40,923 bases of DNA from a virus (lineage: Duplodnaviria; Caudoviricetes). The stretch is from positions 1-40,923 of IMG/VR virus record IMGVR_UViG_3300033067_000422, one strand, 5' to 3'. Below are positions 1 through 40,923 of the stretch, piece after piece; position 1 is the first letter of the stretch; every line of letters begins with the position of its first letter. The notes below the pieces were generated by a model that was not told where the DNA came from, searched no databases, and was given only the letters and a program-made list of their open reading frames with translations. The position numbers and the translations under genes are program-made.

Positions 1-2028
1 CCCGCCAGTACGGATGCTAACTTCATTTTTAAAGCGGTTCCAGTCGCGTATAAATTGCGCTTGCTCTGCCGGGGAGCCACTTGCGGCCACAGCCAGTAGT
101 TCTTCGTGGTACTCGTTACTGCGACGAATACCCTCACGCCAGTTACGTACGATATTGGTATTTGCGGGACCGAGGCGGTTTTTAGACGGTACTGAACCAA
201 GCAAGAACTGTACGTCCTTGTCGGAAGTCGAACCCTTTAAAAGCGACGCGCCGGAGGCAGTCAGCTTGTTGGAGATAACTTCCAGTTCTTGCATAGTAGA
301 ATTGTTAGGCGTTATGACGCCGGGCGCATAGTTGTTGAGGAAACCACCAGTGCCGTACTTATGATTAAGCCCCTCGAAGTTGTCGAGTAGTTGCTCAACT
401 TCGGAGTTTTGCTCAATCTTAGCGGACACACCTCGACCGAATGGCGTTTGAAGTATCAAGTCACGCTTATGCAGTGCTGCTTCTTCCTTAGTAGCAGCGT
501 TAGCGTCAATCTGCATTTGCGCGCGCTTTAGTTCCGCGCTATTATTGAGATTGGCCAGCCCGTATGAAGTCTCACGGTCGAAGCCAGCGCGCTTCATTTC
601 ATGCAGGAAGCGCTTGTCTTCCTTTCGCATATCGTACCCAAAGTTTTGCTCGTTCAGGCTACGGCTCTGCTGGTACTGCTGCTGATTGCTATTGTACGTA
701 TTACGCGCGTTAAGGGCACTTTCAGTACGCGCAGACCTATCGGCGGCAAACATGCCCATTTCGGCATCGTAGCCCTTTTCGGCCAAACGCTGTTTACGCT
801 CGGTAGCGCTTTCGTTGAACTGGTCTTGCTGCCCAAGTCCCTTATCCAGCATAGTCTGCGCAGCCGCTGCTTCGTACTTGTTGCCGCGAAGCAGCATACG
901 ATACGCCTGCTGTAGGCGCTCCGACTGCGTAGCCGCTTCCGCTGTAGGCAGAGTAGGCTTTTCGAGCGGCGCGGGTACTTCAGGAAGTACAGGAGGCTGA
1001 CCACCGTAAATATCAGAGGCGGAATTAGCAGGCGCTTCCTGCGCAGCTTGATCTTGCGGCTGACCGGGTTCAGCCCTGTTCATCTTTAAAGAAGTTGGAT
1101 CAATACGCTTTCCGCTTGCGTCGCGTACAGTAAAGTGCAGGTGCGGCCCGGTGGCTCGCCCTGTCTGCCCCACTGCACCGATGACTTGGCCAGCTTGTAC
1201 AGGATCGCCCTGCTTAACGCCTATTTCGGACAAATGCGCGTAGCCGGTTTTAGTACCGTCTTCATGGCGAACAATGATCGAGTTACCACCACCGTGGGCT
1301 TTGTCGAACCACGCCTGTACAACTACGCCGTTACCTGCTGCTTGTACAGGAGTACCAAGCGGCGCAGCCATATCGACACCGTTATGGAAAGTAGAAGCGC
1401 CCGCGATAGGCGCAGTACGCGGCCCGTACTTGCTAGTAACGTGGCCGCGCCCTGATAAAGGGTCGGTGAAAGGAGCTACCCCCTGTGGCCTAGGAGCCGC
1501 CATAGAGCGCGCTACAGGGGAGGGAGCCACCATCGACGGGGCAACCGTAGGCTGGAAGGCCGTAGGGGGCGCTACGGGGGCCGCTGGGGGCTGCTGGGGG
1601 CTTATGCCGGGGAGCGGCGGCGCAGCGCTGCCCATGGGGGCAGGGCGGAGCGCAGCCGAGTTGACCTGAATATCGCCGCCGTCACCGCCACCGGACAGCG
1701 CGCCAGCTATGCGTTGTGCCACATCCTGCGGTACATCAGCCTTGCGCGCCTCTAGTAGTCCTGCCTCGTCACGGTCGTACTTGCGCCGCTGCGCTTTGTC
1801 GATGAAGCCACCGGCAATACCAGACAACGCGCGGGCAATGCCGTCAGCTACGCCCCAACCGCCACCGGCAACGGGAGCGGTACTCGTATCCATAAGGGAC
1901 AGAGCAATCTTAGTACGAGGGTCGTTCTGGTATGCCTGCGCAATTTCGGGCACACCCGGCGCGGTCCCGTTAGGGTTATACGGCGGTGTGCTGTAGGGGG
2001 GCGGCTGTCTGAAGTCTCGAAGGGCCAT
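1..2028 (-). CDS. Internal virion/ejection protein with central M23 metallopeptidase domain (5' part; continues across the window junction, about 695 aa total)
   Basis: Absent from the ORF track. ATG at 2028 overlaps the upstream stop (TAATG); 676 codons to base 1. Hand translation of ~1100-1450 gives TSKYGPR...FHNGVDMAAPLGTPVQAAGNG...GGGNSIIVRH...YAHL...VGQTGRATGPHLHF (HxxxD and HxH M23 motifs). I checked the frame at both ends and in the M23 part, not at every codon. Confidence 0.85.
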   Translation of the reverse strand, partial: MALRDFRQPPPYSTPPYNPNGTAPGVPEIAQAYQNDPRTKIALSLMDTSTAPVAGGGWGVADGIARALSGIAGGFIDKAQRRKYDRDEAGLLEARKADVPQDVAQRIAGALSGGGDGGDIQVNSAALRPAPMGSAAPPLPGISPQQPPAAPVAPPTAFQPTVAPSMVAPSPVARSMAAPRPQGVAPFTDPLSGRGHVTSKYGPRTAPIAGASTFHNGVDMAAPLGTPVQAAGNGVVVQAWFDKAHGGGNSIIVRHEDGTKTGYAHLSEIGVKQGDPVQAGQVIGAVGQTGRATGPHLHFTVRDASGKRIDPTSLKMNRAEPGQPQDQAAQEAPANSASDIYGGQPPVLPEVPAPLEKPTLPTAEAATQSERLQQAYRMLLRGNKYEAAAAQTMLDKGLGQQDQFNESATERKQRLAEKGYDAEMGMFAADRSARTESALNARNTYNSNQQQYQQSRSLNEQNFGYDMRKEDKRFLHEMKRAGFDRETSYGLANLNNSAELKRAQMQIDANAATKEEAALHKRDLILQTPFGRGVSAKIEQNSEVEQLLDNFEGLNHKYGTGGFLNNYAPGVITPNNSTMQELEVISNKLTASGASLLKGSTSDKDVQFLLGSVPSKNRLGPANTNIVRNWREGIRRSNEYHEELLAVAASGSPAEQAQFIRDWNRFKNEVSIRTGG

Positions 2029-3515
2029 TAGTTGTAGACCTCCCTGTAGTCAACGTGCATGATACCGTTCCTCATTGCAACAGCGTGCGGACGTACTTTA
2101 AAGACTTCCTGCGCCATCACGCCAAACTGGGGAGCGCTAGAGCCTTTGTACTTAAACGAGTACGTGTTAATGCCATTAGGCATTGTACCAACGTACTTAA
2201 TTTCATGCTTCACGTTAATATCGGAAGCGGCTATAGCGCCGCCAATTTTACCGACTGCGCCAAATATCCCGCCAAGGCCCGCTGCCTTATTGGCTTGCTG
2301 CGTTTTGTATATGTCCGCTTGCTGGTTGTAGTTGTTTGTGACTAGACCCGCATAGTCTGGTGCAGCCACGCCTACTTGAGCTACAGGCTGGAACGTCGGA
2401 TTAGTGATTGAACCACTAGTACCTAGCAGATTTGCAATTTCCGTAACAGGTACTTCACGTTGCGCCAACGTCTCCGATACACCTTGCTGGTGCGCTTGGC
2501 CGGCCAGTGAAGCATTTGCGGCTTCCTGATTAAATGCCTGCGCTTGCGCAGTATTGTGAAGTGCAGCGTCAGAAGCCGCCTGATCGTGTTCTAGTGCTGC
2601 GGCCTCGTTAGCAAGTCTAGCAGCGTCTAGGGCCTGCTGCGTCTGCTGGTTTTGTGCCTCATTGTTCAATCTAGTAGTAGTAGCCGCATTGCCGAATATC
2701 TGCGCCTGCGCGGCATTACGGAACTGGCCCCGGTCGTTCGTCTCATTAACAATAGTATCACGCGCTGTCTTTGACAGACCAAATAGACGGGACTGCTCCG
2801 CCGCGCCTTGTGCCACGGAGTCCCGTGTTGCAGAGCCGTACGCATCCGTCTTCGCGCGGCTAAAATTATCCCACTCACGACGCCACGCGTCGGAGTTTTC
2901 TGTAATACCTTGCGCGGCCAAGCGGGCACGCATATCGGACTCTTGCTGTCCGTACTGGGGATCGAGACGAGAAGCGTACTGCTTGTACACCGAGTCTGCG
3001 TACTTCTGCGCGTCACCGCCAAAATCGTCGTACGCTGCTAGTTTAGGTGCGCCGCTGTAGTTCAAATCCGTCTGGATCGCGCTGCCTTCTTTACCCGTCA
3101 TGCGCCCGATAGCGCCGCCGTTTTCGTAGCTACTTACGATATTTGGGTTGACGCCAGTACCATATTTCAGACCGGGGAGATTATCGCCAATGTGCGTAAC
3201 CATTGGCGTAGTACCGCTAAAGTCAAGCGGTTTTGATATCGCCTCACTAGCATTACCAACTGCTGTGCCAGCAAGCGTTTTGATACCGCTGTCAATAGCG
3301 GCAAGCTTAGGGTCAAGTGTAGTAGTTTGCTGATACTGAGGAGTACCATCAGGATTAGTGCCAATCTGCGAATACGATACAGAGCCATTTGGCCCAACTT
3401 GATTGATACGATCAAGCTCGGCTTGGGTGATAGCTGCCGTTCTGTTTATATTTGCCTGCGCGTTCGCCGTTGCTACGGGATCGGGTGGCGTTGGTTGCGT
3501 ACCGCCTTTGCTCAT
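2028..3515 (-). CDS. Internal virion/DNA-transfer (pilot) protein with C-terminal peptidase S74-like chaperone domain
   Basis: Ala/Gln/Asn-rich helical body. C-terminus SDINVK...YSFKYKG...GVMAQEV...VDY is typical of the S74 intramolecular-chaperone fold. Lies directly after the GNAT-like gene. Confidence 0.7.
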   Translation of the reverse strand: MSKGGTQPTPPDPVATANAQANINRTAAITQAELDRINQVGPNGSVSYSQIGTNPDGTPQYQQTTTLDPKLAAIDSGIKTLAGTAVGNASEAISKPLDFSGTTPMVTHIGDNLPGLKYGTGVNPNIVSSYENGGAIGRMTGKEGSAIQTDLNYSGAPKLAAYDDFGGDAQKYADSVYKQYASRLDPQYGQQESDMRARLAAQGITENSDAWRREWDNFSRAKTDAYGSATRDSVAQGAAEQSRLFGLSKTARDTIVNETNDRGQFRNAAQAQIFGNAATTTRLNNEAQNQQTQQALDAARLANEAAALEHDQAASDAALHNTAQAQAFNQEAANASLAGQAHQQGVSETLAQREVPVTEIANLLGTSGSITNPTFQPVAQVGVAAPDYAGLVTNNYNQQADIYKTQQANKAAGLGGIFGAVGKIGGAIAASDINVKHEIKYVGTMPNGINTYSFKYKGSSAPQFGVMAQEVFKVRPHAVAMRNGIMHVDYREVYN

Positions 3516-3530
3516 TCTGTCCCCACTATC

Positions 3531-3953
3531 CTAATCAGCGAGAAAACGGCAGTCTTGAGCCAAAAGGCCGTAAACAAGCGCGTCGATTTCGCCATCATAT
3601 CCCCGCCTAATTCGGCCTTCAAGCTCAAATCCGGCATGCTCCAAAAATTTACGCGCTTTAGAGTTACGCTTACTTGTGAAGCATGTAACCCTTATACAAT
3701 CGAGTTGCACAAATATGTAGTGAGCTAGCGCAGCCATTACGTGCGGTCGCCATGCAACGGGTGTTTCAGATACTACCGTCATTTCCACGTTGCGCATACG
3801 GAAATTGTTAAACAGCAATCCCGCAACTATATCGAGCTTTTCGTCCACTACCATCATAGCAGAGTACGTACCGGGCTGGAATTGTGCCCCTATAGCGTCG
3901 CCTACGTACTGACCAACCGCTTCGGTTAACTTTCCCGCTGGTCGGAGTATCAT
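3531..3953 (-). CDS. GNAT-fold acetyltransferase-like virion assembly protein
   Basis: NSKARKFLEHAGFELEGRIRRGY...VYGLL is a RimJ/GNAT-like motif; usual position after the tail nozzle gene in podoviruses. Start moved to the ATGA overlap at 3953. Confidence 0.7.
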   Translation of the reverse strand: MILRPAGKLTEAVGQYVGDAIGAQFQPGTYSAMMVVDEKLDIVAGLLFNNFRMRNVEMTVVSETPVAWRPHVMAALAHYIFVQLDCIRVTCFTSKRNSKARKFLEHAGFELEGRIRRGYDGEIDALVYGLLAQDCRFLAD

Positions 3954-5518
3954 GTTAGTACAAGCCCAGTAGTTTTTTCCATTACAAGGCGGGTTGCGTA
4001 CCACTTAAGGGACGAATTAAAAGTAGACGCGCGAAACCATATCGAAGCCGTATAGCCTAGTTTACCGTACGGGATACTTAGGTTTTGTGTAGCGCCTACA
4101 CCCGCCCAACTTGTGATATCCCAATCGGATACATCCCACTGCGCACCGTCAGTATCGAGCGGTATAGGCGATAACGTAGGTAGTTCGTCTTTAAAGTTGA
4201 CATTTAGCGCGGAAGCAATTGCGGGTTTGCCGTCTGCTTGTACTACAAAGATAGCAAAGTGGAAGTGCTTGTCCGCACTGCCCATGCCCTTGCTGTCATC
4301 AAAGGAGTTGTATGCTTGACGAGCATCGCATACAATCTCTTCGCCGTTATCCCGGTCGCCTTCATCAGCCAGTACTACGTTTCCACCTACAGTACCAAAG
4401 TAGAGACGCCTGCCTATAATGGCAAAAGTAAGTGCGTTCCAGCCAGTGAAGCGACACCAATTCCCTGTATCGGTATTCATGGCAAACTGTACGTAGTCAT
4501 TGGCTTCGGAAGAGCCAGTAGCCACATTCACTACTAGCAAATTGACCCTTGGATAAGGTACGGCGCACCAACCATGCGTTGCGTAGTTTGTAGTATAGTC
4601 TGTAAAAGCGGTGCCTAGCTTTGAGGATATGTACTCAATATCCTTTCCGGCATCCCCACTGCTGCGTATCTCTGAAAAGGATAGTATGCCTTCATCGCAA
4701 ATGATATACAGATCAGATCGAAAGTTAAACCATCCCTTACGCCCTATAGGTGGCGGAGAATAGTACCGACCCGCTAATGCCCATGTTGCAGCATTGGCCG
4801 GGTCAATGCCCGTGTATACTATATACTCTCCTTCGGAAGTCATAAACACAATGTAGTCGGAGGGGCCGTTGCCCGCGTCTTGCGAAAAGCTGGCTATACC
4901 GAGTAGATATCCGCCCCGACGGCAAACTTGCGATAGATCAAAATATGTTGCCGCGCCTTGTATGGCCCCCACTGCTAAGTAGTAGAAGCCAAGCTGATCC
5001 TTTTGCGCCAGATACAAACGGCCTTTAAAGGCATGTACACCGTGCAGTGTGTTAGCTAGCCCCGTCAACCCTGTTATTGTAAGATTTGCAAAAGTAGTAC
5101 CGTCGTATGAAAACAGTACGTCAGCACCGCTAGCGCCGATTAGGTACTGCGCGCCCGCATTTGAAAACATGCAAGACGTTATTTTAGCCGAATTACGCCC
5201 GGTTGCCACCGTTGCGCCAGCCACACCCGTAAGAGTAGCGTCGTACACGTTAGCCCCGGCAAAGGCCAATAACTTGCTTGCGGACCCCCCTGCATACACT
5301 TCTAAGCTCTCAACCGCTGCGCCGCAGCCAGTAAAAAAGTTTAGCGAACCGCCCCGACTATCCAACGAAGTGTTACTTGGTACCCAATTATCTAGTAGAA
5401 ACGCATCCGTAGGCGGCATATTAGCCAAACCATCGCGCCCATTTAAACCACCTACAGGCGCAGGTAGCGTTACAGGTATAGCTTTCCTAGCACGATTGGT
5501 TTTAAGAAGCTGCATCAA
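3950..5518 (-). CDS. Tail nozzle / packaged-DNA stabilisation protein (tail tubular B-like)
   Basis: 522 aa, beta-rich, N-terminal LPAPVGGLNGRD...LDNW motif; follows the adaptor gene. Confidence 0.7.
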   Translation of the reverse strand: MMQLLKTNRARKAIPVTLPAPVGGLNGRDGLANMPPTDAFLLDNWVPSNTSLDSRGGSLNFFTGCGAAVESLEVYAGGSASKLLAFAGANVYDATLTGVAGATVATGRNSAKITSCMFSNAGAQYLIGASGADVLFSYDGTTFANLTITGLTGLANTLHGVHAFKGRLYLAQKDQLGFYYLAVGAIQGAATYFDLSQVCRRGGYLLGIASFSQDAGNGPSDYIVFMTSEGEYIVYTGIDPANAATWALAGRYYSPPPIGRKGWFNFRSDLYIICDEGILSFSEIRSSGDAGKDIEYISSKLGTAFTDYTTNYATHGWCAVPYPRVNLLVVNVATGSSEANDYVQFAMNTDTGNWCRFTGWNALTFAIIGRRLYFGTVGGNVVLADEGDRDNGEEIVCDARQAYNSFDDSKGMGSADKHFHFAIFVVQADGKPAIASALNVNFKDELPTLSPIPLDTDGAQWDVSDWDITSWAGVGATQNLSIPYGKLGYTASIWFRASTFNSSLKWYATRLVMEKTTGLVLT

Positions 5519-6207
5519 CCGTACCCGTTATCTGGTATTGTAGGATCAACTAGATCGGAGCCACCGCGAAGCGCGATAGGGAGGGTGCCAAGCGCAAGAG
5601 CGTCCGCAAACATATCCTTTACAGCGATTTGGTACTTATTATAGTCTTCGCTGTAGTCTAGTCCGTTGGCGTGCTTCAAACGCCACTTAATGCCCATGCG
5701 AAGCAAACGCTCAGGCAATATACACGTATCCGTGTCAGCGGTGAAAATCTCACCTGTACTGGCGTCGATATGCACTACTGGCTTAGAAGTTATGTATTCG
5801 TACGGGATGGTTGTCACCACATCTGGCGTTGGCTTAACAACTAGGCGAAGCGGGTTCTTGAACAGACGAAAAGAATGGCCTGACCTATATCGCGTCTCGT
5901 TAGGATTGGCTCCATCGCCACTAGTAGTGGCTCCGCGTAGGGTGTCGTTGTCGGATGTGTACCAGACAGATCGGGGCACAATACGAAGCATATCGGCGGG
6001 GAGCGCGTAGTCGGGTGTCCCGTTTATTGTATCTATACTGGCCGGTACTTTTAGTATAGGCCAGTCTTTTTCGCACAACTCTTCAAGCGTAGCGTTAGCA
6101 TGCTCCAGTAGCTGCCTAGGCATTACATCGCTGCTAGATGCCACGGTAACTACAGGGTCTAGCCCGATACCGTTGACAACCCGTTGGCAAATACTTAGCA
6201 GCGACAT
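5515..6207 (-). CDS. Head-tail adaptor (tail tubular A-like)
   Basis: 230 aa, MSLLSIC start, YALPAD and GLDYSEDY motifs; synteny with capsid and nozzle genes. Confidence 0.65.
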   Translation of the reverse strand: MSLLSICQRVVNGIGLDPVVTVASSSDVMPRQLLEHANATLEELCEKDWPILKVPASIDTINGTPDYALPADMLRIVPRSVWYTSDNDTLRGATTSGDGANPNETRYRSGHSFRLFKNPLRLVVKPTPDVVTTIPYEYITSKPVVHIDASTGEIFTADTDTCILPERLLRMGIKWRLKHANGLDYSEDYNKYQIAVKDMFADALALGTLPIALRGGSDLVDPTIPDNGYG

Positions 6208-6219
6208 AGGTTACTCCTA

Positions 6220-6990
6220 TTATATAATGGGTTCGGCGGTTTTCTTTGCCGGGGTAGACTTTGTGGCTGTAGCCGCCGGTACTAGAGCTTCTGCCTCTAC
6301 AGAGGTATCTCTGACAGGGGAAGGGGCACCCGTTGCAGCCGTCAAGTCGATATTGTCAAGTGTCGGAGCAAAGGTGGAGGCCGGTTTAGTGCTATTTTTA
6401 CCAGCCTCCATACTATCGAGACGAGCTACCAGATCGGCAATAAGCGCCTTGTCGGCGGCGGCATCTTCGCGTACCCGCTCAAGCTCGGCAGCAAGACCAG
6501 TAGCGTATGAAGCGTTAGACGCAGCTTCGATAAAAGCCTTTGCTTTAGTACGCCATGTACGGCCATCAGGGCCAACCAAGCCAAGGGCAGTATCGGGGAT
6601 ATTGGCCAGTGCTTCGACCGTAAAAATCTGGTTCGCACGCAGCGCCGCCGCCATCGAACGGGTGATTTCCGGCCATTCCTTTAAAGGTGTGCCAGTAAGC
6701 GAAGAGGCGACTTTTTCGGAGGACTCGAAATCTTCAACGAACTTTTTGTACTGCGCATAGTGTGAGCCGTACCTTGGTTCGGGGATACCAGCCTCCGCGC
6801 AAAAAGTGCGCTTGACCTCAAATACGGGGATTGAACTGTGCGAACCGGGGGAGATTACTTCGACGAGGATAACTTCATCAAATACTGCTCGACCTACGCG
6901 TTCGGAGTGAAACTTGTTCTGCATTGTATCGTAGTAGATACGAAGGGCAGAGCCGTCGTCGGACTTATACTGCGGATCGTTCTCGGACAT
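6220..6990 (-). CDS. Conserved phage hypothetical protein (morphogenesis module)
   Basis: 256 aa, GTPLKEWP...IFTVEALANIPD (HhH-like), C-terminal coiled coil; AAAGG RBS. Confidence 0.7.
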   Translation of the reverse strand: MSENDPQYKSDDGSALRIYYDTMQNKFHSERVGRAVFDEVILVEVISPGSHSSIPVFEVKRTFCAEAGIPEPRYGSHYAQYKKFVEDFESSEKVASSLTGTPLKEWPEITRSMAAALRANQIFTVEALANIPDTALGLVGPDGRTWRTKAKAFIEAASNASYATGLAAELERVREDAAADKALIADLVARLDSMEAGKNSTKPASTFAPTLDNIDLTAATGAPSPVRDTSVEAEALVPAATATKSTPAKKTAEPII

Positions 6991-7012
6991 TGCTTTGCCT
7001 TTCGTTAAAGAG

Positions 7013-7047
7013 AGCGGGTTAGCTACAGTTTATGTCGCTAACCCGCT
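7013..7047 (-). terminator. Probable intrinsic terminator/attenuator after the capsid genes
   Basis: Inverted repeat AGCGGGTTAGC (7013-7023) / GCTAACCCGCT (7037-7047), followed on the minus strand by CTCTTT. Confidence 0.6.
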
Positions 7048-7076
7048 ATAGTTTACCACGGGAGAGGTGTCGTGGA

Positions 7077-7589
7077 TTAGGTAATCTGACCCTGCTTGAA
7101 CGGACGGTTGATAGTCGCGTAAGCCTTGCCAGCCGAAGGAGTGCCGACCGCCGTACTAATACGAGCATTCAAGATTTGGTCGCCCGGATCGGCGGTATTG
7201 CCGACCGATCCGGCTGTTGCGGTAGCCATCATAACGCCAGCGACAGTACCGCCGACAGCGTTGACGATTGCCACGCCACTAATCTGTGCCCAGCCAAAAG
7301 TACCAGCCACGTTAGCGCCCATTGCAAAGCCGACCGGACGACCGGCATTGCTTGAAGTAGCATTGGAGCCACGTACAGTAGCCTGTGCGCCGGGGGCCAG
7401 ATCGTACTCTATCAAGTCGCCAGCAACAGTAGCCGCAACGCCGGGAAGATAAATAAATTCACCCTCCCCCTGTACATCGTCAAAAGCCTTGACAATAGTA
7501 CCCACAGGAACGCGAGCTACTGCATCAACTACGGAAGGCTGAAAATCGGGAACGCCAAGCTGCGAGTTCCCTGCGGTTTTAAAAGCCAT
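7077..7589 (-). CDS. Capsid decoration/cement protein (putative)
   Basis: 170 aa, Gly/Ala-rich, GEGEFIYL and FGWAQISG motifs; directly downstream of the major capsid gene. Confidence 0.6.
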   Translation of the reverse strand: MAFKTAGNSQLGVPDFQPSVVDAVARVPVGTIVKAFDDVQGEGEFIYLPGVAATVAGDLIEYDLAPGAQATVRGSNATSSNAGRPVGFAMGANVAGTFGWAQISGVAIVNAVGGTVAGVMMATATAGSVGNTADPGDQILNARISTAVGTPSAGKAYATINRPFKQGQIT

Positions 7590-7616
7590 GTGAGTATTCC
7601 TTTAAAGCGTTTCGTT

Positions 7617-7643
7617 AGTAGGGGGCGCGGATCGCCCCCTACT
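7617..7643 (-). other. Perfect 11-bp stem hairpin downstream of the major capsid gene
   Basis: AGTAGGGGGCG-cggat-CGCCCCCTACT. No U-tract on the sense strand, so it may be an mRNA stabiliser or processing site. Confidence 0.55.
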
Positions 7644-7652
7644 TGTACAGTA

Positions 7653-8627
7653 TTAGTCCTTGAGGACCGCCTGCATCATACCGCCCGAAAGCGTCATGTT
7701 GCCCGCCCAACCAAGCAACTGCACCATTGCATCTTGGTTAGTAGCAAAGCGCTGGCGCTCACCCAGCGCAACATAACGACGGCGCGGGTGATGGCGAAGG
7801 TACAGATAGTCCGTGTTGAGGAAGTACATATGGTTCGTCGGGCAACCGCCACCGATGCCGCCGTCGAACACAACGTCGGCGCTCTGGTACTTGAGGCTCT
7901 CAAAGCCCGCTTCGGCCATCTTCGATGACGTAAAGCGCTGCTGCGGCAGGAGAGACTCCCAATACAGACGGTAGTAGTTGTTATCCGCGAGGATAAGATC
8001 AGGCTTTTCTGAGCTACGGACGACGGAGAGCCAAGTACGGTTCATGTACGAAAGTACGTTAGCCGTAGTCATGGCGGCGCCAAAGTCAGTAGTAGCGTCA
8101 AACGCCTGATTGCGCCAGAATGACCAGTTTGCGCGGTTAATGTTGCCAACAGTACCGGTAGCAGGAGCGTCAGCTACAAGAAGCTGCAAACCGCCAATGG
8201 CCTTACCGGCAGCGGCTGTGCCGTCGCCATATACAGCCAGACCCATCTGGTTGCGCATGGAGCGTTCGGCATTTTCGATGCGCGAAGTAAGCAGGTCAAT
8301 AAACTGCTCTTCGCCGCTGTTCATCAGTTCTTCCAGACCGGAAATACTGATAGCAACAGCGCACTGCTTCCAGTTGAACTCCGCCGCCGAGAAAACTTCC
8401 TGCGGCGAAATATTGATCGGATCGTAACCATTGTACCAACCGAAAGTTGCGTTCTCCGCAAATTCCAGTTCCTGCACAATAGTACGACCGCCATCGGCGG
8501 ACTTTGCTTTGCCCTTGGCCTCGAAACGGTCGAGGCAAGCGTGCGACTTCGAGATATTATCCGCAAGGGCCTTCGAGCGGTTCTCGATAGTAGTAGTGAT
8601 GATTTCCGAAAGATTAGGTACGGCCAT
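7653..8627 (-). CDS. Major capsid protein
   Basis: 324 aa; ADNISKS, GGRTIVQEL, NSGEEQFIDLL, WRNQ and NQDAMVQ...GNMT motifs; C/G-ending codon bias; follows the scaffold gene. Confidence 0.88.
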   Translation of the reverse strand: MAVPNLSEIITTTIENRSKALADNISKSHACLDRFEAKGKAKSADGGRTIVQELEFAENATFGWYNGYDPINISPQEVFSAAEFNWKQCAVAISISGLEELMNSGEEQFIDLLTSRIENAERSMRNQMGLAVYGDGTAAAGKAIGGLQLLVADAPATGTVGNINRANWSFWRNQAFDATTDFGAAMTTANVLSYMNRTWLSVVRSSEKPDLILADNNYYRLYWESLLPQQRFTSSKMAEAGFESLKYQSADVVFDGGIGGGCPTNHMYFLNTDYLYLRHHPRRRYVALGERQRFATNQDAMVQLLGWAGNMTLSGGMMQAVLKD

Positions 8628-8641
8628 GATAAATTCCTATA

Positions 8642-9769
8642 TTAAGAGGCGGCTGCGATGGCTGCTCGTACAGTGTCGCGTACAGACTTATTGGTATCGC
8701 CGGTCTTGGTATTAGTATTTGCGGCAGGAACCCCCGGAGCTACACTAGCACCAGCGTTCCGCGCTCTAACAGCCTTTTCCTGACTTTCCTTAATACGGTT
8801 AGCGTCCTGCGCAGCGCTTTGGCTTGCGGTTAGCTGTGACCGAATTTCGGGAGTACCCCAGCACGCCATATCGTAAGCTTCTTGCATAAGCTCCCCGAAA
8901 CTAAGTGCTGGTTTAGTAGCCCGTACAACTTCTATATACGGCAGAATACGGTCCCCCAAAGCGTCCATGTGCGGACGCAATAAAGTACCGTCAGAAGATA
9001 CCTGCTTGGCAAAACTAATGACGCCATTAACAAGGGCGTTATGATTGGCCTGTTGCTGCGCAGTACTAAATCCTTCAAGCTGCCCTTTTACTGTGGACAG
9101 TTCATCTTGAAGTGCTTTGTACTGTGGGTCAACAGGTTCGTCATCCCATACCAATGCTTCTAGGTCAATTTGGTTTTGACTTGCGAAGTACTTCACGAAC
9201 TCCTGCGGATCACGCGTTGCGAACTCCGACAGGGCAAGTAGCTGATTTAAAGCTTGCGCTTCCGTCATACCATTCAGCGCCCACGCCTCACGACGCGGAG
9301 CCAAAAGGCTATCTACTTGCTCTAGGCCCCTCGTACGGGCCTCACGCTCCGCCAAACTATCGAACGTACGTGCAACGCTAGTTTGCATTTCCGGTGGTAG
9401 TTTGGCAAATACTTCTTGCTCCTGCGGCGAAAGAAACGGCGGAGCGGAAATTACTTGTGCAGACGCTGCTGGTACTTCTGCACCCTTTGGTGCGAAAGTA
9501 CCGTCGGGATTTCGACGCACGCCGTCTATTTGCGCAACGTCGGGGGTATCGGTTTCGCCCTTTAAAGCGCTTGAAATAGTATCGCGGAGATTTTTGGCCT
9601 TTACAGGCGGCTCCTGCGTGTCGGTTTGTACTTCTGACTCGACTTCACCGCGCTTCACAGGAAGCTTGTTAGTCTCAATATCAGTGAGATTGGCGGGTAC
9701 GGTATCTTCGCCAGCCGCGTTAACGTCTAGCGTACCGTCTTCAATATCACTCATATCAAATTCAGCCAT
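8642..9769 (-). CDS. Capsid scaffolding protein (putative)
   Basis: Acidic N-terminus, RNPDGTFAPK motif, helical core, C-terminal SVRDTVRAAI; immediately upstream of the capsid gene; GAGGGG RBS before ATG 9769. Confidence 0.7.
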   Translation of the reverse strand: MAEFDMSDIEDGTLDVNAAGEDTVPANLTDIETNKLPVKRGEVESEVQTDTQEPPVKAKNLRDTISSALKGETDTPDVAQIDGVRRNPDGTFAPKGAEVPAASAQVISAPPFLSPQEQEVFAKLPPEMQTSVARTFDSLAEREARTRGLEQVDSLLAPRREAWALNGMTEAQALNQLLALSEFATRDPQEFVKYFASQNQIDLEALVWDDEPVDPQYKALQDELSTVKGQLEGFSTAQQQANHNALVNGVISFAKQVSSDGTLLRPHMDALGDRILPYIEVVRATKPALSFGELMQEAYDMACWGTPEIRSQLTASQSAAQDANRIKESQEKAVRARNAGASVAPGVPAANTNTKTGDTNKSVRDTVRAAIAAAS

Positions 9770-9773
9770 GGTA

Positions 9774-10163
9774 CTAGCCCCTCGCTCTAAGTTGCTCAAT
9801 GGCACGCTTTACGTCGTGTCCAGTGATATGGTTTGTAGGTTCCGGCCTAGGTGAACGCAAGCGCTCATTGCCTATTTCTACTAAATCGTGGCGGCGCATA
9901 TGGTCACGATGTACGGAACGGCTACCGATATGGCTTCCGTCTACTACAGAAACGTATTCGCCAATATCGCGCACAATATAAGCAGTACTTTCGGGATAGC
10001 CCGACCAATCGCCGCCAAAGTCGGGATGAACGTAGTTGCGGCGGTCAGAGCCGACATAGGTGTAGAGCTTGGGGATCGACCGGGAGTGCCCACGCACGGA
10101 GACGTACGTTTTGCGGCCCGTGTGGCCTGCTGGGAACTCGTAGAGGTCAAAGTCGGTCGTCAT
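9774..10163 (-). CDS. Conserved small phage protein between portal and scaffold
   Basis: 129 aa; DIGEYVSVVDGSHIGSRSVHRDHMRRHDLVEIGNE motif; AAGG RBS. Confidence 0.7.
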   Translation of the reverse strand: MTTDFDLYEFPAGHTGRKTYVSVRGHSRSIPKLYTYVGSDRRNYVHPDFGGDWSGYPESTAYIVRDIGEYVSVVDGSHIGSRSVHRDHMRRHDLVEIGNERLRSPRPEPTNHITGHDVKRAIEQLRARG

Positions 10164-10209
10164 GGTGCCTTACCCTTGGTAGCCCTTTAAATCGGCTCTC
10201 CAACGCTCG

Positions 10210-12426
10210 TCAAGAGCCTTCCTCTTCAATGCCCCCGCTTTCTTCCGCGTCCTGCTTGTTCTGTTCTGCCTCATGCTCCATTTGGTCGTACTGCAAACTG
10301 CGATTAGCTTCTGCTTCCTGTACTGTATGTTCGTGTTCGGCTTCCTGCATACCGGCTGCATGTTCCGCAACGCTTTCCGCTGTTTCCTGTGCATCGCGCG
10401 CAATGTCTACTTTTTCGTCCTCAGTACGGAGTTTTGCTTGATCTGTACTTACGCCAGCTTCCTTTACAGCTACTTCACGCTCCATCAGGGCCAATTCACG
10501 ATCCTTGAGCGAAAGTTCTATCATTTTCTCGTCATGGCGGTTCTGCTCCGCTTGTGCCTTTAAAGCGAGTTCGGCTTGCGAGCGTGCGCTTTCCGCAGCA
10601 ATTTTAGCCTGATCGGATTGCTGTCCCGCCTGTATCTTGGCTTGATCCGTCTGTGCTTTGATACCTGCAATATCCATAGCGGACTTGGCCTTCGCTTCCG
10701 CATCACCAGCGCCCGGAGGCGGAGTAGGCTGCTTGTTCTCCAATGCTTTCTGTACTTTCTCGAACTCTTCTTCAATGACCCTCGATGCTGGGAAAGTACG
10801 AATAGTAAACATAAGCATGGAGCCAAGCAACGGCCCTAGTTCTGGCATAGTAGTGAGAGCGGGCACAGCCTGCTGCAAGAAAGCTCCGGCAGCACCGAGG
10901 AAGTCCATACGGTCTTTACGCTCTTGCTCTTGATCGGCCAGTAGTGTGCTATCCGTCTCAATATCAATTTTAGCGCACCGCATTTTCTCATTTTTGAGAA
11001 GCTCGACCGATGCTTGGAAAGCTTTAAAGACTTCCATTGCAGCGGGGTCCGTCTGCAACTGTTCTGCCGAAGGTACGTCAATACCGCCGTACACCGCGAA
11101 AGTAGCGGGAGAACAATGCTCCGATATAACCTCTCCAACAAGAGAGATAGTATCGCGTGCAAAGCGCTGCACCTCTTTCTGCATTTTACGTAGACGGGCA
11201 CCAGCCCAATTCTGCTTGATATTCTGCGCGCCTAGCGTTTCGGACGCCTTAGACTGCCCGCGAATAATATCAGAGAAGCCCGTAATTTCGTATATTTCGT
11301 TCTTACATATTTCGCGGGCTTGTATAGCCTGCATGAGTGTCGCAACTACAGCTTCAATAGGCACCCATTCGACTGAGCCTTTAATACCGCCATTTTGCGC
11401 AAAAGAAGTCCAGCCCTGCACGGCAATCATTTTATTACCGGCAGTAGGGTTAAGTAGATCGCGCAAGTTCTCCTGCGAGCCGTCGTATACGCCAGCTACG
11501 CGCAGCGCATCAGTCAAATACCGAATACGCTTTGTCAGGTTGTCAAGCTGCTTAGCCTGCGATTTGTACTGCGAAAACAGCGAACGCGGCACGAAAGTAC
11601 GCGTGTTAGATACTGCGCGGAGGGGGCGAGGACACGGGAAAAACCCTTTCAGCCCAAGCGGGTCTGCTTTAAAGTCAAGCAGTGACGGGTAGTCGGCACT
11701 CCACCAAAAGGCGTGCTTGGAGCCTTTATCCCAGATTTCCCATACTTCCGCTGTTTCGTCTTCGTTGAGATTGTCGCGGCTCTGCGACTCTTTTGTCTTG
11801 TACGCGATAGCGTCGGCAATCTCCTTGCCAAAACGCTCCGTCATTGCGTCCTTATTCATCCAGCAACGGCGCGCAACCCAAGGGACAGTTTTCCAGCCGC
11901 GCGATACGCCGCAAAGCCAATCCTGCCAGTACACATGGTCAATCAGTACGTCTTCGTCAATTATTTCGTCGTACGTCTCGCCGGTTTCGGTTTTCTTGCT
12001 TTCAAAAGTAGGGTCGTACCGTACCCATACTTGCCCAAGGCCGGGAAGCAGTAAGTCCTCTACTATGTTCTCCAAAGTATCGTCAAAGTCTTCCTCTTCG
12101 ACTACGTACTGCAAGCAGTTTTCAAGTAGCTGGCACGCAGTACGCGCAACCGGATTAGCTCGGTCCTTGTGGCGAAGCTGCACCTTAGCATTGGGCCGCT
12201 GCGCGTACAGGTTCGGCCTGATAGTTTCCGTGGACGAGTACAGTATGTTGTACTTATCTTCACTTAGGACAGTACCGCCACCTGCTTTCTGCATGCGGTA
12301 CGTATCAATAGTAGTATCGCCTTCATCCCAGAAGGTCTTAAAGCGCTTAATGCCCTTTTCAATTTCCTTGCCCCAGTACTCGCGTGAACGCGGGGAAACT
12401 GGCGTCTTTTCGGCATTTTTGGGCAT
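10210..12426 (-). CDS. Portal protein
   Basis: 738 aa directly after TerL; FFPCPRPL, IYEITGFSDIIRG and IDIETDST motifs; long C-terminal coiled coil (barrel-like). Confidence 0.88.
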   Translation of the reverse strand: MPKNAEKTPVSPRSREYWGKEIEKGIKRFKTFWDEGDTTIDTYRMQKAGGGTVLSEDKYNILYSSTETIRPNLYAQRPNAKVQLRHKDRANPVARTACQLLENCLQYVVEEEDFDDTLENIVEDLLLPGLGQVWVRYDPTFESKKTETGETYDEIIDEDVLIDHVYWQDWLCGVSRGWKTVPWVARRCWMNKDAMTERFGKEIADAIAYKTKESQSRDNLNEDETAEVWEIWDKGSKHAFWWSADYPSLLDFKADPLGLKGFFPCPRPLRAVSNTRTFVPRSLFSQYKSQAKQLDNLTKRIRYLTDALRVAGVYDGSQENLRDLLNPTAGNKMIAVQGWTSFAQNGGIKGSVEWVPIEAVVATLMQAIQAREICKNEIYEITGFSDIIRGQSKASETLGAQNIKQNWAGARLRKMQKEVQRFARDTISLVGEVISEHCSPATFAVYGGIDVPSAEQLQTDPAAMEVFKAFQASVELLKNEKMRCAKIDIETDSTLLADQEQERKDRMDFLGAAGAFLQQAVPALTTMPELGPLLGSMLMFTIRTFPASRVIEEEFEKVQKALENKQPTPPPGAGDAEAKAKSAMDIAGIKAQTDQAKIQAGQQSDQAKIAAESARSQAELALKAQAEQNRHDEKMIELSLKDRELALMEREVAVKEAGVSTDQAKLRTEDEKVDIARDAQETAESVAEHAAGMQEAEHEHTVQEAEANRSLQYDQMEHEAEQNKQDAEESGGIEEEGS

Positions 12427-13904
12427 CAGTCAACTTCCTCTAAAGCGTCCCACAGGTCGTTCATAGTGGCGTTTTGTATCAGCTTCAAGCGGCTCTGAAC
12501 AGGGGGCGCGGGCTTGGGTCTGCGCCATGGGCGAGACATAAAGCCGTACCGTAGCGCGTCCGGGGCATGGTCTTCGCCGTCTGTATCGCAATCCTCTGGA
12601 TCATTTAGGTCGTGCTGTAGCGCGGGCAAAGTACGAATGATATGTACGCATGTACTGAATACGTACCACATCGGCGTGCCTACGCCGTAATTTACATCGG
12701 GGTCGCCATCTATCCCGCACAAGCGGTCGCGTACGATATCCCAGCCAGCTATACGGCTGTTATCGGCTTTACGGAAAAATATATTCTCTACCGCCATGCG
12801 CTCGGCATGCGATGGACCGCTATCCGATTTATACGCGGACGGGTCAATAGTACCATATGTAATCCTGTCGCCTTTTTCGGCGCGGGCTATCTCCTGCGCT
12901 ACCCGTGTAGCGCTCCACCGTAGGCCGACGTTTGGAGTTCCATTCCACCCGTAAAGTTCTCTGTACGTGACGAGAGCGCCCGCTGGAATGTGGCCACCGT
13001 TCGGTAGGTCATATCCTTCACTGCACACGGCGTGCCAAAGAACAGAAAACGGGGTTGCCGACCCCCAATCCATACTACGGAACCTAAGCCAGTGATCGGG
13101 GATTTTAAATGGCTGTAGAACATGCTTTTGAGTACTAAATTCTGGAAAGTAAGCTCCGGTGATAACATTCCAGTCGCCTTCCAGCCACGCGCGTACAAGT
13201 TCGGGCGAGCCAATTTCACGCAAACGCGAAATATACCCCGGATCGTTGTCTAGCAGCTTTTTGTTGTCATATACCTTTGACGGTATGAACATTTTAGTAG
13301 TTACGAACCCGTCTTCGTCCGTGTTTTCGATAAGTTTAAAGCCATCGGGTGCTGGGTCAACAAAATACGCCTTAACCTCATGGTGGCCAACGCCGCCCGG
13401 ATTAGCTGAACAGCGAATACGTTTAAAAGGCACACCGCTAGCACTGCGCAAGCAAGCTTTAAGTTTTTTATACGACTTGAGATTGGGCCAGTTAGTAAGT
13501 TCGTCCCAGCCGATCCACGTGTACTGGTGTCCTTGGTACTTGTCACAGTCCGCCTCCGACTCTACATGCCGCATCTTTAAAGTGGCTCCCGATGGGAACA
13601 CAAATGTCTTGTCAGCAATCTTGTACACGGCCCCGTGAGGCTGGTATATCTCTTTTGCGCGTGTGATTAACTCTTCTAGTTCAGGATACGAACGCCGGAA
13701 GATAATACCACGCCACATGGAGCCTAGCTCAATGTCCTGTAGGAAGTCGCCTAGCAAGTAATCAGATTTACCGCCGCCACGCGCACCACCGAACATCAGT
13801 TCGCCAGCAAATTGAGCGGCTACAGCAAGAGATTGCGGCCCCGGCTGTGGCTCCCATAGCGGCGGGCCTCCACTATGCCCAATACCGGGGGACATATCAT
13901 TCAT
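12426..13904 (-). CDS. terL: Terminase large subunit
   Basis: Walker A GGARGGGKS, Walker B IGWDELT, SANPGG coupling motif, nuclease SMDWG and EDHAPDALRY. Start estimated at 13904. Confidence 0.95.
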   Translation of the reverse strand: MNDMSPGIGHSGGPPLWEPQPGPQSLAVAAQFAGELMFGGARGGGKSDYLLGDFLQDIELGSMWRGIIFRRSYPELEELITRAKEIYQPHGAVYKIADKTFVFPSGATLKMRHVESEADCDKYQGHQYTWIGWDELTNWPNLKSYKKLKACLRSASGVPFKRIRCSANPGGVGHHEVKAYFVDPAPDGFKLIENTDEDGFVTTKMFIPSKVYDNKKLLDNDPGYISRLREIGSPELVRAWLEGDWNVITGAYFPEFSTQKHVLQPFKIPDHWLRFRSMDWGSATPFSVLWHAVCSEGYDLPNGGHIPAGALVTYRELYGWNGTPNVGLRWSATRVAQEIARAEKGDRITYGTIDPSAYKSDSGPSHAERMAVENIFFRKADNSRIAGWDIVRDRLCGIDGDPDVNYGVGTPMWYVFSTCVHIIRTLPALQHDLNDPEDCDTDGEDHAPDALRYGFMSRPWRRPKPAPPVQSRLKLIQNATMNDLWDALEEVD

Positions 13905-14079
13905 CGGGCAGCTTGCTATGTATACGAGCGAGCCAATTATACTCCTCGGCTCCTTCCCCGCCATACACATTGTCGCCGTTACGACTTGTAATACGGGTTT
14001 TTAGATTGCCTTCTTCGTACAGCTTTTTACGCCGTTCAAAGCACTCTTGCTTGTTAGCGGGGCGTTTAAAGGTAGCCAT
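13897..14079 (-). CDS. Hypothetical protein (60 aa)
   Basis: Fills the gap between its neighbours in the same orientation. Confidence 0.5.
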   Translation of the reverse strand: MATFKRPANKQECFERRKKLYEEGNLKTRITSRNGDNVYGGEGAEEYNWLARIHSKLPDE

Positions 14080-14082
14080 AGT

Positions 14083-14304
14083 TCAATTTACTACTTTCGC
14101 TTCTCCGATACCATCCCCCTCTACCGGAATTTTGGCGTATTCCACTGTCGAGGTGAAGCACGCCGGACTACTAGTAGAGTGATCGTACCCGATGCACATT
14201 TGTACCAAATTCATCCACTTCATCAAGTCAGTATTTGGCACCCTATCTGGTACGCTGACATGGCGTTCGTGATCTTGGCACTTGCACTTATATGTAATTT
14301 TCAT
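14083..14304 (-). CDS. Hypothetical protein (73 aa, Cys/His-containing)
   Basis: ATGA overlap with the upstream gene; contains CKC...DH...PAC. Confidence 0.55.
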   Translation of the reverse strand: MKITYKCKCQDHERHVSVPDRVPNTDLMKWMNLVQMCIGYDHSTSSPACFTSTVEYAKIPVEGDGIGEAKVVN

Positions 14305-14804
14305 AGCTCGATACCCGCAAAAGGACTGACTTCTTCAAATACCGCCTCTTCAACCGCCACGGCGGGCTTGGCCAACTGCTTTACAGTCTGGTCCTTCATC
14401 TGCAACCACTGCTCGTAGTTATCGGCGCGCGGCATAACATTAGCTATATTGACAGTTACGTTTGTGCTGGCGCCGTCCGCGTCTTTGGCAAATTCAGGTA
14501 CTTTTGCCTTTAAAAGCGTTGTCAGTAGGCTATCCGAGTAGGACGTTTTCCCCCCAACTACAATGCCTTTATAGTATACATCTTCCTGTACACCATGTAC
14601 GGCTCGTTGTATAGCGGCGCTTACTAGCCCCTGTGTACCGACGCGCTCTGCTTCCTGTAGTTCCGCGTGTACTTTTTTGTCGTCGCGCCGCCACTGCTCG
14701 ACAAATATAAGAGACACGCCGGTAGCCTTGCAAGCCGCCAGCATATCGCCGCAGTTAGCCTGTAAATGCTCTTTGAGCGAGGCAAGAGTTAGCTCGGTAC
14801 GCAC
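14301..14804 (-). CDS. terS: Terminase small subunit (putative)
   Basis: HTH-like ACKATGVS...WRRDD, then AIQRAVHGVQEDVYYKG...YSDSLLTTLLKA; upstream of TerL; GTG start just after the previous stop. Confidence 0.75.
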   Translation of the reverse strand: MRTELTLASLKEHLQANCGDMLAACKATGVSLIFVEQWRRDDKKVHAELQEAERVGTQGLVSAAIQRAVHGVQEDVYYKGIVVGGKTSYSDSLLTTLLKAKVPEFAKDADGASTNVTVNIANVMPRADNYEQWLQMKDQTVKQLAKPAVAVEEAVFEEVSPFAGIEL

Positions 14805-14805
14805 T

Positions 14806-15066
14806 TTAACGGATGCAAAAAGTACCAGTAGCGGTAGTAAGGTCCGCCCAGCAGCCCGCGCCAAAGTTCATCTTGAGCGGGTACACGCCACCAGCAGTCA
14901 CCGGCATGGACGCCAGCGCAATTGACCCGCCCGCGTTAGTATTACGCAATTGCAGCGTACCCGTCACAGAACAGATAAATTGGTTCACGATGACCGACGC
15001 ACCCGAAGTACCGACAACGCCAGAGGCGGCAAGCGCTACGGGGCTGTACCCTTCTTCAATGTTCAT
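14806..15066 (-). CDS. Small beta-rich virion protein (putative)
   Basis: 86 aa from ATG 15066 with GGAG RBS; jelly-roll-like composition. Confidence 0.6.
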   Translation of the reverse strand: MNIEEGYSPVALAASGVVGTSGASVIVNQFICSVTGTLQLRNTNAGGSIALASMPVTAGGVYPLKMNFGAGCWADLTTATGTFCIR

Positions 15067-15106
15067 AGGAAGCTCCAAAAACGGCGGAAATTCGCCACGC
15101 GCGGGC

Positions 15107-15136
15107 GTTTGTGCGCGATCCCGCGCCACCTGTCAA
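15107..15136 (-). promoter_or_regulatory. Sigma70-type promoter TTGACA-N17-CACAAA
   Basis: Minus strand TTGACA (15136-15131), 17-bp spacer, CACAAAC. Same elements as the promoter at 16268-16297. Confidence 0.65.
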
Positions 15137-15151
15137 GATAGGTTAAAGCCA

Positions 15152-16240
15152 TCAGGAGCCGAGGCGGTACGTCACAAAAGTATTAGCCGCTGTCTTACGC
15201 GTGCGCCACCTAGAAGTTGTACTGATAGCAGTCGTCGCTAGACCTACTATAGTGTGTCCAGTACCCGCCAGTAGCGTTATTACACCCGTGGCAGACCCCA
15301 GATTGATAAGGTGCCAATCGAATGAGGTATTAACCGCTCCCGCGCCACCCAGCACACCAGCATTAGATAGCGTACCCGTCGGGAGCGTATAGCTCACCGC
15401 CGCCGCCGACGTACCAGTAATAATACCAGTTAGCAACTCTGCGATAGTTAGCGTAACCGCAGTAGTTTTAGCCGTGGGCGTCGGTTGGCTCCGGAATAAA
15501 TTAGTATTAACTACTACGTTAGTCCCAGTTACCGCCGCTGGCGTAGTCGCGCCCACCGTTGCGCCATTCACAGTGCCGCCCGTTATAGCCACCGCGCTAG
15601 CCGCTTGCGTAGACATAGTACCCAAGCCTAGCAGTGTACTGACCTGCGCCGCCGACAGCGCAATAGGCACCGCCGCCCCACCCGTGTTGTTCCCTATAAT
15701 AGAGTTCGCAGCTAAGTTAGCCATACGTGCGAGCGTCACATGCCCCGCGTCCACCGATGCACTTAAAGCAATCGCCGCCGAGCCGTCAAAAGCCACACCC
15801 GCCGCTGTAATACCGCCACCACTGATAGATATATTACGCGGTGTAGTAAGCGTAGCTACTGAAGTCTGGTCGCCGCTATTAGTGCCAGTCAGCCCTAGAT
15901 CGGTCTTGAGCGTTGCCAGTGTCTGTACTTCTGGAATACCTACGCCAGCAGTCTTCCTGTAGAATACTGTGCCAGACGCAACATTAGCCTGTTTGCCAAG
16001 CGTGACTACGCCATTGTTAATAGTTATTACAGTGCCAGTGCCCGATACAGTTACGTCCCCGTACGCGCCATCTGCTAGGCCACCACTCCCCCCTCCGCTG
16101 ATTTGTTTTACGGCTGTGCCGTTGTAGTAGTACGCTTTGTCTGTAGCACTGTCGATTATTATAGGAGAGCCTTCGCCGTTGTTGTTCTGAAATAGAGCGG
16201 CAGGCGGTACACCGTTGTTTGTATAAACCCAAATAGACAT
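15152..16240 (-). CDS. Fibre/spike-like structural protein (Gly/Thr/Ala-rich)
   Basis: 362 aa from ATG 16240 (AAAGG RBS); repeats such as DGAYGDVTVSG, VTLARMANLAANSIIGNNTG and LGLGTMSTQAASAVAITGG are typical of phage fibres. Confidence 0.65.
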   Translation of the reverse strand: MSIWVYTNNGVPPAALFQNNNGEGSPIIIDSATDKAYYYNGTAVKQISGGGSGGLADGAYGDVTVSGTGTVITINNGVVTLGKQANVASGTVFYRKTAGVGIPEVQTLATLKTDLGLTGTNSGDQTSVATLTTPRNISISGGGITAAGVAFDGSAAIALSASVDAGHVTLARMANLAANSIIGNNTGGAAVPIALSAAQVSTLLGLGTMSTQAASAVAITGGTVNGATVGATTPAAVTGTNVVVNTNLFRSQPTPTAKTTAVTLTIAELLTGIITGTSAAAVSYTLPTGTLSNAGVLGGAGAVNTSFDWHLINLGSATGVITLLAGTGHTIVGLATTAISTTSRWRTRKTAANTFVTYRLGS

Positions 16241-16267
16241 AGTGGGGCCTTTCGGTTGCTTTAAGCG

Positions 16268-16297
16268 GTTTGTGGCGTTGATGGTTTGGCCTGTCAA
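16268..16297 (-). promoter_or_regulatory. Sigma70-type promoter TTGACA-N17-CACAAA at the head of the structural arm
   Basis: Minus strand TTGACA (16297-16292), 17-bp spacer, CACAAAC. Confidence 0.65.
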
Positions 16298-16889
16298 GTT
16301 CCTTTTGTGCGGGTGTGGGCCGTGGTCGATTACCTAAAGTAGTTTACTTGTAGGGCTGTGCGGAACTTTAGTACTAACTCTATTGTACAAAAATGAAAAA
16401 TTTTGGTGTGCTGGTATCCTGTACAAGTACACCCCGCCCTGCCGATTGACCCGGTGGCGGGGTACATATCAAGTACAAAAGGGGAACAGACCAAGAACAA
16501 ATCAATACTCGACCAAAACATTTAACATAATACATATTATCAATCAAGGCGAAGTACTTTAAAGTAGTTATGTAGAATTTCGAGTGAGAGCACGTAATCC
16601 ACACTCATATCTCAAAGTATTCAAGTATAGCCAAGTAACCACAGCCTGCCCGGCGCTGTACTTATTTAAATGTATAGGTTGTTAATGTGCATCTGACTAA
16701 CAACAGGTACATATAACTGTTTTCCGAAACATGTCCTTATATATGTACATATCTATCTATACTAAAAAACCCTATATATAAAAATATCGCTAAGTATAGA
16801 AACGCCTAGCGGACGGCTTATGGTGGCAGACTTACCCATGGATACCCCCTCGACCCCCAAAATGGCCAAACTGGAAACACCCACATTTG

Positions 16890-16902
16890 TAAGCCCTTGA
16901 TT
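16890..16902 (-). promoter_or_regulatory. IHF-binding consensus match
   Basis: Minus strand AATCAAGGGCTTA matches WATCAANNNNTTR exactly. Confidence 0.5.
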
Positions 16903-16921
16903 TTGCTGGCTTTTCGACCAC

Positions 16922-16930
16922 TTATCCACA
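16922..16930 (+). promoter_or_regulatory. DnaA-box consensus match
   Basis: Perfect TTATCCACA; a one-mismatch copy TAATCCACA lies at 16595-16603. Confidence 0.45.
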
Positions 16931-17023
16931 TTTAACTGAATAGATTAAAATTTAAATCTAAGGTCCCTTTTATTTCCTCAATTCCAGACATATAGATAGT
17001 GCCCTTTTAGCGGAGTTAATCAA

Positions 17024-17512
17024 ATGTCTACTAAATCACGTATAGTCATGCGTCCTTGGCTTACTAAAAAGTACTATGACTTATTGTTCCGGTCTACAGT
17101 ACTACACATTGATATAGTTGCTTATCGGTCGGATAACTTTAAAGGCGCGTTCTTTGAGGTAACGGCGCGGCAAGCCGGGGAAACGGTATTAGCGCGGGAT
17201 GTGTACACCCTGGACGGTCAAGCGGGGCTTGTGCTGTGCCCGCATGCAGTTGAACTAACGCAGCGGATTATTTGGACGCGTACAACACACCCAATTTTCC
17301 GGGTTGTACATAAGGCGCTAGTCCGCTTGGCGGCTGTGCCAGTGCCGGGTTTCGTCATTGTGCCACATTTCCATTATATCGGCGTGCCCGACTGTGACCC
17401 ATGGCCACGGGGCATGGCTAACGGCTTCCGGTACAGCCGCAAGGCGGGAGCGATGGCGTCCGATGCACTCCCCGCGCCTAGCGCTTTTGATGCCTTTAAA
17501 GGTATCCTGTGA
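17024..17512 (+). CDS. Hypothetical early protein (162 aa)
   Basis: GGAG RBS; first ORF of the plus arm. Confidence 0.7.
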   Translation: MSTKSRIVMRPWLTKKYYDLLFRSTVLHIDIVAYRSDNFKGAFFEVTARQAGETVLARDVYTLDGQAGLVLCPHAVELTQRIIWTRTTHPIFRVVHKALVRLAAVPVPGFVIVPHFHYIGVPDCDPWPRGMANGFRYSRKAGAMASDALPAPSAFDAFKGIL

Positions 17513-17516
17513 CGCT

Positions 17517-17560
17517 GGGCGGATTAATCGCTTTTAGTATTTAATCCGCCCGGATTAATC
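17517..17560. repeat. Three alternating copies of CGGATTAA forming two overlapping inverted repeats
   Basis: GGGCGGATTAA (17517-17527), TTAATCCGCCC (17541-17551), CGGATTAATC (17551-17560). Confidence 0.7.
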
Positions 17561-17741
17561 GTGTACCAGATAGGTTAGAATGCGAAGATTGATACGCGCC
17601 TAGCCATACAGCCAAATTGTACTAGACGCGCTCTACGGGGCTTAAAACGGCTTCTAGGGCATAGTGTGGTTTGGCATGGTACTTGCAACGCATGCGGGCG
17701 CGTTCCCCTGTACGTTGTCGGCATTATTTACATTTGGGGGC

Positions 17742-17770
17742 TTGTAATCCGTTTAAAGCGGGCGTAGATA
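17742..17770 (+). promoter_or_regulatory. Putative early promoter TTGTAA-N17-TAGATA
   Basis: 17-bp spacing, about 40 bp upstream of the SprT-like gene; the spacer contains GTTTAAAG. Confidence 0.45.
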
Positions 17771-17812
17771 CTAGGGCACGGGCAGTGTGCCCGCTTTGAA
17801 AGGACCACGGCA

Positions 17813-18409
17813 ATGACAGTTATCTATGACACCCGCGAAGAATGGCTAAACGCGTTCATCGACGCCAGCCGCGCTCAATTCGATGCGGCGGACGCGCCTC
17901 TACCTTTGAATGTACGCGTTGCGGTCGGCTTCACTAGCAAAGGCGCGCGCGGCAATCGCATTGGTGAATGCTGGGGGCAGGAAGCAAGCGACGACGGCCA
18001 TTTTGAGATATTCATTAAGCCGACACTGGTAGACGCTGCCCGCATTTGCGACGTTATGACGCATGAGCTTGTACATGCCGCCGTAGGGCTTGGCGCAGGC
18101 CACGGCCCTAGCTTCCGGCGCGTTGCACTGGCGCTTGGTCTGGAAGGCAAAATGACGGCTACCACGGCTAGCGCCAAGTGGTACGCATGGGCCTTGCCAA
18201 TTATCGAAAGCCTAGGGCCTCTCCCCTACGCTGCCCTGCATGGCTCGATGAATACCGGACGCCCGAAACAGGCAACTAGCTTGCTCAAGGCGGAGTGCCC
18301 AGCTTGCGGGTTTCTTGCCCGTATCACCGCGAAGCATATCACGCCACATAGCCACCTCAATTGCCCAGTGCCCGATTGCATCGGCACACTTTTGACAGAC
18401 CTCGACTAA
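17813..18409 (+). CDS. SprT-like zinc metallopeptidase with C-terminal Zn ribbon
   Basis: HELVH (HExxH) followed by GHGPSF; C-terminal CPACG...CPVPDC. Confidence 0.8.
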   Translation: MTVIYDTREEWLNAFIDASRAQFDAADAPLPLNVRVAVGFTSKGARGNRIGECWGQEASDDGHFEIFIKPTLVDAARICDVMTHELVHAAVGLGAGHGPSFRRVALALGLEGKMTATTASAKWYAWALPIIESLGPLPYAALHGSMNTGRPKQATSLLKAECPACGFLARITAKHITPHSHLNCPVPDCIGTLLTDLD

Positions 18410-18451
18410 TCCAGTAAGCAACCGCCACCACGGCAAGCGAAAGGTAATGCA

Positions 18452-19741
18452 ATGTCAGCCACGAACGAACGGATCGAGCGCCTAGTGCGCAAGGCAGCGG
18501 AAGCCAACCGCTCCGCGATACTGGCCCCGCGCAACATCGACCATCACGTGCGCGGGTACCTCGAAGAACTAGCCACGGCTTGCGGCGCTACTTATGCCAG
18601 TGCGCAGAGTGCAAGCGAACGTGACCTAATCGCGCTGTACGATACGGCGCGCAAGGCCCCGCAAAGCGCTATCGCGGTAGCGCGTACGCTGGGACGCAAG
18701 TATTCCGGCGCGTCCCCGGTTGCGAGTGACCCCGCCCCTAGCGTGCAAATGCAGGAGGTTAACGCCACCACCATAGAGCGCGCCCTTGGCTATCTCCCAC
18801 CGTCATTGACCGAAGTGTTATCGGAACTGGGCGAGCGCTTTAAAGCGCAAGGGCGCGAAGCGGTACTTGCTCACAATACCCGGCTAGACAAGTTTGTTGG
18901 TTGCTTCGAGGAGGCGCTACCCGGCATGGTGGCGAGCGCTTTAAAGGCACTCACGCCCACAACCCTAGTAATCCAAAAGCCTAACTCCGCGCCAGAGCCT
19001 ACCGGCGCGGTACATTTCCAGACCCCGCGCATTTTGCGTGCCTTGAACGCGCGCTTGAACGTCTACTTGAACGGCCCAGCCGGGAGCGGCAAAACGACTA
19101 GCGCGCAAGTATGCGCTAAGGCCCTTGGCGTCCCCCTGTACTGCACGGCCAAAGTAGAAAGCGAATATTTGCTCCTAGGCTTCCGCGACGCGCGCGGGGA
19201 GACAGTGCGGACGCAATTCCGCGAAGCCTATGAACATGGCGGGTTGTTCCTGTTTGACGAACTAGACGGCTCAAGCCCTAGCGCCATCGTGGCGCTCAAT
19301 AGGGCACTGGCAAACAAGGTGTGCGCCTTCCCAGACGGCAACGTGCCGATGCACGCTGACTTCTACTGTCTGGCGGCTGGCAATACTGCACTGACTGGCG
19401 CAACCCGCGCTTATCAGGGGCGAAGCGCTCTTGACGGCGCGTCCATCGACCGTTTCTATTTTATCGACTTCCCGTACGATGAAGTACTGGAGCGCTCGCT
19501 CGCCACTAACGCCGGATGGTGCATGCACGTCCAAGCAATCCGCGCGGCTGTACGTGAACGGGGCTTGGAGGTCATTATATCGCCGCGCGCTACTTTCGAC
19601 GGCTGCAAGGCGCTTGAAGCCGGGGAGACTTGGGAAGACGTAGAGCGCGCAACTTGCTTTAAAGGGCTTGATGATGCGACTGTGCAGCAACTTAAGGGTG
19701 CGCTTATTAATCCGCTTATTAGCAACAGGAGCGCGGCGTAA
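18452..19741 (+). CDS. MoxR/CbbQ-type AAA+ ATPase
   Basis: Walker A GPAGSGKT, Walker B FLFDELD, sensor-1 AAGNT, Arg finger LDGASIDRF, ISPRA lid motif. Confidence 0.88.
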   Translation: MSATNERIERLVRKAAEANRSAILAPRNIDHHVRGYLEELATACGATYASAQSASERDLIALYDTARKAPQSAIAVARTLGRKYSGASPVASDPAPSVQMQEVNATTIERALGYLPPSLTEVLSELGERFKAQGREAVLAHNTRLDKFVGCFEEALPGMVASALKALTPTTLVIQKPNSAPEPTGAVHFQTPRILRALNARLNVYLNGPAGSGKTTSAQVCAKALGVPLYCTAKVESEYLLLGFRDARGETVRTQFREAYEHGGLFLFDELDGSSPSAIVALNRALANKVCAFPDGNVPMHADFYCLAAGNTALTGATRAYQGRSALDGASIDRFYFIDFPYDEVLERSLATNAGWCMHVQAIRAAVRERGLEVIISPRATFDGCKALEAGETWEDVERATCFKGLDDATVQQLKGALINPLISNRSAA

Positions 19742-20571
19742 TGCGTAGCAACGTAACCGGGCGCAAGGCGCAGTATTGGTTTGATAGCTTGTCGGAGCTT
19801 GGCCAGTACATCGTAGACACCAAGCCCACTTGGTCGATCAAGAGCAGCCGCAAGGTCGGTAGCAGCAAGTCATGGGACCTAGGCGCAAGCTATGATGATG
19901 CCGTGAACATGGCGCGCAATGGCTGGCTTGAAGGCGCAGCAAAGGCGCAGGAAGCTTTAAAGGCGTTCCAGCCTATGACACCCGCGCCCCTTACGCGTAA
20001 TGACTTCTACGGTCACATGGCGCATGTTCCCCGTTTCTGTGCTGGCGCGCCAGACAGCATGATCAGGCACACGCCACAGCCGCGCGAAGGGTACGGCAAA
20101 GTAATAACCTTGGTTGTGCCTGTGAACGCCACAGCGGACGTTAGCGCGCAAGCCATGGCCAACTTTGGCTTAGGTGTGGCGCAGTATATCAACCAACTTG
20201 AGAACGACCGGGTACGCGTCGAAGTGATCGGCGCAATCGTTAGTGTGGTATCCGGCTGGCGCGTCTCCCATTGCTGGAAAGTGAAGGGCGCAGATCAGCC
20301 GCTAGACTTGGCCGTATTGGCTTTCACGATTGGGCACCCTGCCATGTTCAGACGGCTTGGCTTCGCACTACGTGAACGTTGCGCAGCCCCGCAAGACTGG
20401 GATTACGGCCAGTCGAAGCGCGCCACTGTGGCGGACGTTATCAATTGCCCGCTTAACGCCTTTGTATTGAATGGCATGACGGAAGCGGACAGGCACGCTA
20501 AGACCCCGGAGAGCGCGCTAGAGTACATAAGCGGGGAGATTGACACGGCAACACAGGAGCAAGGCAAATGA
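19741..20571 (+). CDS. VWA-like partner of the AAA+ ATPase (degenerate MIDAS)
   Basis: TAATG coupling to the ATPase; VPRFCAGAPDSM...KVITLVVPVNATA...LENDRVRVEV...HPAMFRRLGF pattern resembles phage VWA-like proteins. Confidence 0.6.
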   Translation: MRSNVTGRKAQYWFDSLSELGQYIVDTKPTWSIKSSRKVGSSKSWDLGASYDDAVNMARNGWLEGAAKAQEALKAFQPMTPAPLTRNDFYGHMAHVPRFCAGAPDSMIRHTPQPREGYGKVITLVVPVNATADVSAQAMANFGLGVAQYINQLENDRVRVEVIGAIVSVVSGWRVSHCWKVKGADQPLDLAVLAFTIGHPAMFRRLGFALRERCAAPQDWDYGQSKRATVADVINCPLNAFVLNGMTEADRHAKTPESALEYISGEIDTATQEQGK

Positions 20572-20762
20572 ATACCAAGCAAACACAATGGGGCGTTTAC
20601 TACTGGTCGGAGTTCTACAAAGCTTGGGTCGGCTATGTGGCCCCGACTCGGAACGCTAAGTTCATCAAGTACAACGCCAAGCACGTTGCGGAAGGCAGGG
20701 CAGAACGGCTCAAGCACGATCACCCGCGCGATACCTTTAAAGTAATGGAGGTTATGCCATGA
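20568..20762 (+). CDS. Hypothetical protein (64 aa)
   Basis: ATGA overlaps at both ends; GGAG RBS. Confidence 0.65.
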   Translation: MNTKQTQWGVYYWSEFYKAWVGYVAPTRNAKFIKYNAKHVAEGRAERLKHDHPRDTFKVMEVMP

Positions 20763-20929
20763 AACAGTGCAAACACAATAGGTCAAACTCATGGTGGATG
20801 TATGACGCCAAGGGCATTGAAGTCGGGCGCGTATGCAGCAAGTGCGAGGCGCGCGTTAAGGTGCGCTATCGCCCGGAAGTAACTACCGACGCGAATTACG
20901 ATCACTGCGAAGAACTAGAGGAGGGTTGA
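20759..20929 (+). CDS. Small Cys-containing hypothetical protein (56 aa; not in ORF track)
   Basis: MKQCKH...WWMYDAKGIEVGRVCSKC...YRPEV...; GGAGG RBS and ATGA overlap. Confidence 0.7.
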   Translation: MKQCKHNRSNSWWMYDAKGIEVGRVCSKCEARVKVRYRPEVTTDANYDHCEELEEG

Positions 20930-20933
20930 CAAC

Positions 20934-21173
20934 ATGGGTTACTTTAAAGGGCGCAAGTACATAGTGTTGACGCAGAACGATAACGGCTCATTTGCGGTGG
21001 AACGGGGAGAGTTTGACAGCCCCGCCCCTGCTGGCACACTGGCCGGGGAACTGCACGCCATGGGTGAAGCGTACGTTATAGAAGAACGCGATTGGATTAT
21101 GCGCAAGTACATAATCGAGAAGAGGCGCGCTAAAGTAACGCGTTCGGCAAGCCATAAAAGGAAGATGAAATGA
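20934..21173 (+). CDS. Hypothetical protein (79 aa)
   Basis: GAGGAGGG RBS; tight packing with neighbours. Confidence 0.65.
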   Translation: MGYFKGRKYIVLTQNDNGSFAVERGEFDSPAPAGTLAGELHAMGEAYVIEERDWIMRKYIIEKRRAKVTRSASHKRKMK

Positions 21174-21307
21174 GAGCTACTTTAAAGCAACTCGCCCAGT
21201 TCTGTGTGGTGTACGACTGCACGGCGGAGATAGACGGAGACAAGATGATCGCGCGCGTTAGCTGCGCAATTACTGGCCAATGCATAGGTGCTATATGGCT
21301 CAAGTAG
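21170..21307 (+). CDS. Hypothetical protein (45 aa; not in ORF track)
   Basis: MRATLKQLAQFCVVYDCTAEIDGDK...; ATGA overlap, AAGGA RBS. Confidence 0.55.
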   Translation: MRATLKQLAQFCVVYDCTAEIDGDKMIARVSCAITGQCIGAIWLK

Positions 21308-21318
21308 GAACTAGGCCC

Positions 21319-21447
21319 ATGCTAGCAGAAGAGGCGCATTATATGGGGGAGCCTTGCTGGCATGCTGTGCAGTACTACGAACGCTTGCGAAGCCAACGGC
21401 TGCTGCGCCAAATATACAATCCTCGCAGGCCACGGTTGCCCCTGTGA
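21319..21447 (+). CDS. Possible hypothetical protein (42 aa; not in ORF track)
   Basis: MLAEEAHYMGEPCWHAVQYYERLRSQ...; AGGA upstream; fills the gap. Confidence 0.35.
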   Translation: MLAEEAHYMGEPCWHAVQYYERLRSQRLLRQIYNPRRPRLPL

Positions 21448-21488
21448 GATAAGTACTTTAAAGCAACCACAACAAAGGGAATACGGCA

Positions 21489-21830
21489 ATGGATACTAAG
21501 GAAAGAGAAGCATTTGTACGCGGTTTCGTCGAAGCCGGTATGCGGCGAGCGGATATAAGCACGATACTCGATATGACTGCTAAAGTGGGTGATGAATTAG
21601 AACGCTTGATACTGAACGCAACAAAGGCGCTTGGCTGCGTAATGGGTCCCGACGCGCAGAGTAGCGGCGCGGTGTTCATTGCGCAGTACTTAGCGGCTAA
21701 GCTGGAGCTAAGCACCAGTGCGGTTATACAGCACATGGCGTCAATAGGCGAAGTCCGTGTATGCCGAGGCCTGGGCTACGACGACTCCAACAAATACGAC
21801 GACTCCAATAGTAGCTTTAAAGGGCACTGA
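21489..21830 (+). CDS. Hypothetical protein (113 aa)
   Basis: AAAGGGA RBS; C-terminal YDDSN duplication. Confidence 0.65.
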   Translation: MDTKEREAFVRGFVEAGMRRADISTILDMTAKVGDELERLILNATKALGCVMGPDAQSSGAVFIAQYLAAKLELSTSAVIQHMASIGEVRVCRGLGYDDSNKYDDSNSSFKGH

Positions 21831-22048
21831 TGTACAGCCCCTGCATCGGTTGTCGGCGCAGCGAGTGCCGGGACGGGACGAGGCGCACAGATTGCCTTGC
21901 CCCGTACCCGCGCTTGCGCGCTATCAGTAACAGCCCTAATGGGTTCAAGTACGTAGTCAGTACTATAGGTTGGTCTGAATACGAAGTGGCTTTCTATAAT
22001 AGGCAAGTAGAAGATATACACCACCCCCGCCTACCCGATATACTTTAA
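21830..22048 (+). CDS. Hypothetical protein (72 aa, Cys-rich N-terminus)
   Basis: TGATG coupling; the stop TAA lies inside a CTTTAAAG copy. Confidence 0.5.
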   Translation: MYSPCIGCRRSECRDGTRRTDCLAPYPRLRAISNSPNGFKYVVSTIGWSEYEVAFYNRQVEDIHHPRLPDIL

Positions 22049-22061
22049 AGGAGTTGTAGCC

Positions 22062-22394
22062 ATGACACCTGACGAACGTATAAAAGAAGCTGTGATAGAC
22101 GCGGTAAACGAAGTTGACGTAATGGTACGGCTGCAAGCCGTGCGCCCTGTTACAAGCGTTGTGCTTAAGGATATGGTGTCGCTTGCAGTAACCCGCGCAA
22201 TGCGCATTGTGCTTGAAGAGGTAGCACCGAAGCCCCCGCCTATAACGCCCGATGACCTCCCGCCCCTGTCCTACGGGTGCCCTTTAAAGTCGTCAGTTTG
22301 GGGATCAGACGAATACAAGTGCCCTGATTGCGGTATGCAGTGGGCACTTGATGAAGACCGCCCCGCCTGCCCCAATAAACTAAGGGTAAAGTAA
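22062..22394 (+). CDS. Hypothetical protein with C-terminal Zn-ribbon (110 aa)
   Basis: AAGGAG RBS; C...CPDCG...C. Confidence 0.7.
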   Translation: MTPDERIKEAVIDAVNEVDVMVRLQAVRPVTSVVLKDMVSLAVTRAMRIVLEEVAPKPPPITPDDLPPLSYGCPLKSSVWGSDEYKCPDCGMQWALDEDRPACPNKLRVK

Positions 22395-22456
22395 TGGGCA
22401 TACTCGCAGTGTTACTTATCCTATTGGCCTTCGCCTACATCATAGGCGATATGTAA
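22394..22456 (+). CDS. Possible 20-aa membrane peptide
   Basis: MGILAVLLILLAFAYIIGDM; TAATG coupling, AAGGG RBS. Confidence 0.4.
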   Translation: MGILAVLLILLAFAYIIGDM

Positions 22457-22469
22457 GGAGTACTTTAAA

Positions 22470-22892
22470 GTGACCCCACTATTAACCGCCGATGATATCG
22501 TGCAAAGCTTCAACATAGCAGTAGAGCGCAAGTACTGGAAGGCCCGCTTAGGCAGTGCTGCCAAGGTGCCAACTGTGCATTTTAATAGCGTCTCAAGTAT
22601 GGTGCAGCTTGTGTACTACCCGGAGAACCAGCGCTTCGCGATCACCTTTAGCAAGGTATCGTGTGCGTTTGGGGATTTCATGGCCAGCACATACAGCGCC
22701 CTGTCGCAGATACTAACCGCGCTTAAGGCATGCGGGCATGAGGTCGCCGCGCCCCTTGACGACCTCGACGGCTGGCTGCGCATCGAATTTTGCGCCGCTA
22801 CCAAGCAAGCCTATGTGAGCTTGGCCAAGCTGGATGACGACTGGCTTGAGTACTCGGAGCCTACCTTTAAAGAGCCTCAAATAATTTTATAG
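22470..22892 (+). CDS. Hypothetical protein (140 aa)
   Basis: AAGGAG RBS; the GTG start overlaps a CTTTAAAG copy. Confidence 0.65.
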   Translation: MTPLLTADDIVQSFNIAVERKYWKARLGSAAKVPTVHFNSVSSMVQLVYYPENQRFAITFSKVSCAFGDFMASTYSALSQILTALKACGHEVAAPLDDLDGWLRIEFCAATKQAYVSLAKLDDDWLEYSEPTFKEPQIIL

Positions 22893-22908
22893 TGTTTGCA
22901 TTTTGGGG

Positions 22909-22937
22909 TTGACGTACTGAAACGCCGCCCCCATAAA
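22909..22937 (+). promoter_or_regulatory. Sigma70-type promoter TTGACG-N17-CATAAA
   Basis: Exact 17-bp spacer, T-rich upstream element, about 45 bp before the ATG at 22984. Confidence 0.65.
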
Positions 22938-22983
22938 GGCCAAGTCAATACGACACAAGACAACCACGGAAAAGGAATTGCAC

Positions 22984-23661
22984 ATGACCGAAGTTACTAC
23001 CGAAGCTCCCGCCGTGGCCGTTGCTGACACTGTTTTGGTGTTCGAGCTTCCCGGCATTACTGGCCAGCACTCGTTCGATTGCGCAACGATTCCGGCCAAC
23101 GTCCGCCTCGACTTCCTCAAGGACAAGGTGCGCGGGTACTTCCAGAACCGGGTGAACGCCACCGCCATGCGGCACGCCAAGGATGCTACCGTCGCGGCTT
23201 GGCACGCATACGACGAAGCCAGCAAGGCTGATCCGCTGCAAACCGCAGTCCCCAAGCCGGAAGGCGAACGCCCAGCCGCCGCCGATCTGGCAGGTACTCT
23301 CTCCAAGGCCATGACTGATCTGGTCGCTGGCAACGTCCGCAAAATGGGCACTGGCGAGAAGAAGCCCCGCGAGCGTGCCGACCCGCTTATCAAGGCGGTT
23401 ACTAGCGCAGTTGTGCGCGAAGTATTCGAGAGCGGCAAGGCGGCTAACCCGAAGTTCACGTACTTGGAAGCTTCCAAGCAGGTGGGCAAGGATGGCGTGG
23501 CGTACCTCAATGCCATGATCGAGAAGCGCGTTGCCGAAGGTGTGGATCGTACCGCACTGGAAAAAATGCGCGACACGAAGTACATCAATCCGGCCAAGAT
23601 TATGCTTGGCCAGACAGTTGGTAAGGCGATCAGCGAGTTGCCTTCCATCCTTGGCCTGTAA
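22984..23661 (+). CDS. Probably abundant helical protein of unknown function (candidate DNA-binding protein)
   Basis: 225 aa with AAGGA RBS, its own promoter and terminator; C/G-ending codon bias like the capsid gene; basic patch RKMGTGEKKPRER. Confidence 0.8.
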   Translation: MTEVTTEAPAVAVADTVLVFELPGITGQHSFDCATIPANVRLDFLKDKVRGYFQNRVNATAMRHAKDATVAAWHAYDEASKADPLQTAVPKPEGERPAAADLAGTLSKAMTDLVAGNVRKMGTGEKKPRERADPLIKAVTSAVVREVFESGKAANPKFTYLEASKQVGKDGVAYLNAMIEKRVAEGVDRTALEKMRDTKYINPAKIMLGQTVGKAISELPSILGL

Positions 23662-23690
23662 CACCCCTCCCCTTATAGGCTAAGGCGACG

Positions 23691-23730
23691 AAGGGCCAAG
23701 TACTTTAAAGGTACTTGGCCCTTTTGTTGT
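23691..23730 (+). terminator. Intrinsic terminator
   Basis: 13-bp stem AAGGGCCAAGTAC/GTACTTGGCCCTT, loop TTTAAAG, followed by a T-rich tail. Confidence 0.8.
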
Positions 23731-23760
23731 ATGCAGGGGACGTATTTGGAGTTTGTAGCT

Positions 23761-23904
23761 ATGGCGCACTATAAACCAAAGAATACCTTTAAAGGCAATC
23801 ACGCTAAGCCCTGCCTCACGCATGACTGTGGCCAGTACACGAAAGACCCGACCGGCCACTGCCACAAGCACAGAGAGCGGAAGGCACGCCAGCGCCACCG
23901 ATAG
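23761..23904 (+). CDS. Small basic CCCH Zn-knuckle-like protein (47 aa; not in ORF track)
   Basis: MAHYKPKNTFKGNHAKPCLTHDCGQYTKDPTGHCHKHRERKARQRHR; GGAG RBS. Confidence 0.55.
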   Translation: MAHYKPKNTFKGNHAKPCLTHDCGQYTKDPTGHCHKHRERKARQRHR

Positions 23905-23907
23905 GGG

Positions 23908-23936
23908 TTGACAGGTCCCGGCCCGCCCGCCATAGG
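23908..23936 (+). promoter_or_regulatory. Sigma70-type promoter TTGACA-N17-CATAGG
   Basis: Perfect -35 element and 17-bp spacer. Confidence 0.55.
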
Positions 23937-23941
23937 GGGCC

Positions 23942-24013
23942 TGCCTGTTCCATTGCCGTGGAGCATCAACCCCGGAAGGGCGGTAGGTCACAAGCCTGCC
24001 GCCCTTCTTCGTT
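23942..24013 (+). ncRNA. Candidate ~70-nt small RNA (two hairpins)
   Basis: Lies between the 23908 promoter and a 14-bp terminator-like stem (23975-24007). 5' stem TGTTCCA/TGGAGCA; no RBS-ORF inside. Confidence 0.4.
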
Positions 24014-24059
24014 GCTGTAGGCCCCGTTTCTGGCCGCTGTGGACAGGATTAGAAGGCGC

Positions 24060-24089
24060 TTGACAGCCTCCTCCCATGGGGGCTAAGCA
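24060..24089 (+). promoter_or_regulatory. Sigma70-type promoter for the replication operon (TTGACA...GCTAAGCA)
   Basis: Perfect -35, 17-18 bp to the -10-like element, upstream of the primase-helicase. Confidence 0.55.
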
Positions 24090-24142
24090 ATCCCCGGCAC
24101 GCTGGCCTCTGGCTAGTGATTTAGGGTTGATGGCGGGGGCTA

Positions 24143-26317
24143 GTGCAGCAGCACGATTACACCGAGATAGAGCAAGCGCTGGCTGCATTTATGCGGCCCG
24201 GTGATGTGTTTGAGGTGCGCCTGATACACTCGGGACGCAAGCGGATCGACGCCGGATACTTTGACCACCCCGCGCACGCTGCAACCGCTATCTGTGGCCT
24301 GCAAGAGAGCTACCAAGGCATATACTTCACGCCAAACCCGGTAGCGCCCGACTTGGCCGCGCGTGCGTACAACCGTATAAACCCTTGGGCGCAGCTAACC
24401 ACACAAGACCCGGATATACTAGAGCGCCGCTGGCTGCTTATCGACATTGACCCGATACGCCCGACCGGAATTAGCTCGACAGACGCCGAACTAGACAACG
24501 CCTTTAAAGTAGCTCGCAGGTTGAGCAACATGCTTGAGCTTGAAGGCTGGCCGCGTCCCCTTATCGGCGCTTCCGGTAATGGATGCCACCTAGAGTACGC
24601 GATACAAGAGCCGAACACCGAGTTTGTACGCGATGAAATATCTAAGTTACTCAAGTGCCTAAACGCACGCTTTAAAGGTGATGGCTGTGAGATAGACACA
24701 ACCGTGTTTAACGCCGCCCGCATTTGGCGCATACCCGGCACATGGGCACGCAAGGGCGACAGTACAGCGACAAGACCGCATCGCAAGTCGCATGTGATAA
24801 GCAAGCCAGACGAGCTAGTACCCGTGCTCATAGGCACGATAGCCAAGTTTAATGCCAAGTACGAGAGCATGTTGCCAGCGCCTGCCAAAGCCGGTGCCGC
24901 TAAGAACAAAGCCGAGTACCCGGACGACGAGCGCAAGTACCGTGGCCTAAACGAACAAGCCATGAACCGGCTTAAGGAATGGGTGCCAATCCTGTTCCCC
25001 GCCGCCCGTGAGTACAAACAAGGCTATAGAGTATCAAGTGACGAACTAGGATTGTCATTTGAGGAAGACCTTACGATACATCCTTGGCCACTTGGCATTA
25101 AGTACTTTGGTATAGCCGATCAAGGGGATTATACGGAAGGGCGCAGGACCCCGGTAGCACTGGTAGCTGAACTTCTATACAACGGCGACAAGGAGCTAGC
25201 TGCCCGCAAATTGTCGGATATACTTAAGGCACCGTTAACCGAGTTCGATGCCCTGCCCCCTCCGGTACAAGCTTTAAAGCTACCCGGTGCCGAGCCTGCC
25301 CAAGCACTCTACGATTTCAGCCGAGTACCTAGCATAGCCGATCTACAGAAACGTACGTTTAAGCCGATCAAGTGGGTAATACCAGATGTACTACCTGTAG
25401 GCGCGATATTGCTAGCAGCCCGCCCTAAAATGCGCAAAACCTTCCTCGCATTGCAACTCTCTATAGCGATAACAGCAGGGCGCAAGTTCCTTAATTGGCA
25501 ATGCGAGCAAGGCGACGTATTGTTTTTGGGCCTAGAGGACAACGAGAGGCGGCTACGCTCCCGTATCAAGCTTCTACAGAGCCTCGATCTTAACCCGCCC
25601 GATTTATCAGGCTTCCGCTACTGGACAGGTGGCGTTGATATCAACCCGGCAGGGCAACAGTTCATAAGCAACCCGGAAGAGGCGGCGCGTACGCTGGCTG
25701 CATTTCCCAAAGGCCAAGCCGGGGTAGATGCTTTAAATACATACATGGATATGTACCCTAAGACACGAATGATTGTAGTTGATACGCTAGCCCGTTGGCG
25801 CGATACGTCTACTAACCGAGACATATACCAGCGCGACTACGATCAGATGATGCCGCTGACACAGTTTGCCAATGACAGGCAAGTATTAGTTTTAGTAGTA
25901 CACCACGAAAAGAAGGGGTTGGCCAGTGCAGACACAGGTGATTTCATGGAGGACGTATCCGGCTCAAGCGGGATTACAGGTGCGGTTGACGGCGTTATGT
26001 CCATCAAGGGTAAGCGCGGTACTACCGACGAAAATGAGGCACGCAAGTTGCTGCTATCGGGCCGGGATATCCCCCGCGATTTTGACGTTGATATAGCATT
26101 TGACGCACAACGGGGCGGCTGGCTTACTGCCGCGCGTCAAGATGTACAGGAAGCAATTAAAGCGCTTCTTGGTCATCACCCGTACCTGAACCAGCAGGAG
26201 CTAGCTGCCCTGCTCCCCAACACTTCACGGTCGAGGATTTCCCAAGTACTTACTCAACTCAAGTTTGACGGGTTGGTAGTACAGAATAGATTTGGGTACT
26301 CGCTGGCGAAGATATAA
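24143..26317 (+). CDS. Primase-helicase: N-terminal AEP-like primase plus RepA-like (AAA_25) helicase and C-terminal wHTH
   Basis: LIDID, SGNGCH and RIWRIPGT primase motifs; ARPKMRKT Walker A variant, LGLED, IVVDTL Walker B, VHHEKK and SGSSGITGAVD. Confidence 0.85.
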   Translation: MQQHDYTEIEQALAAFMRPGDVFEVRLIHSGRKRIDAGYFDHPAHAATAICGLQESYQGIYFTPNPVAPDLAARAYNRINPWAQLTTQDPDILERRWLLIDIDPIRPTGISSTDAELDNAFKVARRLSNMLELEGWPRPLIGASGNGCHLEYAIQEPNTEFVRDEISKLLKCLNARFKGDGCEIDTTVFNAARIWRIPGTWARKGDSTATRPHRKSHVISKPDELVPVLIGTIAKFNAKYESMLPAPAKAGAAKNKAEYPDDERKYRGLNEQAMNRLKEWVPILFPAAREYKQGYRVSSDELGLSFEEDLTIHPWPLGIKYFGIADQGDYTEGRRTPVALVAELLYNGDKELAARKLSDILKAPLTEFDALPPPVQALKLPGAEPAQALYDFSRVPSIADLQKRTFKPIKWVIPDVLPVGAILLAARPKMRKTFLALQLSIAITAGRKFLNWQCEQGDVLFLGLEDNERRLRSRIKLLQSLDLNPPDLSGFRYWTGGVDINPAGQQFISNPEEAARTLAAFPKGQAGVDALNTYMDMYPKTRMIVVDTLARWRDTSTNRDIYQRDYDQMMPLTQFANDRQVLVLVVHHEKKGLASADTGDFMEDVSGSSGITGAVDGVMSIKGKRGTTDENEARKLLLSGRDIPRDFDVDIAFDAQRGGWLTAARQDVQEAIKALLGHHPYLNQQELAALLPNTSRSRISQVLTQLKFDGLVVQNRFGYSLAKI

Positions 26318-26339
26318 CCACAACCACGGAGTAAATATA

Positions 26340-26711
26340 ATGACTGGTATTCTTGAAACTATGAAGGCGCAGCTTGACGGCGCGCTCGCCGATATTGCAG
26401 CGATCAAGGCGGCTATGGCTGGCGCTACGCCTGCCCCCGCACCGGCTGCGGACCCGTTCGGCGGCTTTGGCGCTACCCCGGCTCCTACCCTTGCACCGGC
26501 GAACGTCACGGCGGAAATGATTACCGGGCTTATCATGCCGCATACTGACAACGAAGCTATCAAGGCGCAGTTGTCGGCGCACATGAAGGCAATGGGGATC
26601 AATGCGCTGGGCGAGACGCAGCCGCACCAGTACGGCGAGTTGTACCAGCGCTTCCAGAGCGTAATTGCCGCTGCGGCACCCGCCGCCGCTGCCCCGCTGT
26701 CTATCATTTGA
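26340..26711 (+). CDS. Hypothetical Ala/Pro-rich protein upstream of the DUF2800/DUF2815 cluster
   Basis: GGAG RBS before ATG 26340; C/G-ending codons. Confidence 0.75.
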   Translation: MTGILETMKAQLDGALADIAAIKAAMAGATPAPAPAADPFGGFGATPAPTLAPANVTAEMITGLIMPHTDNEAIKAQLSAHMKAMGINALGETQPHQYGELYQRFQSVIAAAAPAAAAPLSII

Positions 26712-26801
26712 TAGGTTTGCCCTAGAGCCGGGGTCTAGTACGTGAATAGGCGAGTTTAAAGACGTACTACCGCCACTAGCACTAGAACAGGAGTACTTTA
26801 A

Positions 26802-27134
26802 ATGAATTTTTCAGACGCTCTAGCTGCCCTTAAAAACGGCAGCACCCTCGCACGCGAAGGCTGGAACGCCAAAAACCAGTATATTTATCTGGTCCCGGCT
26901 GGACGCTATAAGGTCAGCACCCCTACTGGCGCAGCGATTGCCGAGAAACAGGACGATAACCTTGTCCCCTATCAGGCGTACGTTGCAATTAAGACCGTAC
27001 AGGGTACTGTAGTACCTTGGTTCGTTTTCCAGTCAGACCTTCTGGCAAAAGACTGGATTGAATACACGCTAGGCGATCCAGTCGAAGGCTTCGAGGAAGA
27101 AGAAGCTCCCGAACCCGCCACGGACGCGGAGTAA
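26802..27134 (+). CDS. DUF2829 / Tad2-like (Thoeris anti-defence sponge family) protein
   Basis: MNFSDALAALKNG...AREGWN...YIYL...YVAIKT...VPW...QSDLLAKDW family signature. Confidence 0.8.
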   Translation: MNFSDALAALKNGSTLAREGWNAKNQYIYLVPAGRYKVSTPTGAAIAEKQDDNLVPYQAYVAIKTVQGTVVPWFVFQSDLLAKDWIEYTLGDPVEGFEEEEAPEPATDAE

Positions 27135-27139
27135 GTACC

Positions 27140-28393
27140 ATGACAGTCACCGCCCAAGCAGCGCACGCAAAACACCGCGCCCCTAGCGCCGCTAAGCGGT
27201 GGCTGTCATGCCCCTATACGGCTGTACTTATAGCCCTGTACCCAAGCATGGAAACGGAACAGTCTTTAAAGGGCGACTTCTGGCACGAAGTCATGGAAGA
27301 CACTATACGTTTTAACTGCATACCAAAGTACGCGGACCCAGACGTAGAAGAGGCAATGCAAGACTTGCTGGCCTACGTGCGCCGCCGTTGCTCCGAAATG
27401 AAGGGGCCTGTACATATCTATGTCGAAGAGCGAGTAGATATACCAGAGACGGGCGAGTTTGGCACCGTCGATATTATTCTTGTTGGCGCGAACGAAATCG
27501 AGATTATCGACGAGAAATCTGGTTACGTTCCAGTATCCGAAAAGATGAACGCGCAAATGCTTACGTACTTGTGCGGAGTAGTTGAGCTTTACGGGAGACG
27601 CGGTAAATATAGGCTAACTATCCACCAGCCTAACTACGACCACATAGACGGACCTATTCGTTCGTTTGACTGCACGGACGAAGAGCTTGACTGGCACCGT
27701 CAAGAGATTAAGTACTCAATGAATAACCCTGATGAAGTGAAAGCGGGAAAGCACTGCAAGGATACGTACTGCCCTCACCGGGGATCGTGCAGCGTATTTG
27801 CGGAGTACGTCAAGAACGACCTTTCGCTTGGCTGGCATACTAGTGAGTTGGTGTCAATGTCCGACGAGGATTTGAGTACCGCGCTAGACGCCGCTGACGA
27901 GCTTAGTGGGTGGCGCAACAGCCTCCGAGCGGAAGCTTTAAAGCGCATTATGAATATGGATCGGAAGATACATGGGTACAAAGTTGTCAAGGGCCGCAAG
28001 CAGCGCGCTATACATGATCCCCTACGGCTCGTCCTATCCATACGTAACACGCTGGGCATTGAATGGCTACTCGGCCTGTTTAGTGATCTTGAATGGATAC
28101 CTGATGCTGAAAGTGTACTTGCACTGGCAACGTCTGACAACGGAGTACCCGATGCGCTACTAAAGCAACTTGGTACGGCCAAACAAGTAGAAGATTTGTG
28201 CAAGAAGTATGCGCAAGTAAATGGCCTGCCGCGTGGAGGGTGGAAAGGAGTATACGAGAATGTAGCAGGACCGTATATACGCGAAACGCACAGTGGCCTT
28301 ACACTCGAAAAGGCTATTGATGGCCGACCAGCTCACAAGCGGGGTAGTGAGTTCGGACCTATCGCCAACCCCGGAACAGTAAGTATAATTTAA
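27140..28393 (+). CDS. DUF2800 PD-(D/E)XK (Cas4-like) exonuclease
   Basis: PSAAKRWLSCP, FGTVD...IIDEKSG, QMLTY, HCKDTYCPHRGSC. Confidence 0.85.
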   Translation: MTVTAQAAHAKHRAPSAAKRWLSCPYTAVLIALYPSMETEQSLKGDFWHEVMEDTIRFNCIPKYADPDVEEAMQDLLAYVRRRCSEMKGPVHIYVEERVDIPETGEFGTVDIILVGANEIEIIDEKSGYVPVSEKMNAQMLTYLCGVVELYGRRGKYRLTIHQPNYDHIDGPIRSFDCTDEELDWHRQEIKYSMNNPDEVKAGKHCKDTYCPHRGSCSVFAEYVKNDLSLGWHTSELVSMSDEDLSTALDAADELSGWRNSLRAEALKRIMNMDRKIHGYKVVKGRKQRAIHDPLRLVLSIRNTLGIEWLLGLFSDLEWIPDAESVLALATSDNGVPDALLKQLGTAKQVEDLCKKYAQVNGLPRGGWKGVYENVAGPYIRETHSGLTLEKAIDGRPAHKRGSEFGPIANPGTVSII

Positions 28394-28410
28394 TAAAAGG
28401 AATAGAAGCC

Positions 28411-29148
28411 ATGAATTTATATGCAGCCTACGGCGGCAAGCCGATTTGGAATGAGTTTATCACGCCGGTTGGCAAGCTTATACATTGCTACCATGATAAG
28501 CCACAGTTGGAAACCAACGAGAAAACTAAGACGCCGATACTGGACGAGAACGGCATCCAAAAGGCGCAGTTCAAGGTTAGCCTTATGTGGCCCAAGTCGT
28601 TCTACGACACTCAGCTTATCCCGCTGCGTACTATGGCCGCGCTAACACGGGATCAGGCTTGGGGGGAGACTGCTGCATATGATACTTGGTTCCGACTTGA
28701 GCCATTTCTACGCGATGGTGACAACCCCGAACACAACACAAACAAGAAAGAATACTTGTTTGGCCACCACTACCTTAACTTTAAAGCGAAGGCAGTGCCA
28801 CAAAAACAACCCGATGGTCGTATTGTGTATACCGGCGCACCACAGGTGATCGGGCCGTACAACGAAGATTTGCTCCCAACGGATATTTGGGCAGGCTGCG
28901 AAGCCCGCGTTTCGGGTATCATGTTTGGCACCGAATATAGCGGCAAAAAGTTCATTAGCGTGCGCTTGAACAACATTCAAAAAGCGCGTGATGGGGAACG
29001 TATTGGCGGTGGCGAGCGTAAGGACGCCCGTAGCCAGTTCGACCCGCTGGCGGAAGGCCCGGCACCCGGCACGCCGTCCGGAGCGACTAACGCATTTGCG
29101 CAGTTCGGGAATATACTGGGAGGCGCACCCGCCCGCAACATACTTTAA
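28411..29148 (+). CDS. ssDNA-binding protein (DUF2815 / gp2.5-like)
   Basis: LRDGD, IWAGCEARVS, LNNIQKARDGERIGG motifs; between the nuclease and the polymerase. Confidence 0.85.
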   Translation: MNLYAAYGGKPIWNEFITPVGKLIHCYHDKPQLETNEKTKTPILDENGIQKAQFKVSLMWPKSFYDTQLIPLRTMAALTRDQAWGETAAYDTWFRLEPFLRDGDNPEHNTNKKEYLFGHHYLNFKAKAVPQKQPDGRIVYTGAPQVIGPYNEDLLPTDIWAGCEARVSGIMFGTEYSGKKFISVRLNNIQKARDGERIGGGERKDARSQFDPLAEGPAPGTPSGATNAFAQFGNILGGAPARNIL

Positions 29149-29219
29149 AGCTCCCGTTGCCGGGGTTAGATGGCATGACAGCACGGAAAGACGGCGCCCA
29201 CACTAACGGAGTACGTACT

Positions 29220-29444
29220 ATGGATGATGAAGCTTTTAAAGCAGCGACCGCCGGTCTGACCGAGCAGCGTGATATCAACCTTCGCCAAGTTGCGAACGGT
29301 TTTGTATTGCAGAGCACTTCGCGTTACATTCAGCCTAATACTGGCGCCATTATGGTTAGCCGTTCGGTTGAAGCCGTGGCTGCAAGTGCAGACGAAGCTG
29401 CGCGTCAGGTGACGAGTTTTCTCACTACTGGCGCGTTCGCGTAA
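29220..29444 (+). CDS. Hypothetical protein (74 aa)
   Basis: GGAG RBS before ATG 29220; INLRQVANGFVL motif. Confidence 0.65.
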   Translation: MDDEAFKAATAGLTEQRDINLRQVANGFVLQSTSRYIQPNTGAIMVSRSVEAVAASADEAARQVTSFLTTGAFA

Positions 29445-29461
29445 CACTAGGGGGCAGTACT

Positions 29462-31624
29462 GTGGAGCCGTTGCGGACACATATAGACTTTGAGACGCGT
29501 AGCTTAATCGACTTAATTAAGTTAGGCGAGCATGCGTACGCGCGTCACTGGTCTACGTCTCCGCTAATGATTACTGTCGGTACTGCCCCCAAAGGTGTAA
29601 AGCCTGTATTCGAGCTAATAGACTTTTTCGGGAATAGTAGCTATGTGCGATCGGTCTACCCCAATAATCCGCAACCGAAATGGCAAATCTTTAAGCTCCC
29701 TTGCCCGCCTAGTATCCTTGCTGCGGTGGCCCGAGGCGATACATTCGTTGCGCATAACGCCCGATTTGAACAAGCAGTATACTACTATATCTGTCACCTT
29801 AAATGGGGGTGGCCGCTACCTGTACGTTGGTCGTGTACTGCCGCAAGAGCAAGATATTATGGAATTAGGGCGGCTCTTGCAGGTACGGCCTCCGATCTTG
29901 AAGTTATTCATCAGAAAGATGAACGGGGTAAAGAGTTCATAAACACCTTTTGCAAACCGAGAAAGTACCATGGTAAAAAAGCAGATGGCATTGTCAAAGT
30001 CCTATGGGCAGAACCGAGCGAGCTACCAGAAGAATACGCAATCGGTAAAGCGTACTGTATATCGGATGGCGAAGCCGAAGCTGACGTTGATGCAGTACTA
30101 CCCGATCTACCGGAGTTTGAACAAGCGGCATGGGAATGGGATTTTAATATCAACATTCGCGGAGTTCCGATTGACATTCCTAGCGTGGCCTCTGCAATTC
30201 AGTTCTCTGATGTATTTACGGCGGAAGCCGTTGCGCGCTTCGAGGCGATTACGGCGCTCCGTCCGACGCAGCGTGATCGAGTTTTAGAGTATTTACAACA
30301 GCGTGAAGAAATATCCGAGTTGGGTGACTTACGCAGCAAGACTTTAAAGCGGCTGATTGCCGCCGACTTCCCGCCCGATCTACAGGACGTTATTAGTATT
30401 AGGCTCGACTGCTCTTTGGCTTCTACCAAAAAGCTCGCCACTATGATACGTACTACAGATGACGATGGAATGGCACGCGGTATCCACTTGTACGGCGGCG
30501 CGCATACTATGCGATGGAGCGCCAAGCGCATCCAGACGCAGAACATGAAGCGCGGCGACAGGGACGTACAGGCGGGCTTCTTTGATTTCATGGCCCACCC
30601 GACTTGGAGCGCCCCCCGCATGGGCCACAATGGCGGTCCTAGCCTCCTAGAGCCGCCCCCCGAGCCTGCTTGGCTAGAACCGGCCCGCTGGCGCTTCATG
30701 CGCCCCCTGCACGCCTTGAGCCTGTCCATGAGGGGCTTTGTGAAGGCACCCGAGGGCAAGAAGTTCGTCGCCGCTGACTTCGCGCAGATCGAGGCGCGCG
30801 TGCTGGCGTGGCTGGCCAGAGCCGACCGGAAGCTAGACGCGTTCCGCAACAAGAGAGACTTGTACGTACAGTTCGCCGGGGTCATGTATAAGCGCGAATA
30901 CGAAGAGTACTTCGAGATAGTAGACGGCAAACGCAAGGTGCAGGCCCGATACGCTTTTGAGCGCCAAGTTGCCAAGTCGGCTGAACTGGGTTGCGGATTT
31001 GGCCTAGGCGGTCCTAAGTTTCAGGAGTACTGCGATAACTCCGATATTATCATCGACCTTGATACTGCTAAGAACACTGTAAACGTGTGGCGTGAAGACA
31101 ATCCAGAAATCGTAGCACTGTGGAGCCGTGTAGAGGCAGCAGCTATACTAGCAGCTAGCAACCACGGTTCGGTATATGAGATTGGTGGTACTGACGTTAA
31201 GTTCTATACGTGGCATATCGACGAAGAGCGTTATTGGCTCGTATGCGAGCTACCTAGCGGACGGTGCATACACTACTATAGACCCAAAGTGCAGCTTACG
31301 GTTAGGTGGGGCCGCGCCAAAGAACAGCTTACGTTCCGTAAAGAGTGGAACGGCAAGTCGTATAGGGAGAGTACTTATGGCGGGAAGCTTGTGGAGAATA
31401 TCGTGCAGGCTATTGCTCGGGATATTATGGTTGTTGGTGGGCTACGTGCAGAAAAAGCTGGTTATCCTGCTATTATGCTTGTTCACGATGAAGTTGTTAC
31501 TTTGGTGGACGATGCCTTCGGAAGCCACAGTGAGCTATGTAGTTTGCTATGTAGTCAGGAACCTTGGGTTACAGATTTGCCTGTAGAGGCAGAAGGCGCA
31601 ACAATGTACAGGTACGGTAAGTAG
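29462..31624 (+). CDS. Family A DNA polymerase with 3'-5' exonuclease
   Basis: ExoI HIDFETRS, ExoII AHNARFE, motif A ADFAQIEARVLAWLA, motif B RQVAKSAELGCGFG, motif C VHDEV. Confidence 0.95.
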   Translation: MEPLRTHIDFETRSLIDLIKLGEHAYARHWSTSPLMITVGTAPKGVKPVFELIDFFGNSSYVRSVYPNNPQPKWQIFKLPCPPSILAAVARGDTFVAHNARFEQAVYYYICHLKWGWPLPVRWSCTAARARYYGIRAALAGTASDLEVIHQKDERGKEFINTFCKPRKYHGKKADGIVKVLWAEPSELPEEYAIGKAYCISDGEAEADVDAVLPDLPEFEQAAWEWDFNINIRGVPIDIPSVASAIQFSDVFTAEAVARFEAITALRPTQRDRVLEYLQQREEISELGDLRSKTLKRLIAADFPPDLQDVISIRLDCSLASTKKLATMIRTTDDDGMARGIHLYGGAHTMRWSAKRIQTQNMKRGDRDVQAGFFDFMAHPTWSAPRMGHNGGPSLLEPPPEPAWLEPARWRFMRPLHALSLSMRGFVKAPEGKKFVAADFAQIEARVLAWLARADRKLDAFRNKRDLYVQFAGVMYKREYEEYFEIVDGKRKVQARYAFERQVAKSAELGCGFGLGGPKFQEYCDNSDIIIDLDTAKNTVNVWREDNPEIVALWSRVEAAAILAASNHGSVYEIGGTDVKFYTWHIDEERYWLVCELPSGRCIHYYRPKVQLTVRWGRAKEQLTFRKEWNGKSYRESTYGGKLVENIVQAIARDIMVVGGLRAEKAGYPAIMLVHDEVVTLVDDAFGSHSELCSLLCSQEPWVTDLPVEAEGATMYRYGK

Positions 31625-31633
31625 GGGGTTGAA

Positions 31634-32071
31634 ATGACTATACTAAAAGAGACTAAGAGCGGGAACGTCTTAGCAGTCGATATAACCGATATAGCGTGGT
31701 ACGGAACTAGCGCGGATAAGCACGCACTTGCGGATGCCTTTAAAGGACGTATGCGGGTAAAGAAATGCTCGTCGCTGCTGGTATACGTAGTGCCCGATTT
31801 TGTATTCCCTATGTGCGAGAACACAAAGCGGCACGTTGTATTCAGCTATACTGATCCCGTGGCATGCGACGAAACCTTTAAAGTAGACGCACTGTTTACC
31901 TGCACCATTCGCGCGGAAGAGTACATTAGCGCCAGCGAGCAAATACGAATGAAGCTTGTACGCGATGCCAGAGACGTAGTTAATAAGAAAGCCCGTGGTG
32001 TAGCGGGCAAGTACGTAATACAGTTGTCTGACGGTACTAATACTACCATACTAGAGAGAGGAAGAGTGTGA
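31634..32071 (+). CDS. Hypothetical protein (145 aa)
   Basis: ORF tightly packed in the operon. Confidence 0.65.
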   Translation: MTILKETKSGNVLAVDITDIAWYGTSADKHALADAFKGRMRVKKCSSLLVYVVPDFVFPMCENTKRHVVFSYTDPVACDETFKVDALFTCTIRAEEYISASEQIRMKLVRDARDVVNKKARGVAGKYVIQLSDGTNTTILERGRV

Positions 32072-32532
32072 TGCAGTACTTTGTAGATTGTGAATTTGAT
32101 GGCTTTCACGGCGCGCTTATCAGCATGGCTGTTATGCGCGAAGACGGCGAGAGTGTGTACATGATATTCCAGAGCAGCGCTACTGATCCTTGGGTACGCG
32201 ACAACGTACTCCCTGTATTGCACGACTGTCCTAAAAAGCCTCAATTCTGTACGAAAGCTAAAGCGGCGCAACTTATTGAGAGCATTATAGGGGGTGATAG
32301 TGATCCCGTATTCGTCACGGACTGGACAGCCGATGTACGTTATTTGTGCGACTTGATGGAGTATGCACCGGGGCAAATGATTGACACAGTGCCTATATTG
32401 CAGTTCGTTATCGTGCGTACTGACGCGTACCCAAGTGAAATTGAAGATGCCGTACAGCATAACGCATGGTGGGACGCCAGAGCGCTTGCGTATAAGTGCG
32501 GAAATACGCGTACGTCGGAGCTAGTGCAATGA
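32068..32532 (+). CDS. DEDDh 3'-5' exonuclease (Rv2179c/RNase AS-like)
   Basis: YFVDCEF, DPWVRDNVLP, DWTAD, HNAWWDARAL. Confidence 0.78.
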   Translation: MMQYFVDCEFDGFHGALISMAVMREDGESVYMIFQSSATDPWVRDNVLPVLHDCPKKPQFCTKAKAAQLIESIIGGDSDPVFVTDWTADVRYLCDLMEYAPGQMIDTVPILQFVIVRTDAYPSEIEDAVQHNAWWDARALAYKCGNTRTSELVQ

Positions 32533-32849
32533 AAGAACTTCCTGTAGAAGAGCGCTTGAAGACCAAGTTAGAGGCAATTGGCTTTAAAGTACTCAAGCTA
32601 GTAACACCCGGCAACACCGGAGCCATGGATAGGCTTATACTGCGCCCTAAGTGGTCGCCGGGGGCACCGTATGCATGTGAAGTGAAGCGACCGGGTAAAG
32701 AGCCAACGCGCAAGCAAGAGCTACTGGCGGAAGATTGGGCCGCTAGGGGTATGCAAGTACTGCCTCCTGTATCCACTTATGCAGAAGTAGACGAAACAGT
32801 GTCGCAGCTTGCTATTATTGCGCGCGGGCAAAGGATAGACAGATTATGA
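32529..32849 (+). CDS. VRR-NUC domain nuclease
   Basis: KLVTPGNTGAMDRLIL...EVKRPGKEPTRKQ; ATGA overlap start. Confidence 0.82.
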   Translation: MKELPVEERLKTKLEAIGFKVLKLVTPGNTGAMDRLILRPKWSPGAPYACEVKRPGKEPTRKQELLAEDWAARGMQVLPPVSTYAEVDETVSQLAIIARGQRIDRL

Positions 32850-33085
32850 CTGATAATATGGATAGATTACGTGATGCCGCCAATGCGGTTGCCTATGACA
32901 GCATGCGCAACGAAGGCATGACTCTGCGCGACTGGTTCGCGGGGCAGGCTTTGGCTGGATTAGCAACCAAAACCCCCACCATTCGTAACCCGGTAGATAA
33001 GTATCGCTATAGCGCTGTTGCCGTGGGCGCCTACTATTACGCTGACGCAATGATCGCCGAACGCGAGAGGGAGAAGAAGCCATGA
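32846..33085 (+). CDS. Conserved phage hypothetical protein
   Basis: GMTLRDWFAGQAL...AYYYADAMIAER motif. Confidence 0.8.
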   Translation: MTDNMDRLRDAANAVAYDSMRNEGMTLRDWFAGQALAGLATKTPTIRNPVDKYRYSAVAVGAYYYADAMIAEREREKKP

Positions 33086-33246
33086 AATATCGTATTCGCA
33101 TGAGTGGTGGCTACTGGTACGTTATCGTGTATAACGCAAACGGGGCCGAAGTGCCAGAAGAAAGCAGTAAACCTTTTAAAGCTATTAGCCAAGCGTACGA
33201 CTACGCTGCTAGGCTTGGGTATGAAGATTGGGACAAACTACAGTGA
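33082..33246 (+). CDS. Hypothetical protein (54 aa; not in ORF track)
   Basis: MKYRIRMSGGYWYVIVY...; ATGA and GTGA overlaps on both sides. Confidence 0.6.
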   Translation: MKYRIRMSGGYWYVIVYNANGAEVPEESSKPFKAISQAYDYAARLGYEDWDKLQ

Positions 33247-34925
33247 TTAGTCTTCTCGATCCTATTAATATGAAGCCGCCTGTGGACGATAGGTACAAGC
33301 TCGCCACTGGTGATCGTATGCGCGACTACCAAGTACGAGCTGCGCATAAGCTGTTTACCGGCGAACGGCGCACCGACCCCGCCACTGGCAAAAAGGTGGA
33401 CAAAGAGCCTAGGGACGGGGTAGCGGTGCATATTGACCCCGGCCTAGGTAAAACTATCATAGCGCTTACAGCGATAGTCGAGTGGTTCCGTTTCGGTATT
33501 GTCACTAATCCAGTACTGGTAGTAGCGCCCATTAAGGTGTGCGAAACTGTTTGGAGGCAAGAGGCGCGCGAATGGTCACATACGCAGCACCTTACGTTTT
33601 CTCTTATACGCGGTACGGAAAAGGAAAGAGCCTTTGCGCTTGCTCGCCCTGCGCACGTACACCTAGTAAACCCCGAAATGCTGCCGTGGTTGCAAAAGCA
33701 GTTGCGGTACAATTGGGGCAAATACGACGCACTTATCATAGACGAGAGCAGTGCCTTTAAAGATAACCGTACCAAACGCTTCCGAGTGCTAACTAACTAC
33801 GGTACACGGGAGACGGTCAAAGGTCCGGATGGCAAATCCGTACTCGATCCGCTTACAGGATTGCGCACCATCATCGGGCCACACCGCTTTAAACGCTCCG
33901 GCATATTGACAGGCACGCCGTCCCCCGGTGGCTTACAAAACCTGTGGGCACCATTCTACATGATAGATCATGGGGCTAGACTGCACAAACACTTCGATAC
34001 TTTCCAAGGGCGCTTCTTTCACAAAGAAAGAGACATTGCACCGCACGTAGCCAAGTTCTCACTCAACCCAGAAGAGGACGAATTGCGCCCTGAATGGCAA
34101 GTACGCTTAGGCGGAGCGGAGCGCATACATGAACTTATAGCGGACAACACTGTAGAGCTTAACGCTGCCGACTACGGGGTACTTCCGCAACAGTTGCCGC
34201 CTGTAAAACACTACATACAGTTGCCAGAACAGCTGCGCGCCCATTACCGTCAGCTAGAGCGGGAAGCTGTATTTGAAATGCTTAGCAACCCTATCATCGC
34301 GGCCAATGGCGGCGCTAAGTCGGGCTTGTGCTGGCAGATATGCAATGGCGCTGTGTACAGTACTGATGACTACGGCAAGAAAACGTGGACGGAAGTACAC
34401 ACCGAAAAGATCGACAAGCTTGTGCAGTTAGTAGACGAGCTAGATCAGCACTGCCTTATACCGTACCACTATAACCATGACTTAGAACGCATCGTGGCGC
34501 GGTTCAAGAAAGAAGGTATACCGTACGCGGTAATAAAAGGAAAGAACAGTGAAAGCATTATTGATAGATGGAACGCTGGCGGTATTCCTAATCTTCTTAT
34601 TCACCCTCAATCTGCTGGTCATGGCCTTAATCTACAGTTCGGCGGTCATACTCTTTTATGGTTCAGTACTATCTGGAGCCTTGAGCGCTATCTACAAACA
34701 AACGCAAGACTTGCGCGCAGCGGGCAAAAGAATATAGTTGGTATTCACGTTATTATGGCGGAGAATACTACCGACGAGATACGCTACGCTTCATGGTTCG
34801 AGCGCGGGGCAGATCAAGAGCGCTTCCGCCGTGCTACACTTGAGTATCAAAAGCAGATGGGTATAGACCTGTCTAATATGCCGCTACTGCCGACTATTAA
34901 CCCATTTGCGGGGATAGACCTATGA
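33243..34925 (+). CDS. SNF2-like superfamily 2 helicase
   Basis: PGLGKT, VVAP, IIDESS, LTGTP, HGLNLQ and QTNARLARSGQ motifs. Confidence 0.9.
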   Translation: MISLLDPINMKPPVDDRYKLATGDRMRDYQVRAAHKLFTGERRTDPATGKKVDKEPRDGVAVHIDPGLGKTIIALTAIVEWFRFGIVTNPVLVVAPIKVCETVWRQEAREWSHTQHLTFSLIRGTEKERAFALARPAHVHLVNPEMLPWLQKQLRYNWGKYDALIIDESSAFKDNRTKRFRVLTNYGTRETVKGPDGKSVLDPLTGLRTIIGPHRFKRSGILTGTPSPGGLQNLWAPFYMIDHGARLHKHFDTFQGRFFHKERDIAPHVAKFSLNPEEDELRPEWQVRLGGAERIHELIADNTVELNAADYGVLPQQLPPVKHYIQLPEQLRAHYRQLEREAVFEMLSNPIIAANGGAKSGLCWQICNGAVYSTDDYGKKTWTEVHTEKIDKLVQLVDELDQHCLIPYHYNHDLERIVARFKKEGIPYAVIKGKNSESIIDRWNAGGIPNLLIHPQSAGHGLNLQFGGHTLLWFSTIWSLERYLQTNARLARSGQKNIVGIHVIMAENTTDEIRYASWFERGADQERFRRATLEYQKQMGIDLSNMPLLPTINPFAGIDL

Positions 34926-35254
34926 CGCCTACATATTCGTTTCGGGAGTTTATCGAGCTATACGATAGCGGTGAGATACAAAACGATGCTAGCTGGCGCG
35001 CTTATGACATTGGCGCTATGTCTAGCAACACACACGTAAGAGCAGCTTTAAAGGTACTGCGCTATCGTGTGTCAAAAGAGCTTGAGCTATCTTGCGCGCG
35101 TATAGCCGCAGACTACCAGATAGCCACCCCTATGCGTGCCAATTATTTACTTGGGCTTTGGTACGTATGGCGAAGTATAGCCCAAGGCCAACGTACACGT
35201 AAACTCTTACCAAGGATTAACGTCAATGACACCGGACTACGAGACACACGCTAG
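34922..35254 (+). CDS. Hypothetical protein (110 aa)
   Basis: ATGA overlap with the helicase. Confidence 0.6.
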   Translation: MTPTYSFREFIELYDSGEIQNDASWRAYDIGAMSSNTHVRAALKVLRYRVSKELELSCARIAADYQIATPMRANYLLGLWYVWRSIAQGQRTRKLLPRINVNDTGLRDTR

Positions 35255-35528
35255 ATTGCATTTTAACATGCTGGAAGCAATACGGGAAGAGCTTATGCAC
35301 CTTAACCCGTCGCATCAGCATGCAATTACATTTATGCTAGATAAGATTGCCAAGCTGCTTAGCGGTGATCCCAACAACGAAAAGCTGTGGAGTGATATTG
35401 CGGGTTATGCAGAGCTTGGCAGTACTAAGTGCGAAGACCCGCGCCAAATGCTTATGGAGCTACCGGAGCCGGACTTTGCGGGCAGTCGTGTTCACAGACA
35501 CATGCCCACTGCGAGTCGTACTTCTTAA
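35226..35528 (+). CDS. DUF6378-like protein
   Basis: KIAKLLSGDPN...WSDIAGYAEL motif. Confidence 0.72.
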   Translation: MTPDYETHARLHFNMLEAIREELMHLNPSHQHAITFMLDKIAKLLSGDPNNEKLWSDIAGYAELGSTKCEDPRQMLMELPEPDFAGSRVHRHMPTASRTS

Positions 35529-35685
35529 TAGCCGCGACGGTTTCAGGACTGTCTTTAACGCTATCGTACGCAATGGGCTGCGCAATCAAACAGTAGTCAC
35601 TTACGGGACCTGTCGAAACGGTTTTGCAAGCGCTCGTCGCGCACAGGGTCAGGAGTACTAATAGCGTCTTGTGCAGCCTTGACAT
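35452..35685 (-). CDS. Outer-membrane spanin (Rz1-like lipoprotein)
   Basis: Signal peptide plus lipobox-like TSAC, then DYCLIAQPI; overlaps the i-spanin in another frame. Confidence 0.7.
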   Translation of the reverse strand: MSRLHKTLLVLLTLCATSACKTVSTGPVSDYCLIAQPIAYDSVKDSPETVAAIKKYDSQWACVCEHDCPQSPAPVAP

Positions 35686-35815
35686 TGTTTTGTACCTCTT
35701 CTGCCTGTTTGGCCGATTGTTCGGCCTTGCCCGCATCTATTAGCCGACCGTCTCCGAGATACCTAAAGAACTCGGAGACGGCGCTAAACAGGCTCTTGAG
35801 AAAGCCTATCAGCAT
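35597..35815 (-). CDS. Inner-membrane spanin (Rz-like)
   Basis: Hydrophobic/amphipathic N-terminus plus short coiled coil; downstream of endolysin and holin. Confidence 0.6.
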   Translation of the reverse strand: MLIGFLKSLFSAVSEFFRYLGDGRLIDAGKAEQSAKQAEEVQNNVKAAQDAISTPDPVRDERLQNRFDRSRK

Positions 35816-35816
35816 A

Positions 35817-35987
35817 TCAGCTAGTCGGCTTGTTAGTGCGGATCGACCATGCGGCAACGGCAATAGTACCGATGGCAGTAGCAATAACCGCCGCCTGATC
35901 CCCGCCGATGTAGCCCTTGCCAGCAAGGAAGCCAAGCACCGCAGTTGCTACGGCGCGCACTACACCGCCAAATTGCTCACCCGTCAT
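35817..35987 (-). CDS. Small two-TM holin-like protein (56 aa; not in ORF track)
   Basis: MTGEQFGGVVRAVATAVLGFLAGKGYIGGDQAAVIATAIGTIAVAAWSIRTNKPTS; AGGAG RBS. Confidence 0.72.
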   Translation of the reverse strand: MTGEQFGGVVRAVATAVLGFLAGKGYIGGDQAAVIATAIGTIAVAAWSIRTNKPTS

Positions 35988-35996
35988 TGTATTCTC

Positions 35997-36407
35997 CTAT
36001 AGCTTGCCACCTTTTTGGAAGTATGAAAGGTCGTGGCCCCCTGTCATCTGGAAGTGGGGCATTTCTTTAAAGTGCTTCCACTCGTATGCCCACTCGAAGC
36101 CATGCTTCTTGAATATAGCCGCAATCTTCGCCCAGTTAGGCGATGTGCCCGCAAAGTCCGGTTTGCCGTGTACAATCGGGTACAGGTCAAGCGCAACGCC
36201 GAACTGGTGAAAGCTCTTACCCGCCTTAGCGTTCGTAACGATAGGACCCGGCTTGGTACGGCCCTGCGCGTATAGCGCGTCCTGCTCTTCGTTGGAGCGG
36301 CGCGTACACGTTACCAGCAAGTCAAGCCCTTCACGCTCGCACTCGTCAGTAGCAGCTTTCGCCGCGATGTATGCCTTGTCCTGTAGATCAGTCAGTAGTC
36401 TTGTCAT
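35997..36407 (-). CDS. Endolysin, M15 family L-Ala-D-Glu peptidase
   Basis: RSNEEQDALYAQGRT, SFHQFGVALD (SxHxxGxAxD), EMPHFQ; AAGGAGG RBS before ATG 36407. Confidence 0.9.
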   Translation of the reverse strand: MTRLLTDLQDKAYIAAKAATDECEREGLDLLVTCTRRSNEEQDALYAQGRTKPGPIVTNAKAGKSFHQFGVALDLYPIVHGKPDFAGTSPNWAKIAAIFKKHGFEWAYEWKHFKEMPHFQMTGGHDLSYFQKGGKL

Positions 36408-36714
36408 TGCTGCCTCCTTTAAAGCGATCAGCCCAAGCTGCAAACACGGTATCAATTCCGTATGGGCCTAAGTACCCGAAGAATATAGCCAGTGATATTT
36501 TGGCCTCATGCGGCAAGTTAAGCCACGTAGCCAAGCCTAGCGCCATCCAACCAGTTCCGAGCGCTACAGGAACGTCCAGTATTATGGCCCAGCTAAATGG
36601 CTTAGGTACACCAGATTTAGCTTGTTTTGACAAGTACATGATGCGGCCAAGCAATCCTGCGCCGCCCGATGCAGCCCAAGGCATAAAGTCTCCAATTCCG
36701 TTTACGTCTGCCAT
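36388..36714 (-). CDS. Holin (LydA-like, multi-TM)
   Basis: 108 aa with about three hydrophobic segments and GYLGPYGI; immediately upstream of the endolysin. Confidence 0.7.
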   Translation of the reverse strand: MADVNGIGDFMPWAASGGAGLLGRIMYLSKQAKSGVPKPFSWAIILDVPVALGTGWMALGLATWLNLPHEAKISLAIFFGYLGPYGIDTVFAAWADRFKGGSNDKTTD

Positions 36715-36723
36715 TATGGCCCC

Positions 36724-37356
36724 CTATTTAATACCTACGACTATGCCTGCGTTAGCATCACTAACGCCGCCTCCAATAGTGCAAGTTCTCGTCCCCGTGG
36801 CTCCAGCGGGTACTTGCTGTGCAAACGTACTCAACATCTGATTTCCGCCCGCATTGGTTCGCGCTACTAGCGTCATACCCGATGGGGTAGAGTGCGTAGA
36901 AGCGCCAAGCCTACTAAGGAAGCTGGCAATAACACAACCTCCCGCAGAGGTTATCCCAGTAGCGGCTAGCGCCCCGTCAGCGGCTGTAGCGACAATACTA
37001 CCGGCAGCATCAAACAACCCATTAGAAAACCGCAGTATATGTACTGAACTATTTGTGGCCGCTGATGAAGTAAATGTGTATGTTGCCGGTTCCGAAGCAC
37101 CTGCTACTAGGTAAGCCACTCTCAAGTTAGGCGAAGCGCCTTGGTCTGCTGGCTCCGTAAACCCAGTGCCACCCGTCCACGTTATAGCCGCTCCAGTATT
37201 AGAGCCACCCATAATAGCTACTAGGATATCACCAGCTACAGTACCAGCGGGCTTATTACATACGTGTGACGTAGCGCCCGCTGGAGTAGCAGTAGCGACG
37301 CCCACAAATTTACCCAGCCCCGCGCCGGATAGCATAGCCATTATATTAGACGACAT
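36724..37356 (-). CDS. Tail-fibre-associated / receptor-binding beta protein
   Basis: TAATG coupling to the tail fibre; KPAGTVAGDILVA...AGASEPATYTFT Ig-like pattern. Confidence 0.65.
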   Translation of the reverse strand: MSSNIMAMLSGAGLGKFVGVATATPAGATSHVCNKPAGTVAGDILVAIMGGSNTGAAITWTGGTGFTEPADQGASPNLRVAYLVAGASEPATYTFTSSAATNSSVHILRFSNGLFDAAGSIVATAADGALAATGITSAGGCVIASFLSRLGASTHSTPSGMTLVARTNAGGNQMLSTFAQQVPAGATGTRTCTIGGGVSDANAGIVVGIK

Positions 37357-38735
37357 TAGGTTAGGCCCCCGCCGGAAATCAGCCACTTGTTAGTAGCCAA
37401 TTTAAGTAGAGTGGCGGAGCCGCCATTTGCCAAAGTACGGGTGCCCGTAGCCGCTGATGGCGACCACATTAAAGTCACAGAAGCGGCCTGCGTTATAGTC
37501 ATATTGCCGCCTATGTCATTGACAACTACTATAGTAGAGCCGACAGGGAAGGCCACTGTAGCGTTAGCCGGAACTGTGTAGTCGCTAGCAGTACCAGTGC
37601 AGTATATATGTTTATTGCGGTGGGTGAGCGCTGCCGTTAAACTACCCGCCGAGTGCGATACTTGCGGTATATCCTTGTACCCGTACTCGTTACCCGCGTT
37701 ATCTGTCAGCACACCGGCACTGGTGAGCTTTAAATGTGTCGTTCCGTTAAAGTTGACACGCCAATCCGTAACCGAACTACCATGGTTGATACTGTGGAAC
37801 GGCGATCCAGAGTTGTCGTTAAGCGCATCATCATAAAAGCTATTGGCGACCGAACCGAAAGCGCTAAACTGCGCAATAGCTGATGCACCACTAGTAGTAT
37901 TGCCGACGCCTACTTGTGTAGTTGCGTTTTGCGCCTTAGTGAACACACCGCGCCAAGTACGGCTAAAGTCGCCGCCAGTAGAGCCAACAGCTACGTTGCC
38001 GGAAGCGTCTATACGTACTACTTGAGCGTTATTAGTGTAAATATCCATGGGGATATTCATGGCCGTACCGATGTTGTACACCGTGCTATTGGAGCCGGTA
38101 TGCTTATCGTTAAACGCACCACTATCGGTACTTAGTATTTCTATATAATTTGCCGCTGTCCCGATATTTGATTGCGAACTACCGGAAGTGCCAAAGGTAG
38201 ACAGTTTACCAGTCTTGGAGATAGCGAAGCGCTGCACCGGAGTAGTAAGTAGGCCCTTGTCCGTAGTGAATACCCGAAGGTTGTCTACGTTCTGGTCTAC
38301 TTCAAAATCTACTGTGGCGTTAGTCGCACCGCGAAACTTAATCTCGCCGCCCTCGTTAGCGTTATCAATAGCGCCTAGGTCAAGCAAGCCGTATACTTTG
38401 ACGCCAGCGCTCATTGCCTCTAAACGGCTTACCCCGGAAGCTACTAGCGATGGCCTGCCGGAAGCGGCCAGATATAGACCCGAAGCACTATCAGTATTGA
38501 AGCGAAGTGCAGGCGTACCTACAACGCCATCCGCAAGATTATAGATACTATTGTTGCCCATGTTGAGGTTGCCAGTGTACGCAACCACACCGCTACGCAA
38601 TACTACTTGGTTAAGCGCAGTAGCAATGCCATCAAACTCCCCGTCCATGCGGGACGCAGTAATTTTAATAGCTGCGTTCTTGTCATTCACCCAGTTGTAT
38701 ATACGGGTAAAGTTACCTGCGCCATCATAGGCCAT
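37356..38735 (-). CDS. Tail fibre/spike protein
   Basis: N-terminal virion anchor MAYDGAGNF...ASRMDGEF; internal fibre repeats; C-terminal TVPANATVAFPVGSTI...WLISG domain. Confidence 0.8.
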   Translation of the reverse strand: MAYDGAGNFTRIYNWVNDKNAAIKITASRMDGEFDGIATALNQVVLRSGVVAYTGNLNMGNNSIYNLADGVVGTPALRFNTDSASGLYLAASGRPSLVASGVSRLEAMSAGVKVYGLLDLGAIDNANEGGEIKFRGATNATVDFEVDQNVDNLRVFTTDKGLLTTPVQRFAISKTGKLSTFGTSGSSQSNIGTAANYIEILSTDSGAFNDKHTGSNSTVYNIGTAMNIPMDIYTNNAQVVRIDASGNVAVGSTGGDFSRTWRGVFTKAQNATTQVGVGNTTSGASAIAQFSAFGSVANSFYDDALNDNSGSPFHSINHGSSVTDWRVNFNGTTHLKLTSAGVLTDNAGNEYGYKDIPQVSHSAGSLTAALTHRNKHIYCTGTASDYTVPANATVAFPVGSTIVVVNDIGGNMTITQAASVTLMWSPSAATGTRTLANGGSATLLKLATNKWLISGGGLT

Positions 38736-38740
38736 TTAAA

Positions 38741-40864
38741 CTACTCCTGTACATTTCCGCCAACCGTGCCACCTGCACGGCCAGCATAGCGGCCTATACG
38801 TTTGTCCTGCGCACGGCGCTTAGCGTAGTGGGCCTTAGACGCTGCCACCTTAGCGGGCAAGCCCTCGCCACGGCCCATAAGCGCCCGTGCAAGCTCTTCC
38901 CGCGCTCTAGGCCCCATACCCCGGTTAAGCTGATCTAGCTTCGCTATGGCGTTCGCAGCCGCCCCCGTAGGCCCGCCAAACGAACCGCCCTTAACCATGG
39001 CCGTGCCCAGTTGCGCCGCAGCGTGCCCCTCGTCGAGATTTCCGGCTTGCCCAAGCGCGTTAGTAGCTGACTGCTTCCCGCGCGCAAGCATCCTATCAGT
39101 ACCCATGCCGCGTATTTCACGGCGTATAAAGCGGTCGAACAGGTTAAACTCTTTCGTACCGCCCATTACTTGCACCATTACTGCGCGCTTTTCTGGCGTA
39201 CTGGATAGGCTACGCATAGTAGCTATAGGGTTGTCAGTATGTAGCAGCGCGTCGATCATGCCTAAGCGATGCTCGTCAAGATTAGATGACGACTTTAAAG
39301 TATCCATTAGCTCACGCGGGCCATTGACGGTGCGCATTTGTTTCAGGAAACCCTGACCCTTAACCAAGGAGTCCGCTTTTTGAAACAAGTTGCGCTGGTT
39401 AGCTACAATATGCTCGTAGCCCGGAGCCGCGTCAGTGATTACTTTTTTAAGGTCGGACAAGTGGCGCGACAGCCCGGCGGCAAGAGTAGTATTGCCTTTA
39501 TTCATAGCTTCACCAATAGCGCCATTAAACTCCCTTTTGAGGTAGTCAAATACACGAAGGGTTGGTATAAGCTTAGGCTCGCCAGTACCGACACCACGTT
39601 GTAGCGTCTGCAAGTTTTCGCCAAAACGCTGCGCCGTAACGTACGCTTTTTCGAGAAGCCTACTAGCGTCGGGGCTATCTTTAAAGAACTTCTCTAGTTC
39701 CGGCGTATTAGGTACGTGAGTATCCATGACGCCGCCCGGTGAGTAGTCGATAGCGCCAGCACCTTTACGAGTAGCGTTTACCGTATTAGTAGCCGCATAC
39801 GCATCGTCGCCTACATTCGACAGACTACGCAACTTGGCATGGAAGCGGTCAAGTATACCAAGTGAACGGTCTTCCGCCTTAGTAACCAACTCGTTAGCAG
39901 CCGGATTGCCCGGTTCGCGCGCAAGGTGGCCAGCTACGTTATTCATTTCGGGCGACAGGTCGGCAAGCATAGGCTCGTTACCGCGCGCGGCGCTTACATT
40001 CATTTCACGCACAGCACTTTCAGGCGAGTACACGGGACCTTTACCAGTAGGGCCGGAGTGCGCGCGACTAAGCAAGTCGGCTATCTTGCGATAGGCTACA
40101 TTGCTAGCGTTACTGGCTGCGCGATCCCCAATTACTTGTGCTATGTGGCTACCGGCCCTAGCTGCGCCACCTAGCATACCGCCCAAGGCCCCGCCGCCCG
40201 CAGCACCCGCCATCATAGCTTCTGGGAGTTGGGATATGTCACCTTTATCGACTGTAGCGCCCGCTGCGTTTAAAGCGCCCATATTAGCGCCAGTACGTAT
40301 AGCTACTCCGACTGGGGTACTAGCAGCCTTAGCGACTACTCTTCCTACTTTAGTAGCAGCGGCAGCTTTTGCGGCGTTAGGGGTCAGTCTGGCCAGACCT
40401 GTAGCCTCGCCCACCGGAACTATCATTGACCCGGCAAATTCAGCGGCTCCCGTACGTATCGGGTGGTCGCCGTAATCCTTGTTGGCCAGCAAGTGCGCGG
40501 CTTCTTGATTGCGAGTGTACTCGTCGCGGAAATTCTTGCCGCCAAGCGAAGCTATACCGGCGCTAATGGCAGATTGCACGGGGTCCTTTAAATACATCGA
40601 AGCGCCACGCTGAACCGCACGCGCCATATCCCCGGTAGCGCCATTGGCGAAAGGTACAAGGCTTTTTGTCAAATCGCTCGCTTGCGCCATGTTTGCAGCG
40701 CGGCGCTGTATATCTGCTGCTCTCGGATCAGGTGCAGCGGGGCGGGCAGTTAGCGTAGGGCGGGCAGGCGCTGCATAACGGGCGCGTACTTGCGCCTTAA
40801 CTTCCGGGGAAGTTCCGGGGGCAAAATCTACAAGTTGCCCGTTAGGCATACGCTCCGTAGCCAT
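38741..40864 (-). CDS. Large internal virion (ejection) protein
   Basis: 707 aa, Ala/Gly-rich and helical; between the M23 ejection protein and the tail fibre. Confidence 0.65.
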   Translation of the reverse strand: MATERMPNGQLVDFAPGTSPEVKAQVRARYAAPARPTLTARPAAPDPRAADIQRRAANMAQASDLTKSLVPFANGATGDMARAVQRGASMYLKDPVQSAISAGIASLGGKNFRDEYTRNQEAAHLLANKDYGDHPIRTGAAEFAGSMIVPVGEATGLARLTPNAAKAAAATKVGRVVAKAASTPVGVAIRTGANMGALNAAGATVDKGDISQLPEAMMAGAAGGGALGGMLGGAARAGSHIAQVIGDRAASNASNVAYRKIADLLSRAHSGPTGKGPVYSPESAVREMNVSAARGNEPMLADLSPEMNNVAGHLAREPGNPAANELVTKAEDRSLGILDRFHAKLRSLSNVGDDAYAATNTVNATRKGAGAIDYSPGGVMDTHVPNTPELEKFFKDSPDASRLLEKAYVTAQRFGENLQTLQRGVGTGEPKLIPTLRVFDYLKREFNGAIGEAMNKGNTTLAAGLSRHLSDLKKVITDAAPGYEHIVANQRNLFQKADSLVKGQGFLKQMRTVNGPRELMDTLKSSSNLDEHRLGMIDALLHTDNPIATMRSLSSTPEKRAVMVQVMGGTKEFNLFDRFIRREIRGMGTDRMLARGKQSATNALGQAGNLDEGHAAAQLGTAMVKGGSFGGPTGAAANAIAKLDQLNRGMGPRAREELARALMGRGEGLPAKVAASKAHYAKRRAQDKRIGRYAGRAGGTVGGNVQE

Positions 40865-40923
40865 TACTTTATGACCCTACCTTGCGCATCTACACGAATA
40901 ACGCCTACCGGCGCACCGCTCGA
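40864..40923 (-). CDS. 3' end of the junction-spanning M23-containing ejection protein
   Basis: 40923->40867 reads SSGAPVGVIRVDAQGRVIK in frame with ...NEVSIRTGG at bases 27->1. The stop TAA (40866-40864) overlaps the ATG of the next gene. Confidence 0.85.
   Translation of the reverse strand, partial: SSGAPVGVIRVDAQGRVIK

What the first reader, a model, noticed from the sequence alone, without database searches (positions are those of the whole stretch)
1084..39686. Genome-wide highly iterated palindrome CTTTAAAG: a candidate DNA-marking system
Seen: at least 46 perfect copies (listed in features) and roughly 16 more 7/8 matches such as GTTTAAAG and CTTTAAAT. The uniform expectation is 40923/4^8, about 0.6, and lower still for an AT-rich word in a genome that looks slightly GC-rich. 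Most TTTAAA hexamers here are flanked by C and G. Copies lie in genes of both arms and use all three frames (Phe-Lys, Leu-Lys, Leu-stop), so amino-acid use cannot explain them. Some extend to longer palindromes: TACTTTAAAGTA at 16555, GCCTTTAAAGGC at 5021, GCGCTTTAAAGCGC at 18835, AGCTTTAAAGCT at 25270. Established: phages usually lose palindromes to escape restriction, while iterated words such as HIP1, matS or Noc boxes mark chromosomes for a protein. Inference: this is a selected recognition site that labels phage DNA as self, for coating, protection from nucleases, localisation, recombination or ejection. I saw no methyltransferase gene.
Basis: partly seen in the sequence, partly recalled or inferred. 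Interest (0 to 1): 0.92.

Follow-up and report, generated by a model that had tools for sequence, protein, structure and literature searches.

The report
Phage DNA address, re-spellable zinc-ribbon reader
This uncultured phage keeps 46 copies of the eight-letter word CTTTAAAG, and across unrelated phages and plasmids the spelling of such words follows one or two amino acids of a small zinc-binding, protease-like protein, which likely docks there and would guard the element's own DNA.

Summary
Confirmed: 46 CTTTAAAG (0.7 expected; codon shuffle 3.7 vs 39 in genes), selected on the DNA, while other palindromes are avoided. It is one spelling of a word family (CTTTAAAG, GTTTAAAC, GTGTAAAC, GTGTACAC, ATTTAAAT, CATTAAAG) in phages and plasmids that share only one gene with this phage, an SprT-like (SPRTN-fold) zinc-ribbon protein (17813-18409). 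The scan found that pairing before on other DNA (GTTTAAAC; one CTTTAAAG note named no reader). New here is a recognition code: Arg156 goes with outer G, Ser/Ala/Tyr with C, Asn with A; 4 of 4 independent tree pairs agree (sign test p=0.125). A gene-blind search found an unrelated podophage lineage where Tyr156 proteins go with CTTTAAAG and an Arg156 sister with GTTTAAAC. The word often lies just upstream of the gene (17 of 32, 5.9 expected) and is confined to the element in 3 of 4 hosts. Reader identity about 85%; what the docked protein does is untested: guard protease 50%, repressor 28%. Against: one complete relative has 24 sites without the gene; 20 of 55 homologue loci show weak or no word. 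Not found in print in nine searches.

The parts
1084..39686 (.). Array of 46 perfect CTTTAAAG sites, starts: 1084 2096 4189 5023 6679 7600 9560 10558 11022 11667 13575 16557 17137 17494 18838 18939 19657 19955 20735 20942 21180 21456 21815 22043 22282 22463 22865 23703 23787 24502 24670 25272 27264 27936 28779 29143 30342 31738 31876 32582 33755 35046 36065 36417 39293 39679
16300..25300 (.). Densest block (divergence point and early genes): 21 sites, 2.3 per kb against 0.7-0.9 elsewhere; the early block is also denser in 5 of 5 relatives
17813..18409 (+). SprT-like gene, 198 aa, first gene of the conserved early operon; likely reader of the word
   Evidence: Pfam SprT-like 25.3 bits, just under the 25.6 cut-off; AF2 pLDDT 91; best Foldseek hit SPRTN 6mdw, E 2e-3; VIA Z 8.0 to 6mdx and 4jiu; co-occurrence
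18062..18103 (+). Zincin motif H84-E85-x-x-H88 plus H97, intact here
   Evidence: intact in 110 of 114 close homologues; lost in 6 of 55 representatives, all six word-rich
18266..18289 (+). Predicted recognition segment K152-K159; Ser156 (18278-18280) is the position that tracks the outer base of the word
18296..18379 (+). C-terminal zinc ribbon (Cys162, 165, 184, 189; R170 and T172 invariant)
   Evidence: invariant in 114 of 114
17751..17758 (.). One-mismatch site GTTTAAAG 55 bp before the SprT start, between promoter-like hexamers read by eye (17742-17747, 17765-17770); candidate autoregulatory operator
   Evidence: the promoter scan did not call this promoter
30342..30349 (.). Site in DNA polymerase A kept at the same alignment column in 8 of 8 clade genomes; the sites at 5023, 32582, 13575, 9560, 19955, 24502 and 27264 are each shared by 5 or more
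   Evidence: columns matched to window positions by me,
23690..23724 (+). Terminator-like hairpin with the 23703 site at its apex
18452..20571 (+). MoxR-type AAA+ ATPase and DUF7192 genes behind SprT; possible partners within this family only
   Evidence: no hit in the non-family carriers

Best explanation
The 46 CTTTAAAG copies are selected DNA addresses, likely bound by the zinc ribbon of the phage's own early SprT-like protein, which would tether a zinc protease every kilobase or so along the phage DNA to cut or disable host proteins that load on it. SHOWN: enrichment, DNA-level selection, avoidance of close pairs, co-occurrence with the gene across unrelated phages and plasmids, co-variation of spelling with residues 156/157, the SPRTN-like fold, and confinement of sister words to the element. 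INFERRED (about 85%): direct binding, probably as a dimer, with Arg reading G and Asn reading A (textbook chemistry, recalled). INFERRED (about 65%): a weaker site at the gene's own promoter shuts off synthesis once the perfect sites are filled. INFERRED (about 50% overall): the docked protease protects the DNA; its substrate is unknown (candidates, recalled: translocating restriction enzymes, SMC-type defence, AT-binding silencers).
For: (1) SprT is the only window protein with a tblastn hit in Pan1, R5C, UtzChips, Powerpuff, G037 and two plasmids, and all 7 carry a sister word. (2) In this family the complete SprT-less G011 has no word though it shares the replication genes; 6 more distant SprT-negative genomes have none. 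(3) Code: Arg156 with G-outer words, Ser/Ala/Tyr with CTTTAAAG, Asn with A-outer, Phe/Trp with ATTAA-type words, Arg-His/Tyr with GTGTACAC. Whole contigs fetched afterwards fit in 5 of 5, e.g. G036:C2 (Asn) ATTTAAAT 9/0.3, ATTTAAAG 13/0.8, CTTTAAAG 2; G037 GTGTACAC 9/0.1 (part of each contig had been seen before). (4) Gene-blind pattern search: 1 of 120 loci was dispersed-enriched. Among its terminase relatives 5 of 26 records have SprT: L526-L528 CTTTAAAG 9, 17, 21 (Tyr156 in the two complete proteins); L529 and L549 (Arg156) GTTTAAAC 9 and 6, CTTTAAAG 0. 0 of 9 near-complete relatives have the gene, and their loci hold 0-1 TTTAAA. L527 (Tyr) and L529 (Arg) are sisters at 99/97; one clade of Tyr156 proteins is rejected (p-AU 8e-5); 4 of 4 independent pairs are concordant. 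(5) FP1 and Skylord keep the protease with another C-terminus and show no such word. (6) Own word (at most 1 mismatch) within 120 nt upstream of the gene in 17 of 32 vs 5.9 expected. (7) Element-specific: 9 of 11, 5 of 7 and 4 of 5 genome-wide copies lie on the prophage or plasmid contig. (8) Gaps under a fifth of the mean: 44 observed vs 93 expected over 16 genomes (my sum). (9) Sites shared at orthologous columns 43% (320 of 750) vs 4.5% for control 8-mers. (10) HExxH+H intact in 110 of 114; SPRTN is a DNA-activated protease (PMC5127644, passages).
Against: No binding or cleavage data. G006 is complete, holds 24 sites, some private, and has no SprT or zinc-ribbon hit; its excess of centre-mismatch variants (11 vs 5.0) and 4 of 17 conserved columns kept fit decay but do not prove it. 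G012 (50 sites), G016, G035 and L525 lack the gene on incomplete records. 20 of 55 representative homologue loci showed weak or no word in the DNA held, so the protein does not need an array. The sign test is not significant (p 0.125), and L549 is on a very long branch. HExxH is lost in 6 of 55 representatives, all word-rich, so catalysis is not always needed. In Burkholderia G042 the word is at background level in the host (47 vs 42 control). Spacing in this window alone is not significantly even (p 0.11). Within the family MoxR and DUF7192 co-occur slightly better than SprT (present in G006). The Liebe/Maureen plaque difference favours repression.
Confidence: 0.5

Rival explanations
1. Same reader, but a repressor: the sites are an operator and roadblock array that damps early transcription or holds a carrier or lysogenic state, with the protease domain as a self-cleaving switch.
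For: Word upstream of the gene in 17 of 32; highest density in the early block; cluster AZ lacks an identified repressor, and a 5' truncation of the homologue goes with clear plaques (bioRxiv 10.1101/2025.05.26.655371, section 14 read; 4 differences between those two phages, supplement not seen); SPRTN self-cleaves on DNA.
Against: No integrase or ParA among 62 ORFs here, yet the array is dense, while integrase-bearing or proviral carriers often have few sites (Persinger 4, ep3 4, G037 9, G039 8; Powerpuff has 27). 38 of 46 sites lie inside genes, including late genes. No orientation bias in 11 of 11 asymmetric-word genomes. Plasmid sites are scattered over the backbone.
Confidence: 0.28
2. 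Same reader as a non-catalytic coat or organiser: bound dimers bridge, position or shield the DNA, and the protease fold is a scaffold.
For: HExxH lost in 6 of 55 representatives in three separate tree positions, all with strong arrays; close pairs avoided.
Against: Catalytic residues are kept in 110 of 114 close homologues; one site per 0.9-4.5 kb is sparse for a coat.
Confidence: 0.09
3. Another phage protein (MoxR-DUF7192, the conserved 227-aa early protein, or a replication-recombination protein) reads the word and SprT only travels along.
Against: G011 has the replication genes (57% identity) and the 227-aa gene but no word; non-family carriers share none of these genes; the spelling follows SprT residues between sister proteins.
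Confidence: 0.08
4. A mutational or host process makes the word: HIP1-style methylation-linked repair, or a host protein such as a Chi-type or nucleoid factor.
For: Mismatches concentrate at the outer bases, as in HIP1 (PMC4390886 abstract); host unknown.
Against: No methyltransferase; the word is nearly absent from 3 of 4 host genomes; close pairs are avoided; proteins are altered to hold sites; no strand-skew imprint around the sites.
Confidence: 0.05

Closest known systems
Stoperator/operator arrays of Cluster A mycobacteriophages (L5 repressor; PMC9283540, passages read)
   Same: Phage-encoded reader, more than twenty sites across the genome, some at promoters, specificity that differs between phages.
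   Different: L5 sites are 13-mer, asymmetric, oriented with transcription, intergenic and bound by an HTH monomer.
SPRTN / Wss1 SprT-family DNA-dependent metalloproteases (PMC5127644 passages; 6mdw, 6mdx, 5xbn)
   Same: Zincin fold with HExxH followed by a zinc-binding domain; best structural hit.
   Different: They clear DNA-protein crosslinks in eukaryotes and are not known (recalled) to read a sequence. Here the zinc ribbon co-varies with a specific 8-mer; 13-21% identity; protease activity untested.
HIP1 and alternate HIPs of cyanobacteria (PMC4390886, abstract and outline)
   Same: Hyper-iterated 8-base palindrome inside genes, deviations mostly at the first and last base, alternate spellings.
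   Different: HIPs are chromosomal, GC-rich and tied to cognate methyltransferases. This word is AT-rich, on mobile elements, with no methylase found.
Cluster AZ/EH/EB 'SprT-like protease' (bioRxiv 10.1101/2025.05.26.655371, section 14 and term passages read)
   Same: [quoted passage not shown]
KorB operators of plasmid RK2, and Chi octamers on phages (both recalled; PMC3784561 seen only as a search listing)
   Same: Dispersed sites on a mobile element; on sphingomonad plasmids the SprT gene lies just upstream of parA.
   Different: KorB is a ParB and these plasmids have a separate small protein after parA (annotated ribbon-helix-helix in one); Chi is polar and read by a host enzyme.

Membership tests
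Cluster A stoperator system | Asymmetric sites oriented with transcription | tested here: not met
   Word is palindromic; asymmetric sister words show no bias in 11 of 11 genomes
Cluster A stoperator system | Sites in promoters and short intergenic gaps | tested here: not met
Cluster A stoperator system | HTH plus Stoperator-domain repressor | tested here: not met
   The gene that tracks the word is a zincin plus zinc ribbon; the window's HTH-like gene 32846-33085 has no hit in the relatives
Cluster A stoperator system | Blocks transcription and confers immunity | not testable with these tools
   Needs experiments
HIP1-type iterated palindromes | Strong genome-wide over-representation, outer-base deviations | tested here: met
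HIP1-type iterated palindromes | Cognate DNA methyltransferase in the genome | tested here: not met
   None in 62 ORFs or by motif screen in 15 phage genomes; the host is unknown, so a host enzyme was not tested
HIP1-type iterated palindromes | Abundant on the host chromosome | tested here: not met
   Tested for sister words only: outside the element 2, 2 and 1 copies in three hosts, background level in the fourth
SprT/SPRTN/Wss1 metalloproteases | Zincin fold with HExxH | tested here: met
   Pfam PF10263 at 25.3 bits vs cut-off 25.6
SprT/SPRTN/Wss1 metalloproteases | Zinc-binding domain of the SPRTN type after the protease | tested here: inconclusive
   Four invariant Cys; Foldseek aligns full length but at rmsd 14.7; the domain folded alone at pLDDT 57
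SprT/SPRTN/Wss1 metalloproteases | DNA-activated proteolysis of DNA-bound proteins | not testable with these tools
   Needs purified protein
Restriction-site avoidance (ordinary phage pattern) | Palindromes depleted | tested here: met
   Met for other 6-mers (median 0.27); TTTAAA is the exception at 10-fold

The most novel reading that the evidence does not exclude
A widespread, undescribed self-marking system of phages and plasmids: a SPRTN-like protease whose zinc ribbon reads an 8-base address, re-spelled by single amino-acid changes, is parked along the element's DNA and destroys host defence or silencing proteins on marked DNA only. That would be a sequence-addressed protease with a simple, programmable recognition code.
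Probability: 0.4. Interest if true: 0.92.

Novelty: categorically new. Interest (0 to 1): 0.8.

Why it matters
Iterated palindromes such as HIP1 have long lacked a known function. Here a candidate reader is named, and a residue-to-base code gives direct tests (Ser156Arg should switch CTTTAAAG to GTTTAAAC). It would give a role to the 'SprT-like protease' found in 164 phage and 74 plasmid records, bears on the missing repressor of cluster AZ phages, and would show a bacterial-virus relative of SPRTN that works by DNA sequence. A 50-residue zinc ribbon with changeable 8-base specificity could also be a tool. If it proves to be only a repressor, it drops to a new variant of operator arrays.

Tried and rejected
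Megablast of window 1-25000 to INPHARED: no match. Profile search of PDB sequences: 0 hits. Homodimer prediction with zinc: no answer, score 0.11 against a mark of 0.42. Zinc ribbon folded alone: pLDDT 57, not searched. Atlas look-ups for the ribbon and the 227-aa protein: all under 0.9, leads only. No RNA holder listed. Strand-skew sawtooth around sites: none. Longer palindromic extensions: chance level. Terminase as predictor: fails, e.g. L069-L072, L084 and L085 at 72-76% identity have 0 sites. G006's second word is a local 14-bp tandem array, not a dispersed word. Expected values carried a caching bug for some genomes; one search has the corrected ones, which I use. The gene-blind search returned mostly AT-rich chance pairs (119 of 120, one of them a local 855-bp array), and covered 42 of 64 parts of the collection. 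L404 (CATTAAAG 28) could not be checked for SprT beyond the 15.3 kb held. Literature: no description of the word or of the pairing in the listings; two searches listed only 40 of 268 and 15 of 310 papers, apparently primer matches, and subscription journals are not covered. PMC5313236, PMC7824862 and PMC7474061 (term passages) mention SprT-like genes without sites.
Full report
The window is a whole 40.9-kb phage record. It has a podophage head related to Bradyrhizobium phage ppBjS10J-1, Myxococcus Mx8 and Stenotrophomonas BUCT555 (major capsid 46-56%). Structural genes run leftward; early and replication genes (primase, DUF2800 nuclease, SSB, polymerase A, SNF2) run rightward from about 17 kb. 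No integrase, ParA or methyltransferase was found among 62 ORFs scanned (of 237 listed). The host is unknown. A family member is binned in an alphaproteobacterial MAG, which is a weak hint.

Observation. There are 46 perfect CTTTAAAG against 0.5-2.2 expected up to Markov order 3. A codon shuffle that keeps every protein gives 3.7 (maximum 9 in 1000) against 39. The word takes 24 of 26 Phe-Lys opportunities and 15 of 23 [APST]-Leu-Lys ones through the rarest Leu codon, and Phe-Lys is doubled. Other palindromes are avoided. Among 7 SprT-bearing relatives a site recurs at the same codon-aligned column in 320 of 750 comparisons (43%; control 8-mers 4.5%). 44 columns are private and 11 are shared by 5-7 genomes, so sites are both held and turned over. 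Close pairs are rare: 44 vs 93 expected over 16 genomes (my sum; related genomes are not independent). This window alone is not significantly even (p 0.11); Pan1, Powerpuff and Araceli are (p at most 0.002).

Distribution. All 15 loci with capsid identity of 78% or more carry the word; 32 of 34 more distant loci have none. Six full-length relatives hold 24-58 copies and four outgroups none. Terminase similarity does not predict it. An earlier scan note (e1-9727731) linked GTTTAAAC to an SprT-like gene, so I tested the SprT-like gene at 17813-18409. It is the only window protein with a hit in Pan1 and R5C (GTTTAAAC, 16 of 16 and 17 of 19 TTTAAA), UtzChips and Powerpuff (GTGTAAAC 23, 27), prophage G037 and two sphingomonad plasmids. 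Inside the family the spelling varies: ATTTAAAT (G013), CATTAATAG (G014, G015), CATTAAAG (G019), GTATTAAT (G018). The complete G011 lacks both gene and word.

Recognition code. In 55 representatives (129 proteins on at least 8 kb of DNA, 9 duplicate loci dropped first, cut at 80% identity) the residue after a conserved Thr just before the zinc ribbon tracks the word. Arg156 goes with outer G, Ser/Ala/Tyr with CTTTAAAG, Asn with outer A, and Phe/Trp with ATTAA-type words; His/Tyr157 goes with GTGTACAC. On a tree of the protease domain alone, Asn appears in two rows split by a Ser row, and GTGTACAC in separate places. Five whole contigs fetched afterwards fit. A search that ignored genes found one dispersed-enriched locus in 120, a podophage with another head type. 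Of 26 related records 5 carry SprT. L526-L528 hold CTTTAAAG 9, 17 and 21 times (Tyr156 in the two complete proteins), and L529 and L549 have Arg156 with GTTTAAAC 9 and 6 and no CTTTAAAG. None of 9 near-complete relatives has the gene, and their loci hold 0-1 TTTAAA (fragment L544 with 3 GTTTAAAC was not searched whole). L527 and L529 are sister proteins with different residue and word. Tyr156 arose more than once (p-AU 8e-5), and 4 of 4 independent pairs agree among 23 scored rows, though p is 0.125 (34 rows in the tree, L549 poorly placed). FP1 and Skylord have another C-terminus and no such word. Arg-guanine and Asn-adenine are standard contacts (recalled), which fits direct readout.

Further anatomy. 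The model (pLDDT 91) is a zincin domain, a less confident linker and a four-Cys ribbon. The best matches are SPRTN, abylysin and Wss1 (Foldseek E 2e-3, Z 8.0, modest). The element's own top word, often with one mismatch, lies within 120 nt upstream of the gene in 17 of 32 (5.9 expected; start codons assigned by rule). Here it is GTTTAAAG at 17751, between promoter-like hexamers that I read by eye and the scan did not call. Sister words are confined to the element in three sphingomonad genomes (9 of 11, 5 of 7, 4 of 5) but not in Burkholderia G042 (47 vs 42 control).

Against. G006 is complete, lacks the gene and has 24 sites, some private. Its excess of centre mismatches (11 vs 5.0; 0-5 in the 8 SprT-bearing genomes) fits decay after loss but is one case. 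G012, G016, G035 and L525 are incomplete; G012 ends in a low-complexity repeat where the SprT-MoxR-DUF7192 block would lie. 20 of 55 homologue loci showed weak or no word on a 12-word panel; L280 turned positive on its whole contig, and ep3, L353 and L356 have 3-4 copies with one or two at the gene. HExxH is lost in 6 of 55, all word-rich. Nothing here shows binding or cleavage.

Mechanism. I commit to docking sites for the SprT-like protein (about 85%). For what it does there I favour a tethered protease that clears host proteins from the element's DNA (50%). The reasons are that the gene comes first in the early operon, the sites avoid each other as if each covers a neighbourhood, they are unoriented and intragenic, they mark phage and plasmid but not host, the densest arrays are in phages with no integrase found, and the active site is usually intact. 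A repressor array is the main rival (28%), given the upstream site and the Liebe/Maureen plaques.

Known systems and novelty. It works partly like Cluster A stoperators but fails their orientation, location and reader tests. It resembles HIP1 in statistics but has no methylase and is not chromosomal. The protein is a SprT-fold member, for which the AZ preprint predicts a DNA-binding tail without naming a site (supplements not seen). Nine paper searches found no description. The scan had already noted the GTTTAAAC-SprT pairing in several windows and CTTTAAAG once without a reader. Those notes are leads, not support; the C-outer spelling, the residue code and the convergent switch are what I tested here.

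Noticed in passing
window 16922-16930: A single DnaA-box 9-mer (motif recalled) in the AT-rich divergence region; G011 has 4 and several freshwater SprT loci have 4-6 of its 8-base core.
   Followed up: no
window 16590-16650: Contigs of all four laid runs break here and depth is higher in the first bin in three; a weak hint of a genome end or terminal repeat.
   Followed up: no
window 26802-27134: Tad2-like (Thoeris anti-defence) gene, PF11195 E 2e-21, shared with only 1 of 21 compared genomes.
   Followed up: no
window 32846-33085: Small HTH-like gene absent from the relatives but with an 87% identical tblastn segment in provirus G039; possibly a recent transfer and a host clue.
   Followed up: partly
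window 22978-23661: 227-aa early protein conserved in nearly all family members, no family hit, followed by a terminator-like hairpin holding a site.
   Followed up: partly
window 7653-8627: The major capsid gene and the GNAT gene hold no site in any of 8 clade genomes.
   Followed up: no
window, genome-wide: GTAC (388 vs 159) and GCGC (487 vs 201) are over-represented on base composition alone.
   Followed up: no
L092/L191 (6.3-kb contig): Carries CTTTAAAG (7) and a second enriched word with core GTAAATTA/GTAATTTA (8 each).
   Followed up: no
G006:C1 7698-8130: Tandem 14-bp iteron-like array in the divergence region of the one complete relative that lacks SprT.
   Followed up: partly
L380 7326-8978, L381 4621-6264, L357 3466-5694: On sphingomonad plasmids the SprT gene lies directly upstream of parA and a small third gene, beside rep; in L380 and L381 one GTTTAAAC lies inside the SprT gene itself.
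   Followed up: partly
L527, L528, L529: These SprT homologues appear to have a 110-130-aa N-terminal extension ending in a Pro/Lys/Ala-rich linker.
   Followed up: no
L532, L534, L530: SprT-negative podophage loci with other enriched words (CTCGTAAG 13 vs 0.25; GCTCGGCA 10 vs 0.4); not checked whether dispersed or tandem.
   Followed up: no
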